A DNA stretch of 64,000 nucleotides from Halorutilales archaeon Cl-col2-1 (GCA_041891055.1 CP169074.1:1280001-1344000); one strand, 5' to 3'; positions 1 through 64,000 are shown, counted from the stretch's first letter. Translations and numbers: made by a program. The notes: a model not told the origin generated them from the sequence alone.

Positions 1-1605
1 TGAGGACGCGGAAAAGAAGTATAAGAAAGCAATAAAACATGACCCCGAATACGCCATAGCCTACAACAACTATGGTCTTCTTCTCTATGAGAAGTTAGAC
101 AGACCTGAGGACGCGGAAAAGAAGTATAAGAAAGCAATAAAACATGACCCCGAACACGCCATAGCCTACTACAACTATGGTAATCTTCTCGCTCGGGAGT
201 TAGACAGACCTGAGGACGCGGAAAAGAAGTATAAGAAAGCAATAAAACACGACCCCGAATACGCCATAGCCTACACCAACTATGGTAGTCTTCTCGATGA
301 GAAGTTAGACAGACCTGAGGACGCGGAAAAGAAGTATAAGAAAGCAATAAAACATGACCCCGAATACGCCGATGCCTACAACAACTATGGTAATCTTCTC
401 TATGAGAAGTTAGACAGACCTGAGGACGCGGAAAAGAAGTATAAGAAAGCAATAAAACATGACCCCGAATACGCCATAGCCTACAACAACTATGGTAATC
501 TTCTCTATGAGAAGTTAGACAGACCTGAGGACGCGGAAAAGAAGTATAAGAAAGCAATAAAACACGACCCCGAACACGCCAATGCCTACAACAACTATGG
601 TAGTCTTCTCCATAAGAAGTTAGACAGACCTGAGGACGCGGAAAAGAAGTATAAGAAAGCAATAAAACATGACCCCGAATACGCCATAGCCTACAACAAC
701 TATGGTAATCTTCTCTATGAGAAGTTAGACAGACCTGAGGACGCGGAAAAGAAGTATAAGAAAGCAATAAAACATGACCCCGAACACGCCGAACCCTACA
801 ACAACTATGGTAATCTTCTCGATGAGAAGTTAGACAGACCTGAGGACGCGGAAAAGAAGTTTAAGAAAGCAATAAAACACGACCCCGAACACGCCAATGC
901 CTACAACAACTATGGTATTCTTCTCGATGAGAAGTTAGACAGACCTGAGGACGCGGAAAAGAAGTTTAAGAAAGCAATAAAACACGACCCCGAATACGCC
1001 ATAGCCTACAACAACTATGGTCTTCTTCTCCATAAGAAGTTAGACAGACCTGAGGACGCGGAAAAGAAGTATAAGAAAGCAATAAAACATGACCCCGAAT
1101 ACGCCGATGCCTACAACAACTATGGTAATCTTCTCTATGAGAAGTTAGACAGACCTGAGGACGCGGAAAAGAAGTATAAGAAAGCAATAAAACACGACCC
1201 CGAAAACGCCGATGCCTACAACAACTATGGTAGTCTTCTCGATGAGAAGTTAGACAGACCTGAGGACGCGGAAAAGAAGTATAAGAAAGCAATAAAACAC
1301 GACCCCGAACACGCCAATGCCTACTACAACTATGGTAATCTTCTCTATGAGAAGTTAGACAGACCTGAGGACGCGGAAAAGAAGTATAAGAAAGCAATAA
1401 AACATGACCCCGAATACGCCGATGCCTACAACAACTATGGTAATCTTCTCTATGAGAAGTTAGACAGACCTGAGGACGCGGAAAAGAAGTTTAAGAAAGC
1501 AATAAAACACGACCCCGAATACGCCAATGCCTACAACAACTATGGTAGTCTTCTCCGTAAGAAGTTAGACAGACCTGAGGACGCGGAAAAGAAGTTTAAG
1601 AAAGC
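1..1605 (+). repeat. Coding tandem repeat, 105-bp period, 15 full copies plus a partial copy
   Basis: TGAGGACGCGGAAAAGAAG recurs at 1, 106, 211, ... 1471, 1576. Confidence 0.97.
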
Positions 1606-2215
1606 GATTAATCTATTCAGACAGAAGGGCAAAACTCAGCACCTTCTGGTCAGTCTGCGTGGCTTAGTCAGCCTGTCAATGGAGTTAGGACAATGGGAAA
1701 CAGTAACTGAAAACTGTGAACTTGCTCTCGAAGTACTCGAGGAAGCACCTCAACTCGACCCTGATGGGAGCGAACGCCTGTGGTTCAAGAGCATGAGAGT
1801 ACTGTCGAAAGAAGATACTATCGAGATTTATAGACACGGGCTTGAGAATGTCGAAGCGTCGCAAGGGAATATGGCTTTCCGCCTCTTTGAGCACGCTTGG
1901 GAGAGACGCGACGAACACGTCGATGGTTCACAGTCGTACAGCGCGGCGGTATCGGCGGGCGTCGCACTCGCGGCGCACTTAGATATGGGTGTAAAATCGT
2001 CGCGTACCGTTGACGGAATAATCGCCGAGATAGACGCCGACGACCTGTCAGGATCTCAGAAGGCTGTCTACGACGAAGTCCATCCAGATCGCGAGACGGA
2101 TGTGACGCCTAAGGGTATATTCGAATCTGCCGAACAGTACGAGAGTCTCGGTCTAGATGGAGCGGCTTTTGAGGCTCGGGTCTTCGGAAAGATACTCGGG
2201 GCTTTGAAATCGTGA
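2..2215 (+). CDS. Tetratricopeptide-repeat protein, 5'-partial, with at least 15 near-identical 35-aa TPR units and a unique C-terminal region
   Basis: Frame 2 is open from base 2 and continuous with the track ORF 1679..2215. Unit PEDAEKKYKKAIKHDPEYAIAYNNYGNLLYEKLDR matches the TPR pattern (AY.N.G..L...A...Y.KAI..DP). Confidence 0.92.
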   Translation, partial: EDAEKKYKKAIKHDPEYAIAYNNYGLLLYEKLDRPEDAEKKYKKAIKHDPEHAIAYYNYGNLLARELDRPEDAEKKYKKAIKHDPEYAIAYTNYGSLLDEKLDRPEDAEKKYKKAIKHDPEYADAYNNYGNLLYEKLDRPEDAEKKYKKAIKHDPEYAIAYNNYGNLLYEKLDRPEDAEKKYKKAIKHDPEHANAYNNYGSLLHKKLDRPEDAEKKYKKAIKHDPEYAIAYNNYGNLLYEKLDRPEDAEKKYKKAIKHDPEHAEPYNNYGNLLDEKLDRPEDAEKKFKKAIKHDPEHANAYNNYGILLDEKLDRPEDAEKKFKKAIKHDPEYAIAYNNYGLLLHKKLDRPEDAEKKYKKAIKHDPEYADAYNNYGNLLYEKLDRPEDAEKKYKKAIKHDPENADAYNNYGSLLDEKLDRPEDAEKKYKKAIKHDPEHANAYYNYGNLLYEKLDRPEDAEKKYKKAIKHDPEYADAYNNYGNLLYEKLDRPEDAEKKFKKAIKHDPEYANAYNNYGSLLRKKLDRPEDAEKKFKKAINLFRQKGKTQHLLVSLRGLVSLSMELGQWETVTENCELALEVLEEAPQLDPDGSERLWFKSMRVLSKEDTIEIYRHGLENVEASQGNMAFRLFEHAWERRDEHVDGSQSYSAAVSAGVALAAHLDMGVKSSRTVDGIIAEIDADDLSGSQKAVYDEVHPDRETDVTPKGIFESAEQYESLGLDGAAFEARVFGKILGALKS

Positions 2216-2283
2216 TCTTTCTTCGGCTCGGCTTTGTTTCCGACACGTACAACCGATCACTTTCTGGCTTGTTCTGGATAGTT

Positions 2284-3306
2284 GGCTCCATTGAATCACT
2301 AGACTGCGTCGGTGCGGGTCGGTAAATCAAAGGGGTTGAAGCGGGTAAGTAGTGGCTTGCATGAACCTTACAACCCGCTTCACTGAGGAGATGGTGTCGC
2401 TGGCCAAAAGTTATTGCGACGATCCCGACGAAGCTGCCTCCCCAGAAGGCGGCGGCAGCTTCGCGGAATACGCGATGATTCCCCTCCACAGGCTGCGAAT
2501 TTTCCTCGATGAGACCTACGAGATGATTATCGACCGGCTAGAGGTAATGCCGCCAATTCTGGAGATCGTCGGGCTCAAGACCGACGATCTTCCGCATCCA
2601 TCGACGTTGAATAAGTGCTTGATAGGATCGTAACGCAGGTCTGGCGCGTGCTGCTGCGCCACTCGGCGCAGCTGCACGCCCCATCGCCTCACGTCGCCGT
2701 TGACGCAACGTACTACGAGCGGTCACCGGCGAGCAAGCACTACTGCGACCGCACGAACTACCGCGTTCAGACGGTTGAAGCGACGAAACTCGTCGATACA
2801 GAGACGCAAGCGATCTTAGACGTGCATTGCACGACCACCCGAGAAGGAAGCGACGCAGAGGTCTGTGCGCAACTCGCCCGCCGGTACGCGGGCGAGTTGC
2901 AGACCCTTGCCGCAGACAAGGGCTATGATAGCCAACCGTTGCGTGACACCCTCCGAGAGATGGGCATACGTCCGCTCGTGAAACATCGCGTCTTCGCTCC
3001 GTACGACCACGCGCACAACGCACGAATCGAGGATGATCTCTACAATCAGCGCTCAATGACGGAGACAGTGAACTCGTCGGTCAAGCGCTCGTACGGCTCT
3101 GCCGTCCGAGCGCGTGAATGGTACCGTGAGTTCCGTGAGATCGTCCTGATGTGTCTCGTCTACAACATTGAAGGTGCTATTTCCTCTCCTACCTGCCAAC
3201 TTTGAGTGATTGAGTCGAATTCTCCTCGAAACTCCCCAATCAAAGCTGGGAGAGCTATCACAAGGTAGTAAGCAATTCCGCTTCACTCTGCGGATTCAAT
3301 AGGGCC
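2284..3306 (+). mobile_element. IS5-family (haloarchaeal ISH1/ISH9-like) insertion sequence
   Basis: Imperfect TIRs GGCTCCATTGAATC (2284) and GATTCAATAGGGCC (ending 3306) enclose a DDE transposase. Confidence 0.85.
2361..3205 (+). pseudogene. IS5 transposase, frameshifted near 2620, with ~100 bp foreign insert near the 3' end
   Basis: Two overlapping frames (2352..2633, 2615..3205) carry VDAT, ADKGYD and QRSMTETVNS motifs. The expected YNIK end is interrupted at ~3168-3269. Confidence 0.85.
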
Positions 3307-3715
3307 GAATACTGATACTTGGCAAGAGAACATTTATTGCGAGATACCCAGCGATTATGGCAGCAATAACCCAGACTGGCGGGCCGAGGAAGGACAGTTT
3401 CGGGATATCCCAGTCACGCCCATCCTTTTATAGACTTCATAGAAGTATCTCTTGTCGAAGTCCATCCCGTTTGCGATGACTATCCTTTCGGTGCTGTCAC
3501 TCCCCTCATCGTCTGATGTTTTTCCTCTGGCACAATTATACAAATTTATATATACATAAAAATTTCCGCTGTTCTATCTAATTCTGACATTAGGAATAAC
3601 CGATACCCCCATTAAGTGTTTGATGTCAAGATAGTAGATATAGCGATTTTCTTTTATTCGTAACTTATGCACACTCGCTGTTAAGCTAAGTTAACTAACT
3701 GATGATAATATATAA

Positions 3716-3991
3716 TTGGGAGGAATTAAAAGTAAAATTATGCCGACTAAATCAGGAGGATCACATGCCCTAGCAAGCTTTGTCAGTATTCTAATGGGTG
3801 GAGTATTGGAGTCTTATCTGAGTATTCATGCTCCAGTTATTCATGGAATAACAGAGAAGTTTGGCTCATTTCTTATAGAACAAACGGGGTTACCAGTTAC
3901 TGAAAGAATTGCTGGCATACTGCTTATTACTATTATTCTATCTTTTATATGGGGTTTCTTTTATCATATAGGACGTCATGGTGGAAAATAG
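3716..3991 (+). CDS. Small membrane protein (about 2 TM helices); real start may be the ATG at 3740
   Basis: Two hydrophobic stretches; first gene of a co-oriented run. Confidence 0.65.
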   Translation: MGGIKSKIMPTKSGGSHALASFVSILMGGVLESYLSIHAPVIHGITEKFGSFLIEQTGLPVTERIAGILLITIILSFIWGFFYHIGRHGGK

Positions 3992-4036
3992 ATTAAGATT
4001 AATATTATGATGAATGAGCAAAGACTCTGAGAAGAT

Positions 4037-4381
4037 ATGACACAGAAAGACCCGAACCGGACAGTGGAAATTAACGAATACGGTGAATTTGATCTGCCAG
4101 AAGAGTTTGCAGAAGCTGAGGACTTCACTATACGATCTCCAGATCATACTCTCGATGTTGTAGATGGTGAGTCTATCAAAAAAGGGATATTTAGACCACC
4201 TCCAATTAATAAGCAAGAAGAAGTTCTAAACCCATCACTATCCCCTGATCTCGTATCTATTAAAATAGACGAAGGCGACCATGAGCCAATTCTTTTCAGG
4301 GTCGAAAATGCAAATGAATTGGATCCTGAGATTCTATCAGGCAAGATCAACGAAGAGATATTGAAAAAAGACAGGTCTTAG
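4037..4381 (+). CDS. Hypothetical acidic protein
   Basis: 114-aa ORF with halophilic D/E-rich composition, co-oriented with neighbours. Confidence 0.65.
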   Translation: MTQKDPNRTVEINEYGEFDLPEEFAEAEDFTIRSPDHTLDVVDGESIKKGIFRPPPINKQEEVLNPSLSPDLVSIKIDEGDHEPILFRVENANELDPEILSGKINEEILKKDRS

Positions 4382-4442
4382 TTCTACTTACTCCAGAATT
4401 TCAGGGATAGTATTATTATGGCTAGTACTGTAATAGTCATTA

Positions 4443-4946
4443 ATGGGGCACCGTATACCAAATAGTAATCGAGTTGAAAGTGACGATATAAAGCCTGGTG
4501 CGGATCTTAGCGGCTTAGATCTCAGTTATTCAAAATTACGTGACGCAGAATTGAGGGGAGCAGACTTAAGAGAAGCTAACCTCAAATGTGCAGACTTGAG
4601 AGAAGCTAATCTAAAAGATGCTGATATGCGTGAGGCAGATATGAAAGAAATAGATCTTAGGGAAGCAAGCTTATATAAGGCTGATCTCCGAGAAGCAGAT
4701 CTATATAAAGCTGACCTCCGAGAAGCAGATCTATACAAAGCTGATCTTAGCGAAGCAGATCCTTATGAAGCCGATATTAGGGAAGCGGATTTAACTGGCG
4801 TTGACTTAACTGATGCTACTCTTTGGGAAGCAAATCTCAGTGAAAGTGATCTCCACAAAGCCCACTTGAGAGATGCGAACTTGAGTGGGGTCAAACTCAC
4901 AGGTGCAAACTTTGATGAATCAGAGATACCTGATGAGGTACTCTAA
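4443..4946 (+). CDS. Pentapeptide-repeat protein
   Basis: Continuous A(D/N)Lxx repeats (ADLRE, ANLKD, ADLYK). Confidence 0.92.
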   Translation: MGHRIPNSNRVESDDIKPGADLSGLDLSYSKLRDAELRGADLREANLKCADLREANLKDADMREADMKEIDLREASLYKADLREADLYKADLREADLYKADLSEADPYEADIREADLTGVDLTDATLWEANLSESDLHKAHLRDANLSGVKLTGANFDESEIPDEVL

Positions 4947-4985
4947 GTTACTAAGTCGGTAAATTAATAAAGAAGTGAGATAACC

Positions 4986-5654
4986 GTGATGGATATGAAG
5001 GCAAGGAAAAAAAGAGTAGCAAGGGGTAGTATTTCTTTATTCTTGGTTATACTAGTTGTTTTCACTGTACTACCGATAGCATCTGCAGAGATGGATATTT
5101 CGTCTCAGACTGAGTATTCAGGTGGTGAAGAAGAATCAAACCAAGTCATAGAAACAGAAGTCACTATCTCTCCTGTTGGAAACAGAATAACTAATGCTAC
5201 AGTAGAAGTTGACCAAACCTCAAAGTCTTTCGTCGATTTTAATACATTCTCTGTTTCCGTTGACCCGGCAGGTGTTGAAGGGAGAGTAGATTCGTTAGGA
5301 AACGGAGAGTTTCAAATATCTGAACTTAGAACTGGAGAGCAAGTCACATTATCATATGAAGCATATCCTCGAAGTATAAAGAGCAGATCAGTTCCGGTCA
5401 GTACAGTAGACGTACAGTATGTACAAAGAGGACAGGATCTCTCAGAGGGAGCTACCATTGAGGCGAATCTTTCCTCATCACCTTGGTTCAGATTACAGGA
5501 AACACAAGAAGATCTTAACGACGTGAGATCTAATTCTACTAACTCCAAATGGATATTTATAGGAGGAGCAGTACTAGGTGTGATTGGGTTGTTATTAGCA
5601 GTAGCAGCAGCATTAAAATGTAGAGAGGGTATCAACGGAAGGGGAGGGATATAA
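4986..5654 (+). CDS. Secreted, C-terminally membrane-anchored beta-rich (Ig-like) protein
   Basis: Basic N-terminus, hydrophobic signal ending ASA, beta-strand-like body, C-terminal TM helix. Confidence 0.75.
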   Translation: MMDMKARKKRVARGSISLFLVILVVFTVLPIASAEMDISSQTEYSGGEEESNQVIETEVTISPVGNRITNATVEVDQTSKSFVDFNTFSVSVDPAGVEGRVDSLGNGEFQISELRTGEQVTLSYEAYPRSIKSRSVPVSTVDVQYVQRGQDLSEGATIEANLSSSPWFRLQETQEDLNDVRSNSTNSKWIFIGGAVLGVIGLLLAVAAALKCREGINGRGGI

Positions 5655-5692
5655 TATGCAATTACTCTCATACGAAGAAGACATAAAACGAA

Positions 5693-5879
5693 GGCATTGG
5701 TGAATCAGCATACAGAGTAGATTCTAGTAATGACGAGAAAGTATACAGAATTCTCCAAACCGTCTATTTGAGTTTTCATCCAGGTTATCAGCTAAGATAG
5801 GTGGTTTCAGACGAGTTTAGCTCATAATTAGGTACTTAATCACTCCAATACCGATGACTCCTAATCATTCAACAAAGCC
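5693..5879. mobile_element. MITE with IS5-type ends
   Basis: TIRs GGCATTGGTGAATC / CATTCAACAAAGCC; 8-bp target duplication AAAACGAA at 5685-5692 and 5880-5887; no ORF. Confidence 0.85.
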
Positions 5880-5945
5880 AAAACGAAGGAACACCCGTCG
5901 TTAATTATTTATCAATTAAACCTGTGTATTACTCTCAAAGAAAAG

Positions 5946-8861
5946 ATGAGTTATAAAAAAACTGACCCAACAGTAGTAATAGGTCTTGGGGGGGCCGGTT
6001 CCGGCATGGTTGCTGATGTAAGAGATCTTATCAGAAATGAAGTTATAAAAGGAGACAAAGAAATCGATAATAGGTTTCAGTATATAATTATTGATAGCGA
6101 TGATGAAAATCTAGACAAGATAGACACTAAAGCTGACGACGTGTCACGTATAAATATAGATAAAGGTACTATTGAAAGTGATATAGCAAGGCAGTCAATA
6201 GAAGAAGAAGAATACCATTATCTTCCGGAGGACAGTGATATAGAAGCTAGCCATTTAACAGGAAAGACTGGAACAGGGCAGCGTAGACCTGTTGGTAGAT
6301 ATTGTCTCCATTATAATCAAATACATGGTCAGGATAGTATACGCGAGAAGTTGTCTCAACGAATAGAAGGCTCCATAGAGAGCCTAATGGAGAACGTAGG
6401 AGATGAAAGTGTCAGCGATAACAATGCTCGTATCTGGATTCTGAATTCACTTTCTGGCGGTACAGGAAGTGGTATGTTTATCGATATAGCTGGAATGGTA
6501 AATGAGATAGTTGAAGGTGGTTTTGAGCCTGCTCCAAACACTATTACTTCCGGTGATTTTTCAATCATGGGAGTTGGTTCCCTGAATAAATGGGGGACAG
6601 GAGATATAAAGCAAGATTATATTGAAAATGGTTATACCGCTCTTGAGGACATAAAAAAGACAGTGGCAGGGAGCGACGGGGATGTTAAGCTTAGAATACC
6701 CGTTAATCAAGAAGATATCAAAGTACACGACTACCTCTTCGACGAGTATTTCTTACAGCCCATAAACTTTGACAAGGATTATAATAGCACAAAAGCTCCT
6801 GAATATAGAAGACAGCGTAATCGGGTTATAGGATCTTTAATACTCTCCTATGCCATCAGCTCTTCAACAGAAGATATAGCTGCTGATTTCAATAGTGATA
6901 GAGATTACAATATAAACTGGCTAACCGGATATGAAGTAAAAGCTCCAATGTCGGGTATCTATATGTACTCTTCTATGGAAAGTGCTATTGAGAGCGGGAA
7001 AACTCAAGTAGAGAAGGTAGATAAATCGATATCTGCCTATGAATCAGATATCAGTGATATATCTAATGCGATGGATGTCTCAGTACACGGCCCTCAAGGA
7101 AACGAAGACCAGGATATTGAGAAGAAAGATAATGACTGGAGAGCAAGAATAGAGGACGTTTTAGCAAACGCCGATGGGGATTCTAAAGTAGCTGCTGATT
7201 CTTCCGAGATCTCCATGGATACCAGTGACTGGAGTCCTCATTTAAGAAAGAAATTAGACCAGGTAATAGAGTATGCGAGAAAAGAAATATCTCATCTAGG
7301 TGGCGACTCAGACAAGGAAGACATCAATGAAGCAAAAAAACGTGTGGTAAAGGAAACGAGAATCTCTGGGGCAGATAACCAAAACACAGATGATCTTTAC
7401 TACGAAGGGGGGAAAGAAGAGGACGCTATAGCTGAGTATCTCTTTTTACAATTAGCTGCTAGACATATAGCGGAGAATCTGACTGCACACGAGATCTATG
7501 AATACTTACCTCCAGAAGCAGAGTGGGTTGATGAGTTACATAATACAGTTGCTGGAGAGAAACTAGGTAACAAGCCTAGCTATCAGATACTTGGACCTAT
7601 GCGTCAAGCCGAAGAGATAGGGGAAGAATTCTGGGAGTATTATAAAGAGAATAACCCTCGTGGTATTGGAATACTTACCTCATACATAGGGATACCGTTC
7701 ACTAACCTCGGTACGGGAACTTGGAAAAGGAGGAAAATCTGCAACCGCCTTAAAGCATGGCTACAGACTATGTATAAATCGGAAGACGGGGAGATATCGC
7801 CAACAGATGAGAAATACTATTCAGGTTCGCTGCGTGACTACCATGAACTCTATACTGCATATAAAGGAATAGTCAGTGATATGGAAGAATCCTACGAAAA
7901 GGTTGGAAGTATAAAGAAAGAATACAATAATATAATAGATATTTTAGAAAGAGTGAAGAATAGAATAGAGACTGACCTTGACAGATACGAATCAAGAAAG
8001 GAGAAAGTAGAGGAAAGCATCACCTCTAATGAAGTGGAACCATTTGCTAATAACAGGCATGCTGCTTCTGTAGACTTACCTGTGAATATAGAGAATATAG
8101 ATCAAAATGTGAAAAAAACGTCTAGAAAATACTTTGAAGAGTATGAGGGCGTGAAGAAAGCAGTAATTAGGAAGTATAATCTCTCTGAGGACAGCATAGA
8201 AGACTTAGGTATAACGAAAGAGTATGATCTGGACTTGGAAGAAGGGGAGATTAACCCAGACAGGTATGATCTTGGTGGATCCGTGAGTATTGATTGGGAG
8301 TTTGATACAGCTAATACGAAGAGAAGCATATACAGACTGTATAGTGAGTTTGATCTCTTTGACGAGATTGATATATCTCAATCATTCAACAGGGCTATGA
8401 ATGGGGTTAGTAACTTTGACATGTCAGATATAAATGATGCTCTCAATCCTGATCAAACGACAGAGAAAATGATGTTACAATGGGAGGAAGATAACAGGAA
8501 CCTTGCAGAAGATATTACTGCAGGCAATCAACCACTTGAAGATACAATAAATAAATTAGACTATGGTGAGATTCTTATGAGAGATCCGTATCGTGTCTGG
8601 ATGACAGTTGCATATTCAGGTCTTGACGAGCTAGAATACATGAGTGAATACATGCGTATTAGAGCATTATATACAAATATGGATGAAAATGATCTTGATA
8701 TAGAGTTAGATCTAGAAGATGATCTCTCTGACCTTGGATTAGATAAAAAAGGAGTATCAGAAGCGTTCGCGTATCCTGAACTACATGCTGAAGACAACGA
8801 TCTTTTAGAAAGTATGTTGGATATTCACTCAACTAATTGGATAGAGGAAAATGGAGTATGA
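5946..8861 (+). CDS. Tubulin/FtsZ-like GTPase (Tubulin_2 / FtsZl1 type) with long coiled-coil C-terminal extension
   Basis: VVIGLGGAG, IIIDSD, GTGQRRPVGR and the tubulin signature SLSGGTGSG. Confidence 0.85.
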   Translation: MSYKKTDPTVVIGLGGAGSGMVADVRDLIRNEVIKGDKEIDNRFQYIIIDSDDENLDKIDTKADDVSRINIDKGTIESDIARQSIEEEEYHYLPEDSDIEASHLTGKTGTGQRRPVGRYCLHYNQIHGQDSIREKLSQRIEGSIESLMENVGDESVSDNNARIWILNSLSGGTGSGMFIDIAGMVNEIVEGGFEPAPNTITSGDFSIMGVGSLNKWGTGDIKQDYIENGYTALEDIKKTVAGSDGDVKLRIPVNQEDIKVHDYLFDEYFLQPINFDKDYNSTKAPEYRRQRNRVIGSLILSYAISSSTEDIAADFNSDRDYNINWLTGYEVKAPMSGIYMYSSMESAIESGKTQVEKVDKSISAYESDISDISNAMDVSVHGPQGNEDQDIEKKDNDWRARIEDVLANADGDSKVAADSSEISMDTSDWSPHLRKKLDQVIEYARKEISHLGGDSDKEDINEAKKRVVKETRISGADNQNTDDLYYEGGKEEDAIAEYLFLQLAARHIAENLTAHEIYEYLPPEAEWVDELHNTVAGEKLGNKPSYQILGPMRQAEEIGEEFWEYYKENNPRGIGILTSYIGIPFTNLGTGTWKRRKICNRLKAWLQTMYKSEDGEISPTDEKYYSGSLRDYHELYTAYKGIVSDMEESYEKVGSIKKEYNNIIDILERVKNRIETDLDRYESRKEKVEESITSNEVEPFANNRHAASVDLPVNIENIDQNVKKTSRKYFEEYEGVKKAVIRKYNLSEDSIEDLGITKEYDLDLEEGEINPDRYDLGGSVSIDWEFDTANTKRSIYRLYSEFDLFDEIDISQSFNRAMNGVSNFDMSDINDALNPDQTTEKMMLQWEEDNRNLAEDITAGNQPLEDTINKLDYGEILMRDPYRVWMTVAYSGLDELEYMSEYMRIRALYTNMDENDLDIELDLEDDLSDLGLDKKGVSEAFAYPELHAEDNDLLESMLDIHSTNWIEENGV

Positions 8862-10486
8862 ATATGCCTGCTAAGAAAAAACCAAACTCACACACTATAG
8901 CGATAGGAGTAGGAGAATCCGGATGTCAAGTAGCATCACATCTGAGAAGTCTAAGTCGTAAAGATGGCTCTGAAGGGCATTTTCGCACTCTAGGTATATA
9001 TTCTGAAAGAGAAGAAATAGAAGAGATCAGTAAAGAAAAGTTAGACGACAGTGTCCGTCTAACGAAGCCAGATATAGAGGGAGAGGAGAGTTCCACTCTT
9101 TTAGATTCGAATCTCTCTGAAAGGATTGGGGAAGACAAAGCCGATGAAAGGATATCTGGAAGATTTTATATTGACTCTCAGGAGAACTTCCTCGACGTAT
9201 ATAGCTTGATAAACTCCGCCATAGAGGAATCAGTCTCAAAGTACAAGTATGATCTAGAGCAGGAAGTAGAAAGATACGATATATGGATTCTGAGCTCTTT
9301 AGATGAAGCATTTGGAAGCGGGGCGTTTCCTATAGTAGGTGCTATAGCTGACCACATATTCGATAATATAATGCAGGACGTGGAGAGAAATGATGCCAAT
9401 ATCTTTGGTATTGGCACATTCCCATGGAAGAGGGTTGACATAGAGAAATATATTTTCGAGAAGAATGTGGTTCCAGAGCAGGTGAACTCATATACAGCAC
9501 TTAAAGATATCGAGATACTAACTGACAAAGATAAACAACATCAGATAGATGTTCTTTCTTCCGAGGGTCATTCAGGAGGTGTGCCTGACGAACTCAGAGG
9601 AGGAGGTTCCTTCGATAATTACTTCCTCCAGCCAGCAGATAGAGGGAAAATCTGGAACGAAAACGAGAGAGAATTTACGAAAGACCTACAGATATCTGCT
9701 GCTGTTCTTCCTCTTTATCTCTCGAAATTAGATGGAAATGACAGCGATCATAGCTTGGAGGAATTGGAAGTAAACAACGGAGGGTATCAATCGTTTAGAA
9801 GCGTAGAAATAAAGATACCATACGAAAAGATTAACAAGTATATTAATCTAGATGAAAGGTCAGATGAGAAAGAGAGAGCGAAAATACGTAAGGAGTTCCA
9901 TTCTTTCAAGAGAAGAAAAAGACGTATACCGCTCCCAATAAAAAATCCAGAAGAAAAATTGAAGTCTTTTGAAAAAGATGAGAAAGACAATGGTAAAATT
10001 ACATTAAAAAGTCTTATTGATGAGGGAGTTATTTCCAGGGAGCATATTCAGAAAGCCCGAGATATAGCCCTTGGTGATATACTTTCTTCTGAGCCCTTAC
10101 TTGATATAGATACCGAATCCGGATATGAACAAAACTCATATATCGGATACCTCAGAAGTGAGAATAACTCTGATATTCTTAAAGGTAATGACAGCAGCTA
10201 TGCAGTTCTAATGAATGAATACGATGGCAATGTAGACGCAGAAATAGGAGAAGAACGTGGTATATGGCTCGTAGGGACGTACCCCTGTCCTGATTTAGAT
10301 CATGTAAGTGAATTCAGGAGAATAGATGATAGATACTCTGAAAAAGAAAAAGACCTAACGGAGCTGTTTGGTGATGTCCACGAAGGTGAAATAACTGATG
10401 AGTATGTTACTGAAAGATTTGCATATCCTGAATTCTACTATGAGAACGAACTATTTGAGAAAAGAATGAAAGATAAATTCTACTGA
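8858..10486 (+). CDS. Second tubulin-like paralogue with degenerate GTP-binding signature
   Basis: IAIGVGESG, but SLDEAFGSG replaces GGGTGSG. Shares the C-terminal FAYPE motif with the upstream gene; ATGA overlap at 8858-8861. Confidence 0.75.
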   Translation: MNMPAKKKPNSHTIAIGVGESGCQVASHLRSLSRKDGSEGHFRTLGIYSEREEIEEISKEKLDDSVRLTKPDIEGEESSTLLDSNLSERIGEDKADERISGRFYIDSQENFLDVYSLINSAIEESVSKYKYDLEQEVERYDIWILSSLDEAFGSGAFPIVGAIADHIFDNIMQDVERNDANIFGIGTFPWKRVDIEKYIFEKNVVPEQVNSYTALKDIEILTDKDKQHQIDVLSSEGHSGGVPDELRGGGSFDNYFLQPADRGKIWNENEREFTKDLQISAAVLPLYLSKLDGNDSDHSLEELEVNNGGYQSFRSVEIKIPYEKINKYINLDERSDEKERAKIRKEFHSFKRRKRRIPLPIKNPEEKLKSFEKDEKDNGKITLKSLIDEGVISREHIQKARDIALGDILSSEPLLDIDTESGYEQNSYIGYLRSENNSDILKGNDSSYAVLMNEYDGNVDAEIGEERGIWLVGTYPCPDLDHVSEFRRIDDRYSEKEKDLTELFGDVHEGEITDEYVTERFAYPEFYYENELFEKRMKDKFY

Positions 10487-10643
10487 GGAGTTTTTATATA
10501 GTCCATCTATTAATGTTCTTGGTGTATCACACTTGATATAATAGATCAACTATTTTCTGACTATGTTGGGATATTGGAAGTTTTAGTCTGCTTGTTTAAT
10601 ATACATGATGATTTTACGATATTTGTCAGAATAATTTATTTTA

Positions 10644-12659
10644 TCAACGGTGTATCGATCGCGTCAGAGTGAATACAAATACTGCAATCAAGAATGCTCC
10701 GATAAAGCCCTCTATTGAACTTAGTAACTGGGGCAAAAGCTCCGTATCAACAGGACTTGACCCGAGTATGAAAGTTATAAAAGATTGGGTACTCAGTAAC
10801 AAGTATCCAAAGGTTCCTTCTGAGGTAGGAGGAGCGTCTACCATCCAGTACAGGACTGCAAATAGGAATATAGTTGTAACGGAGAATATTACTGGTCTCT
10901 TCGGTCTCTCGCCATAACCTGCTATGATCCCAAGCGTCGCATTACTCAACCATTGATAACTCGCTTTCCAAACAGGTTTTTTCTCTCGGGATCCCCGTTT
11001 ACGTTGCGGAGATAGATGAGAAACTATATCCAGTAAAGAACAACCTACACCAATCCAAGGCGCTAATATATACTCTACAACTGAGTCGGGACTTTCGATC
11101 AAAACTTCTGACAAACGCTGTTTAGCCGAGATTGTGTGTTCTCTTCGTCGACATTTCATCTCATGTACGAAAAACTCAGATGCGGCTTTATTATGTCCTG
11201 CTTCAGTAGCACCGCTTTTTGCCCGAAGATAAGTTTCTTCAAGGGATTCGTATTTCTGAAGTTCATCACATTCTTGAGTTTCATCTTCAGTAGGCCAATC
11301 TTCCACGAGTCTGTCAAGTTTCCAGTCCGGCTTAAGATATATATCGTGAGCAGTAAAATCAAAACCTTCAAAATCAGTTCTTGAAATTCGAATATATGAA
11401 AACAAGTCTTGAGGAGCTCCGCTTACACCTTTTATAGAGACTTTCCCAATCGAAGCTTCTGTCATATCATAATAAGTTGGGTTTTCATCTATCTCAATAA
11501 CCCCAGAAGAAAGAGTTGCTCCTTTTAGAGAGACAACGTCATTTGGTACCTTTAGCTTTCTTAGTTCGACAAAATCTGAGAAATCGGCACCAGTAAAAGT
11601 AACTCCATCCTCAATGTGAGTCTGTATTATTCTGACCATGCCGTTAAAGGTCGCATATTCACAATCGAGACTTCCTCCGAACGTTGTAGCAAGCATCTCA
11701 ACTTTTGACCCGAAATTACTGTTCCACAAAACTACGTCTTCTTTGAATGTAGTGTAATTAAAGATGGCGGCAGTTCTGTACTCTCCTTGGAATTGAGCAT
11801 GACCTTCTATAGTTGCTTTGCTGAAGTCCGCTTTGTCATCAAAGGTAGCCCATATCTCTGCGTCTTCTTCGAACTCTGCATAATTAAACATACCAACATC
11901 CTCAAACTTTGCTCCATTAAAAGAAACATTAGACTCAAACCTCGCGTTTTTGAAGTCTACTGTGTTTCCAAAGTGAGCCTGATTAAAGTTAATTGTTGCA
12001 TCCAAACTTACGTACCTATTCGACGCAATGCCTGTCTCAGAATCATCCTCTTCTACTCTAGAACAGAAAACCGCGCCTTCAGCATTTACTGGTGGCTCAA
12101 AATAAGTACCCTTGCATTCTAACTCGTCGTAAATCCTTACCAACCGGAGATCCAATTCTTCGTTATCATGAGATTCAATACGCTCCTCGGACAAGCATAA
12201 GCTTCGAAAGCTAGCTCCAATGAACATCTTTTGTTGATTCCCACTAGCATCAACTGCTTTCAAGAACTTATTATCGATATCTTCTGGTTTAACACCCACT
12301 TCCTGATATCTTTCAGGTTTAAGGTGGAAATAACAGTAATCTTCTCCATTTACTTTTTCATGAGGACACTGATCTGGAATCCATTCATTTTCGGTTTCCC
12401 ATACAGTAGCTGCTTTCGCAACTGATACATCTACGTTCGGATTCTTTGATAAAGAGACACCATCTACTGATTCGCCTATGGTCTTAACCGCAAGCTCTGA
12501 TGGATCCTCGTCAACTATTGAGCTTATCTCTTCAATACGTTCTTGTGTATTTGTGCTCTCAACCTTACGAAGGTAAGTCTCTAGATCCCAAGCACGGCCA
12601 ATATAGGATTGAACACGTTGATACCAATCTTCAGAGTCAAAGAAGGAACACTCAGTCAT
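10644..12659 (-). CDS. Pentapeptide-repeat protein with C-terminal membrane (two-TM channel-like) domain
   Basis: YCYFH N-terminal motif, F..A.F repeats, GYGERPKR followed by TM helices. Confidence 0.85.
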   Translation of the reverse strand: MTECSFFDSEDWYQRVQSYIGRAWDLETYLRKVESTNTQERIEEISSIVDEDPSELAVKTIGESVDGVSLSKNPNVDVSVAKAATVWETENEWIPDQCPHEKVNGEDYCYFHLKPERYQEVGVKPEDIDNKFLKAVDASGNQQKMFIGASFRSLCLSEERIESHDNEELDLRLVRIYDELECKGTYFEPPVNAEGAVFCSRVEEDDSETGIASNRYVSLDATINFNQAHFGNTVDFKNARFESNVSFNGAKFEDVGMFNYAEFEEDAEIWATFDDKADFSKATIEGHAQFQGEYRTAAIFNYTTFKEDVVLWNSNFGSKVEMLATTFGGSLDCEYATFNGMVRIIQTHIEDGVTFTGADFSDFVELRKLKVPNDVVSLKGATLSSGVIEIDENPTYYDMTEASIGKVSIKGVSGAPQDLFSYIRISRTDFEGFDFTAHDIYLKPDWKLDRLVEDWPTEDETQECDELQKYESLEETYLRAKSGATEAGHNKAASEFFVHEMKCRRREHTISAKQRLSEVLIESPDSVVEYILAPWIGVGCSLLDIVSHLSPQRKRGSREKKPVWKASYQWLSNATLGIIAGYGERPKRPVIFSVTTIFLFAVLYWMVDAPPTSEGTFGYLLLSTQSFITFILGSSPVDTELLPQLLSSIEGFIGAFLIAVFVFTLTRSIHR

Positions 12660-12740
12660 TTACATATGAATTAGTGACGTTATATAAAAAACAACTGGGA
12701 TGGTTTTTTTAATTGGCATTCACTAGAATGTACACACACA

Positions 12741-12962
12741 ATGCAACATGGATGGGTTCGATTTCTCAGCAAGCGTGAAGCATATGGTTTCATTAAGAGA
12801 AAAGAATACGGTCAGGATGTCTTTGTTCACCGTGCGGACGTAAAAAAAGGTAATCTATCGAGAGGAGCAAGAGTTGAATTCAAGGTTACTTCAACTGGAA
12901 GAGGACCGAGAGCTCGAAAAGTAAACGTGATAGAGGAAGGAGAATTCAAAACTAACAAATGA
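12741..12962 (+). CDS. Cold-shock domain protein
   Basis: GWVRF, YGFI (RNP1) and DVFVH (RNP2) motifs, GPRA. Confidence 0.85.
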   Translation: MQHGWVRFLSKREAYGFIKRKEYGQDVFVHRADVKKGNLSRGARVEFKVTSTGRGPRARKVNVIEEGEFKTNK

Positions 12963-13705
12963 CAAATATAACTGTAATAATCCAGGCTAGAGTAGGATCT
13001 AGTCGACTTCCAGGAAAAGTAATGTATCCCCTTGACGGACAACCAGTTCTCAAACACGTTGTTAAGAGAACAGCCTCTTCCGATGACGTGACTGAGATCG
13101 TAGTCGCAACCTCAAAGCAACCTCAGGACGATGTTATTGAGCAGTACGCACCAGAATTCGGAGCTGAGGTAATAAGAGGAAGCGAAACTAACGTACTTAG
13201 TAGATTTGAATATGGTGTTGAAAAATATGAGTCAGACATCGTTGTTCGAGTGACCGGAGACTGTCCCCTCATTTCCCCTCAGTTTCTTGATCAGAGTATC
13301 GAAATAATTCAGACAAAGGATATAGACTACGTCTGTGCAAGTCTAGATAGGACATTTCCTCGTGGAATAACTTGTGAAACGTTTACCACCGATTCATTCA
13401 ATAGAGTAAGCTCGGAATCAAGTAAACCAAGACACAGAGAACATGTAACACCATATTATCGAGAAAATCCGAACAAATTCAGTTTATATAATATTGAGTC
13501 AAGCGAACTCTTTGATCAAGAATGGCTGCAAAACCGTACTGATCTTCGACTCACTCTTGACGAACCATCTGACTACCATTTATTTGAAAAAATATATAGA
13601 GAGATTGAATACAATGACATTCTAAAAGTCAAGGATGCAATTCGATATATCGATCAACAAAATCTCTCAGAGATCAACGAAAACGTAGATCAAAAGACAA
13701 TCTAG
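12959..13705 (+). CDS. SpsF-like acylneuraminate/sugar cytidylyltransferase family protein
   Basis: IIQARVGSSRLPGKV, RGSE..VL.RF, RVTGDCP, REHVT and RLTLD motifs. Confidence 0.88.
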   Translation: MTNITVIIQARVGSSRLPGKVMYPLDGQPVLKHVVKRTASSDDVTEIVVATSKQPQDDVIEQYAPEFGAEVIRGSETNVLSRFEYGVEKYESDIVVRVTGDCPLISPQFLDQSIEIIQTKDIDYVCASLDRTFPRGITCETFTTDSFNRVSSESSKPRHREHVTPYYRENPNKFSLYNIESSELFDQEWLQNRTDLRLTLDEPSDYHLFEKIYREIEYNDILKVKDAIRYIDQQNLSEINENVDQKTI

Positions 13706-13816
13706 TCCAGTTCTGTTGGATCATTAGGATGATTGGTATTGATGTGATTAGTTACAAAATCCTGATCTGAATTGACCTGCAACTACAGTATCTTAACTGA
13801 TGGTTTTGATGAATAG

Positions 13817-14015
13817 GGCTTTGGTGAATCGCCATACGCAGCTTGATCTACTGTTTTACCGCATGTTTGATGTTGTAGACAGAGCAGATCAAGACGAGTT
13901 CACGAAATTCTCTGTACCAGGCACGCGCATGCTCGGCACAGCCGTGCGTGCGCTTGATGTTTGAGAAGACGGTTTCAGACATAGATCTTTGACCGTAGAG
14001 AGCCCCATCGATTCT
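13817..14015 (-). mobile_element. IS5 right-end fragment (transposase C-terminus plus TIR)
   Basis: TIR GGCTTTGGTGAATC at 13817; encodes GQRSMSETVFSNIKR...WYREFRELVL; highly similar to 19287-19530. Confidence 0.85.
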
Positions 14016-14111
14016 GGTGTCGCAAATCTGAGATTTGCGTACATCCAAAAATCGGAGATTCTTGGGAAGATTACTTTGAAAAATCTGGAGACCAATAGGT
14101 AATTCAAAGCG

Positions 14112-15454
14112 ATGGCGAACCCGAACGACACCCGTAATCTCAGCGACCAACTCGAACGCCAGTTTGAGTTGCTTGAACAGGCTGACGTAGATGAAAGCGA
14201 CCGAGAGGCTATCAGAGCCTTTGCAGAAAAACGAGCCTCTGAACTCACCACAGGTTCGCTCACAACGTACCTTAGTCGTCTCAGAAAGAGTGCTGGGCGG
14301 GCGGTCGGTGGTGACTCCACTCCCAGACGACCAAGACACACCGGAAAAAGTCGATGGTCGCCCCCTCCCGACTGACGAAGACGGAAACACCGTAAACCCA
14401 GTTGATAAACCTCTGTTGGCGTTCGAACATGACCGCGATGTATCGAAACTCCAGAAACTCCACGGGGCACATGGCACCCATAGCACGGATAGTCTGAACA
14501 CCCATACCAGTGCCCTGTCTCAATTCTTTGAATGGCTGTACCGACATGCGAACCCGAGTTATGACTGGCTGGAAGACCGAGACCAGTACCGATTCTACGC
14601 CCACATTCCTCGGGTCAAAGACGCAGACAACGACGAAAGCAGCGTTCAGCCAAGAGACATCCCGACTATGGAGGAAGTTGCGGCGATGGAAGAAGCCGCG
14701 CCTAACTACCGTGATGCTGCTATTGTTGCTTTCATGGGTAAAGTGGGACACCGCGTTCAACTCACGACTCAAACCAAGCGCGGTGACGTTGACCTTCAGG
14801 GATTTCAAGGAGAGCCAACGTTTCGACCGAACGACCAAGAGAGCGGTCAGAAGGACACTCCAGTAAAGGACTATTTGCTCCGGGACTCGAAGCGACTCCT
14901 GCGAGAATGGCTGAATCATCACCCAGACGACCACGACGAGGCACCAGTCTTTGCCAGACTTCGAGGATATACCCGAGAAGACGGTGCCATTCATCCAAGC
15001 ACGGTCGCTGGTAGACTGGAAAAGTGTGCGGAACGTGCCGCTGAAATGTTCCCAGACCGTGCCGCTGACATCAAAGAACGGGACATACGGCCCCACATTA
15101 TGCGCTACCATGCCGCGCTTCGGATGCGAACAGATAGACAATTCCGACGAACCCCAGCGACAGTTCAATGTCCTGTACCGTGACGAAGATGGCACCGACG
15201 GAACTCCAGACGAACCTACGTAGAGAGAATGCCAAGACTGCGGAAATATGGTGCCAGCCAACAAGCAATACTGTGGGGATTGTGGGCGAGATGTAACTAT
15301 CGCCCCGGAGAGGGTCGAAATGGTCAAAGAGAACGTCCGACAGAACTTCCAGACGCTTCTTGCAGAAGCGGACAGAGAGACAGTTGAGGAAGTCACAAGG
15401 GACGTATTCAGGTCTGCGGTTGACTATATTGACAGGATTGAGGAAACTGACTAA
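14112..15454 (+). pseudogene. Tyrosine integrase (haloarchaeal provirus type with C-terminal Zn ribbon), frameshifted
   Basis: Pieces in several frames: NYRDAAIV..GHR, IRPHIMR, then CQDCG..YCGDCG. The catalytic Tyr region appears deleted. Confidence 0.75.
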
Positions 15455-15710
15455 TTGTAGGGAAACTGATTTGTCTGTGGGGCGATAATACCGGCGTGAC
15501 GCCCTCGGTTCCACTAAGGCGTCTCCCGGTTGCCCCTGAGATTCTACCACCATGCTTTCACTTGATTAGCGGAAGGTTCGCGCCGGTGTGACCCGGCTAC
15601 GGACTGAGATTGCCGGTCGACTTGTACCCGATGGAAGGACCGACTGCGTTTGCTCCGGTTGGGCTGGGAGCTGTCCTGTCGTATTTAGAAGCCGCCCGAC
15701 AGGAGGCGGA

Positions 15711-15757
15711 TGCTCCGGCCCGGAGTCGAACCGGGATCCGTCCAACAACGCCGGAGT
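15711..15757 (-). ncRNA. tRNA-like mini-element (acceptor stem plus T-arm; no D or anticodon arm)
   Basis: Minus strand reads ACTCCGG-CGTTGTTGGACGGAT-CCCGG TTCGACT CCGGG-CCGGAGC-A. Confidence 0.55.
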
Positions 15758-16321
15758 TAGAGTGATCCGTTCATTTGTGCCGGACCGGTTGGAACCTGAC
15801 CCGTGGTGTCTTGGTCTTGCTCAGGCTCTCGGTCTATGTTCCGTCGTCCTTCCCCCCGTTCACGCCGGGTTTCTGAACGTGTTGTCTCGTATTCGAGGAG
15901 CCGAATCGGGTTTAAGTTATGATTCAGTTTTCAGCGCGTATTACTAACGCTGATTTACGTTATCCGCCGGATGCAGGGTGTAAATTGATGTTACTAATAC
16001 CGATTCAATCCGAGTTCCTTCAAGCGATTAACGAAGTTTACACCGAAATTCGAGTCTCGTATCCCATGAACCAACAATCGACAGTAGGCGATCGAATGAT
16101 GGTGTTACTAATACTGGATTAACGGTCACTAACAATCTGGCTAAAATCCGGGTTCGCTGGGTACAGAGTACATGGCATTCATACCCACTACTACCCCCTC
16201 CCCGACTCGGACTCCCGCGTTAGTGTAGGGCTGCCGCGAGTCGTTGGCGGAGGTCTCCGCCGGGAAGGTGCGTGAGAGAGGTCAGTGACAGTGGGATAGC
16301 ACAGGTGGACACACCGGTACA

Positions 16322-16639
16322 CTACGTCGAAGACACTTTGTAGGCTGTGTATCCCGAATCCAGTCGTGGTAGTTCCTCCTCGATTCGATAGGTTCGTCCA
16401 TCATCTTTGTACTCGACAGTATCTCCCACTTGTACGGTTACTTCGTCGTCAATTCGCATCACCTCATCTGCAAGCAGCACCTCCGTTTTTATGATCCCAT
16501 CATCGTCTGAATGAATGACCACTGGTAATCCAAACTGGAGGACTGAATCTCTCCACATCGGGTCTTCCCACTCCTTGTCCTCCCAGTAGTCGTTCGTCGC
16601 ATCAGGTCTGTCGTACTCCTCACACACCTCATTAGCCAC
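16322..16639 (-). CDS. Hypothetical acidic protein
   Basis: 105-aa D/E-rich ORF downstream of the macrodomain remnant. Confidence 0.55.
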   Translation of the reverse strand: MANEVCEEYDRPDATNDYWEDKEWEDPMWRDSVLQFGLPVVIHSDDDGIIKTEVLLADEVMRIDDEVTVQVGDTVEYKDDGRTYRIEEELPRLDSGYTAYKVSST

Positions 16640-17149
16640 GTCCCATACCAGATCAGTGTGATATGCGTTTCATCAAGCACCTCGTCACTCTCGCTCACGA
16701 CGAGTACCGTGGTCAGTGTCGTCGGTTCGAACTCCAGTATTTCCTCCAGCATACAGGTGGCCCTTCGTTCGAGCGCCGGACTATCCACCGAACTCGGTGC
16801 CTTCCCAAGTACTGGCAAGGCTATCGATTCACAACCACAGGCATCTGCCGTATTGAGAGTGCTTGTAGTCGCGTCACGTACTGCTGATTCGCTCACGTCA
16901 CCGGTCGGCTCTCGGATGGCGGCGTGGATGACATACTACGCATCAAGCGCATACGCACCTGTCTCAACCGCCTTCACCCAGACCAATCGGGGCTTTCTCG
17001 TCACACTCCACCTGTATCTCTGTCACTCCTGTGGCTTGCTTCAGTGCTCTCGGATCCCCTCTGTCCGGCTTGAGAGTAGTGGTTGCACCCGTTACCAGCG
17101 CGTCCACCTCCCTTGATGTAGTATTTCCCTGTACTACGTCGAACTCCAT
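16640..17149 (-). pseudogene. Macrodomain (Appr-1-p / ADP-ribose-binding) protein, disrupted
   Basis: MEFDVVQGN..VDALV..APIGLGE, then a frameshift and stop, YVIHAA, then ESIALPVLG. The 3' boundary is approximate. Confidence 0.75.
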
Positions 17150-17200
17150 ACGATTGGTCTCGCACCTCGGAAAGTAGTGATTTGGGTCACACGCTCTGTG

Positions 17201-19249
17201 TTATCGTGCTGCCCTTCGACCGAGGATGAACACGAGCAGGGCAAGCATCACTGCTCCAAAGCCTGTCTCAAGCGTCGTCAACAGTCGTCCGAGGCCAACC
17301 GGCTGGAAGTCACCGAATCCGAGCGCCGTGTACGTCAGTGTCGAGTAGTAGACCGAGTTGAGAATCTCGATAGGGTTGGACACAATCTGTGCGTAGGTAA
17401 TCGGGTCACTGTCTGCCGGTTTCATCCATCCTCCGAGCGGATACAGAAGTGCGAACGAGAAGATGATACCGAGGCTCCACGCGATGACGCGCCACGGACT
17501 CTCGCCGTAGAGCAGTGTCGCTCGTGCCACCTTCGCTCGACCCCACCGAGCGCCCGCTATGAACTGTTCTTCAAGTGAGGCGTCATTTGCTGTGGCATCA
17601 TCCCAGTAGTCCTGCTTCTGGAGGTCTTGCCGTCGGACAAACGAGCGAGCCTGTAACCGAGGGCGGGCGTGCTTTCCTCCGAGTTCCTCAAACGCTCGGT
17701 AGACGCTTTTCGCTTTATCTATGTCTTCATATTGGTTATTGTCTTCATAGTCAGGGTCATAGACGCAAGTCGAAGGTGAACGGATAGCCGAGAAAGTATG
17801 TGGGGATGTATTGCCGTCATCGGAAGGATGGCCAAGGAGTTTTGTTTTGTCATCAATTCTGGCATCACCCAATAGGGCACCTGAAAGACGACAGCCACTC
17901 ATATCTGCGCCCAGAAGAACAGTCCTGTTTAATTCTGCATTTTCAAAGTTAGATCTGCCTAATTTTGTATTATCGAAAGAACAGCCCGAGCAGTCTGAAC
18001 TACTAAAATTAGCGCCCTCAAAGTTAGTATCTGAGAAGTCTGAGTTAGCCACATCTGACTCTGAGAAATTAGGAGAATTTTGGAAAGTTACAGCTATATC
18101 TTCTGTAGTAGAAAAGTCAGAATCTCTAATATCGGATTTAGAAAACATAGCATCAGACCTAAAAACTGTTTTAGATTTGTCAATATTGGCATCTCCGCCG
18201 AATTGACCTCCTTCACGCATCGTCACTCTTGAAAAATCAGCATCTCCGATAAATTCACATCCGCAAAATTTACCATAGCCTAAATATGACGAGCGGAATT
18301 CTGCCCGTCCATCAAACAACGACTCTGTAAAATCAGCTCTTCCTCTAAACCTTGTATTAGTAAAACAAACAGACCGATTGATAGAACCTCCGTCATTTTC
18401 ACAAAATTCAGATCCTCTGAATGAAGATGAGGAATTGAAATTCGCATTCCTAAAATTGGCCGATTCATTAAAATTTGACCTAAGGAAATTCACTTTATCA
18501 TCAAATTCTGCTTCCTTGAATTTTGCTTTGCAGTTGAATTCGGAAGACGGAAAGTTAGTTCTTAAGTTTACATTTACTTCTCTAAAATCTGCTTCATTTT
18601 GGAAGGTTGCTTTCCCAAAGGCTGCTCCTCTATCAAAAGAGGCCCGATAGAAGTTTGCTTCAGCAAAATATGATTCACGAAACGTGGCTCCTCTGAAAGA
18701 GGTGCGTTCAAATGATGCCCTTCGTTCAAACATTACCTCTCGAAAATATGCACCTTTATTGAAATTGGCACCATCAAAAACAACATCTTCATAAAACTCG
18801 CTGCCATCAAATGATGTTTCATATATAAAACTAGAATAGTTTAGAAACATCTCTATATTTATGCTACAATCCTCTATTCTAACATCGCCCTTGAATTCAG
18901 AACCGATAAAAATAAGCGGAAAATCCGCATTTCCCCCAATTTCTTCTCTTTTTATTATTAAATCATCGAATATACAACCGATAAATTGACCACCTATATA
19001 TTCATATTCGTCTTCCTGGATTACTTTAAATAATTCATCTGACTTATCCTTTTCACTGGGTATTTCATCAAGAGGTAGGTGAAATATACATCTATCTCTA
19101 TTATCCAGTGCTTCAAATGGGCACTCCCAAACGTCTCTGCCGATATTCAACTTATTGAGAATTTTTGGCCAATCTTCAGCGAAGCCACCCCACTCCTGCC
19201 AGTCAGATTGGTCTGCTACAAAAGAGCAGGTGTCTGCCGTGGAACTCAT
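17201..19249 (-). CDS. Pentapeptide-repeat protein with C-terminal K+-channel-like (Ion_trans_2) domain
   Basis: CIFH motif, long F..A.F and A.F..S repeats, YGESPWRV, TM helix, pore-like YYSTLTYTALGFGD, TM helix. Confidence 0.9.
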   Translation of the reverse strand: MSSTADTCSFVADQSDWQEWGGFAEDWPKILNKLNIGRDVWECPFEALDNRDRCIFHLPLDEIPSEKDKSDELFKVIQEDEYEYIGGQFIGCIFDDLIIKREEIGGNADFPLIFIGSEFKGDVRIEDCSINIEMFLNYSSFIYETSFDGSEFYEDVVFDGANFNKGAYFREVMFERRASFERTSFRGATFRESYFAEANFYRASFDRGAAFGKATFQNEADFREVNVNLRTNFPSSEFNCKAKFKEAEFDDKVNFLRSNFNESANFRNANFNSSSSFRGSEFCENDGGSINRSVCFTNTRFRGRADFTESLFDGRAEFRSSYLGYGKFCGCEFIGDADFSRVTMREGGQFGGDANIDKSKTVFRSDAMFSKSDIRDSDFSTTEDIAVTFQNSPNFSESDVANSDFSDTNFEGANFSSSDCSGCSFDNTKLGRSNFENAELNRTVLLGADMSGCRLSGALLGDARIDDKTKLLGHPSDDGNTSPHTFSAIRSPSTCVYDPDYEDNNQYEDIDKAKSVYRAFEELGGKHARPRLQARSFVRRQDLQKQDYWDDATANDASLEEQFIAGARWGRAKVARATLLYGESPWRVIAWSLGIIFSFALLYPLGGWMKPADSDPITYAQIVSNPIEILNSVYYSTLTYTALGFGDFQPVGLGRLLTTLETGFGAVMLALLVFILGRRAAR

Positions 19250-19286
19250 CAGGGGGAGTGTGAACTTCCTGCCAAATATATTTTAT

Positions 19287-20403
19287 GTCTTTGGTGAATC
19301 GCAATACGTAACTTGATTTACTATTTTACAGCATGTTTGATGTTATAGACAGATCAGATCAGAACGAGTTCACGAAATTCTCTGTACCAGGCACGCGCAC
19401 GCACGGCTTCACGAAGCACAGCTTCGTTAGCTGAAAATCTTCGATTTTAAGCAGTGCCGAGCGTGCGCTTGATGTTTGAGAAGACGGTTTCAGACATGGA
19501 TCTTTGACCATAGAAAGACCCATCGATCCTAGTGTCGAAAATCTGAGATTTGCGTACATCCAAAAATCAGAGATTTTTGAATACGTTATGCGCCTGATCG
19601 ATGGGCCGGAACTCACGGTGTTTGATGAGTGGTCTTACGTCTTCTTCTCGTAATTTTTCACGTAGTTTCATCCAGTCATAGCCTTTGTCGGCAGCGAGGG
19701 TATGCAGGTCGCCTGCGTTCCGCAGTGCGACCTGCAAGCCGAGCTGAGTATCATGGCGTTTCTCAGCCGTGCAGTGAAGGTCAAGGACTGCTTGAGTTTC
19801 TGTGTCGACGAGGGCTGTAGCTTTGAGTGTCTGGACACGGTAATTCGTCCTACGGCAGTAGTGTTTGCTAGCGTTTTCTCGGTCGAAGTAAGTAGAGTCC
19901 ATAGCAGTGTGACCGGTGTTGTCGTGTAGTTCCGAGGAGAGACGGAGAAGTACTCGCCATACACCCATCTCTATCCTATCGAATGCTTTGACTAGGGTTG
20001 AATGGTGAGGGAGATCGTCCTCTTCGAGGCCGATCTCCTCAAGAATTCTTGGCATCTCGCTCAACAGATCGAGTGCTTCTCGGTAGGATTTCTCTAAGTA
20101 AATCCGTAGACAGTGGAGAGAAACGATGGCGTAATCCGCGAAGCCGCCACCCTGCTCTGGGGCGGCGGCTTCGCTCCGACCACCAACATCATGAACTCCG
20201 TTCATGAGCCTCAAAGCTCTGCTTTGAGACAGCGTTTTTAGCTAATGTCACGACTCTATCACTGAAGTTAATCGAAGATTCACATGCGTTAGGACACTTG
20301 CGTTCCAAAACGGGAGATTTTGGACATGTCACCGAAAACTTCCCGCTTCATCTCCTTTGCATTAGTGGCTTAACCCAACGCAGTCTAGTGATTCACCAAA
20401 GCT
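19287..20403 (-). mobile_element. Full-length IS5 (ISH9-like) inactivated by four short insertions
   Basis: TIRs GTCTTTGGTGAATC / GATTCACCAAAGC. The transposase MSKISRF..LAKNA..VGGRSEAAAP..MDST..ADKGYD..QRSMSETVF can be rebuilt after removing inserts at ~19408-19455, 19533-19583, 20188-20230 and ~20268-20308. Confidence 0.88.
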
Positions 20404-22043
20404 TCTTTAATAATTATTATTATCCCAAGTCCAATAAGAATTACTGGCGAATAAGTAAAAAATATAGACATAACTGGAGGTGAATCTATAAAAGCTGAGG
20501 AGAGTATATTTAAAACTATTCCGAGTAAGATAAGAAAAACCCCATATAAATAATTTATGGTAGTTTTTTCAGAATCATATAGATAATAATATCCTATGTT
20601 TGTAAAAAATAGACTTGCTATGTAAAATGCTAAAACAACGGTAGTAAATGATGAAAAAGAAATAGCTTTGCCTGTTTCAATTATAACTAACAGATCTGAC
20701 CCAAATGCAAGTGATATAAGCTGAAGGGAGAATCCAACAAAGATCCAAATATGCTCGTATTCAACAGATTGAGAGGTTTTACTTTTACTATGGGTTAATT
20801 GAACTGACCAAATTCCAATAATTATAAAAAAAGGCCATAGTAGTCCGAAAGCAATATTAATAGAATCAATATATCTAATTGGAGTTATGATAACATAAAT
20901 CACATGGAGAAAAAATGCAATAATAGATATAGCGTTAAATCCTGGCGGGCGTGTAATCAAATCCTTATTTGAGGCTGTATTCTTTCCATCCCATGTATCA
21001 AGATAATGAGGGAGACGATAAAGTTCTCTTATCCATGCCCAAATACCATAACCAATAGCAAAGAAAATTAGAACTCCACCACCAATTAGATTCCACATAG
21101 ATAACCAATCACGAATTGAAATTGAAGAATTAGAATTAATCAGACTTTCAGCTATATCATCTGAAACTAAATCAAAATATATGGATCCTGTAGAGAATAA
21201 AGCGACGGAGGAAATTATACCCAGAAAAATGAAAAATATCATATTCATTCCAATTGGGCCTCGTGTAGTATTTTCGATAGAGTCAATTAATACTTTTTCA
21301 AAGTCAAATTCAAAGTTCATTAATCGGTTACGGTTAGGTCCTACACTTAATCGAGGAAATAAACGATATGATATTGCCCATCCTAAGAATATAAAATCAG
21401 GAAGTGGATATGAAATCATAGAGATTAGTAATACTACGGCTGCTGCAAACGTGGGAATAAAATAAATAACAGAGGCAAAGGTGAGTAGCAAAGAAGAAGA
21501 ACCAACTATCTTAACCCAGTCTTCTTGATTAAGTTGAGATTTGAATTCCGAGTCCTCAGTTTCTTCTATAGTAAAATGAAGTCGGGTCAAGATTGCTTTA
21601 CCCTGTGGATCAAATAGATCCCAATCACGTACTCTTGATAGATATACAAGGAAAAGAAATCCCACAAATAAATAACTAATAAATAAATATCCTGGGTGAA
21701 GGGAAGAGGGTATGAAATTGGGGAGAGCATAACCGAGAAGATTACCGAATAAAACAGACCCAATAGTGAATATAATCCTAATTCCCGGTTTTTCGTTAGG
21801 AAAGGAAGGAATCTTATTACCAAGATAACTATAAGCCAAGGGTGCGAGATTGTAGAGGGCGACTGCAAACATAAACCAAGTAGTCAAAAGAGCCATTTCT
21901 GACGAGCCGAAAATCCCCCCTGTAATCGAAATAAGTGGAGCGATTAAATCCTCAGGAAGTCGAGTTACAATATCAAGAATTACTGATGCGCCAAGAACAT
22001 CATAACGTGAAGGAAGCCAAGATCTTAACCGCGTTATTTTCAT
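20385..22043 (-). CDS. Polytopic membrane protein of unknown function, very low GC; stop codon supplied by the IS5 end
   Basis: 552 aa with many hydrophobic segments; the last codons lie inside the IS terminus. Confidence 0.75.
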   Translation of the reverse strand: MKITRLRSWLPSRYDVLGASVILDIVTRLPEDLIAPLISITGGIFGSSEMALLTTWFMFAVALYNLAPLAYSYLGNKIPSFPNEKPGIRIIFTIGSVLFGNLLGYALPNFIPSSLHPGYLFISYLFVGFLFLVYLSRVRDWDLFDPQGKAILTRLHFTIEETEDSEFKSQLNQEDWVKIVGSSSLLLTFASVIYFIPTFAAAVVLLISMISYPLPDFIFLGWAISYRLFPRLSVGPNRNRLMNFEFDFEKVLIDSIENTTRGPIGMNMIFFIFLGIISSVALFSTGSIYFDLVSDDIAESLINSNSSISIRDWLSMWNLIGGGVLIFFAIGYGIWAWIRELYRLPHYLDTWDGKNTASNKDLITRPPGFNAISIIAFFLHVIYVIITPIRYIDSINIAFGLLWPFFIIIGIWSVQLTHSKSKTSQSVEYEHIWIFVGFSLQLISLAFGSDLLVIIETGKAISFSSFTTVVLAFYIASLFFTNIGYYYLYDSEKTTINYLYGVFLILLGIVLNILSSAFIDSPPVMSIFFTYSPVILIGLGIIIIIKEALVNH

Positions 22044-22293
22044 ACTCTATAATTCCCTCGTATTTCGGATAGTTAGGATTTATGGAAGTTAATTATAGAT
22101 GCTCCTACAAATTTAGTTCTGAGTGCATAGGGGAAGTTAGCGAGTAAATTTATCAGACTATTATCTCTAAATCCGTTTTCTATAGTAAATCGGGTAGAGA
22201 AACAGCTCAACACCCCATATAGGCATTAATACAAGAATATATCTATAGATAGAATCCGAAAGTACAATGTAAAAACGGGTATAGATACCGCTC

Positions 22294-22908
22294 ATGACTG
22301 AAGTCTGGCTGACTGAGAGTGAAATAGAAACTCTCGAACTTCAAGCCGACAAACTCAGAGATAGACTGATAATACAGCTCGGAGCCTACAGCGGTATGCG
22401 TATAGGTGAGGTTGTCTCTCTCCAGGTATCAGACTTAGGTCAAGAGACAGTCAACGGAGAACTAAGATATTTTGCTAAAGTCGAAGGGAAAAAGACTGAC
22501 CAAGATGCTGAAGGTGAGACTGAAAAAAAGATCCGTGAAGCATGGATTACACGTGATACCTGGAAAGACCTCCAGACCCATATAAACCAAGAGAATCTAA
22601 ACGGAGACGATTATGTCATGAACTCCCGGTATGGAGATGGTCTACACAAAGACAGTGCAAGAAAGATAGTCAAGAGGATAGCTGAGAAGGCTTACAATCA
22701 GACGGATAAAGAAAAGTTTCTCAATGTCAGTAGCCACGACCTGAGACGGTTCTTCGCCCACTACCTGGCTGAAGAACAGGGTATCAATATACGTGTGGTC
22801 ATGGATCTAGGGGGATGGGAGGATCTACAAACCTTCGTGAAGCATTATCTCGACAAGCCCAGCAAAAGAACAAAAGCTCGTGAATTAGAAGCCGCAGGAT
22901 GGAGATGA
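22294..22908 (+). CDS. Small Xer-like tyrosine recombinase (catalytic domain only)
   Basis: GMRIGE (R), GKK (K), SHDLRR (HxxR), GGW (H/W) and KHY (Y). Confidence 0.92.
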   Translation: MTEVWLTESEIETLELQADKLRDRLIIQLGAYSGMRIGEVVSLQVSDLGQETVNGELRYFAKVEGKKTDQDAEGETEKKIREAWITRDTWKDLQTHINQENLNGDDYVMNSRYGDGLHKDSARKIVKRIAEKAYNQTDKEKFLNVSSHDLRRFFAHYLAEEQGINIRVVMDLGGWEDLQTFVKHYLDKPSKRTKARELEAAGWR

Positions 22909-22930
22909 TTCCTATAGCTTCAACGCTATG

Positions 22931-22988
22931 CACTCCAAAGCGGGTGTGGTGGTGTCGGTGTTAAGCTGGGTCAGGTGACTCAGGTTAA
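22931..22988 (+). other. dif-like recombination site A with outer accessory box
   Basis: CACTCCAAAGCGGG (22931-22944), 16 bp, then TTAAGCTGGGT-CAGGTG-ACTCAGGTTAA (22961-22988), an 11-6-11 imperfect palindrome. Confidence 0.7.
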
Positions 22989-23069
22989 CAGTGATTGATT
23001 TACAATCCAAGCTAAAACTCAAATAGACAGCTTAGAGAAATATGTATACATTCTCATTACATTAGATTA

Positions 23070-23205
23070 GGCTTTGGTGGATCGGGCCAATATTACGACT
23101 CTATCAGTGAAGCAGGACATCTTAGACATACCATCAAAGATTTCCCGCTACCTTTCCTTTGAATTAGTGGTTTAATCGCGCGTAGTCCAGTGGTATATCA
23201 GAGCC
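23070..23205 (-). mobile_element. IS5 internal-deletion derivative (MITE-like)
   Basis: GGCTTTGGTGGATC end fused to the transposase start region (MSKMSCFTDRVVILA) and a degenerate left end; TA flanks both sides. Confidence 0.7.
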
Positions 23206-23262
23206 TATTTTTTGAATGATATTCCTGAGTTTCATCTCAAGAAAAGGAATTACTGAGAATTC

Positions 23263-23949
23263 CTAAGATAGCGATAATTCTACGTGTTCCTCAAGTTCGG
23301 ACTCACGTAGATGTTCTAATTGATCATCAGAAAGATTATTCAGCGCAAAGCGTTCTTCATTTAGAAGTCCTTTTACAATCTCTTCAAGCTCTGTACCCTC
23401 GTACGGGCCGAAGAGCTTTTCCTTTGCTTGATCATATGATTGGCGTACATCTGAGCCGTATTCTTGTGTATATGATCCCAGTTCTCGTATATTTTCTTCT
23501 TTATTATTATATATATCTTCTTTCCAATCCCAATTATTAAATAGGTCAGCAAGATCATCGAGTATCTCTTCGTCAACCTGTTCGAGTCTTTGATTGAGCT
23601 TTTTCATGCCAGATACTTGATCTGCCATATCTGATCGGATGTCCTGAATCTTAACATTAATTCTGTGACGCTCTTTTTCAATTTCCGTTTCAAGTTCATC
23701 TATTTCCTCCTCCATCTTCTCGAAATTATTTCTCTCTATATGCTTATTCATTTCCTGAACAGCCTGTTTTTTATCTTCATCTATTTCTATTTCAATTTCA
23801 AATATAGTTGAAGCAAGAACTCCCTGTAGTATAGTTTCCTCCATTATATTTGCTACTTCATTCAAACGGTCATTTAGTTCACTATGTCTATACTGTTTAT
23901 ATACTTGGTCAAGTTCTTCCTCAAACCCTTCATTTGACATAGTATTCAC
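23263..23949 (-). CDS. Coiled-coil protein, DpdI-like by position
   Basis: Helical heptad-rich 228 aa overlapping the end of the upstream ATPase gene, as dpdI follows dpdH. Confidence 0.6.
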   Translation of the reverse strand: MNTMSNEGFEEELDQVYKQYRHSELNDRLNEVANIMEETILQGVLASTIFEIEIEIDEDKKQAVQEMNKHIERNNFEKMEEEIDELETEIEKERHRINVKIQDIRSDMADQVSGMKKLNQRLEQVDEEILDDLADLFNNWDWKEDIYNNKEENIRELGSYTQEYGSDVRQSYDQAKEKLFGPYEGTELEEIVKGLLNEERFALNNLSDDQLEHLRESELEEHVELSLS

Positions 23950-26866
23950 TCACCTCCTTGAAATTCTCCCCTATTTTACTATCCTGACTACTACCTACCA
24001 AAGGAACTGAACGGAATTGATGTACTATACTCATATTATCTAATTTGAGGCTTATGAGAGCCGCGGCAATACTCTGGAATTCATCTTCTTTCCAGAGTTC
24101 GTTTGCTATTTCGGCTGCTTCCTCTACTTCCCTTACATCTTCGTTAGTGTATTCGCATAGCTTACCTAACTCTTCGAGGAAGTCAGTGTTCACGCTATCA
24201 TAGACTTTCAGATTTTCGTATTTGGAACCTACTTCATTCATGTCTGTACCAGCAATCACGTCATTTACGTAGCTAATAACATCGTAATTGAATCCATGAT
24301 CAACCACATCGTCTAATGTTTGCCGAACATCATACATATTGTCAGCAAAGTCTTTCACATTGTGTCCTTTATCGAACCGAAGCCGGGAATCGATATTTTG
24401 TATCTGACCTCTGCCTAACTTGTCTAGAACTTCATAAGGCGGATTAGCTTGTAGACGGCGTCGTACGGCTGGTACGTCAAGTGAGCTCGCAGACACACCA
24501 AACATCTCTCTAACAAGTGACTCGACGTATTCTGCGTCCTGCATAAGCGTCTCAAATACCGAGTAACTACCTATATCAAGAACGTCTTTGAGTGGAGACG
24601 TGAGTCGGCGATCAACTGAGAAGCTTTTGTCATCCCGGAAACGTTCGTTCAGGTCTTCCGCAGAGAGAGGTCTGACAGGGTCATCAAGAAGACAAAGCGT
24701 AGCATAGGACGCTAACAGTAGGTCTGAGAATTCGTACCTAGCATCCCGCTTGTATATCCGATCATCTTTCTCAAGCTGTGTTTCAAAAATACGTCGACGC
24801 CACCCCTTAGAGTATCCAGCTAACTGAACACCTATTCTCTTGTACTGACTCTCGTAATCAGCACTCCGCGGCTCCTCATGGCGTCGAACCCCGAACTCAG
24901 CCAGCTGGCGTAGGTCAGATCTCCGAAAGTCCTTTCTACTAATTACGATCTGATCCTCTTCCGGAGCCTCATTCGAGTCCGAATACACGAAGGGATCCTT
25001 CTGACTGCTAAGCTTATAAAGCAGGTCACCACCTTCGTAGAGCTTGAATCCATCCGTTAGTTCTTTTATAAGATCCCTGAGACCTCTCCGAATGTACATA
25101 TTTGTATCCGGATATTTATCGGGATTCTCTATCCAAGAGTCGACTTCGTCTTTTGCCGTTCGTATCTTTTTCTGTAGGGGATCTGTACCGACAATTATCT
25201 CCCCGCAGTCACCACAAACAACGTTACCGTTACTCTTCGTTTGTATGTTCGAGGAACCGCAAGCAGGGCAGGTGTCTCCATTTCCTCCTCCACCGTTATC
25301 AACCTCTTCTTTATCAATTAGCACGTAATCGTCATCAAACGTAATTTCCTCCGGTAGATCTTCCGTTTCAAACCCAAATGCTTCGACGAACTTTCTATTG
25401 ATCGCCACTTGGCTTCCCCGTTCCTCTCCGTACCACTTCGCCAAATCAGCATACTCTTCCGCTTCGTCGTATACGATATCGGCTACGGATACCGTGTTCC
25501 GTATCCTTTCCCTGAGTACTCCGGCACTTGACGGTGCCTGTGCACTCCCGTAGTGGAACTCATCGAGTATGTCAAATACAGCAATCACGTACTCTCTGGG
25601 TGACTTTTGATCTTCTTCAAGACCAGAGTAGACTCGTCTCAGGAACTGCTCGTTGAACGGATATAGATCACGAAAATCGTCGTCACAGAAACCGCACTTC
25701 GCACAGATTGAGTCCGAAGGGGCATCCTTCAGATTGTAATCCCAACCTTCACGATCATACTGCACACTTCCATCATGTGATTTTATATAGCCAAGGTAGG
25801 GTCGGATAAAGTCAACCGAGGTTTCCTCGTCGAGAAAAAGCACACTGTTGGAATCCTTCTTGTTAGTCTGAAAGAACATAAACCGATCCTCTGAAGTCTG
25901 AGTATGTAATACCTTCGTGGAATCACGTGTACCTGCAACGATGAAATCCCAGTTATCAGACTCCTTGTCACGCTCCATGTAATTGGAGAGTCTTTTTGCT
26001 TCAACAGCAGCTATAGAGAAATCCTCAAATACTATCACAGGACGGGTGTCTTTGAATCTATTTCCCACTTTCTCAAGAATACTATCAAGTGAGGCTGTTT
26101 CGTAACGATCGCGTATTTCCCTCCAGAGCTCGTTGTTGAACTCCTGCGTGGCTTCTTCAATATCTACTGAACCGGCGAAAATCTGGAGAAAGTCCTCCTG
26201 TTCCATCTCCTCTTCTCTGATAAACCTAACCTTCTTGTCATACTCACCGCGTTCCATGAACTGATTGACTAACTTTTCCGCAACAAGATTGCTTATCTTG
26301 TTTCTTTGCTCCGAAGACTCCTCAACATTATATCCCCGCCTACGTAAATTAAGAATCGCACCTGACGTGGCGTTGGTGGCTACAGTCTCCGGATTTTTCT
26401 CAATGTCCTCACGAAGATTCTTGAACTTTTGTGCCCCAGGAAGTTCCTCTCCGAAATGCTCTTCGTAGAACTCCGGTATGCGTTCAGAGAGTATAGTCAT
26501 CAAGTCATCGTTCTTATCAATATGAAGTATGGGGCGATCATCACGGCGTAGACGATGAGTAAGATATGCACACAGTTCGGATTTCCCGGTTCCTACTTCT
26601 CCCTCAATTACAACAACGAAGTTTCCTTCTACCCTGTCCTCAGAAAACTGACGGTAGATACGATCCTCATCCCAGACTGGCAAGCCTTCCGAAGCTGTCC
26701 CACGGAAGACTTCCATAGGACGGTGGGTGAAGGAAAACAGGTCGTACTCTTCGGATCTAACGGCTGCTACTTTACTAAAGAGGCGTTCCAGAGTCTTGTC
26801 GTCAATCTCTTCAAAGTGAGGGCATTCCCCTAACTCATTCTCTGCCGGGTTCTTGTACATACTCAT
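23930..26866 (-). CDS. Large P-loop ATPase, DpdH-like, with internal Zn ribbons
   Basis: Walker A GEVGTGKS, Walker B VIVFED, CAKC and CPAC..CGDC; 978 aa. Confidence 0.75.
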   Translation of the reverse strand: MSMYKNPAENELGECPHFEEIDDKTLERLFSKVAAVRSEEYDLFSFTHRPMEVFRGTASEGLPVWDEDRIYRQFSEDRVEGNFVVVIEGEVGTGKSELCAYLTHRLRRDDRPILHIDKNDDLMTILSERIPEFYEEHFGEELPGAQKFKNLREDIEKNPETVATNATSGAILNLRRRGYNVEESSEQRNKISNLVAEKLVNQFMERGEYDKKVRFIREEEMEQEDFLQIFAGSVDIEEATQEFNNELWREIRDRYETASLDSILEKVGNRFKDTRPVIVFEDFSIAAVEAKRLSNYMERDKESDNWDFIVAGTRDSTKVLHTQTSEDRFMFFQTNKKDSNSVLFLDEETSVDFIRPYLGYIKSHDGSVQYDREGWDYNLKDAPSDSICAKCGFCDDDFRDLYPFNEQFLRRVYSGLEEDQKSPREYVIAVFDILDEFHYGSAQAPSSAGVLRERIRNTVSVADIVYDEAEEYADLAKWYGEERGSQVAINRKFVEAFGFETEDLPEEITFDDDYVLIDKEEVDNGGGGNGDTCPACGSSNIQTKSNGNVVCGDCGEIIVGTDPLQKKIRTAKDEVDSWIENPDKYPDTNMYIRRGLRDLIKELTDGFKLYEGGDLLYKLSSQKDPFVYSDSNEAPEEDQIVISRKDFRRSDLRQLAEFGVRRHEEPRSADYESQYKRIGVQLAGYSKGWRRRIFETQLEKDDRIYKRDARYEFSDLLLASYATLCLLDDPVRPLSAEDLNERFRDDKSFSVDRRLTSPLKDVLDIGSYSVFETLMQDAEYVESLVREMFGVSASSLDVPAVRRRLQANPPYEVLDKLGRGQIQNIDSRLRFDKGHNVKDFADNMYDVRQTLDDVVDHGFNYDVISYVNDVIAGTDMNEVGSKYENLKVYDSVNTDFLEELGKLCEYTNEDVREVEEAAEIANELWKEDEFQSIAAALISLKLDNMSIVHQFRSVPLVGSSQDSKIGENFKEVSEYYVK

Positions 26867-27687
26867 GAAATCACCTCTATTGAGTTAGCTTCAGTATCAA
26901 TCCCAGGTTGAGATGGGACACCTTGGAGACCAACCGCCGCGGCATCACCCACCTCAACTATCCTGATACGTTCATCTGCCACGAGATTGAAAAGCACCCG
27001 TGAGAGTGGTTCCGGGATCTCACCGTCGTCCGTCATCTCAACAAGTAGAAGGTTCTGGTTAAGCCACCTGATGTAGTCGCGTATTTCCATCGGAGAGGTG
27101 TTAGTGTTCCTTGAGGCGAGAATTATGGATTGGTATATCATCTCTTCATCAGGATACACGATATGCCTCTTCCCTTGAGCCTTATAAACCAACCCCAGGA
27201 AATCAGCTATCCGCGTCCAGTTGACCAGCTTCGGCTGATTCATATCTATGACACCTTGCTGTGATCTAGGTTCGTATCCCTTGTCTCTCGCAAAACTATT
27301 CATCTCTCTGTAGATACGCTCACTATCGGACTCAAATGTCTGTACATTTTTCTGGAGGAGATACTGGTAGTTGAGAAGAACCACCGACTGCTTACCCCAA
27401 TTACCACGATCAGCGTCATTTGCGAGCTCATGTAGAACCGCCATACGGAAATTGAGATCGTCATTACCTGTATCCCATGGGTAATTTACTGTATAGTAGT
27501 CTGGTTCTTCTCTTCCAATTAGACCGATTTCCTGAAGACCAGAAATTCCTTGCTTGAGAAGGCTTTCCGATAGGTCAGTATCATCAAGTATCTTTTCTTT
27601 AGTAGTATTCCCTCTCCGAATGGATTTGTATACTACACGTAATGGTCCCGGTGTCTGTACCGTATTGAGTATGTATCCTTCACTCAT
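26863..27687 (-). CDS. Winged-helix-type protein, DpdG-like by size and position
   Basis: N-terminal wHTH-like segment (GLQEIGLI), KLVNWTRIADFLGL; coupled to the ATPase gene. Confidence 0.55.
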   Translation of the reverse strand: MSEGYILNTVQTPGPLRVVYKSIRRGNTTKEKILDDTDLSESLLKQGISGLQEIGLIGREEPDYYTVNYPWDTGNDDLNFRMAVLHELANDADRGNWGKQSVVLLNYQYLLQKNVQTFESDSERIYREMNSFARDKGYEPRSQQGVIDMNQPKLVNWTRIADFLGLVYKAQGKRHIVYPDEEMIYQSIILASRNTNTSPMEIRDYIRWLNQNLLLVEMTDDGEIPEPLSRVLFNLVADERIRIVEVGDAAAVGLQGVPSQPGIDTEANSIEVIS

Positions 27688-28618
27688 AGTCGTAATTTAA
27701 CCATTTGTAGTATTTCGCATCTATCTTGCTCCTTTCAGGGTTTAAGTCTTCTGCGGCTTCTCTCGCGTCTATCTTTGAGGAGTCGTTTACTGCATAGGCA
27801 TAGTCGAAAGTTGGGACATCTTTTAAAGCAGCTCTGTTCAGCTTGCGTGCCATACTGACACTCTCCTTCCTGTCCCATTCAATCCTTCTTCTTAGCCATC
27901 CACCCAAAGCTTCTACCTTCTCATCGGTTTCCAGAGGACCGCTACCTTGGGATTTAGGATTGTCGAATATGTCACAAAATACGTGATATAGAGGGAGATA
28001 TGGGTTATCCGGGAGAATTTCAAACAGATCTCGTGTCTCCTCAACTCTCTTTCCTTCTACAAGTTTATAGAGATTCGCGTTATCCTGTAAGAACAGATTC
28101 TTGGTGTCTTGAAGAAGAAGCTGCCAACCCTTCTGCCTGTAGTCTTCTTCAATACTCTTGTATACTCTTTCGTATGCACCGATTGAGTTCACGAACTGTT
28201 CATGACGGAGAGGACGATGGCCCTCGGTTGGCTCAAACATACGGTGATCCGAGACTACCACGAGCGTCCCGTTACTTGCTGTGTATCTATCTATTAGTCT
28301 TGTAATTGAGTACTTCGTCTGGTGTTCGTAATAACTCGTTGTTACGACACCGAGATCCTCTTCAGAGGGGTGTTTGAAGTTTTCGTCCCCGATAACGTGG
28401 TAGCCAACATCAGGGAACTCGTACTGCCTCCCTCCTTTGTCGTACTCTGAACTCTTTTTCAACTGTCTCCAAGAAGTTGGATACGTAAAGTCAGACAGTC
28501 CGATATACTGGAGAGCGGGTACCGACCTTAGCTTCCAGAAGTGAACGTTGCCCACAGGGTCATGAATAAACGCTACGTCCTTCGAATGAAGACGACGTTT
28601 GATATCTTCAAGAGTCAT
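27680..28618 (-). CDS. Hypothetical protein in the defence operon
   Basis: 312-aa ORF tightly coupled between the helicase and the DpdG-like gene. Confidence 0.75.
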   Translation of the reverse strand: MTLEDIKRRLHSKDVAFIHDPVGNVHFWKLRSVPALQYIGLSDFTYPTSWRQLKKSSEYDKGGRQYEFPDVGYHVIGDENFKHPSEEDLGVVTTSYYEHQTKYSITRLIDRYTASNGTLVVVSDHRMFEPTEGHRPLRHEQFVNSIGAYERVYKSIEEDYRQKGWQLLLQDTKNLFLQDNANLYKLVEGKRVEETRDLFEILPDNPYLPLYHVFCDIFDNPKSQGSGPLETDEKVEALGGWLRRRIEWDRKESVSMARKLNRAALKDVPTFDYAYAVNDSSKIDAREAAEDLNPERSKIDAKYYKWLNYDYE

Positions 28619-28622
28619 TAGG

Positions 28623-31600
28623 TTACTCCTCTATACCTGTTATTGCCGCGAGAGTGCGGTGATCTAGTAGATCATTTTCAAGGTAATGTGCAGGAGTACG
28701 TGAGATGAGAAGGCACTCATCACAGTAATCAACGCATCTTTCACAGTCGGCTATTTCTCGAACCTTTTCCTCTATATCTTCGAGGCTCTCGCGTACCTGC
28801 CAAGCTATTCCATTTCCTCCTTGGCGACTATCTACCAAGAACACCTTGACGGTATCTTCCGTAGTTTTTGTTTTAACACGGAAGTCCGACCTGTCGCACT
28901 CTGCAACAACGGCTACCGCCCTCTTCATAGCCTGCTCAATACTCGTCAACGCCTGTGACCACGACTTTGGTTCATGATCGGCTCTGTCGTACCTCTCTTC
29001 TACCTGTTCCTTGTCGAATGATATTATAGTTCCTTGAGTATGGTACTGCTGACCAACCGGACGGTACCGTTCTTTTTCAGTTTCCTCCAACTTGTCACGC
29101 CAAGACATATCTGTTTCAGAAGTACTCGATTCTTCGTCTTCTTCTATTAGGGCTTCGGAACGGTAGAGATCCATATCCGGGCTACTGGAATGGCCTCTTT
29201 CAAAAGCATAGACAAAATCAGTGAGTTCGTGCTGTCCGTACCCCACTTGGCAGTCGAGATCGAACAGCGTTGTCTCTTCAGTGGTACCCCCTTCGTTCTC
29301 AGCAATATATGTGGACATCTCGGCGTGAGTTCTCCACTCTGCTCGTCCTCCGCGTGCTTCCTTGCATTCGACGTTTGCGACTCCGTGGACATCTGTGGAC
29401 TCAAGCTCGGATCCGCAGTGGGGACAGATATCTTCGTCCGTATGGTAGGTTTGGAACCGACGATCGCATTCTTCGTTGTCGCATACCGCTACGCTCGTTA
29501 TCGGCTCAGGTGTGCCACGAACATCGTTAACGACGTAGTCGGTACCGTGGAGCTTAAGAACCGCTCCAAACTCGTTCTCCTGTCCTGGATACATATCGTA
29601 GAGACGCCCCCCTCTTTCGAAGGATATCTCATCATCCCTTCCGCTGAACTTTACAGGGAATGTCTGTCCGAAGTTACGGTAGTTTGCGAGGTATCCCAGC
29701 TTGCTCAGCCACTGATCAAGCCGGCTTGTGTTCTTCGTCAGCTCTCTGTTTGCCGTAGCGGAACTTGACATCGTGGATAGACTTCCGAATGTCTGATCAG
29801 TCCGCGTCGATAGAGACAGGTTTTCATCTTCAAAGAATATCTGTTCGAATACTTCGACCCCCCGTTCTCCGAATACGTCCTGTATGTGTTCGCGTAGAAC
29901 GCCTTCCATCTCATCGCGTATGAATCCGTTCAGGATACTAATGTGCTCCTGTACCGCGGAAACGAACTTAGCGAGGTTCTCCCTCTCTGGTTCAGGTATA
30001 GTATACATCCTCTGGAAGACATCTTCAGGGTGAGGGTTGCGAGCGAGATACGCAAATACTTCTGTGGTCACATGACCCGCCAGAAGCTCGTCGAAGTCAT
30101 ACGGATCAGGTATACGAACGGGTTCAAAGCTTCCGAGGTAGCTATCCAGATTTGCGTAATAATGTCCGTCCACAGGATGTTGTCCTCGGATAACTGTCAT
30201 GACCAATGACGAACTCCCGCGGGTTCTTCCTGTCCGACCGGAGCGTTGAACATAGTTGGTCAACGTCGGGGGTATTCCCACCTGTGCAACAGTATCTAGA
30301 GACCCTATGTCCACACCAAGCTCCATTGTTGGGGTGGAACTTACTATGTTAACATCCGGGTCCTCCTTCTTGAAGCCCTCCTCGATAGCTCCCCTCACCG
30401 TGTGCGGTATATTGCCTTTATGAATACCTACTGAGATAAACTCGGGAGAGCCACCACCTTGTATAGGCTGAGTTACGTCATGAGCCCAGTGATCGACCGC
30501 ATAGTCCCATCCGGATTCGACTTCGGCGTATCCTGGATCCGCTTGAAGGTTTCCGTTCTCGTCGCGTGTGAACCTTCTGTACGTTTTAAGCGGGGAACCG
30601 CATTCCTGACACTCGTTAATGCACCCGCCGGACGAAGTAGCCGGGTATGAGGAATAACACTCTTTACAAAATCCCACGTCAGGTAGGAGAACCAAATCCG
30701 AATCATCATTACGGATGTCACGTGTGAATATCCCGCTATCAGCTGGCTCATCAAGTATTCCCATCGACTCAACTGTTTCGCGGGCTGACTCAAGATAATC
30801 TCTCAGACTCTCACGCTTGACTTCATCGAGGTTCTGCGAAGATACCCTTTGTTTTACGTCGTCAAAGGGCATGATAGAAACGATACCAACCTCATGTAGA
30901 TCAGATATTACGTCGTCTATAACCCTCTCTACCATCTCCTCTGATACGTTAACCCTCTTGTCTATACGGTCAACCAGCTTCGACCTCGTCAAACCGTTGA
31001 ACCCAACTCCTTCTTTTGTAAACGAGGCTTTCTGAAGCGCGAAGAGCTTGTACACCTCATGTGCCACAACAAGCTCAAGCGGATCGGAACGTTCTGCAAC
31101 TACGTTAGCTGTGACTAACGCACTGTCGAGTAGGTTCTCACAGTTCGATAGACCTGCGTGTCCCCTGACAGTTTCCAACATCGGTCGGAGGAAGTTATAC
31201 GCCTCAGACTCCTCGTCTATCTCGTTCTGTACGAGTGGATCCCAGTACTCCTCTTGGAGTTTAGTGGCGACATTAGTATACACCTCATAGTTTTCCGCTT
31301 GACCTCCGTTTTCGATTATCTCCTGCAGGTACAGGGTCTGAGCCATCAGGCTGTACTCAGTATCTATTATTTTGTCCCCGACGCTTTCTGCGGCGCTATG
31401 TGAGTCGGAGAAGACAAGCGTCTTTTTCGAAGGAGTTTCCCTGCAGACCTCCGTTAGCATATACGACAACAGAGAGGATGTCGGAACACCAACATCGGAT
31501 AGACGAGGAGAGTTGCTACAGCCGGGGCAGTCGCTCTCCGATCCGTGTCTGTTCGACCGTGCAGGAGTAAACTGAGACCCATCGTTGTCCTCGGTTTTTA

Positions 31601-33374
31601 CCTCAACATATGGCTCGTGACAGCTCCGACAGAACTTTATTTCAGGTAGCTCTGCCTCAGACTCACAGTGAGGGCATCGAGAGTCTCTGGTAAGGGATCC
31701 ACACTCCTGGCACCAGTACACCTTATGAGGGGGCTTTAGAAAGACGTGGTATTTCTCGGTTACTATGCCCGCAAGACGACCAAACGCCATAACGGTACTC
31801 ATCACCTCTTCGGGATTATCAACCCCCTGTTCAGCGATGCTGTCTATCAGTTCATCATAAGATTTGAAGCCGACAACGCCGGTCGTTTCCGTATCGAACC
31901 ACCTCGTGAGTTCAGCTACCTCAGGGACTGATTCGAGAATGAAGTCGTACCAACGACTCGTAAATCCGCTGGTCTCTATAACTGTCTCAACAATCTGTCT
32001 CCTACCTTCAGGAGAGTCTATAACGGATGTGACATCGTCATAGTCTCCACTACCGCGAGACATCCTGTTGACTTCGTCTACGATGGGTTTAGTAGCCCAT
32101 TCAGGGGTTTCAGAGGTAGTCGTAGCTCCCTCTTTATCAAGTAGTCCGACCTCATCGAGTGTGTGAACAGCTCCGGAGAGTCCGAGATTATTAATGAACT
32201 CCTCTCGGCGATCCAGATCAAGTGCCGCTACGGATAGGGAGAGAATGAGGTCAGACAGATCACAGGGCTCGAACCTGTTGAAGTCAGGTGTGCCTCTTAC
32301 CGAAAACCCTCTAGGCGTGAAGTCAATCGAATTAACCTCCGACTCTTCGCTTTTGTTACCGGTCAATGATGCGGCTAACGTCTTCGGATTGTCGACAGTA
32401 GCAGAGACCATAGTCACCTGTGGATCATTTTTTGAGTAATACGACTTTAGCCGTTGAGTTAAGAGAGAAATCGCCGCACCTTGGATACCGCTCCAGACAT
32501 GCGCTTCGTCGAACACTATATGCTTCAGGGGCTGTTCTCCGGGAGAATGACCGAGTATGTCGAGCGTCTCTTCGTTGTCCGAGACGAACATGTAGTCGAG
32601 TGCTTCCGGATTGGTGAGCAGTATGTCAACCCCTTGTCGGATAGCATCTTTTGTGACCCGTATCCACGAGTACTGGTTGTCATCTGTACCGACACTCGTA
32701 CTGCTCAGGACACGGAGTTTTTCGTCTTCATCCCTTGGATCAACTAGTCCACGGATATACGCCCCTTCCTCCACTTCATAGTCACGCGTTCCGACGCGTT
32801 GCGGTGTGTCAGAGTCCCATATTCCTATGGTTATCCTCTCCTCTGGGGCGCGGTTCCGGTTGATATGGTCTAAGTAAGTGATGAAACGGTTCAGCTGATC
32901 GACTCCGAGAGTCTTCATAGGATAGACCACAAGGGATTTCAACCCCTCTTCGTCGGTTGAGAGGCAGTGGTTCAGCATCGGAAGGAAGAATGCCTCAGTC
33001 TTACCTGCTGCCGTAGGAACAGCGAGAATGCTGTCCTTGTTCGTTTTCTCAATAGCTTCTATGGTCTCAGCCTGATGCTGATAGAGGGAACCAGAAGGGT
33101 CTCCTCCGAAGAGTTCCTGAACTATAGCATCGGTAATATCCGAGTGATAACCCAACTCCTCTTGAAGGAAAGGAGCGGCTGGGTTATCATGGAACTTCGG
33201 AGCGTCGACGAACTCTACGAAAGGTCCTTTTTGCTCGATTAATTCATTAGCGACGAAGGACTGAGCGTTTGAGACTCCGTCTACTTCGTTAAGCTTCGTC
33301 ATCGAGCGGTTCCACCACGTAATTTCGGATGCCCGATCGAGAGCAGAGTTGAGAGTGTCTTGGGGAGTCTGCAT
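28623..33374 (-). CDS. Giant SF2 DEAH helicase with Zn ribbons and DUF1998-like C-terminus (DruE/DpdJ/DrmAB class)
   Basis: PTAAGKT, DEAH, SAT, TPTMELGVDIG, QRSGRTGR, DSRQGGNG..C..C...C..CL. Start set at the ATG of MQTPQD. Confidence 0.9.
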   Translation of the reverse strand: MQTPQDTLNSALDRASEITWWNRSMTKLNEVDGVSNAQSFVANELIEQKGPFVEFVDAPKFHDNPAAPFLQEELGYHSDITDAIVQELFGGDPSGSLYQHQAETIEAIEKTNKDSILAVPTAAGKTEAFFLPMLNHCLSTDEEGLKSLVVYPMKTLGVDQLNRFITYLDHINRNRAPEERITIGIWDSDTPQRVGTRDYEVEEGAYIRGLVDPRDEDEKLRVLSSTSVGTDDNQYSWIRVTKDAIRQGVDILLTNPEALDYMFVSDNEETLDILGHSPGEQPLKHIVFDEAHVWSGIQGAAISLLTQRLKSYYSKNDPQVTMVSATVDNPKTLAASLTGNKSEESEVNSIDFTPRGFSVRGTPDFNRFEPCDLSDLILSLSVAALDLDRREEFINNLGLSGAVHTLDEVGLLDKEGATTTSETPEWATKPIVDEVNRMSRGSGDYDDVTSVIDSPEGRRQIVETVIETSGFTSRWYDFILESVPEVAELTRWFDTETTGVVGFKSYDELIDSIAEQGVDNPEEVMSTVMAFGRLAGIVTEKYHVFLKPPHKVYWCQECGSLTRDSRCPHCESEAELPEIKFCRSCHEPYVEVKTEDNDGSQFTPARSNRHGSESDCPGCSNSPRLSDVGVPTSSLLSYMLTEVCRETPSKKTLVFSDSHSAAESVGDKIIDTEYSLMAQTLYLQEIIENGGQAENYEVYTNVATKLQEEYWDPLVQNEIDEESEAYNFLRPMLETVRGHAGLSNCENLLDSALVTANVVAERSDPLELVVAHEVYKLFALQKASFTKEGVGFNGLTRSKLVDRIDKRVNVSEEMVERVIDDVISDLHEVGIVSIMPFDDVKQRVSSQNLDEVKRESLRDYLESARETVESMGILDEPADSGIFTRDIRNDDSDLVLLPDVGFCKECYSSYPATSSGGCINECQECGSPLKTYRRFTRDENGNLQADPGYAEVESGWDYAVDHWAHDVTQPIQGGGSPEFISVGIHKGNIPHTVRGAIEEGFKKEDPDVNIVSSTPTMELGVDIGSLDTVAQVGIPPTLTNYVQRSGRTGRTRGSSSLVMTVIRGQHPVDGHYYANLDSYLGSFEPVRIPDPYDFDELLAGHVTTEVFAYLARNPHPEDVFQRMYTIPEPERENLAKFVSAVQEHISILNGFIRDEMEGVLREHIQDVFGERGVEVFEQIFFEDENLSLSTRTDQTFGSLSTMSSSATANRELTKNTSRLDQWLSKLGYLANYRNFGQTFPVKFSGRDDEISFERGGRLYDMYPGQENEFGAVLKLHGTDYVVNDVRGTPEPITSVAVCDNEECDRRFQTYHTDEDICPHCGSELESTDVHGVANVECKEARGGRAEWRTHAEMSTYIAENEGGTTEETTLFDLDCQVGYGQHELTDFVYAFERGHSSSPDMDLYRSEALIEEDEESSTSETDMSWRDKLEETEKERYRPVGQQYHTQGTIISFDKEQVEERYDRADHEPKSWSQALTSIEQAMKRAVAVVAECDRSDFRVKTKTTEDTVKVFLVDSRQGGNGIAWQVRESLEDIEEKVREIADCERCVDYCDECLLISRTPAHYLENDLLDHRTLAAITGIEE

Positions 33375-33454
33375 CTTGTCAGTACCCAAACAAAACAGGA
33401 TGCTTAGTTATTAAATTGAGGGTCGTTCATTCAATAGTTCTTTATTTGATCCAA

Positions 33455-34114
33455 TTATGTATGGACTTCATCAGGAGGAATTATATTTAGGTGATGTTCT
33501 GAAGAGTAATGTTTTTCGATAGCGTCGTTAATATCTGATTCTCTATCTATCATATCACGGTAATCAAGAGTGACAACCATATTTCCCCCACAGTGATCGC
33601 ACCAAACTGCTCCTTGTGCCAAGACGATGCTATCTTGATAATTATCGATCCGTGAATCTATATCCTCCGCTAATTCGTCCTTATGATCACCCGTATATAT
33701 TTTCGTTCTTTTCTTTACTGTTCGCTTCCTTGACCTGACTGAGCGGATGAATTTACGTAGCTCGTAAAATTTATTTTCATCATCAATCGATGCGAATTCC
33801 ATCTGCAGGTCTCGAAGGTGGTCTCGGTCATTATCCGTTACTTTTACAGATGGATTTCTGCTTTCGAAATCTATTACTTCGTACCTGAATATTGGATGGG
33901 TTTCTGAGTCACTCTCCTGTTCAACGAACTTCCGAAGATCAATATAGATTTGTCCCCTTGTAGAACATCTCATTTCAAATTCATCCTCAACTTCTGTGGA
34001 GATGAATTTGTCATCTCTTCCCTCAATAACGGAGATGCTACCTTCATCTCCTTCAAGCCAGACTTGTACGTAATTCAAAAGGACACTTGTATCGAGGAAC
34101 AGTTGTGAAGGCAC
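33455..34114 (-). CDS. PIN-domain protein (putative toxin/RNase)
   Basis: LFLDTSVLLN, ISTEVEDE, QDSIVLA and VTLD acidic motifs. Confidence 0.7.
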   Translation of the reverse strand: MPSQLFLDTSVLLNYVQVWLEGDEGSISVIEGRDDKFISTEVEDEFEMRCSTRGQIYIDLRKFVEQESDSETHPIFRYEVIDFESRNPSVKVTDNDRDHLRDLQMEFASIDDENKFYELRKFIRSVRSRKRTVKKRTKIYTGDHKDELAEDIDSRIDNYQDSIVLAQGAVWCDHCGGNMVVTLDYRDMIDRESDINDAIEKHYSSEHHLNIIPPDEVHT

Positions 34115-34119
34115 TTATG

Positions 34120-35148
34120 TCACCCTGAATTGATTTTGTCATAAGTCTCTGTCAATTCACTAACCGTCTCTTTAACAGAGGTTTCCGAGGATTCTGGGTA
34201 ATAGTCATCAGGTTCAGGGATAAGCCCTGCATCAGCGCACAGCCCCTCTAAATTGTACAGAAAATCGTCATAATTCTTGTCAAGGAACTGTAGTTCATCG
34301 CTCGCTCCTTCCCGAATTTCATTCTTATTTATTCCATGTGGAGTTTCTCGGGAAATTGTTTCTGCGACATATTTCCACGCGTAATCGTGATAGAAATCGC
34401 TCAACTCCCGTATGATTGTCCGAGGATCACAGTCTAGTTCATCTTGGTTGCTTTGACCGAGCTTCATGTAGATGTCTTCAACAAGGTCAGTATATGTAAT
34501 AAATTGCTCTGCAACCTCATTGAAGACCTCTAGCTTCAACAGTTCTCCATGGAGATCGCTGATGATGCGTCCAAGTTCTCGACAGTAGTCTTCGTCGACA
34601 AAAACAACATTAAGGCTTTCCGCATCGTCCCACAGAAAGCGTTGGAATTTGACATTATGAAGGTACAGTTGCTTGAATTGGGAGGGGGCATTCTCCATAT
34701 AAAAATCACGGAGAAAATCATGCAAATCGGACTCAAGAATCTCTTCCAAGCCCTCAAATTCGCCCAGTTCAAGACCCAAATAGAACTCTTGATATTCTTG
34801 GGGAGAAGGATATCTATCTGTAACTCTAGGTCTCACACTTGGAGTGAATGGATGGGGGATTTCGTTCAAAGCTGTTGGTTGTATACCCTCCGGTGAGGGA
34901 ACACTATTCCCTAAATCAGGTCCGTAGGTATGCCAGCTATATTGTACTGGAATACGAGACCAGTCCACCCCAAGGAATATCGTCTTATGAAGTTTAATTT
35001 CCCCGTGGGTTGCTTGTTTAAATGGTCTTGATCCGGTATCCAACTCGGATAACGCTCCTTCCAGACCATGGATGAGATCATCCAGGAGCTGCTTTTCCTG
35101 CGCGCGAGATATGTTTTCCATGTTTTTTACCCCATGCCGTGAACTCAT
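34120..35148 (-). CDS. Putative SocA/Panacea-like antitoxin-domain protein
   Basis: IKLHKTIFL...YSWHTYGP motif, immediately upstream of the PIN gene. Confidence 0.55.
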   Translation of the reverse strand: MSSRHGVKNMENISRAQEKQLLDDLIHGLEGALSELDTGSRPFKQATHGEIKLHKTIFLGVDWSRIPVQYSWHTYGPDLGNSVPSPEGIQPTALNEIPHPFTPSVRPRVTDRYPSPQEYQEFYLGLELGEFEGLEEILESDLHDFLRDFYMENAPSQFKQLYLHNVKFQRFLWDDAESLNVVFVDEDYCRELGRIISDLHGELLKLEVFNEVAEQFITYTDLVEDIYMKLGQSNQDELDCDPRTIIRELSDFYHDYAWKYVAETISRETPHGINKNEIREGASDELQFLDKNYDDFLYNLEGLCADAGLIPEPDDYYPESSETSVKETVSELTETYDKINSG

Positions 35149-35318
35149 ACGGCTATTAGATATCCAACCACATAATATTCATGGATGGATGACGGTAATC
35201 TCTCTGATGGTGATAGTAGTGATACTGACGGCACAAATACTGCATGAATGACCCGTAATCAGATGGAAATACCACCAAAGGATTGAAGCCCCAGTCAATT
35301 GAATAACATCTTATTCCA

Positions 35319-38300
35319 ATGAAATACTTCGACAGAAACTCCGATGAATCCCGAATGGACTCTCAAGTCCGCCCTCTTCTCCAAGGACTTCTACAGAACA
35401 AACAGATATTCACCGAGGACGATACTGACGACGCGCCAGAGGTTACTGGAGCACTGAAGTACACTCAGGAGGAGCAAAAACGCCGAGACGTAGATGACTA
35501 CGACGGTGACAATCCGTTTGTCGAGTCTATAATAGATATATTCGGTTTCCAGCCTCTCGACTTCCAAGTAAACAGCTGGAGGGTAATGGAAGAACTCGAC
35601 GCAAGACGGCAACAGAGGGACAGGTCACAACGGGTTATATTCTCGGCTCCCACCGGCTTTGGGAAGACAGAGAGCTTCTTAGGACCGCTTTATCAGCTAC
35701 TCCGTCGCGGTGATCAGGAAATGTCTATTCTGGTGTACCCTAGCCGTGCGCTTCTTCAGGATCAGTTGGCGCGTATTCTAGAGCATATCCATACAATAAG
35801 AGAGGATAGTGGTGACCATCTCTCAGTAGGCATCTGGACGGGACAGACTCCGTATAAAATCTCTGACGTTGAAAATGATTTCTTTGAGCGAGAGGGATCC
35901 GAACAGGAGTTCAAGCTGGCTAACTGTTGGTGCGGCGAAGAAGACGAAACTAATTCATTCGTATATCGGGGCGGAAGCGACGGCTACAGTGTAGTCTGCG
36001 AAAACAATGAGGACCACTCGTTTAGTAACCGTGAGCTCGTCCTCAACCGTACAGATATGCGCAAGGGGGGACATCCCAACATTCTGCTAACTACCTTAGA
36101 GTCCTTGGAGCTATTCGGTCTCAAGCCGAACTACGATATCATAAGCCACGCTGACTCAATAGTCTTTGATGAAATCCACCTGTATACCGGATTAAGGGGC
36201 GCACACACCGCTAACATAGTCAACAACATCGAATCCGTTACCGATGACTCCATACTCTGGGTAGGCTCAAGTGCAACTATTGACAACGAAGAGAGATTCG
36301 CAAACAAGATATTCCCTTCGGGCGGAGAGCTAGAGTCAGTTTCGCCCCCTGACTCCGACTTTGCCACAGATCACGACGACAAGGAACACTACTACTTCAT
36401 GAAGTCGACTGAGTCCGGTCCAGGTGTATCCTCTATGTATATACAGCAGATAATGTTGCTCGGACACTCCCTACTTGAGAAACAGAACGGCGACCGTGGT
36501 AAGATACTTTCATTTATTGATAGTATAAGCCAGGTTAACCAGAAGAGAACCCAGCTTGAGGACGCTGACAGCAACCGGAGTCTATGGCAACACCACGTGG
36601 GGTCAGGTGACACCAGCGACTGGGAAGTGGTCGCTCAAGATATGGGGTATAACTTCCTCCGAAACGACCTTGATTTTGGATCCGTATACTCGGACGTTGG
36701 GTTCGACGCTTCGGTAAAGGACAACGACGTTCTACTATCTACGAACTTTCTTGAGGTCGGCATCGATGTAGGCGACATAACGATAGTAACCCAGTACCGT
36801 ACCCCGTGGAACCTTTCTTCGTTTGTTCAGCGAGCGGGTCGCGCTGCACGCGAAGAAGGAACTGACTCACACATCTTTGTCTTTCTCTCTGACCTAACAG
36901 AAGACTCCAATATGTTCTACCGAGCCGACCGTTTCCTGTCTTCCGAAATACGAACCCCGTTAAAAACCGATAACGAGGTTGTCAAATGGATACACGACCG
37001 GTTTGAGATCTATTACGAAATCGCCACCCAGATATCCGACCGTAGATACTACTCTACTAAGGAGGAAACGGAGGACTTCCACGAAAGGTTCCTTGTTGAC
37101 GAGCTGGGCTGGGAGGACTACCACACCTTAATTACAGATCCGGGGCAGGTTCTCGCAAGAGAGTTAGATATCTATGACTCGTTCGACAGCTTGGTAGGGC
37201 AGAGACCGGTTGAAGAAGTATTGGCTAGACTAGAAGAAGAACAAGATGAGATAGATAATCAGCTGTCCATTGAAGGAGTCGAAGGAGATACCGTTTCCTC
37301 TCTTTCAAATTCTATTCACGAAAATATCCTTAGATTCGTCCAAGAGCGCTCAGACGTTGTAGAGGAATGCGGAGAATCCGAGGTTCCGGAAAACCTACTT
37401 GATGACCTATCGTCTAAGCTTGATTCTATCCGGAAAACTCTCACAGATCAGCCTGGGAATACGACAGGCTCAGTCTCCGAAACTGGATATCAGGAAGTAC
37501 TCCCTGACTTATTTGACGTAACTAGTGACATACTCAGGTTACGGAATAACATACAAAACGACTCAGTTAACGTAGGTCAGTTTGAATTTAGTGCTCAGGA
37601 TATAAGCGACCAAGTATCTGAGCTAAAGAGGCTGACAGATGATGAGGAGGTGAAGAAGTTAGAAAAGAAACGGAAAAAGACCCAGTACCTCATGAAGGCT
37701 CTGGAGGAGATACACGACTACAACGAAATTCAGACAAATCATCTAAGCCTCCACTACGTGAAGCATCTCCTGCGAGGTGGCTATTACTTCAACAGGTTCC
37801 TACGGGTGGATGGAGGTTCGTTAGGCGACGGTGATATATGGTATATACCCGAGAACTACTTCAACGACGCTGGCAAGTACTTCACTGTAAAGTACGGTGA
37901 TAATGAGGGTAGCGATTCAGAGGAACCTATCGACAAGCTCGTACATTCGTACACTCCCTTCAGGAGCGAATATCAGCAAGACGCTGGTCATCTGCAGGCG
38001 TTTGTTCCCATGACCGTGGTGGAAGAAGACGGCACGGTACGGTTCGACTTCAGCGATATCGATGAAGGGGAGACACATGACGACCTTTTCGTCCCTGATT
38101 CTATCACCCTCTCCGACATAGATGACCTGAGCGGGAGTAAAGCCCTGAACATAGTTCGGTACTGTCCACAGTGTCTACAGATTCTTGACGAAGGTAGCTG
38201 TCTTCGTCACAACGATTCCAGGCTGGGTAAGATACACTCCAGTCCGAATGTAGAGACAACACTAACCGAACGTGTAGAGGAGTCAAAACAGGGCAATATG

Positions 38301-39356
38301 TCACTCGCAGATGTCTCCGGAAAGGTACGTCTCACAGGTACGTCGCTAGAGATTACACCCGCAACATACAGTTCCCAGAGTTCCCAGAATGGGAAGTATA
38401 TCTTCACAGGTGGCGATAGAATCAGTCGGGAGATTACGGCTCCTGAACAGACACTAGGTTTCACCATCGATACACGGGGACTGATATTTGACATTAGTGA
38501 TTATCTGGATGTCGTTGGTGATGATGTTACGACAGAACACGCGTCTCGGTACAACGACTTCGACGAGGTTTCGGCTCGGTACGTGGCAACCCACACAGCG
38601 GCACACTTCTATACGCAGTTCGTCGCAGATCTGGCGGGAATAAGCCCTAATATGTTGTTCTACGGTTTCGATATGGATAACGAGGAAGTATACGTGTTTG
38701 AACGCTCCCAGGGTGGACAGGGTATCGTTGACTTGGTCTTCAATGATGTCCGCCAAGATCCTGCAACTGCGCTTGAGTCAATTACCCGCATCAGCTACAA
38801 TCTCCAAGTTATCAACGAACGTCTCTGGGCAGACGAAGAGTTCGTTGAGAATTTAGAAGAATCCCGAAACAAGGATCAACTAGAGGAGTTGGTTAGAAGT
38901 TTTGATGAGGTTCCTGTATATAATCACATTGTCGACCTGATTGTGGAAGAGGTGCAGTCCTCAGTAGACAGAGCTACTCAGCTGGCACAAGAGGAGTCAA
39001 TATCAAGGGAAACAGCCTACGAGGTGAAACACACCGTATCAAAAGAGCGTGTAGCTGGTGTTGAGACCTTTCCCGAAGAGAAAGTGTCCAACGTAGTCCC
39101 AAATATCGGAGACCACGAAAGAATCAAAACCCTATTCTTCTCACCAGATATTGACGGCTGTGTAGAGAACCTTCATCTATCCGAATGTATATCCTCCTAC
39201 GATCAGTCTGATGCACTCAGCTACGTATTCCTTGAAGAACTCCGAGAGGAACTGATTGAATACATCCCAAGCAATAAAAGCGCAGACCACATCTTCAACA
39301 AAGAGATGTTCCCAGGAGGTGAGTACGATGGTACAAACATTTTCGTTACCCTCTAG
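35319..39356 (+). CDS. DpdJ-like SF2 helicase with DUF1998-like C-terminus
   Basis: APTGFGKT, DEIH, SSAT, LEVGIDVG, QRAGRAAR, HTAAH, ERSQGGQG, DGC; directly followed by a PLD gene. Confidence 0.88.
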   Translation: MKYFDRNSDESRMDSQVRPLLQGLLQNKQIFTEDDTDDAPEVTGALKYTQEEQKRRDVDDYDGDNPFVESIIDIFGFQPLDFQVNSWRVMEELDARRQQRDRSQRVIFSAPTGFGKTESFLGPLYQLLRRGDQEMSILVYPSRALLQDQLARILEHIHTIREDSGDHLSVGIWTGQTPYKISDVENDFFEREGSEQEFKLANCWCGEEDETNSFVYRGGSDGYSVVCENNEDHSFSNRELVLNRTDMRKGGHPNILLTTLESLELFGLKPNYDIISHADSIVFDEIHLYTGLRGAHTANIVNNIESVTDDSILWVGSSATIDNEERFANKIFPSGGELESVSPPDSDFATDHDDKEHYYFMKSTESGPGVSSMYIQQIMLLGHSLLEKQNGDRGKILSFIDSISQVNQKRTQLEDADSNRSLWQHHVGSGDTSDWEVVAQDMGYNFLRNDLDFGSVYSDVGFDASVKDNDVLLSTNFLEVGIDVGDITIVTQYRTPWNLSSFVQRAGRAAREEGTDSHIFVFLSDLTEDSNMFYRADRFLSSEIRTPLKTDNEVVKWIHDRFEIYYEIATQISDRRYYSTKEETEDFHERFLVDELGWEDYHTLITDPGQVLARELDIYDSFDSLVGQRPVEEVLARLEEEQDEIDNQLSIEGVEGDTVSSLSNSIHENILRFVQERSDVVEECGESEVPENLLDDLSSKLDSIRKTLTDQPGNTTGSVSETGYQEVLPDLFDVTSDILRLRNNIQNDSVNVGQFEFSAQDISDQVSELKRLTDDEEVKKLEKKRKKTQYLMKALEEIHDYNEIQTNHLSLHYVKHLLRGGYYFNRFLRVDGGSLGDGDIWYIPENYFNDAGKYFTVKYGDNEGSDSEEPIDKLVHSYTPFRSEYQQDAGHLQAFVPMTVVEEDGTVRFDFSDIDEGETHDDLFVPDSITLSDIDDLSGSKALNIVRYCPQCLQILDEGSCLRHNDSRLGKIHSSPNVETTLTERVEESKQGNMSLADVSGKVRLTGTSLEITPATYSSQSSQNGKYIFTGGDRISREITAPEQTLGFTIDTRGLIFDISDYLDVVGDDVTTEHASRYNDFDEVSARYVATHTAAHFYTQFVADLAGISPNMLFYGFDMDNEEVYVFERSQGGQGIVDLVFNDVRQDPATALESITRISYNLQVINERLWADEEFVENLEESRNKDQLEELVRSFDEVPVYNHIVDLIVEEVQSSVDRATQLAQEESISRETAYEVKHTVSKERVAGVETFPEEKVSNVVPNIGDHERIKTLFFSPDIDGCVENLHLSECISSYDQSDALSYVFLEELREELIEYIPSNKSADHIFNKEMFPGGEYDGTNIFVTL

Positions 39357-39774
39357 CGGATTACGTTACTTGCTCGGTTACTCATTAGCACAAAAGGATC
39401 ATGTTGCTATATGCACGCCGTGGCTGAGCGACGTAGAGCTACGGCTACCGCTAAGTCCCGAAGTAGAAGATCGTCGTATTTCGCTGTCTGCTGCTCTCGA
39501 AAAGTTTGACACAAGAGTGGATGTGTATATCAGAGAAGGTCAGTCACACAATGAGTATATTCTTTCAAAAATAGGAGAGAATGCTAATATAACTAAAGAT
39601 GAGAATCTACACGCCAAGGCTATCGTAACCAACGAGTACGTGTATCTCGGCTCCGCAAATATAACAAGAGGTGGATTGTTGACGAATCTCGAGCTGTGTC
39701 AGGTGATAGAAAACGAGTATGAGAGCGTAGAGAAGTACCTGGAGGCTGAGTTAGAACTCTCAGTTTCTCCATAA
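39328..39774 (+). CDS. Single-domain phospholipase D-family nuclease (DpdK/DrmC-like)
   Basis: TPWLSD and HAK..GSANIT motifs; GGAGGTGA ribosome-binding site precedes the ATG at 39328. Confidence 0.85.
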   Translation: MVQTFSLPSSGLRYLLGYSLAQKDHVAICTPWLSDVELRLPLSPEVEDRRISLSAALEKFDTRVDVYIREGQSHNEYILSKIGENANITKDENLHAKAIVTNEYVYLGSANITRGGLLTNLELCQVIENEYESVEKYLEAELELSVSP

Positions 39775-39783
39775 TCAGGACTA

Positions 39784-40338
39784 TCAGTTGGATTCCTGAT
39801 TTAATCTCGGGTTGTCAACTTCAAGAAAGTCCGAAAGATTCTCCAGCAGAATTTCTTGGTGTTCGTAGACAGTCTTTCGCGTTTTCTTACTGTGACCAGA
39901 CAGTTTGACCTTGTCCACCATTCTTATCAGATGTTCCAGCTTCTGCTTCGATCTGTTGTACGGCTCAGATCGGAACTCAAGCTCTTCTTCGGTAATTAAC
40001 TCGACGACACCATCCGGCTCGTTTAGATTGATGCTCGTTGACGGAAGAGATGAGGACTGCCCCTCTTCGAAGTTCAGGTATGGTTCGTACTCAGTGAGTA
40101 GTAGCTGCTCTGCCTTATCAGTGCCATCAGTTTCCCACCATTCGACTCTATGAATATCCCATATATCCAACCTACCATAGCTAACTACACTTGAGTCTTG
40201 ACGAATAAAATGCTCTCTCAGACGCCTTCTTAGGCTACTATCTGTCTTACCTGCATATGCCGGCTCATCGTCTAAGTCATACATGCAGTACACTCCACAT
40301 TCACCCCTTGGAACGGTCTTAAGCTCCTCGGAAATCAT
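39784..40338 (-). CDS. GIY-YIG nuclease
   Basis: GVYCMY..AYAGKT..LRRRLREH..E motif. Confidence 0.85.
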   Translation of the reverse strand: MISEELKTVPRGECGVYCMYDLDDEPAYAGKTDSSLRRRLREHFIRQDSSVVSYGRLDIWDIHRVEWWETDGTDKAEQLLLTEYEPYLNFEEGQSSSLPSTSINLNEPDGVVELITEEELEFRSEPYNRSKQKLEHLIRMVDKVKLSGHSKKTRKTVYEHQEILLENLSDFLEVDNPRLNQESN

Positions 40339-41900
40339 CGCAACTCCTCTACTATGATAGCGTTCACTAACTCAGAAGCACCGTCGTACGAGTATGTTAT
40401 CTGCTTGTTTTCGAAGTCAATAGAGACATTACCCTGTAAGTATCCTTTGCGTTCTTGTTCCCGGAGATAGTCCAAGTCACCCCACTCCCAAGCTACGATA
40501 GCGTCAATAACTTCCAGATTCCTTTCCTTCTCGAAGTGATCTTGAACAGACATCTCTACTGAGGTAGCCTCAAGCCCCTGCCCATTGCGTATGAAGGCAG
40601 TTACATCGTGATCAGGTCGGTAGTCCTCAAGCTCCACTATAGGCTCTTCTTTATCACGATTGACTCTCTCAAGCGCGACGAGGAGTTCTGCTGTGTTTTC
40701 AGGCACAAATTCTGAATCCTGCCTCTTAATTAGTTTCTCACGTCTCTGCTCGACGGACTTCGACTGAGACTCAGATCTACGTTGCGCTTCTCCTCTTCGT
40801 AGCGTATCTTGGTACTTCGAGAACCACGGATCGCTACATACTTTGGAGATGTAGTGCCTGACCTCTTCCAAAAGACGGTCGTATAAATCACTACTCTTGT
40901 TGCGGATCTTACCCCTGTTGGCTGAGAGTTCAAGATCCTGACAGTTAGCCACAAAGAAGAGATGTGTGTGTTCTACGTTGTCCGGAACAACCTCATTAGC
41001 TTGTTCGACCTTGATATGATCCTTTGCTAACCAGACTCCGAACTGTGCAGAATGTTTCCCGTACGTGGCAAGTTTGTTACGTGCTCTTTTACCTCCTACC
41101 ATGCCGACAATCTCCACCTCAGAAGTACCACCATCATGCTCTACCTGCAAAGTCTTTGCAGGATAGTGCTTGCACATCCATTCTCCAGGGAACCTCCCCC
41201 CCGCAGGCTCTATCTGCTCTTCGGGAAACTCAAAGTGGTTGTTGATTCTCAGATCTTTCTGAGTATCGTCGATGTAGGCATCCAGATCAACAATTACCTC
41301 CATCTCACGGGAATCGTCTTCGAAGAAGTGAGCAGTAGATCCTGCAACTGTCTTCCACTTCAGATAGTGTTCTATCTTATTGTAGGTTAACGAACCTTCA
41401 CTAAGTCCTTTACCCGACCTGAAGCCGATAATCTCAATCTTCGTACCTTCCCGATTATCCCTCTGCTGCTCTGTGACCTCATACTCCGGTAATTCTCTCT
41501 CATTTAGCTTTTCCCAAGGTCGATTCATCTTCGCCGACAGATGTTTATCGTTCTTTGAGGTCTCAACTCGTATCTGATCACTCTTGTAGAAAATCTTAGT
41601 ACCATGTCCCTTGTACCCGATACCATCTTCTTTGTTGGAGTTTCCTAAATCAAAGAAAGACTCTAAATCGTCTTTATCCATCCCATTTCCGTCATCCTCT
41701 AAGACAATGTCCGCTCCTTCATCACGGGTACGTATTGTTATCTCGAAACGACCGGCGTCCGCATCGTATGCGTTAGATAAGGATTCTCGTATTACCTCGA
41801 GAGGATCCTCAAAATCACTAGCAATTTCCAGGAACTCGTTAACTTCGTTTACTTTCGGTGTTTTCCTCGTTTCTCCTTCCGTTTTTGTTTCTGTTTTCAT
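40335..41900 (-). CDS. GHKL (MORC-like) ATPase
   Basis: RESLSNAYDA, DDGNGM, GYKGHGTK and GTKI motifs followed by an S5-like region. Confidence 0.88.
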   Translation of the reverse strand: MKTETKTEGETRKTPKVNEVNEFLEIASDFEDPLEVIRESLSNAYDADAGRFEITIRTRDEGADIVLEDDGNGMDKDDLESFFDLGNSNKEDGIGYKGHGTKIFYKSDQIRVETSKNDKHLSAKMNRPWEKLNERELPEYEVTEQQRDNREGTKIEIIGFRSGKGLSEGSLTYNKIEHYLKWKTVAGSTAHFFEDDSREMEVIVDLDAYIDDTQKDLRINNHFEFPEEQIEPAGGRFPGEWMCKHYPAKTLQVEHDGGTSEVEIVGMVGGKRARNKLATYGKHSAQFGVWLAKDHIKVEQANEVVPDNVEHTHLFFVANCQDLELSANRGKIRNKSSDLYDRLLEEVRHYISKVCSDPWFSKYQDTLRRGEAQRRSESQSKSVEQRREKLIKRQDSEFVPENTAELLVALERVNRDKEEPIVELEDYRPDHDVTAFIRNGQGLEATSVEMSVQDHFEKERNLEVIDAIVAWEWGDLDYLREQERKGYLQGNVSIDFENKQITYSYDGASELVNAIIVEELR

Positions 41901-41901
41901 C

Positions 41902-43143
41902 TTAGAAGTAACCTCCTAATGATTCATTTACGACTCTGTGAGCGTGTTTACGTGTCGACTCCTCACGTGCAATATTATTGTCTATATAATTCCTAAGTGC
42001 ATCCTGTCCCTCCTCAATCTTGTTCCGTATCCTTTCTAATTCTCGTTTCTGAACTATTAGGTTATGCACAGCTATTGGACCGGCTATATCCTTTTCGTAC
42101 TTCGTATTTCCTTTCATACGACTCACAAGCTCATCAGAGCTGCATACAGGACAGTCGCATTCCTCGTAATTAGCTTCGTCTTTATGTACTGTCTTCGTCA
42201 GGGATGTCGAATACTTTCCATTTATCCCCCCACGCATATACGAAGATGAGTCAAAAGTATCCACACCCAAAGCGGCAAGTAGAGGTATAGCCCCTTTGGA
42301 GATTCCAAAAACGTGTAATGGGAGATCTTCTAATCCTTCTTCTTGCATTACCTCCTTACACCCGATAACTGCCTCGATAAGGGTATCACGGTCATCTTTC
42401 TTTGGAACTAGCCCACCTAGTGCGATACCGTCAAACGAATTATATATTCTCTGTATACCCATCTCGTCTTTAAGATGAGTTAAGAAAGTTTTGATCATCG
42501 AATAGTTATAGCCATGTAATGTGAGATACTTGGCCCCAGCATAGCCTGAGGACAGTTCTGCAAATTGACGAGCGTCTTTACCAGTCTTCCTCGCTTTTCT
42601 TATTCTATCGTCATGGTTATCCTCAGGTGAGATAGGACGATCAAGATTTACGAGAATATCTCCTCCCAACTTTCTCTGCATTTCGTATATCCTCTCCTGA
42701 TTCATCTCTATCTCAAAGTCACTCCCATCAAGCTTCCCTTTCCTTAGTATTTGAAAACCTCCAGAATCAATAAATATCATACCATTAAATCCCTCAAATA
42801 CGTCTCGCGCTTTGATTGGTTCAGAAAGATAGTCTCGGAGATAGTTTCTACTAATTCCATATTGAGTTAGTGATGATATCGACATCATAGCAGTATCAAA
42901 ATATTCACTGCAGTCAACGCTGTCAACCCTATCAGCACCCACCATCAATTCTTTGACTGTCCTGTGAACGCTCCCCCCAAACATACTGGAAGCACGCCCT
43001 CCACCATAGAAATTCACTACAGGAAAAAGATTTGGCGTCTCAATTTCGGCTGTTCCAGCAGACAAAGTTCCTGTCCTAGCATCACCAGTAGTAGAAGATA
43101 CTTCAAATGAGACTTCCTGCGAACCCATACCTATACTACTCAT
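41902..43143 (-). CDS. tRNA-guanine transglycosylase-like protein (DpdA-like), no PUA domain
   Basis: ARTG..ETP, DSGGFQ, D..VNLD, LHG, GGLVP, HVFG, DTFDSS, CDCPVC..HN (Zn site). Confidence 0.9.
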   Translation of the reverse strand: MSSIGMGSQEVSFEVSSTTGDARTGTLSAGTAEIETPNLFPVVNFYGGGRASSMFGGSVHRTVKELMVGADRVDSVDCSEYFDTAMMSISSLTQYGISRNYLRDYLSEPIKARDVFEGFNGMIFIDSGGFQILRKGKLDGSDFEIEMNQERIYEMQRKLGGDILVNLDRPISPEDNHDDRIRKARKTGKDARQFAELSSGYAGAKYLTLHGYNYSMIKTFLTHLKDEMGIQRIYNSFDGIALGGLVPKKDDRDTLIEAVIGCKEVMQEEGLEDLPLHVFGISKGAIPLLAALGVDTFDSSSYMRGGINGKYSTSLTKTVHKDEANYEECDCPVCSSDELVSRMKGNTKYEKDIAGPIAVHNLIVQKRELERIRNKIEEGQDALRNYIDNNIAREESTRKHAHRVVNESLGGYF

Positions 43144-43589
43144 GCTTTAATCACTCTCTTATCTCGAACGAATTTTTTTAATACATGCCCACGTTCACCG
43201 AGACCTCCCTCTAGCATTATCACTTCAGCATCTGTCTTGGATTCTATTCCATCTATTGCTCTACGGTATAGCTCCCCCATATTAATGACAACTTTACTGT
43301 AGTCGTTCTTCTCAATTGTCCTAGATAATTCGTGCACAACGTCGGTATTAAGCTCGTCGGCACGTGAGGCAGTCATCTTTTTATCATACGTTACTATTTT
43401 CTCCTCTGGATCCAGCAATCCATATTCCGCAGAAAGTATACATATATCAATATCATCGTCGTATTCCCCCTCCCGTCTTGCTTTTTTAATTATCTTGTAA
43501 TAGTATCCAGAATATAGATCAAAGGCAGGAACCGGTTCAGAAACTGACTTCTTCGAGCTAGAGCAACTTTGAACGAGTAGTGTCGACAT
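43140..43589 (-). CDS. DUF6884 / YaaA-like protein (possible DpdC counterpart)
   Basis: LLVQSCSSSK..A.DLYSG..ILSAEYGL..YD..M motif, sandwiched between the two TGT genes. Confidence 0.7.
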   Translation of the reverse strand: MSTLLVQSCSSSKKSVSEPVPAFDLYSGYYYKIIKKARREGEYDDDIDICILSAEYGLLDPEEKIVTYDKKMTASRADELNTDVVHELSRTIEKNDYSKVVINMGELYRRAIDGIESKTDAEVIMLEGGLGERGHVLKKFVRDKRVIKA

Positions 43590-43626
43590 CTGTAGAATAC
43601 GTTTTAATCACCGAGACCTATATAAC

Positions 43627-45624
43627 TTACTCAACTGACGGACTGATTCCCCTCAAGTGACTGACTAACTCCTCTATATTGGACTTTCGAAAATGTTCTC
43701 TAAGTTTCAGGATGTTCGGATCATCTGGCAACACAGTTCCATCACCATATCTAGAAAAGGCTTCATCTACTGCTTCTCTGTAGTTTTTACTAACCACATA
43801 TCCTAAGATTTCATCGTATTCATCTCCATACTGCTCAAGATACTCAGTTAATCTCTTCGTGATCAAATCCTTCTGACCTTCATCCTCAGAAGTTAATACA
43901 TATTCGTACTCTAAAACCGCCTGTTCTTCTTCGTATTCTTCAGGAACTGGCCCAAACATACCCGAAAGGGTTACTTTATGTATATCATTACGCATAGAGG
44001 AAACTTCATCAAGCACTGCTCTCTGTGTACGTGATGACCCATAGGGCTTCTCTTTACTGCACGGTAAGATCAATAAGATAGGTTTGTCTGGTGGGGAGTA
44101 ATTTCTCTGTAATATATTGAAACTATTCGCTCCATGCTCAAGAGATATTGTTCGATTAGTTGTGCCCCCCTTCACTCCGGCATCAAATCTATCTAATTTA
44201 GACTGGTGTTTCGTCATCTTAGACCCAGGCAAAAGATCATAATCACCTCTGTCCTCAATATCTTTCCTTAGCTTTTCATCCCTGACTTGCGCTTGTTTTA
44301 GTCCTTTTTGGATCCCATTGTCTTCGCGTGCGAATTCAATAACATAATCAAGAAGATTTCCATTCTTAATAGCCTCTTGAACCCGCCTTACTTCTCTGTT
44401 ATATACCTCGAAGTTATGACGAGCAAGCCATCCGTAGTATTTGCTCTTCGTGAACCCATCAGTTCCATATGTCGGCTCACGTTCTATATACTCATTTAAT
44501 TTTTTAAGAGAGAGTCTATTTCCTTCCTCATCAAGAGCCTCAGATTCCTCACTACATAGTGGACATCCATCTATATTACACGGGAATGTGTCTTTTTCCT
44601 CTGCTAGTTCACTTAATTCTACTCTCTCCCACGTTTCAGGTATAATATACTTCCTGAATTTAGCAGCTTGAACATGGCTTGAGCAATCAAATGAATCAAC
44701 CCCTAGAAGAGAAAGAATACCCGCTTGTTTACCTCCTACTCCAAAAGAATGTAAAGCTATTTTATCCTTCTTTTCCTCTGGAATAGCATCTTTAGCTCCT
44801 TGGATTATATCAACCAGAGTCTTTGTTTTGCTTCGAAGGGGTACTAAAGATCCAATGGCAAATCCATGAAAAGGTTGCTGTACGTTTTCCTCCTCAATAC
44901 GTTCAAGGAAATTCATCACATACCAGTTCATTGTCTCATAGTCATGTCCATGAATAGCAACAAAAACAGCTGGGTCAGCTACTTTCTTCTGCTTCTTTAA
45001 ACGGCGTATACTTTCTTTATCTTGTTCAGAACGTATTTCTATCTTATCAGGGCCCTCAATAAGTTTTAAACAGCGTACAGCACTTTCGATACTTTGATTC
45101 ATTCGGTCAATCTTTTCCCCTTCTTTTAGATTCTGTGGGATTGGATAATCAAGGGTAGCTATAATATCAGCCCCAAAGTCCGTCTGTAATTTCAAAATGC
45201 TGTCAGGATCTGTATATATACCCCATTCATTTTCTTCACCTCCTTCGTCAGGAGCTAGTCCAAATGTCTTAGAATTCATTAATTTAAATCCGCCAGAATC
45301 AATAAAAAGAGGTGCATTCATGTCAACACGACTTTCTAAATGTTCTCGAAGAGTTTTTTTACGCCATTTCTCGTTAAGATTCTTGGGAGAGACCCCATAC
45401 TCAGTAAAGCTCATAGCTTGAAACATAATGCCCTGAAGATCGTCTTCATCAAGTATATTATCCCGGAAGTGCCTCCATATTGATCCAGAGTCTAAAGTAG
45501 TGCCGCCAATTAGATTTATAACAGGGAAAAGAGCAGGTGTATTAACCTCCCCATTACGGACAGAAAGGGTGCCAAGCCTACCATAGCCATCATCACTGAC
45601 TTCATCAATAGAAAACTCCGTCAT
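43627..45624 (-). CDS. TGT-like protein fused to C-terminal ArcS-like (DUF5591) domain
   Basis: DSGGFK, TLDYP, IHG, GSLVP, HSFG, DSFDCS, C..GCPLC..HN; C-terminal LILPCSKEKPYGSS..FGPVPEE. Confidence 0.88.
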   Translation of the reverse strand: MTEFSIDEVSDDGYGRLGTLSVRNGEVNTPALFPVINLIGGTTLDSGSIWRHFRDNILDEDDLQGIMFQAMSFTEYGVSPKNLNEKWRKKTLREHLESRVDMNAPLFIDSGGFKLMNSKTFGLAPDEGGEENEWGIYTDPDSILKLQTDFGADIIATLDYPIPQNLKEGEKIDRMNQSIESAVRCLKLIEGPDKIEIRSEQDKESIRRLKKQKKVADPAVFVAIHGHDYETMNWYVMNFLERIEEENVQQPFHGFAIGSLVPLRSKTKTLVDIIQGAKDAIPEEKKDKIALHSFGVGGKQAGILSLLGVDSFDCSSHVQAAKFRKYIIPETWERVELSELAEEKDTFPCNIDGCPLCSEESEALDEEGNRLSLKKLNEYIEREPTYGTDGFTKSKYYGWLARHNFEVYNREVRRVQEAIKNGNLLDYVIEFAREDNGIQKGLKQAQVRDEKLRKDIEDRGDYDLLPGSKMTKHQSKLDRFDAGVKGGTTNRTISLEHGANSFNILQRNYSPPDKPILLILPCSKEKPYGSSRTQRAVLDEVSSMRNDIHKVTLSGMFGPVPEEYEEEQAVLEYEYVLTSEDEGQKDLITKRLTEYLEQYGDEYDEILGYVVSKNYREAVDEAFSRYGDGTVLPDDPNILKLREHFRKSNIEELVSHLRGISPSVE

Positions 45625-45733
45625 ATCTATACAGTAGATACTAAGAGAATTAGAGCTTTCGGAAAGGTGTATCCGAAACTTCAGGTATATTGGGAGACTT
45701 GAAAAGTATAGGAGTAGTTCAATAAGCTACGCC

Positions 45734-46411
45734 ATGACAGAAAATAACCAAGCTATAGCGATACCTCAAATATCACTAATTGCTCTGTTTGTCACTGCGT
45801 TAATTACTGCTCAAGTAACTGCCTCGAAGGTTATAGAGATCGGACTACCATTCGGATTACCAGTAACGGGGGAGTCAATAATAGTCCCAGCAGCAGTTTT
45901 TGCATACGCTCTTACTTTCTTCTCCTCTGACTGCTATGCTGAACTCTACGGTAAGCAAGCAGCACAAGCTCTTGTTAACGTCGCATTCATCATGAATTTC
46001 GTTCTATTAGCTCTAGTTTGGCTCGCTATATACGCACCTATCTTTCCAGATTCTCCTGTCGGACAAAATGAATTTGTCCAGACTCTTGGTGCTAGTACTG
46101 GAATAGTCATGGGGAGTTTATTAGCGTATATCGTAAGTCAAAACTGGGATGTTATAGTGTTCCACCGTCTCAAGAACTTTTCTGACGGAGATGATCTATG
46201 GCTTCGTAACATTATCTCTACTTCCACGAGTCAGCTAATAGATACAGTTATATTCATCTCAATTGCATTTATTGTCTTCCAAGGATTGTCTCTTGAAGCA
46301 GGAATAGCTCTCCTCATCGGACAATATGTATTCAAACTGCTTATAGCAGTACTCGACACACCATTTGTGTACATAGTAGTGGGTATAATAAGATCCAATC
46401 AAGATGGATAG
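45734..46411 (+). CDS. Queuosine-precursor (preQ0/preQ1) transporter, YhhQ/COG1738 family
   Basis: SDCYAELYG, YIVSQNWDV, WLRNIISTSTSQLIDTVIF, DTPF. Confidence 0.9.
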   Translation: MTENNQAIAIPQISLIALFVTALITAQVTASKVIEIGLPFGLPVTGESIIVPAAVFAYALTFFSSDCYAELYGKQAAQALVNVAFIMNFVLLALVWLAIYAPIFPDSPVGQNEFVQTLGASTGIVMGSLLAYIVSQNWDVIVFHRLKNFSDGDDLWLRNIISTSTSQLIDTVIFISIAFIVFQGLSLEAGIALLIGQYVFKLLIAVLDTPFVYIVVGIIRSNQDG

Positions 46412-46447
46412 TAACTCAATAGTCTAACAAGAAGTATCCATGAAGTG

Positions 46448-46590
46448 AGTGTGAGTACGCGCGTAAAGTCGACATCGACAAAGATGTCAAGCTGTTTCGT
46501 CTCCAGGGACTCAAGTATCAGCTCGCTATCTTCGTGACTGACAAAGCTGAAGAACTTGAAAAAACAGAATAGAAGAGCTTACGAGTTTTC
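46448..46590 (+). pseudogene. Decayed copy of the 3' end of the gene at 48930-49409
   Basis: Aligns with ~49230-49385, including the shared TCGTCTCCAGGGACTCAA, with indels. Confidence 0.75.
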
Positions 46591-46699
46591 GTGTGGGGTC
46601 AGAGATAGAAAGATAAGTCTGTCTTTGGGTTAGTCAGCTAGCCAACAATTTGTAGTCTGTTGGTTAGATAGAGTAGGTTCATTCTCCAGATCAAAAGTG

Positions 46700-46757
46700 G
46701 TAAGTTGAGTCAGGTGACTCAGCTTAACAGCTTATCTAACTACCCCGCTTTGGAGTG
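46700..46757 (+). other. dif-like recombination site B with outer accessory box
   Basis: GTAAGTTGAGT-CAGGTG-ACTCAGCTTAA (46700-46727), 16 bp, then CCCGCTTTGGAGTG (46744-46757), the reverse complement of the box at site A. Confidence 0.7.
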
Positions 46758-46866
46758 TATTTCTGATTTAGCTAACCAACATTTATAGTTAGATCTCCGA
46801 GGATGTTGGTTAGTTCTGGTAACAAAAATTGAGTAGAATGGATTCAAGAAGAGCTATTCAGACTAA

Positions 46867-47079
46867 TTATTCCTCACGCGGATCTTTATTGAACTCATAT
46901 AGACCTCTAGCGACTTTCTTTATCCACCCTGCATCAGTAAGACGGCGTAGACAGTATTCCACATTCCCTTTTTCCATGCCGGTTTCATTAATTATGAAGC
47001 GAGGATTTGCTCGACCTTTCTTTAACACATTCAGAACCTCTTCACACCTTTCCGACGGCTCGAAGTCTTCGTTTACCAT
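46867..47079 (-). CDS. Small winged-helix protein (phiH repressor-like)
   Basis: GRANP..I..ETG....VEY.LRRL..AGWI.KV.RGLYE pattern typical of haloarchaeal mobile elements. Confidence 0.75.
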   Translation of the reverse strand: MVNEDFEPSERCEEVLNVLKKGRANPRFIINETGMEKGNVEYCLRRLTDAGWIKKVARGLYEFNKDPREE

Positions 47080-47403
47080 TTCTACACTGTCCCTAGTACT
47101 CGTGGTACAAAATAGACTTTGATATGTAATATAGTTTGTGTAGAGTTTTGTTATCTACTTTGTAATACCAAGCTTTATGTGGACAGGGTATATATAGAAT
47201 ATTGAGCGCGGTGTCACTGATTCAGTATGAAGTGGTCAGGGTGTTGGAGCACCCTAACCGCGCTTCCCTATGGTGTGAGAAGCAATGAAAGCTACGAATA
47301 CGACCCAGAAAGATGTATCGCTGTTAGAGCAGCTGCTAGATGGAGCAGATGTTGGAGTAAGAGAGTCAAATGAAAAACAAAAGAGTACTCCTCTCAGCTA
47401 AAA

Positions 47404-47652
47404 ATGACTTCCGGGAAACAAACAGACAAGCAAGACCTGATCGACGAGCTGAAGAGGCTAGCAGATATGACAGACGACGAACCCAAAGTCAAGCATGTCC
47501 GCAAGTATGGCGAATATTCCTATACAGCGTACAGGCGTTACTTTGATTCTTGGGAAGAGGCTCTCGATGCTGCTGGTATCACTGAAAAATCAAGCGAAAT
47601 TAAGATCGAAATCAAAATCGAGTTAGACAAAACCTTTTCTTTCTCTATCTGA
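47404..47652 (+). CDS. Homing-endonuclease-associated repeat protein
   Basis: LIDELKRLA..P...GEYS..AY.RYFDSWEEALDAAG. Confidence 0.7.
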   Translation: MTSGKQTDKQDLIDELKRLADMTDDEPKVKHVRKYGEYSYTAYRRYFDSWEEALDAAGITEKSSEIKIEIKIELDKTFSFSI

Positions 47653-47840
47653 GAATCTTTTGACCTGGGTCAGTTGACCCATCCTATCCTCTCATACTTC
47701 TTTACGACACAAAACTAGCCTCCTACACATATTCAAAAGAAAGTATTTAGAGACCTCTAAATAACGAAAACATATATGCTGAATATTACTTTACCTTCTC
47801 CAAAGTCTTTAAATCCATACACATCAAAGATCTATGTAGT

Positions 47841-48296
47841 ATGACTTACGAGAACCTTGATCTCAAAATCATAAACCTGCTCGAGGACGATGCACGTAGA
47901 AGTCTTAGGAGCCTAGCCGAAGAGCTCGATGTCTCGGTCACAACTGTAAGCAACCATCTTGAGAACATGCAAGAGGAGGGTATAGTAAAAGGCTTCAAAC
48001 CAGTCGTCAACTACGACGAACTCGGTTACGGCGTCACAGCCACAGTGATGATAAAAGCCGAGGGTAACAGCATCCTCGATCTCACAGAAGACCTCAAAGA
48101 CATAGACTCGTTCTTGAGTGTCTATGAGGTCACAGGAGAGTTCGACATAATCGCTATAGGCAAGTTCGAGAGCACGGAGGCAATGAACAACGTAATCAAG
48201 AACCTCTTAGAGAATCCCAACATAGCTGAGACCAACACCAACGTCGTCTTAGAAACTCACAAAGAAAACGAAGACATCGAGTTCGAAGTAGAATAG
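47841..48296 (+). CDS. Lrp/AsnC family transcriptional regulator
   Basis: LDLKIINLL.DARRSLRSLAEELDVS HTH and the VYEVTGEFD effector domain. Confidence 0.92.
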   Translation: MTYENLDLKIINLLEDDARRSLRSLAEELDVSVTTVSNHLENMQEEGIVKGFKPVVNYDELGYGVTATVMIKAEGNSILDLTEDLKDIDSFLSVYEVTGEFDIIAIGKFESTEAMNNVIKNLLENPNIAETNTNVVLETHKENEDIEFEVE

Positions 48297-48512
48297 AAGA
48301 CTACTACTCTAACTGTATTCAGCTAAGTCTGCTAGTTCTTGGGTCTCATAAGCTTTTCAAGAGTAGATCTTTTCTCTGGGAGTAGTCACATAGAGAAATA
48401 CTGGTTAGCTCAGACACGTTACACTCCAAAGCGGGAGTGTGAAGACGGTTCGAAGATGAAATTCGACTCTAGTTCAGGTTAGCTTTAAATAACAGACGTA
48501 TAATTTCTGAAT

Positions 48513-48776
48513 GTGTCCTCCGAAAATATAGAAGACATACGCCAAGAGTACCGACAGCGCATCGACGATCTCCTAAAAGAAAAATCCGACAAGAAGCATA
48601 TCACACTCAAACATGTCCGAAAAGCTGTCCTACGAGAAGAACACAAAACCGAGAAAGGCGGCTACTATATGACCTTACCTCGACGTATACTCAAAGAAGA
48701 CCTCGACGTCGACTGGTGGCGAGAAGGACAGTACGCCACCTTAGTTAACCCGTACTTCAAAAAAGAGAACGATTGA
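48513..48776 (+). CDS. Hypothetical protein
   Basis: 87-aa ORF with TTTAAATA TATA-like box ~28 bp upstream. Confidence 0.55.
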   Translation: MSSENIEDIRQEYRQRIDDLLKEKSDKKHITLKHVRKAVLREEHKTEKGGYYMTLPRRILKEDLDVDWWREGQYATLVNPYFKKEND

Positions 48777-48783
48777 CACAAAA

Positions 48784-49409
48784 ATGACCTTCAGCGACGT
48801 CTGGTACACTCTCTTAGAGGAACTCGAAGACTTCTCCGAAGATACTACCATAACCACACCGATAACCAACAAGAAACTCTCGAACGTTACGACGTCGATG
48901 AAATAGAGAGCGTAGATACTGACGAACTCGTGAACTTCTACACTCTCCTCTCAGACGTACAGCGTGGTGCTGATAATCTACGCAAGGAGGTGAGCCAAGA
49001 GCTCTTAGACCGGGTAGAGGACGACTCGCCTGTGCACGGACAGTTCGGTTCAGTCTCGAAGACAACACGGAGAGTACGGGATCTACGTGATGAAGACGAG
49101 GTAGCACAGGTGTTAGAAGAGTCTGGTGTACCCAGAGAGAAAATTACGGGAGTCGTTGAGGACAAAGTTAGAGAGGCTCTCGAAGTCGCTGACATCCCAG
49201 AAGACGAGGTCTACGAGATAGAAGAAAGAGAGTATGTGCGTAAAGCCGACGTCGACGAGGACGTCAAGGAGTCTCGTCTCCAGGGACTCAAAGATCAACT
49301 CGCCGCCTTCGAGACTGACGAGGCTGAAGAGCTGCGTGACGAGGTCGAAGAGCTAGAGAATAGGATAGAAGAGCTCACTAGCTTTAGAGCAGGATCTAGT
49401 TTTGAGTAG
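48784..49409 (+). pseudogene. Haloarchaeal island protein; 5' part disrupted, 3' 159 codons open
   Basis: MTFSDVWYTLLEEL start is followed by stops; the open 3' part is acidic and coiled-coil-like. Confidence 0.55.
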
Positions 49410-49935
49410 CTAGTCCAAGTAGATCTATGTACTATCTCCTGCTAGTTTTGTTGTGTCAGCTTTAACAAACTATAGGATGTCAAAAGTGCCGTATGGACGT
49501 AGATTTGCCTTAATCGGAGAGTATGATAACTAGCATAACTAACTAGCAACAGACCGACAGCACCGACATATAGATTTGGGTGTGCTAAACAACTATAACT
49601 AGCAACACCAATATTATATCGGATTTGAATATTAATTAAACTATAGGAGATATATTATCAAAGTATCCTGAATTCGGTCGTCTATAGTGATATACTCGCT
49701 AATATTTCAAATCTGCTTAGATAGAGTATGTCACATAATAGTGCGTAACTAGATATATGGCGATATTTATCGAGTGTTCTAGTTCTGAACGTGATATTTG
49801 GCTCTCAAACTGGGTGCTTTTTACGGACATCACCATGAGACCCATTATATGAAACGCTGTAACTACTCAATCAGCAGATCTACAAGTATTTCCCTAGGTG
49901 TTCAGAACTACACATGAACGCATCAGAAAGACGGA

Positions 49936-51207
49936 TTATTCGAATTTTTTGAGTTCAGTCTGTCTTCCATCATCGGAGGTATCGCCATCATATTCTATGC
50001 CATCCTCAGGGAATGCAGATGTAAATTTATCCCTAGCGTACTGTCGGATAAAGTCTTTTTTCTTATCATCGTCAAGATAGCTATTTTCTATGACATCTAT
50101 CGAGGAGCTTGCTTGATCCTCTGCTACTATTTCGAGGGTTCTATGCAGTTCTGCGTTTGCGCTGTGGTAGAATGTATACCAAAATCTACGCAGATTTTTA
50201 GGTGTAGGGGTAGATTCATCGCTTAAGGACACATTTGCTCTATTAGCTATGTCCTTAACCCAGTGTCTTAGTGTCTGATCGGTTCTGGACCCGGACTGAG
50301 TATCAGATGGGAATACTTTGCCGTTCCAGTTATCTTCGTTTCTCAGCTGATTTATATAATACTCAATAGCTTTTTTACCCCCCATGATAGCTACTTCTCC
50401 GGGGCCGTTCTTCCTTTCGCGGTATTCAATGCTTGGGTTATTGTCAATATCTATGTCTTGAGGGACATCTATCCTAATGATATCAGATGGGCGTGCTCCT
50501 GCTCCACCCATCAGGGCTAACAGAGCCTGTTCACGTAAGCTATCTGCCTCATACCACATGCGGCGTATTTGATCAGCAGATAGTGCCTCCGTCTTCGAGT
50601 CTGTCTCTCTCTCCCACCCAAACTCATCTAGTAGTCCATCTGCAGGATTATAATCAATTTCGCCGCGTCTGGCGCAATATTCGTAAAATTCTCTTAAATC
50701 AGTAGCGTAATTTATTTTGGATTGACCACTCTGGTAATAGTCGTCGATGACCTCAAAGACTCTCTCCAAGATGGCAAACCCAGATCTCTCTGAGCCACGT
50801 GCTAGACACATCAAGTCTCCGTCTCCAGTTATCTTATGTACGTAATCTAGGATAGTCGACAGACGTGATCTCCTTGACTCACGTGTAGTCTCGGCAAGTT
50901 TTTGGTGGTTTACTACATCATCTATATAGTTGTCGAGTTTACGCTGGGTCTCACTATGGTTGCCTGGCCAGTCATAGTCTAGGTTATCATCATCCCGGAA
51001 TCCATAGTGTTCGACCAACATCTCATGGGTGCTCATACCATACTCCCTTCTGGCCGCTCTGTGGATAGCACTGTATCCATTTTCGTTTATCCACTTATGT
51101 GATGGGAGCTCCAACTCTGGTTTGCCATCTTTTTTCAATTTTTCTTTTATTTCGGAGTTTACTATATCATCTATAAACTCTTTGGTATATTTTTTCCCGG
51201 ACATCAT
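49936..51207 (-). CDS. Tyrosine recombinase (divergent)
   Basis: GARPSD, RKNG, TPKNLRRFW and a late Tyr; SAM-like N-terminal part; overlaps the upstream integrase gene by 4 bp. Confidence 0.8.
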   Translation of the reverse strand: MMSGKKYTKEFIDDIVNSEIKEKLKKDGKPELELPSHKWINENGYSAIHRAARREYGMSTHEMLVEHYGFRDDDNLDYDWPGNHSETQRKLDNYIDDVVNHQKLAETTRESRRSRLSTILDYVHKITGDGDLMCLARGSERSGFAILERVFEVIDDYYQSGQSKINYATDLREFYEYCARRGEIDYNPADGLLDEFGWERETDSKTEALSADQIRRMWYEADSLREQALLALMGGAGARPSDIIRIDVPQDIDIDNNPSIEYRERKNGPGEVAIMGGKKAIEYYINQLRNEDNWNGKVFPSDTQSGSRTDQTLRHWVKDIANRANVSLSDESTPTPKNLRRFWYTFYHSANAELHRTLEIVAEDQASSSIDVIENSYLDDDKKKDFIRQYARDKFTSAFPEDGIEYDGDTSDDGRQTELKKFE

Positions 51208-52325
51208 CCTATACGATCAAGAGTGTCACGACGCTCCTCAGGCGTCGGATTAGTATACTTTATAGTCGTTTCAATATTTTTGTGTCTTAGTTGCTCTTTT
51301 GTTTGTTCTATGCCCCCTTCGGTAGTCATATGGTCTCCAACACTGTGTCTAATACTATACCATGTTATTTTGCGGTTTTCCGTCGGGATCCCAGCCTCAT
51401 CGCATATATCACGGATTAGACGACCGAGAGATTTAGATTTATAAGGATTAGCCTCTCTAGTTAGCCAAATCTCGTTACGTCCGTCGTATTTTGATTTATT
51501 TTGTCTTTGCTCAAGCCAGTGACGGAGTGCATCTGTGCTTTTTTCGGTGAGGGATACCTCCCAACTCTCACGGTTTTTTGCGGCGTCGTCCTTAGGTATA
51601 TATAGAGTGCTTTTCTCGAGGCGGATCCAATCCAGACTAGCACGCTCTACCTCGATAGGGCGGAGACCAGCATCGAGACTGACCCATACTAGACTAGAGA
51701 TTTTCCAGCTGTCTCTGACTCTGTCCCAGTCAGCAGGTGTCACCTCCGTCTTCGGCTTCTCGAGGCGCTGAGCTAGATAAGCTTGCCATCGATCCCTCTC
51801 GTCTGGACTGACAGAGTGATACTGTGGTATGGTATCATACTCTAGTGCTACGTCTCTTATCTGCCTCCTCTCCTCGCGCGTAAACGAGTCAGCCTGCTTG
51901 CCAGCAGACTCATCAAAATTATATTGAGGGGTCCATTTGTCTCCGCCTTTTTGATCCGCACGCCAGCTAAAGTATTTTTGCAGAGTGTTGACGAGCTTTC
52001 TTTTGTTGCTTCCGCTATAAATATCTCCGCTATCATCAAGTATAGTATCCTGCATCAGTCCCTGTAGGTACGCCTCTGCGTGGTCATGTGTTATCCTACC
52101 ATACCCATAGTTGTCCCATATCCAGCGCTTTATCTGATCGAGGCGACTGAGATAGTTATCCGTTGTCGACTCCGCTAACCCAGTGTGACTTTCTGGGTAT
52201 TTGCCTTTTTCTAGGCACCAGTTCACAAATTCTTTGTGCTCTTGCGCTTGCAGCATCTGTTTTTTGTCGCTGAGACGCTCTCCCATTGACTCTGAGAGAT
52301 AGTTATCTTGGGTCATCGACATCAA
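51204..52325 (-). CDS. Tyrosine recombinase/integrase, paralogue of 53790-54938
   Basis: DAGLRPIEV, K, YSIRHS, QLRH, TIKY. Confidence 0.92.
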   Translation of the reverse strand: MMSMTQDNYLSESMGERLSDKKQMLQAQEHKEFVNWCLEKGKYPESHTGLAESTTDNYLSRLDQIKRWIWDNYGYGRITHDHAEAYLQGLMQDTILDDSGDIYSGSNKRKLVNTLQKYFSWRADQKGGDKWTPQYNFDESAGKQADSFTREERRQIRDVALEYDTIPQYHSVSPDERDRWQAYLAQRLEKPKTEVTPADWDRVRDSWKISSLVWVSLDAGLRPIEVERASLDWIRLEKSTLYIPKDDAAKNRESWEVSLTEKSTDALRHWLEQRQNKSKYDGRNEIWLTREANPYKSKSLGRLIRDICDEAGIPTENRKITWYSIRHSVGDHMTTEGGIEQTKEQLRHKNIETTIKYTNPTPEERRDTLDRIG

Positions 52326-52377
52326 GACATATATGATACCAATAAATCAGACTCATCCTCAAATCGAGATTTGATGG

Positions 52378-52528
52378 GGTAGTGTTCAGATAAGGATTTC
52401 AATTGAAGAGGTTGGGTTTTGACCGGTGTCAGTTCAAATCGCGAGCCAGAGAGAGAACAAGTTTAGGTGGACAAAAATAAGTTTGTAGATGTATTCCTTC
52501 CCACGAATCCGCTTATCTGAACACCGCC
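52378..52528. mobile_element. MITE with 17-bp TIRs and 8-bp target duplication
   Basis: GGTAGTGTTCAGATAAG ... CTTATCTGAACACCGCC, flanked by TTTGATGG on both sides. Confidence 0.85.
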
Positions 52529-52576
52529 TTTGATGGGGGGCAAAGTTTAATATCCCTAAGTATTTATCCAAATTAG

Positions 52577-53788
52577 ATGTCAGATATTGAAAGTGGAATT
52601 ATATTAAGTGAACTAGAAAGAAAATATCTGGAGACAGGAGAGACAGGTAGTTATAGTGAGCCTGAGTTGAATAAAAGAATAGAATCTAAAGCAGAGGAAG
52701 ATCTTCCACAAGACATCATAGATCTAATACAGGATATTTCTCTACTATATCGAGAAGGAATTCTTGAAAGTGAAGGAGGAGAAAAAGGAAGAGAAACTCT
52801 AAGAAAAAAGATATCTGATTCTAGAATAACTGAAAAAGCGGAAACGCCAACTGAATCAGACATACAACTTATACAAGCGGAGAAAAGTAGTGAAGAAATA
52901 CATTTAGGTATCGAAATAGGCAATATACTAAAATTTCTTTACTCAGATATTAATAAATCGGATTTTGATTCACCGTCACCTGAAGCTGAATACTGGCATA
53001 ATTTGATATGGGGAATAGTTCTTTCATTTACTTATAACTATACCTATAATGCCCAGAAAACATACACAGAAAGGCTGGATCTCCTACGGGAATTAGATAA
53101 ACTTGGAAACCTTAAGCTAAATACGTCAATAGAACAAACAAAAGGAGTGGAATACCTCTCGAAAAGGTCTAGACCTACTCTAGGTATAATTAAAAAAGTA
53201 TTGAGTGAAAATGGTATTCATTATACTCCATTGTTAAAACACCGTATATTTAGGGAAGTAGGGGTGAATTTTGATTTAGATCCCAAAGATACTGATGAAA
53301 AGAAAGAAGACGAGTTAGGAGAGAAGATAAACGAACTAATTTCTCAGTATAATCTTAGAGAGGTAGAGAAAATACACGACTATCTTAGAAGAGATAAAAA
53401 ACATATCCGAAGTAAATACTATAAGGACACAAATGTCGAAGAACTATTGAAATTTATTTGGGGTAGAAAAGGAAAGAAGAGAAGTTATATTGCAAAGGAA
53501 ATGAAACGAGATAAAAAATTTGTGTCTCAGGCTTTGAAAGAGATTAGTGGAGATAGCGACAGATGGGAAAATAGACCACTAGTAAAAAAAGAAGATAAAA
53601 GGTGGTATACAACCTCGTACGGAGATCTTCTAATTAGATATAGTGGGAAAGAAAATCCGCATGAATGGCTACATTATTTAGCTATACTACAAGGCGATAA
53701 GAATGAACTAAAAAAAGATTGTGACGATAGAGAGAATTGGGAAGATGGAATACAAATACTAACCAAGGTTATTGAGGATCTTTGTTAA
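52577..53788 (+). CDS. Hypothetical low-GC protein, possible C-terminal winged helix
   Basis: 403-aa ORF; KRSYIAKEMKRDKKFVSQALKEI...WYTTSYG resembles an HTH plus wing. Confidence 0.7.
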   Translation: MSDIESGIILSELERKYLETGETGSYSEPELNKRIESKAEEDLPQDIIDLIQDISLLYREGILESEGGEKGRETLRKKISDSRITEKAETPTESDIQLIQAEKSSEEIHLGIEIGNILKFLYSDINKSDFDSPSPEAEYWHNLIWGIVLSFTYNYTYNAQKTYTERLDLLRELDKLGNLKLNTSIEQTKGVEYLSKRSRPTLGIIKKVLSENGIHYTPLLKHRIFREVGVNFDLDPKDTDEKKEDELGEKINELISQYNLREVEKIHDYLRRDKKHIRSKYYKDTNVEELLKFIWGRKGKKRSYIAKEMKRDKKFVSQALKEISGDSDRWENRPLVKKEDKRWYTTSYGDLLIRYSGKENPHEWLHYLAILQGDKNELKKDCDDRENWEDGIQILTKVIEDLC

Positions 53789-53789
53789 T

Positions 53790-54938
53790 CTAACCCATCC
53801 TATCTAGTGCATCCTTTCTGTCCTCTACGGGGGTCTGATCATATTTCATGGTCGTCTTCTCACTTTTGTGCCTCAACTGAGCCTGAGCGGCTGCGAGATC
53901 CTCTTCTCTAGTCATATACGTCCCGACAGAGTGGCGTATAGAATACCAGCTCATCTTTCTGTTATCCGTCGATATACCGGCTATATCACATAATCTTCGT
54001 AGGACATGTCTCAGAGAAGCTGACGAGTAAGGGTTAGCCTGTCTCGTTAGCCAGATCTTGTCGGTATCATCATACATGTCATACATCTTGCGCTGCTTAA
54101 CCCATCTCTTGAGTATATTCGCTGTCTTGTCTCGTAGACCTACCACCCAGTTCTCGTTATTCTTACTACTCTCTTCTTTCGGGATCCTCAGAACACCGTT
54201 TTTGAGGTCGAGCCACCCAATAACAGCTCTTTCAACTTCTATGGGACGTAGTCCGGCGTCAAGGCTTGTCCATACTAGACTGGGTATCTTCCAGTCGTTA
54301 GCTTTGTCCCAGTCTTCAGGAGAGACCTCATTCTTGGGTTTCTCGAACCTCTGAGCAAGATATGCTTTCCAGTGATCACGTCCTTCTGGAGAGAGATGGT
54401 TGTAGTGAGGCACGCTCCCGTATTCGAGAGCTGCTTCACGTATTTTCTTTCTCTCGTCCATCGTCAGGTAGTCTCTTGGCTGGGAGGCACCGCTACTGTC
54501 ACTGAATCTAATTTCGGGATCCCAGTTATCCCAGTTGTGTTCGTGTTTGTGCCACTTGAAAAGCATCTGGACGGATTTCTGGCAGTTGCTTTTGTGGACA
54601 TTGCTTTTGTCTTGGTGTGCAAGTTCTTTCATCCATCCGTCGGCGTGTTCGTGGGTTATGTCTGTGGTGTAGTGTCCTTCTTGTTCCCAGACCCAGCGGT
54701 AGAACTGATCCATCCGGTATGCTCGGGCTTCTACGGTGCTCTGCGCATAGCCTTTAACTTTACCCGGTTCTTTGCCGAACGTGAGAAGCCACGAGAGGCA
54801 TTCTTTGCGGTGTTGTCTGTAGTCTACTAGTTGTCGTTTGTTTAGTTTTTCTTCTGTTGGTGCAGGTATTACGGTTATATCGTTTAATTCGTCCATCGTA
54901 TCCTCGTGATGTTTAAGCGAATCGTAATGGTCACGCAA
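53790..54938 (-). CDS. tRNA-adjacent tyrosine integrase (likely the island integrase)
   Basis: DAGLRPIEV, SKN, YSIRHS, QLRH, TMKY; begins ~120-160 bp beyond the tRNA 3' end. Confidence 0.92.
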   Translation of the reverse strand: MRDHYDSLKHHEDTMDELNDITVIPAPTEEKLNKRQLVDYRQHRKECLSWLLTFGKEPGKVKGYAQSTVEARAYRMDQFYRWVWEQEGHYTTDITHEHADGWMKELAHQDKSNVHKSNCQKSVQMLFKWHKHEHNWDNWDPEIRFSDSSGASQPRDYLTMDERKKIREAALEYGSVPHYNHLSPEGRDHWKAYLAQRFEKPKNEVSPEDWDKANDWKIPSLVWTSLDAGLRPIEVERAVIGWLDLKNGVLRIPKEESSKNNENWVVGLRDKTANILKRWVKQRKMYDMYDDTDKIWLTRQANPYSSASLRHVLRRLCDIAGISTDNRKMSWYSIRHSVGTYMTREEDLAAAQAQLRHKSEKTTMKYDQTPVEDRKDALDRMG

Positions 54939-55054
54939 TATAATAATCGCCCGACATCGTCGGGGTGACTGTTCAACTGAGTTTCATTGCCCTAACCCAA
55001 CATAATTATCCGATCTTTGTCGGGGTTGAAAACACCAGAAGGAGACGGGTTGAA

Positions 55055-55129
55055 TGCTCCGTCAGGGATTTGAACCCTGGTCATTGCCTCGAGAGGGCAA
55101 TATGATTGGCCGGACTACACCAACGGAGC
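55055..55129 (-). tRNA. tRNA-Glu (anticodon CTC)
   Basis: GCTCCGTTGGTGTAGTCCGGCCAATCATATTGCCCTCTCGAGGCAATGACCAGGGTTCAAATCCCTGACGGAGCA folds as a cloverleaf; no encoded CCA. Confidence 0.97.
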
Positions 55130-55337
55130 GCGCATTACTTCGTATGCCCAAAAAGGTATTAACCCTTTTGCTTTCGGCGTGTGAGACTCAATAGGGAGAG
55201 AATGTCTGAGACGCGCCGATAAACTGATCTGAAGCCTCTCGTAGAGTAATACGCAGTTATGAAAGAGATGAAAACATCTGAACTATGAGAAGGGATTTAA
55301 CCCGTCTCATCGTATCTGTGGCAAGAGAAAGATAAAG

Positions 55338-56174
55338 ATGAGACTTATTCGCGGTTTCGCTTTCGTGGCTCTCGGTATACTCGCCGTCGTGGCTGTCTCG
55401 GGAGGGGCGGCTGCACAGTCCGATCCGGGCTCGTTAACTGTAGACGTGAACCAGAACTCGACGGACGTAGTCATATCAGTGACACAGAACTCAACGCCTG
55501 TCGAAGGGGCGCGTGTCGAGGTGTCGAGCATAGGCGACGACGCCGTCTTCGACGGTGTCTACACTACGGGGGAAGACGGGAGGATAGCCATAGACAGTAA
55601 GTCGGTGGCTTCCTTCGGGTCTGAGGCGGGTGTCGTACAGATCAGGATCAACGTCAGACACGAAAATACCAACTCGGCTTTCTTCACGACAGTCGTCACA
55701 GACAGAGGACTCGGAGAATCGACGCCGCTTGGACAGCGTATCTCATTAGCTCTGCGTGACTCGGTGGCTACGACACGGGGAACTGTCGAGGGAAGCCTCC
55801 TAGTGACACGTATCGGATCATCTGAGACGGAGAATGCCTCGGAAGTCGAGCTTCTCGGAGACCACGCCAACCACGTCTTAGAGCTTCTGAGACAGCAGAG
55901 AGAGAGCGAGAGAAGGCTCCAGACGAGGTTTGCGATGGGGAACATAGACATATTCGAGTTCCACAGCCGAATGGTAGAGATGTCGGCGAGGGAGAAGGCT
56001 CTCAAGAGTGATCTCGAAGTCACTGTAAGACGTCTCGAACGGACACCCGACTCAGATCTGAGGCAGAACGGCTACGACCCCGTTAGGACAGGTATACTCT
56101 ACAGGAACCTGAGGAGCGATATACAGATCAGATACGAGGACATAAGTCTGTCGCAGAACGAGTCGTCGACGTAG
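55338..56174 (+). CDS. Secreted hypothetical protein
   Basis: Signal peptide ending AAA-Q; core-genome codon usage. Confidence 0.75.
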   Translation: MRLIRGFAFVALGILAVVAVSGGAAAQSDPGSLTVDVNQNSTDVVISVTQNSTPVEGARVEVSSIGDDAVFDGVYTTGEDGRIAIDSKSVASFGSEAGVVQIRINVRHENTNSAFFTTVVTDRGLGESTPLGQRISLALRDSVATTRGTVEGSLLVTRIGSSETENASEVELLGDHANHVLELLRQQRESERRLQTRFAMGNIDIFEFHSRMVEMSAREKALKSDLEVTVRRLERTPDSDLRQNGYDPVRTGILYRNLRSDIQIRYEDISLSQNESST

Positions 56175-56248
56175 TCCGGTGGTGGGCTCTCGTCGCCAGT
56201 CTCGTTCGGAATCCTCAAGAGCGAGACCGACTTATCTCTCCTAACCAG

Positions 56249-58312
56249 ATGCTTACAGTTCTCATATCTCCCAACTCGAACAAGGACGAGTACAGGGTGA
56301 TTCCCTCGAGAGACGGAAACCGTCTCTTCGTGGGGACTCTCGAAGTCGGAGAGACATCGAAAGGTCCACGTCCGAAGAAGTTCCGGGTAAGGAGAGACGG
56401 CGACGAGGAGCTTCAGAAGCCCGACGACTTCATCGATCTCGTGAGGATGGCTGACGAGATAGTTCTGACTCAGAGCGGCAACGAGGGGATGAAGGACGAC
56501 GTGAGAGAGCTTCTTTCAGCGTACCAGCTTGAGAGCCGTGAGGAAGATGTCTGCCGTTACTGTCTCATAGACAACGAGTACACGCCACTCGGATACGACC
56601 GTATCAAACACGGAGACGAGTTCATCTGTCCCGACTGCGCGAAGCAGGAGCTAAGGAGAGAGGTGTCTTACAAGGGAGACCTGTCGTCGTCATCGTCGTC
56701 TGACTCGACGTCGGCAGCGATAGACAGGATGTACGAGATACTGATGGAGGTTCGTGACCTCGAAAAAGTCGTGGGTCTCCTCAATTCCAGCCTCGACCCC
56801 GAGCTCACGAAGTTCGACGAGATCTCGGAGAACGTCGAGACACGCGAGGAGATACGTCTCGATGACCTGCCCCTGAGAGACGAGTTCCGGTCTCTGTTGC
56901 CGTTCGACACACTCCTACCCGTCCAGTCGAAGAGCGTCGAGAACGGTCTCTTAGACGGCGAGGATCAGCTCGTAGTTAGTGCGACCGCGACGGGTAAGAC
57001 ACTCATAGGAGAGCTCGCAGGTATACAAAGAGCACTCGAAGGCAAGGGGAAGACGTTGTTCCTCGTTCCCCTCGTCGCCCTCGCCAACCAGAAGTACTCA
57101 CGTTTCAACGAGGACTACTCGGGTATACTCGACGTAACACAGCGTGTGGGATCGAACCGCATATACGGAGGAGAGGAGAGCTTCGACCCGAGTGCTGACG
57201 TCGTAGTAGGAACCTACGAGGGTATCGACCACGCTCTGAGGACGGGGCGTGACCTCGGAGAGATAGGTACGGTTGTCATAGACGAGGTTCACAACCTGAT
57301 GGACGACGAGAGAGGGCACAGGCTCGACGGTCTCATAACACGTCTGAGACATTACACTGGCGAAGTAAAGGGGTCAGGTACGGACACAGACACAGTTACA
57401 GATACCCAGTGGATATTCCTGTCAGCGACGGTCGGTAATCCCGTGGAGCTCTCGGAGAAGCTCAACGCGAGACTCGTCGAGTACGAGGATCGTCCGGTTC
57501 CGATAGAGCGCCATCTCACATTCGCTTCGAGGAGAGAGAAGCCCGACATAATAAACAGGCTCGTCAAACGCGAGTACAACAAGAAGTCGTCGAAGGGATA
57601 CAGGGGTCAGACGATAGTCTTCACCAACTCACGGCGGCGTTGCCACAAGATAGCGGGGAAGATAGACACCACGGCGGCGGCGTACCACGCCGGACTGTCG
57701 TCGAACGAGAGGAAACAGGTCGAGAGGTACTTCGGAGAGGGGGAGATTTCGACCGTCGTGACGACGGCGGCACTAGGAGCCGGCGTCGACTTCCCGGCGT
57801 CACAGGTTATATTCGAGAGTCTCGCGATGGGTATAGACTGGCTCACAGTACAGGAGTTCGAACAGATGCTCGGAAGGGCGGGGAGACCCGACTACCACGA
57901 CCGTGGAGTCGTCTACCTACTCGCAGAGATCGACGGCGTCTACCACAGAAGTATGGAGAGAACCGAGGAGGAGGTCGCTGTCGACCTCCTCAAGGGCGAG
58001 ATGGGGGGTGTCGCGGTCGAGTACGACTCGAGTGCGGTGATGGAGGAGACACTCGCCAACCTCGCCGCAGGTGGCGACGATTACGCGAGTCTCAACGACG
58101 ACCTTATGTACGAGATCGACACCGACCGGGCTGTCTCGAAGCTCAGAGAGTACGGTCTGATGAGGAACGGCAGGATCACCGAGATGGGTAGGATAGGCGC
58201 GTCACATTTCCTGACGCCGAAGCAGGTCGAGACGATGGAGAAGAGCGCGAGACGTGAGGATCCGCCACACAAGACCGTCGCCGAACTTGAGCTTCTCGGC
58301 GACGAGATGTAA
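56249..58312 (+). CDS. Archaeal Ski2-like DEVH helicase (ASH-Ski2 type)
   Basis: N-terminal CRYC/CPDC, SATATGKT, DEVH, LSAT, QMLGRAGRP. Confidence 0.9.
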   Translation: MLTVLISPNSNKDEYRVIPSRDGNRLFVGTLEVGETSKGPRPKKFRVRRDGDEELQKPDDFIDLVRMADEIVLTQSGNEGMKDDVRELLSAYQLESREEDVCRYCLIDNEYTPLGYDRIKHGDEFICPDCAKQELRREVSYKGDLSSSSSSDSTSAAIDRMYEILMEVRDLEKVVGLLNSSLDPELTKFDEISENVETREEIRLDDLPLRDEFRSLLPFDTLLPVQSKSVENGLLDGEDQLVVSATATGKTLIGELAGIQRALEGKGKTLFLVPLVALANQKYSRFNEDYSGILDVTQRVGSNRIYGGEESFDPSADVVVGTYEGIDHALRTGRDLGEIGTVVIDEVHNLMDDERGHRLDGLITRLRHYTGEVKGSGTDTDTVTDTQWIFLSATVGNPVELSEKLNARLVEYEDRPVPIERHLTFASRREKPDIINRLVKREYNKKSSKGYRGQTIVFTNSRRRCHKIAGKIDTTAAAYHAGLSSNERKQVERYFGEGEISTVVTTAALGAGVDFPASQVIFESLAMGIDWLTVQEFEQMLGRAGRPDYHDRGVVYLLAEIDGVYHRSMERTEEEVAVDLLKGEMGGVAVEYDSSAVMEETLANLAAGGDDYASLNDDLMYEIDTDRAVSKLREYGLMRNGRITEMGRIGASHFLTPKQVETMEKSARREDPPHKTVAELELLGDEM

Positions 58313-58609
58313 CTACGAGTTACGGTCGACCCAGTCTTCGTAGTCGTCGTTGGCTTCGGATTTCCGTCTTATCACAGCAGGCACATCGTAGGGATGGATA
58401 TCCTCGACGGCTTGGCGCACCTCCTCGAAGTCGCGTGACGTCTTTACGTCGACCGCGTACTCCGACTCCACGACTGTCTCGCCCTCCCATCTATATACTG
58501 ACCGTATCTCGTGGTAGTTGACACACGCCGCATATCCCGCATCGACTAGCTCGAAGGCGATCTCCTCGGCGGAGTCGACGTCGGGAACCGTGGTGTGTAC
58601 CTCGATCAT
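58313..58609 (-). CDS. cutA: Divalent-cation tolerance protein CutA
   Basis: AACVN, SVYRWEG, HPYDVP. Confidence 0.92.
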   Translation of the reverse strand: MIEVHTTVPDVDSAEEIAFELVDAGYAACVNYHEIRSVYRWEGETVVESEYAVDVKTSRDFEEVRQAVEDIHPYDVPAVIRRKSEANDDYEDWVDRNS

Positions 58610-58669
58610 GGCTGGCTGTCACGTCTGAGACACAAAACCGTTTTGTAAATCCGGGCAGAATACTCCGTA

Positions 58670-59983
58670 ATGGTATCATTCGCAGCCTGGCTTCTGTTCG
58701 GATTCGGTCTCTACTGGACAGCAGTCATCATGCTCTCGTCGGGCGGCTTCTTAGAGAAGTACAACATAGACACAATGGGACCTCTGTTTCTTCTCAGGAC
58801 GGAACGGTGGAAGGACTTACTCGACCGTCTCGCGCGTCCCAAGAGGTTCTGGAGGGCATACGGAAACCTCGGGATAGCGGTCGCAGTCGGCGTAATGGTT
58901 ATCTCGTTCTTCCTACTCGTGATGACGGGGTACAGAAACCTCGTCTCACCGCCCGAGCCGAGCCAGTTCAACCAGCCCGAGAACGTCCTCGTGATTCCGG
59001 GAGTCAACGACTTCCTTCCTCTCTCCATGGCTCCCGAGATAGTCGCCGGACTCGCTATAGGAATCATAGTCCACGAGGGCGGACACGGTATCATGTGCAG
59101 GGTCGGCGACATAGAAGTATCGAGCATGGGACTCCTGACCTTCGCAGTCCTCCCCGTCGGCGCTTTCGTCGAGCCCGACGAGGACGAGGTCGAGAAGGCT
59201 AGCTCGGGGTCGAAGACACGTATGTTCGCAGCGGGTGTGATGAACAACTTCGTTCTGACAGTCTTCGTCTTCGTCCTCCTCGGTCTGAGTATGACCGCGG
59301 TCCAGCCCATAGACGGAGTGGGTGTCAAGACGGTCGTTGAGGAGTCGCCCGCCGCGGAGTCGGGTCTGGAGCCGGGAGACATCATAAAGTCGATAGAGGG
59401 AACACAGGTCGGAACAGTCGAGAAGTTCATGTCGGTGATGAGAGAGACATCGCCGGGAGAAACCGTCGAGATAGAGGTATACAGGGAAGGCGAGATACGC
59501 ACGGTAGCCACCACACTCGGCGAGAACCCGCGTGACACCTCGATCGGATACTTAGGGGTCTCGGCGTTCGGAATTACGGACGTCTACTCGTCGCTCGCTT
59601 CGCTGAACCCGAGGGACTGGCTCGTGACAGTCTTCCTGCCGTTCGGTATACTCGGGTCGGCTTTCCCCGGTTTCACCGGTGAGATAGCCGGCTTCTACGA
59701 ACTCACGGGCGTCGCGGCGTCACTCGGCGGTCTCTACTGGCTGATACCCAACCTCCTCTTCTGGACGGCTTGGGTTAACTTCAACCTAGGACTCTTCAAC
59801 TGCGTCCCAGCGGTTCCGCTCGACGGAGGACATATACTCCGTGAGGGAGCCGAGAAGGTCGTCAGTCCTTTCGTCAAGGGTGACACGAAAGAGAAGGTCG
59901 CGGGCGCACTCACGGGCGCGACTGCCATACTCATGTTCGGCAGCCTTCTCCTGATGATGTTCGGTCCACGTCTTATGGGGTGA
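58670..59983 (+). CDS. Site-2 protease (M50) with PDZ domain
   Basis: HEGGH, PVGAFVEPD, AAGVMNN, PDZ domain, NCVPAVPLDGG. Confidence 0.93.
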   Translation: MVSFAAWLLFGFGLYWTAVIMLSSGGFLEKYNIDTMGPLFLLRTERWKDLLDRLARPKRFWRAYGNLGIAVAVGVMVISFFLLVMTGYRNLVSPPEPSQFNQPENVLVIPGVNDFLPLSMAPEIVAGLAIGIIVHEGGHGIMCRVGDIEVSSMGLLTFAVLPVGAFVEPDEDEVEKASSGSKTRMFAAGVMNNFVLTVFVFVLLGLSMTAVQPIDGVGVKTVVEESPAAESGLEPGDIIKSIEGTQVGTVEKFMSVMRETSPGETVEIEVYREGEIRTVATTLGENPRDTSIGYLGVSAFGITDVYSSLASLNPRDWLVTVFLPFGILGSAFPGFTGEIAGFYELTGVAASLGGLYWLIPNLLFWTAWVNFNLGLFNCVPAVPLDGGHILREGAEKVVSPFVKGDTKEKVAGALTGATAILMFGSLLLMMFGPRLMG

Positions 59984-60437
59984 ACTCGTAGACTAAGAGA
60001 TTCTCTCCGCTAAAACGTCTCATCTCGACGACCTCGAATCCTCTTTCTTCGAGAGCTTCACGTAGAGACGCACCCGACTCGGCGACGGCGACACGAACCG
60101 GGGCGTCTTCGTCGTCGGCTACTTCGAGAGGCTCGTCGAGTAGAACCCGAAGAGTATCGTCCTCGCCGTCTCCAACCCCGAGGTGGTGTATAACTACCGA
60201 CTCCGTGTCGGGACGTACCTCGTAGCTGACGTATCCTATTACCTCGTCCTTGCTCTCGTCTTTGTCTTCGTCTTCGTCTTCGGCTTCGACTTTAGTCTCA
60301 GCCACCTTGATACTCCTGTCGTGTACCATGTCCTTGACGGAGTCGACCGATAGGCTTTCGTCGAGGACGTCTTCGGAGGCTATCTCGGCTATGCGTTCGG
60401 CGTCTTCCTCTGTGGCGTCTCTTATACTAATACTCAT
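59973..60437 (-). CDS. GNAT-fold protein
   Basis: IRDATEEDAERI, VIGYVSY, ERGFE patterns. Confidence 0.6.
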   Translation of the reverse strand: MSISIRDATEEDAERIAEIASEDVLDESLSVDSVKDMVHDRSIKVAETKVEAEDEDEDKDESKDEVIGYVSYEVRPDTESVVIHHLGVGDGEDDTLRVLLDEPLEVADDEDAPVRVAVAESGASLREALEERGFEVVEMRRFSGENLLVYEFTP

Positions 60438-60852
60438 GGCTCGCATCTATCCTAAGGTTCCGTCTGTGTGTGGCTAACGACTCGACATCGTAGACCTCCT
60501 TTGCGCTCAGGCTCCGGAGACGCCCCCTGTAACGTGTCACGGGTGACACACCGTAAGCCTCTAGGAGATCCTTGAGCTCCGAATGTAACGTGTCGCCGTG
60601 TTCGTCCCAGTCGGTAAGTAGAACCGCGGACGAGTACGACGTCGATATATGTACCGCAGTCTCCGAGAGGCTCCTCCCGTTTCCGCTCACCCGAACGTAG
60701 TCGGCGTCGATACCCAGGTCACGGAGAGCCTCCTCGTCGTTACGCCCCTCTACGACTATGACGGCGTCGTCGGACTCGGCGTTTATCTCGTCGAGGACAG
60801 AGTCGAACCGTCTCAGACGTTCACGGGGCGTCTCCCAGTCCATGCTATACAT
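60427..60852 (-). CDS. Small TOPRIM-domain protein (RNase M5-like)
   Basis: IVVEGRND and LLTDWDEHG. Confidence 0.88.
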   Translation of the reverse strand: MYSMDWETPRERLRRFDSVLDEINAESDDAVIVVEGRNDEEALRDLGIDADYVRVSGNGRSLSETAVHISTSYSSAVLLTDWDEHGDTLHSELKDLLEAYGVSPVTRYRGRLRSLSAKEVYDVESLATHRRNLRIDASHEY

Positions 60853-60944
60853 ATGACACAGGGAGTCAAAAGTCTCACGCGTGGCGTCGTGTCGCGCGTT
60901 GACAAGACGAAGAGTTTTTGTCGTTCTGAGACCGAGTCTGAGTA

Positions 60945-61199
60945 ATGCCAGCCGTCGTACGTGAGGAGGACTGTATAGGGTGCACCAAGTGTGAGAAGGT
61001 GTGTCCGGTCGATACCATCGAGATGGTGAAGGGAGACGGCGCTGACCGGGGTAACGGAATGGTGGCTGTCGTAAACGCTGACGGCTGTGTCGGATGTGCG
61101 GAGTGCCTGATTGAGTGCCCCGTCGACTGTATCTACATGGATCACGACGCGGATACGGACGCCGAAGAAGACGTAGACCAAGACTACATAAGTATATAA
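60945..61199 (+). CDS. 2[4Fe-4S] ferredoxin
   Basis: Two CxxCxxCxxxCP motifs. Confidence 0.93.
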   Translation: MPAVVREEDCIGCTKCEKVCPVDTIEMVKGDGADRGNGMVAVVNADGCVGCAECLIECPVDCIYMDHDADTDAEEDVDQDYISI

Positions 61200-61203
61200 A
61201 AAT

Positions 61204-62403
61204 ATGCGTACAGTAGTAAAGTTCGGAGGAACGAGCGTAGGATCGGGTGAGCGTATAAAGAGAGCCGCCGAGTCAGTCGCCGAGGAGAGGAGGAAGGGTA
61301 ACGAGATAGTCGTAGTCGTCTCGGCGATGGGAGACACGACCGACCATCTCATAGACGAGATGGAGGCTGTCGGGGTAGACGAGTCGGAGGGTGAGGACGC
61401 CAACGAGGTCGTGAGCATGGGGGAACGCACCTCAGTGCGTCTCTTCAAAGCCGCACTCGAAAACCTCGGCGTCGACGCGTCTTTCGTCGAGCCAGGCGAC
61501 GCCAACTGGCCGATTATAACTGACGAGGCGGGGGAGCTAAACGAGGACTCAACTTCGGCAAAAGTCGCAGATCTCGCCGAGTCTCTCGAAGACGAGGTCG
61601 TAGTCGTCTGTGGCTTCTTAGGAGAGACACCCGACGGAAGACTAACGACTCTCGGAAGAGGAGGAAGCGACACCACGGCGATGATACTCGGACGTTACCT
61701 CGACGCCGACGAAGTCGTCATAGTCACAGACGTCGACGGTGTAATGACGGGAGACCCGAGTAGTGTCGAGGGCACGAGTACGATAGACGAGATTACGGTC
61801 AACGAGATGCAGGATCTCTCCCTGAGGGGCGCACAGGTGGTCGCACCGAGCGCTCTGAGATACAAGAGGGATGGAACGGGAGTACGTATAGTCCACCACA
61901 AACACGGCGACCTCAACGCCACGGGAACCGAGATAGTAGGAAGCTCTGACAGCATGCACGAAGTAGATCTACGTGACAGTCCGGTAGCCGCCGTTACGGT
62001 GGCAGGGAGTAATATTCTGGAGACACCCAACCTCTTAGCACGTCTCTCGACGGCGCTGGGTGACGAGGACATAAACATCTTCGGCGTCTCAACGGGAAGC
62101 GACTCGATGTCGTTCTTCGTCGACGAGAACGTCGCCGACGAGGCTGAGTCGATACTCCACGGAGAGGTCACAGACGGTGACAGCCTCTCAAGCGTGACTC
62201 TCCGTGAGGAGATAGCTATGGTCGTGATCACGGGAGGCGAGTTCATAGAGACGCCTGGAGTGATCTACGACGCGATACGCCCCCTCAGAAAGAACGACAT
62301 AAACATAATAGAGCTCCTTTCGAGCGCGACCTCTATAGTTATATTCATCGACTGGGACGAGGGCAAGAGGGTGCGTGACCTCGTAGAGTCAGTCTACGAG
62401 TAA
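61204..62403 (+). CDS. lysC: Aspartate kinase
   Basis: VKFGGTSV, VVSAMGDTTD, TTLGRGGSD, TDVDG; two ACT domains. Confidence 0.95.
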   Translation: MRTVVKFGGTSVGSGERIKRAAESVAEERRKGNEIVVVVSAMGDTTDHLIDEMEAVGVDESEGEDANEVVSMGERTSVRLFKAALENLGVDASFVEPGDANWPIITDEAGELNEDSTSAKVADLAESLEDEVVVVCGFLGETPDGRLTTLGRGGSDTTAMILGRYLDADEVVIVTDVDGVMTGDPSSVEGTSTIDEITVNEMQDLSLRGAQVVAPSALRYKRDGTGVRIVHHKHGDLNATGTEIVGSSDSMHEVDLRDSPVAAVTVAGSNILETPNLLARLSTALGDEDINIFGVSTGSDSMSFFVDENVADEAESILHGEVTDGDSLSSVTLREEIAMVVITGGEFIETPGVIYDAIRPLRKNDINIIELLSSATSIVIFIDWDEGKRVRDLVESVYE

Positions 62404-62450
62404 ATACAAAGAAGCAGAGACAGAGAAAAGACTACGAGACAACTACCAAA

Positions 62451-63662
62451 GTGATACCGAGACAGAGGATAAACGACCGTACTGTCTTCGCCTCAGTCGT
62501 CTTCGTAGTCCTTCTGGCTCAGGTTCTCCTCTATCCCGGAATAGACAGACTAGTCGAGTCTCTAGGGGCTGAGACACGTCTCAACGCGAGTATGTGGTTC
62601 CTCGTCGCCGAGTTCGCGGCTTTCGTTGTCTTCGCGGCTCCGTGGGGTGCGGCGAGCGACGCAGCGGGCAGACGTGTCCCCTTCATAGTCGTCGGATCAG
62701 TCGGGGGCGCGGTGTCGTATGTTCTGATCGGCGTGGTTCCCAGCAATCTCGATGTCTCGTTCGCTGCTATTCTAGGACTCCGTCTTCTCCAAGGGGCTTT
62801 CACGATAGGTGCTTTCTCTCTCGCTATGACTACTCTGATGGATCTCGAAGGTGGACACGGACGTAACATGGGTGCGGTAGGTGTCGCAGTGGGTCTCGGA
62901 ACGGGACTCGGAGCACCCCTCGGCGGACAGCTGTACGAGGTCGGGACTCTCGTGCCGCTCTACACAGCCGCGGGGCTCTTAGTAGTCGCAGGAGGCTCGA
63001 CCGTCCTAGTCGAAGACACGCAAGACTCGGGGTCTGAGGACGACGGAGACGAAGGAGACGACGACGGTATGAGAGAGATACTCAAGAGCCTCCACGAGAC
63101 ACCGTCGCTCGGAATACCCTACGTCTTCGGCTTCCTAGACAGGATGACTGCGGGCTTCTTCGCCCTCGTTGGAACTCTCTACTTCCGAACCGTCTTTGGT
63201 CTGAGTCCGCTTGAAACCGGTCTAACACTCGGACTCTTCTTCTTCCCATTCGCCGTCCTCCAGTATCCCTTCGGAGTAGTCTCCGACCGGATAGGCAGGG
63301 TCATCCCCGTCGTACTGGGATCTCTTCTCTATGGAGTCGCCGTGATAGGCGTGGGTGCGGCCCCTACGGTGAAGTCGTCACAGGCTACTCTCGTCGTAGT
63401 CGGTATCTTAGGTGCTCTGATGACGCCTGCGACGATGGCACTCGTAACCGACCTCGCGGATGAGACGAGGAGAGGCGTGGCGATGGCAGGCTTCAACATC
63501 GCAGGGAGCATCGGATTCGTCACCGGAATACTCGTCGGAGGCACCGTCGCCGACGAGTACGGATACCTCGAAGCCTTTGTGGTGGCTGGCGGCTTCGAGG
63601 TCATCGTGGCTATCGTCGCTGTCGTACCCCTGCTGAGACTCGACATACCGTCTCCGTCTTAG
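62451..63662 (+). CDS. MFS transporter
   Basis: About 12 TM helices; GAASDAAGRR and GVVSDRIGR motifs. Confidence 0.9.
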   Translation: MIPRQRINDRTVFASVVFVVLLAQVLLYPGIDRLVESLGAETRLNASMWFLVAEFAAFVVFAAPWGAASDAAGRRVPFIVVGSVGGAVSYVLIGVVPSNLDVSFAAILGLRLLQGAFTIGAFSLAMTTLMDLEGGHGRNMGAVGVAVGLGTGLGAPLGGQLYEVGTLVPLYTAAGLLVVAGGSTVLVEDTQDSGSEDDGDEGDDDGMREILKSLHETPSLGIPYVFGFLDRMTAGFFALVGTLYFRTVFGLSPLETGLTLGLFFFPFAVLQYPFGVVSDRIGRVIPVVLGSLLYGVAVIGVGAAPTVKSSQATLVVVGILGALMTPATMALVTDLADETRRGVAMAGFNIAGSIGFVTGILVGGTVADEYGYLEAFVVAGGFEVIVAIVAVVPLLRLDIPSPS

Positions 63663-63679
63663 AATCCAAAACCAAACCG

Positions 63680-64000
63680 GTGAACTACCCCGACCTAATC
63701 GGATTCTTGAGCTACTTCCGTAGCTCTACAATTTCAAGCGAAGCAAAGCTTCGCGTACTCATCGAGAATCTCCGATTTTTCGAGACATTAGGAAGGGGCT
63801 TCCTGCATCTACCACCCTACTTGCAGATACAGTAGTAGTCGAACTACTTGCTGCACCCACAGAGGCAGGAGTGTCCACAGGAGTAACTTCGGCTTGTCCC
63901 AAGCCTAGCTCGTTCAGTCCCCGTTGTAACACGTTACGGCTAGCGTTATAGTCGCGGTCAGCCGTATAGCCACACGAAGGACAGCTATGCTCCCTTACCC
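63680..64000 (-). mobile_element. tnpB: IS200/IS605-family element: tnpB 3' end and right end (partial)
   Basis: Minus strand encodes VREHSCPSCGYTADRDYNASRN (Zn finger and RuvC-III); right end GGGGTAGTTCAC. Confidence 0.88.

Follow-up and report, generated by a model that had tools for sequence, protein, structure and literature searches.

A Dpd-like 7-deazaguanine island with two TGT paralogues in a Halorutilales archaeon, probably of BRIGADE Type I

Gene content of the island

The Dpd-like block of Halorutilales archaeon Cl-col2-1 spans positions 23263–46411 of the window (the whole 64,000-nucleotide stretch of DNA analysed) and comprises 15 ORFs within a low-GC composite island at a tRNA-Glu gene. 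Two copies of a 34-nt imperfect palindrome flank the block on either side. Domains were assigned by Pfam, PADLOC and NCBIfam profile searches of the island proteins. The original prediction had placed all 15 ORFs correctly, and its domain calls hold overall, excepting a winged helix-turn-helix (wHTH) and a coiled coil.

22958–22991, no strand: 34-nt imperfect-palindrome repeat, left copy (repeat search, family D8)
23263–23949, minus: 228-aa acidic helical protein, last gene of the helicase operon; orthologues 33–42% identical
23930–26866, minus: 978-aa STAND/AAA ATPase, DpdH/BrxC-like, with zinc ribbon (nSTAND3 2e-5, Zn_Ribbon_TF 1.7e-4)
26863–27687, minus: 274-aa protein, possible N-terminal wHTH; syntenic orthologues 37–62% identical
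27680–28618, minus: 312-aa protein of no family, conserved with the 1588-aa helicase; syntenic orthologues 37–55% identical
28623–33389, minus: 1588-aa ARMADA/Druantia-like YprA helicase (Pfam DEAD, Helicase_C, MZB 1.8e-10)
33455–35148, minus: two ORFs, of 342 and 219 aa, between the helicase modules, without family
35319–39356, plus: 1345-aa DpdJ-like YprA-family SF2 helicase, Dpd branch (PADLOC DpdJ 6.3e-45)
39256–39774, plus: small PLD-family nuclease, DpdK-like (PADLOC DpdK 5.2e-11)
39784–40338, minus: 184-aa GIY-YIG nuclease (Pfam GIY-YIG 4.4e-5, 24.1 bits, cut-off 22.6)
40335–41900, minus: 521-aa GHKL ATPase (Pfam HATPase_c_3 1.4e-14)
41902–43143, minus: 413-aa stand-alone TGT, predicted DNA-guanine transglycosylase (Pfam TGT 4.8e-29)
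43140–43589, minus: 149-aa DUF6884 protein (Pfam DUF6884 1e-15; weaker YaaA and DUF5591 matches)
43627–45624, minus: 665-aa ArcS-like TGT–DUF5591 fusion (Pfam TGT 1.2e-28, DUF5591 4.4e-15)
45734–46411, plus: YhhQ/Vut_1 transporter of queuosine precursors (preQ0), transcribed away from the modification operon in divergent orientation (Pfam Vut_1 2.7e-47)
46697–46730, no strand: 34-nt repeat, right copy, 88% identical to the left

For comparison we used 32 related loci (>45% identity), all haloarchaeal or nanohaloarchaeal; the eight relatives that bear an organism name are all haloarchaeal. The 342-aa and 219-aa ORFs lie outside the conserved system: they have no Pfam, PADLOC or NCBIfam match above noise, and a homologue is absent from all 32 loci and from L081 too.

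Two TGT paralogues distinct from the housekeeping enzymes

The 665-aa fusion joins a complete TGT barrel (residues ~1–440) to a DUF5591/ArcS C1 core (~505–628). Invariant across 23 orthologues are D109-S-G-G-F, D159, H225-G226, D310, D313, C349, C354, H403-N404 and P521-C-S..K-P-Y..S..T. From this pattern we report, as new here, that the fusion retains the catalytic residues of a TGT as well as the active-site motif of ArcS; the complete barrel is apparently active. Seventeen homologues of the 413-aa TGT all keep its catalytic Asp, pocket and Zn residues. Alignment to P. horikoshii arcTGT bears out the predicted catalytic Asp motifs in both proteins, and both carry H-G in place of the Q-G of arcTGT. 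The Zn site is likewise kept in both (CxCxxC..H in the 413-aa TGT, C-x4-C-x2-C..H in the fusion), with the qualification that the third cysteine of the fusion varies among its 23 orthologues. Neither has a Pfam match to PUA, as predicted, whereas the genome's own ArcS does.

The top PDB match of the 413-aa TGT is arcTGT (1iq8, 3.2e-25; bacterial TGT at ~1e-7). It scores 126.8 bits against NCBIfam arcTGT TIGR00432 (cut-off 350) and 28.8 bits against DpdA NF041059 (cut-off 200). Because the fusion reaches 99 bits against ArcS NF040592, with a cut-off of 440, we do not regard it as a housekeeping ArcS; indeed, no island protein attains the curated NCBIfam equivalog cut-off for DpdA, DpdK, arcTGT or ArcS. 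The genome's own arcTGT (541 bits, above cut-off) and ArcS (653 bits) are encoded elsewhere, at 510.8–514.1 kb of contig 1. In a tree made by a quick method, with a single haloarchaeal housekeeping arcTGT and long branches (phage DpdA 3.44), the island TGTs form a separate clade, the branch to housekeeping arcTGT/ArcS having an SH-aLRT of 98 and the clade of the 413-aa TGT (34 rows) one of 100. Judged by these scores and this tree, both island TGTs fall outside the housekeeping arcTGT and ArcS of the genome, as the original prediction required and as we report here as new. The 413-aa protein is thus predicted to be a functional DpdA analogue derived from arcTGT.

With the housekeeping pair the paralogues share the TGT fold, preQ0 pocket, Zn site and ArcS C1 motif. 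They might act on RNA, serving tRNA archaeosine synthesis by a second or stress-induced route, and lie in a defence island by chance. Their top curated families are after all arcTGT and ArcS, and catalytic and preQ0-pocket residues are retained. This seems far-fetched, given scores far under the equivalog cut-offs (127 against 350, 99 against 440), the absence of both C2 and PUA domains, the separate clade and a genome that already encodes full arcTGT and ArcS. Strict linkage to a GHKL ATPase and defence helicases, and a patchy distribution on islands or plasmids, argue against it as well.

Genes that accompany the TGTs

The DUF6884 assignment stands, and to it we add a short DpdC-like identity that had been missed (PADLOC DpdC 2.8e-8; PDC-M57A 1e-11). 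With visible CxxxK and LSAxxG motifs, the protein is predicted to be a short DpdC/YaaA-like nitrile-processing enzyme. Across the whole genome Vut_1 matches YhhQ alone (NCBIfam TIGR00697 142.6 bits, cut-off 50.95), and a YhhQ gene lies close to the core in 4 of the 32 related loci. QueC and QueD are encoded in the host genome.

The GHKL protein is of MutL/MORC/Hsp90 type; besides a transducer domain it has a long helix and, at the C-terminus, a small α/β domain. Its AlphaFold2 model (pLDDT 76.4) matches Hsp90, the MutL N-terminus and DNA-bound MORC2 in Foldseek (TMq ≤0.41). The N-terminus resembles the BbrUII/HgiDII restriction enzymes (NCBIfam 6.1e-11), at 41.6 bits far under the family cut-off of 550. 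The C-terminal 124 residues are modelled at pLDDT 93; the nearest structures are mostly PD-(D/E)xK-type nucleases, weak matches of Z ≤4.6, with no canonical D...(D/E)xK triad kept invariant. The island protein shares with prokaryotic MORC/MutL-type GHKL ATPases and BbrUII/HgiDII enzymes the GHKL and transducer fold and N-terminal similarity, but differs from both in being always coupled to a TGT and only weakly nuclease-like at its C-terminus. The GIY-YIG protein, with GVY..YAG..R..E motifs visible, is accessory (8 of 32 loci).

Three nuclease-type genes alongside TGTs also invite a modification-dependent, Type IV-like reading, whereby TGT-fold proteins recognise or excise viral 7-deazaguanines and GHKL, GIY-YIG and PLD proteins cut the damaged DNA. 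Haloarchaeal viruses with deazaguanine DNA have been described, HVTV-1 carrying dPreQ1, and bacterial defence glycosylases against such DNA exist, albeit of a different fold. We consider this very unlikely. The core has a linked preQ0 importer both in this island and in 4 of 32 loci, the nitrile-processing DUF6884 and DUF5591 suit the building of a mark rather than its removal, and a related plasmid cluster of another type has queC-folE-queE-queD adjoining its TGTs. Bell et al. (bioRxiv 10.1101/2025.09.15.676423) also treat such 7-deazaguanine genes as a biosynthetic cluster.

Two YprA helicase modules

The two helicases are 26–29% identical, confined to the RecA cores. The 1588-aa protein has a large insert separating its RecA domains and MZB/DUF1998 at the C-terminus, and is closest to DruE3 (PADLOC 3.7e-48, 162 bits, against 89 bits for DpdJ). 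Nine CxxC motifs are distributed over residues 560–624 (four), 908–930 (two), 1322 and 1549–1559 (two). The 1345-aa protein reverses this preference (151 bits for DpdJ, 59 for DruE) and has a single CxxC, without the four-Cys DUF1998 cluster. Its partner, the PLD protein, carries an HAK...GSAN motif, scores 45.3 bits against NCBIfam DpdK (cut-off 100) and probably starts at M25; the PLD gene occurs in 10 of 32 loci, invariably paired with a DpdJ-like helicase.

Downstream of the 1588-aa helicase, the 312-aa protein has no family match in Pfam or PADLOC, and DpdG has no HMM match in either this or the 274-aa protein. The wHTH proposed for the latter corresponds to a weak HTH_45 match that falls below cut-off (E=0.024). 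The 978-aa ATPase, whose orthologues are 39–58% identical, weakly matches DpdH at its N-terminus only (PADLOC 2e-6, residues 42–198). A coiled coil was proposed for the 228-aa protein (27% D+E), on which only weak helical or coiled-coil-type matches bear.

Conservation and linkage

The order DUF6884 > TGT > GHKL recurs in 32 of 32 related loci, with DUF6884 directly upstream of the TGT and GHKL downstream of it; because it recurs in 32 other loci, the arrangement is beyond chance. GHKL, originally seen as an added gene, is instead an invariant core gene. Of the 32 loci, 28 also encode the fusion. On a Haladaptatus plasmid, 13 of the 15 island genes are found in the same operons (37–64% identity). 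Among 50,697 phage records there is no relative except three weak TGT matches.

A survey of 401 Halobacteria genomes finds TGT orthologues in 40. Thirty of these 40 have a YprA-type helicase match, on the same contig and within ~31 kb in 29; full-length orthologues of the 1345-aa helicase adjoin the TGT in 25 of the 40, and 24 TGT-bearing genomes have both helicases at full length. Conversely, 25 of 28 genomes with the 1588-aa helicase have the TGT. The surveyed genomes are related rather than independent samples, which overstates this association. Core order, fusion and TGT–helicase linkage are reported here as new.

Since 10 of the 40 TGT-bearing genomes have neither helicase at E≤1e-40 and 3 of the 28 helicase genomes lack the TGT, the modules can exist separately. 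Co-located but separate systems would then comprise a self-contained DUF6884–TGT–GHKL module (with or without fusion and GIY-YIG), with GHKL as effector, and two YprA systems blind to the mark. Module order and orientation do differ among the 32 loci, two unrelated ORFs lie between the helicase modules in the window, and the BbrUII/HgiDII-like N-terminus and mostly PD-(D/E)xK neighbours of GHKL would suit an effector. We nevertheless think this unlikely: a TGT present in just 40 of 401 genomes is found in 25 of 28 that bear the helicase, 29 of 30 helicases lie within ~31 kb of it, and the nuclease-fold match is weak, with no invariant canonical triad.

Relation to BRIGADE, Dpd and phage systems

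BRIGADE was named in a 2025 preprint (Bell et al., bioRxiv 10.1101/2025.09.15.676423). [quoted passage not shown] By predicted gene content our island fits Type I as this main text defines it. Shared are the halophilic-archaeal host, ARMADA-like and Dpd-branch YprA helicases, a DpdH/BrxC-like ATPase, 7-deazaguanine genes and a small PLD nuclease without a four-helix-bundle domain. The helicases split as described for Type I (1588 aa, DruE-like; 1345 aa, DpdJ-like), and the CxxC pattern of the former fits the described zinc modules and four-Cys DUF1998, a cluster that the DpdJ-like one lacks. Differing from BRIGADE, the window is without the large DNA2-like helicase/nuclease; the Haladaptatus plasmid has a 1493-aa AAA protein there.

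Gene content thus supports the original prediction of a Dpd-like archaeal 7-deazaguanine modification/restriction island with two extra TGT paralogues. The prediction of a distinct system, which was to yield to a match with a defined subtype, does not hold: the system is not an undescribed one, because that content matches Type I by the main-text definition. We put the probability that the block is a BRIGADE Type I system at a tRNA-Glu island, marking its own DNA and attacking unmarked DNA, at about three in four. The literature that we found holds no modified-base measurement or defence assay for this locus or any BRIGADE system.

With canonical bacterial Dpd (dpdA–K), as described, the island shares a TGT-family transglycosylase, a DpdC-like protein, a DpdH-like ATPase, a DpdJ-type YprA helicase with a DpdK-type PLD, the frequent YhhQ link and restriction-modification logic. 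However, its TGT appears to descend from arcTGT, not from bacterial DpdA, and it adds the ArcS-like fusion, GHKL, GIY-YIG and a second, ARMADA-like, YprA helicase. It has no match to the ParB-like DpdB, to DpdD or to DpdE. The predicted absence of DpdB and DpdE stands at E≤0.01, but DpdF does match, through the helicase C-domain only.

In phage nt-1, DpdA2 alone gives dPreQ0 in plasmid DNA, and DpdA2 with a DUF5591-only ArcS2 gives dG+ (Cui et al. 2023, PMC10516641). Like ArcS2 as described there, the fusion has the DUF5591 core PC-x3-KPY-x2-S, lacks PUA and stands beside a DNA transglycosylase; it differs in being fused to a complete TGT barrel, in being cell-encoded rather than viral and in a motif that ends in Q, not H. 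By this analogy, processing of inserted preQ0 by the ArcS2-type domain of the second TGT would be at least as likely as a division of the two TGTs between strands or motifs.

Proposed mechanism

The analysis establishes gene identities, their synteny and linkage, and the separation of the TGTs from the housekeeping enzymes; from these we infer that DNA is the substrate, what chemical nature the mark has and that the island serves in defence. PreQ0 would come from the host archaeosine pathway or by import through YhhQ, and the 413-aa TGT would swap guanine for it in chromosomal DNA. The DpdC-like DUF6884 protein may then convert the nitrile of the inserted base to the amide (dADG), DpdC being described as hydrolysing dPreQ0 to dADG, while the DUF5591 domain of the fusion may yield 2'-deoxyarchaeosine (dG+) or a related amidine. 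GHKL could drive base insertion, replacing the missing ParB-like DpdB, or be a MORC/HgiDII-like effector.

DNA without the mark would be attacked by two YprA-helicase modules: the DpdJ-like helicase with the PLD nuclease, and the ARMADA-like helicase with the 312-aa, 274-aa, DpdH/BrxC-like and 228-aa proteins. Beyond these modules, the GIY-YIG nuclease would be optional. Probably, then, the island uses a 7-deazaguanine base to label self DNA and destroys DNA that does not carry this base.

A compact island of modification and helicase modules

Fifteen ORFs lie at positions 23263–46411 of the window, with the layout and domains that the original prediction had described; its wHTH label for the 274-aa protein and coiled-coil label for the 228-aa protein are doubtful. 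The encoded proteins are acidic.

Features of the island and its surroundings
43627–45624, minus strand: 665-aa TGT–DUF5591 ArcS-like protein (the fusion), modification operon
Minus strand, modification operon: 149-aa DUF6884 protein
41902–43143, minus strand, modification operon: 413-aa stand-alone TGT
Minus strand, modification operon: 521-aa GHKL ATPase
Minus strand, modification operon: 184-aa GIY-YIG protein
Divergent from the modification operon: YhhQ/Vut_1 gene (Pfam, NCBIfam)
35319–39356, plus strand: 1345-aa SF2 helicase (best defence-HMM match DpdJ, 6.3e-45)
Plus strand, paired with the 1345-aa helicase: small PLD protein (best defence-HMM match DpdK, 5.2e-11)
33455–35148: 342-aa and 219-aa ORFs between both helicase modules, without family (weak PIN match, 0.046)
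28623–33389, minus strand: 1588-aa DEAD helicase, second minus-strand operon
Minus strand, same operon as the 1588-aa helicase: 312-aa protein, 274-aa protein, 978-aa STAND-like ATPase and 228-aa acidic helical protein
22294–22908: 204-aa integrase fragment adjoining the left palindrome copy
22958–22991 and 46697–46730: 34-nt imperfect palindrome (copies 88% identical) just outside both island ends
49936–51207, 51204–52325 and 53790–54938: three tyrosine-recombinase (integrase) genes beside tRNA-Glu
55055–55129, minus strand: tRNA-Glu(CTC)

Conservation and linkage of the modules

Homologues of the 413-aa TGT number at least 539 at E ≤ 0.001 (8,000 scored candidates), and all eight organism-named ones among the matches listed are haloarchaeal. 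A one-genome-per-species scan yielded 79 TGT loci, 32 of them >45% identical; all 32 belong to Halobacteria or Nanohaloarchaea. Within 10 kb on each side of the TGT, a span that contig ends cut at some loci, the arrangement DUF6884 > TGT > GHKL keeps its order and strand in 32/32 loci, and the ArcS-like fusion is present in 28, whether upstream, downstream or inverted. One or more genes from the operon of the 1588-aa helicase are found at 11 of the 32, the DpdJ-like helicase with its PLD at 10, GIY-YIG at eight and YhhQ at four. The 342-aa and 219-aa ORFs have no counterpart in any of these loci or on the Haladaptatus plasmid described below, and are probably a lineage-specific insertion.

Of 401 Halobacteria-class genomes sampled, 40 (from 23 of 91 genera) encode a TGT orthologue at E ≤ 1e-60, each in a single copy; the sole other genome in the window's genus lacks one. 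Full-length orthologues of both helicases accompany the TGT in 24 of the 40 genomes; one further genome has the 1588-aa type only, one the DpdJ type only, four have more distant relatives of either, and 10 have neither at E ≤ 1e-40. A helicase match lies within ~31 kb of the TGT on the same contig in 29 of the 30 helicase-positive genomes (the exception is a fragmented assembly), and of the 28 genomes whose 1588-aa helicase match reaches E ≤ 1e-100, 25 also carry the TGT, counts that draw on related genomes and hence on non-independent samples. One helicase-positive genome has an extra, more distant DpdJ-like match ~56 kb from the TGT on the same contig. The modification and helicase modules are clearly linked yet separable.

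Two TGTs set apart from the housekeeping enzymes

In alignments with Pyrococcus horikoshii arcTGT, the two catalytic Asp motifs are conserved in both island TGTs, as is the pocket Asp of LD.P, and H-G stands at the Q-G position of arcTGT; neither protein has a Pfam match to PUA. The original prediction was right on the Asp motifs, the H-G change and the absence of PUA, and on a zinc site in both proteins (CxCxxC..H in the 413-aa TGT, C-x4-C-x2-C..H in the fusion), with the qualification that the third cysteine of the fusion varies among its orthologues. In the 413-aa TGT, all catalytic, pocket and zinc residues are invariant among homologues. Its PDB matches are stronger to arcTGT (1iq8, 3.2e-25) than to bacterial TGT (~1e-7), and none of the 46 matched chains is named DpdA.

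The host genome (2.06 Mb, 4 contigs) has its own arcTGT (TIGR00432, 541 bits, cut-off 350) adjoining its own ArcS (NF040592, 653 bits, cut-off 440), the pair lying ~0.8 Mb from the window; QueC and QueD are also encoded. With 127 bits for the arcTGT model and 99 bits for the ArcS model, both below equivalog level, and with no PUA match, the island TGTs fall outside the tRNA arcTGT and ArcS families.

Phylogeny agrees with this separation. We built a TGT-domain maximum-likelihood tree of 119 rows (quick IQ-TREE, LG+G4, SH-aLRT support) from blastp matches of ≥250 aa at the 79 loci, trimmed to the first 400–470 residues, adding both TGTs of the window, arcTGT from the host genome, E. coli Tgt, phage 9g DpdA and five plasmid proteins. 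Orthologues of the 413-aa TGT group with it in a single 34-row clade (support 100), whose sister is an Aenigmatarchaeota protein; TGT domains from the fusions make up a separate clade of 31 rows (support 99), which splits into three subclades. A larger 76-row clade (support 95) encloses the two, along with phage 9g DpdA, further long TGT fusions and the small TGT from a second type of plasmid; the tree includes several long branches (3.44 for phage DpdA), so that some joins may be false. A branch with support 98 sets the island group apart from the genome's own arcTGT, the one haloarchaeal housekeeping arcTGT in the tree, and the HMM scores agree: the island TGTs do not group with it, as the original prediction had anticipated. 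The fusion subclades comprise 14, 11 and 6 rows, and members of one always lie directly downstream of the GHKL gene.

On the DpdA model (NF041059; cut-off 200), the 413-aa TGT reaches only 28.8 bits. In canonical Dpd (dpdA–K) the TGT belongs to the DpdA family, whereas the island TGT is nearer in sequence to arcTGT. We infer that the 413-aa TGT is the obvious DNA transglycosylase candidate, an arcTGT-derived functional analogue of DpdA.

Candidates for nitrile processing and precursor supply

The DUF5591 domain of the fusion (Pfam, 4.4e-15) carries a PCSxxKPYxxSxT motif that is invariant in 23 orthologues. It resembles ArcS2-type DUF5591 enzymes, which have PC-x3-KPY-x2-S-x2-H and lack PUA, but the window protein has Q in place of the last H. 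Compared with the genome's own ArcS, the fusion alone retains a whole TGT barrel, in which neither Asp motif varies, and so may itself exchange bases or hold a flipped base.

The DUF6884 protein (Pfam, 1e-15, above cut-off) shows a relationship to the YaaA/DUF328 family, of which DpdC is a member; its PADLOC DpdC match (2.8e-8) spans only ~70 residues of a 319-position model. The original prediction recognized no DpdB, DpdE or DpdF; PADLOC agrees for DpdB and DpdE, and DUF6884 appears to be a DpdC-type domain, so that a 'dpdC' is probably recognizable. Literature searches returned nothing on DUF6884 in archaea, on PDC-M57 or on dPreQ0 together with haloarchaea.

Two TGTs, the DpdC-like DUF6884 protein and YhhQ thus make up the predicted 7-deazaguanine cluster, and the Dpd-like 7-deazaguanine reading of the island is supported. 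This YhhQ is the only one in the genome. No preQ1 riboswitch lies upstream of it, a whole-window Rfam scan matching tRNA only, and a promoter and terminator scan of 45.5–47 kb, which applied bacterial consensus patterns to an archaeal host, returned nothing.

A GHKL ATPase coupled to the 413-aa TGT gene

The GHKL gene starts 1 nt past the stop of the 413-aa TGT gene. Its product is modelled at pLDDT 76, with structural matches to Hsp90, the MutL N terminus and DNA-bound MORC2. The C-terminal 124 residues fold at pLDDT 93, and their structural neighbours are mostly PD-(D/E)xK nucleases (NucS, LlaBIII, EcoT38I, SfsA, Can2, VRR-NUC, FokI and MspJI; VIA-align) at Z ≤ 4.6, below the tool's significance guidance. 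The domain has no invariant catalytic triad. Because Foldseek found nothing in the PDB at E ≤ 0.001 and the best Z is 4.6, we treat the nuclease-fold reading of this tail as a lead only.

GHKL could be a motor for base insertion; alternatively, it is a MORC/HgiDII-like effector. A predicted complex with the 413-aa TGT scored 0.56, against 0.37 for one control, which argues neither for nor against binding.

Helicase modules and the fit to BRIGADE Type I

The 1588-aa helicase scores higher with DruE3 (162 bits, 3.7e-48) than with DpdJ (89 bits); PADLOC v2 has no ARMADA model. Some 650 aa separate motif III (SAT at 329) from Helicase_C (985–1056), and the protein ends in MZB/DUF1998 (1.8e-10), with nine CxxC motifs that include four at 560–624 and a terminal 4-Cys cluster. 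The 1345-aa helicase shows the opposite preference (DpdJ 151 bits, DruE 59 bits) and is without the DUF1998 Cys cluster. Identity between the two is 26–29%, confined to the RecA cores. The small PLD protein (PLDc_2, 5.5e-8; HAK..GSAN motif) adjoins the DpdJ-like helicase in all 10 loci that have this helicase. In the second operon, the 978-aa ATPase gives a weak DpdH match (2e-6, residues 42–198 only) and an nSTAND3 match below cut-off (2e-5). Profile searches assign the 312-aa and 274-aa proteins to no family; the former has no usable match in the protein structure atlas, where its model is poor (pLDDT 0.30). Neither DpdG nor any other family was matched by HMM in the 312-, 274- and 228-aa proteins, a search for which the BRIGADE preprint used HHpred and structure. 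PADLOC HMMs matched no DpdB at E ≤ 0.01 among the 15 proteins, and no DpdE (SNF2/BrxHII) in the island.

These modules recall BRIGADE, which in its main-text description (Bell et al. 2025, bioRxiv 10.1101/2025.09.15.676423) is seen exclusively in halophilic archaea and contains a predicted 7-deazaguanine cluster, DpdG and DpdHI/BrxC, usually with a PLD nuclease and two YprA helicases. In Type I (representative accession WP_226013624.1), one helicase is ARMADA-like and the other of the Dpd branch, a small PLD is almost always present and a large DNA2-like protein is frequent; both helicases of Type II are ARMADA-like and nearly identical, and a CasRa-like regulator accompanies them. The same text assigns a long insert, CxxC zinc motifs and a terminal 4-Cys DUF1998 to the ARMADA/BRIGADE helicase lineage, and describes Dpd-branch helicases without that cluster; the experiments it presents are on ARMADA, none on BRIGADE. 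Beyond the preprint, a literature search for BRIGADE and YprA found the name mentioned once only.

Judged against this description, the island fits BRIGADE Type I. It shares an ARMADA-like YprA with insert, zinc modules and DUF1998; a second, Dpd-branch YprA that is no near-copy of the first; a small PLD beside the DpdJ-like helicase together with 7-deazaguanine genes; and a host range in which the close named relatives are all Halobacteria or Nanohaloarchaea. The claim of an undescribed system thus gives way to one named in 2025 from genomics alone, as far as the preprint's main text allows the comparison.

Two other assignments were rejected: canonical Dpd, as there is no DpdA-family TGT, DpdB or DpdE, and BRIGADE Type II, as the two helicases are no near-copies and the island encodes neither a Csa3/CasRa-like regulator nor que genes.

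Related clusters differ in composition. A Salinigranum marinum plasmid (NZ_CP100464.1) encodes queC-folE-queE-queD, a 739-aa TGT fusion, a 344-aa TGT, a BREX-type ATPase (BREX ATP-binding protein), an HNH nuclease, Csa3 and a large DEAD helicase, and looks like Type II by the preprint's main-text description; its TGT type is found on nine plasmids. In a Symbiobacteriaceae MAG (DASPIW010000053.1, 9163–21209), QueC, a 684-aa TGT–DUF5591 fusion, a 259-aa ORF, DpdH (7e-18), a second, 756-aa fusion and DpdJ (8e-138) occur together; from this bacterial cluster, ArcS-like fusions are linked to Dpd effectors also outside haloarchaea. A DpdJ-like helicase also adjoins a 518-aa TGT, together with a PLD-like ORF, in a Thermoplasmatales MAG.

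A mobile genomic setting

The GC content of the island is 0.37–0.50, against 0.56–0.58 at the right end of the window; around the tRNA-Glu it rises from ~0.40–0.45 to 0.56 beyond. The region 49936–55129, with its three integrase genes, looks like a composite integrated island. The palindromes that bracket the block could be att-like sites or cassette boundaries. A second repeat pair lies at 22915–22948 and 48406–48439 (76% identical).

Thirteen of the 15 genes recur on a Haladaptatus sp. YSMS36 plasmid (NZ_CP119784.1) at 37–64% identity and in the same operons; this plasmid additionally encodes a further ArcS-like fusion and an AAA protein of 1493 aa. The two plasmid fusions (28764–33463) belong to different subclades and are 57% and 41% identical to that of the window. 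Integrases, bracketing repeats, the sole YhhQ, plasmid copies and patchy distribution together point to horizontal transfer. Island DNA was also matched in contigs of salt-lake and hypersaline-lake metagenomes; a sequencing-run search listed no RNA dataset carrying it, and a phage collection gave three weak TGT matches (24–25% identity), none from an archaeal virus.

Elsewhere in the window, a segment of the low-GC island (5946–10486) encodes a 971-aa Tubulin_2 protein (3.5e-31) followed by an overlapping, family-less 549-aa ORF. Large pentapeptide-repeat proteins lie at 10644–12659 and 17201–19249, the latter ending in an Ion_trans_2 ion-channel domain. Direct repeats of ~125 nt (13814–14064 and 19284–19579, 89–91% identical, 5.5 kb apart) flank a GC-richer stretch (0.53), possibly an IS-bounded insert; the right-hand copy abuts a DDE transposase gene (19567–20214). 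At 1–1665, at least 14 tandem 105-nt units, 92–95% identical, in an open frame leaving the window's left end, would encode a protein of 35-residue repeats.

Proposed mechanism and significance

We propose that the 413-aa TGT would insert preQ0 into DNA, with GHKL acting as insertion motor without DpdB, or as effector. The nitrile of the inserted base would then be acted on by the DUF6884 protein, by the ArcS C1 core (DUF5591) of the fusion, or by both. DpdC is described as hydrolysing dPreQ0 to dADG, and bacterial DpdA as needing the ATPase DpdB (ParB/DndB-like) for insertion; phage nt-1 DpdA2 alone is reported to give dPreQ0 in plasmid DNA, and dG+ together with a DUF5591-only ArcS2 (PMC10516641). 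Given a DpdC-like DUF6884 and this ArcS2-like DUF5591 precedent, the likeliest marks are dADG, dG+ or both. By analogy with Dpd, DISARM, ARMADA and Druantia, unmarked DNA would be restricted by the DpdJ-like helicase–PLD pair and the ARMADA-like helicase operon.

A bolder reading holds jointly that the fusion is bifunctional, catalysing base exchange and nitrile conversion, and that DUF6884–TGT–GHKL is a self-sufficient restriction–modification unit, in which GHKL, as a MORC/MutL-like clamp whose nuclease-fold tail has degenerated, takes the place of DpdB, serves as effector or does both. We consider this combination unlikely, at roughly one chance in four. Were the fusion bifunctional, carrier chromosomes would hold 2′-deoxyarchaeosine or a new amidine or amino-acid adduct of preQ0, and such a base would be a DNA hypermodification unreported in any cellular genome.

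To our knowledge, 7-deazaguanine DNA marks have been measured in bacteria and viruses only, and in no archaeal chromosome. The core enzymes suggest chemistry beyond dPreQ0 and dADG, and for both reasons the locus is still worth bench work; cultured carriers, among them Halorussus amylolyticus YC93, Halorubrum lipolyticum DSM 21995, Halorubrum coriense DSM 10284 and Halorubrum kocurii JCM 14978, offer material for measuring the chemistry. BRIGADE has so far been a name from comparative genomics alone. The island is a complete, compact example of it that adds an invariant three-gene core, a fusion with two active sites and a GHKL ATPase in the place of bacterial DpdB. If its mark is dG+ or a new adduct, the archaeosine pathway would extend from tRNA to cellular DNA.
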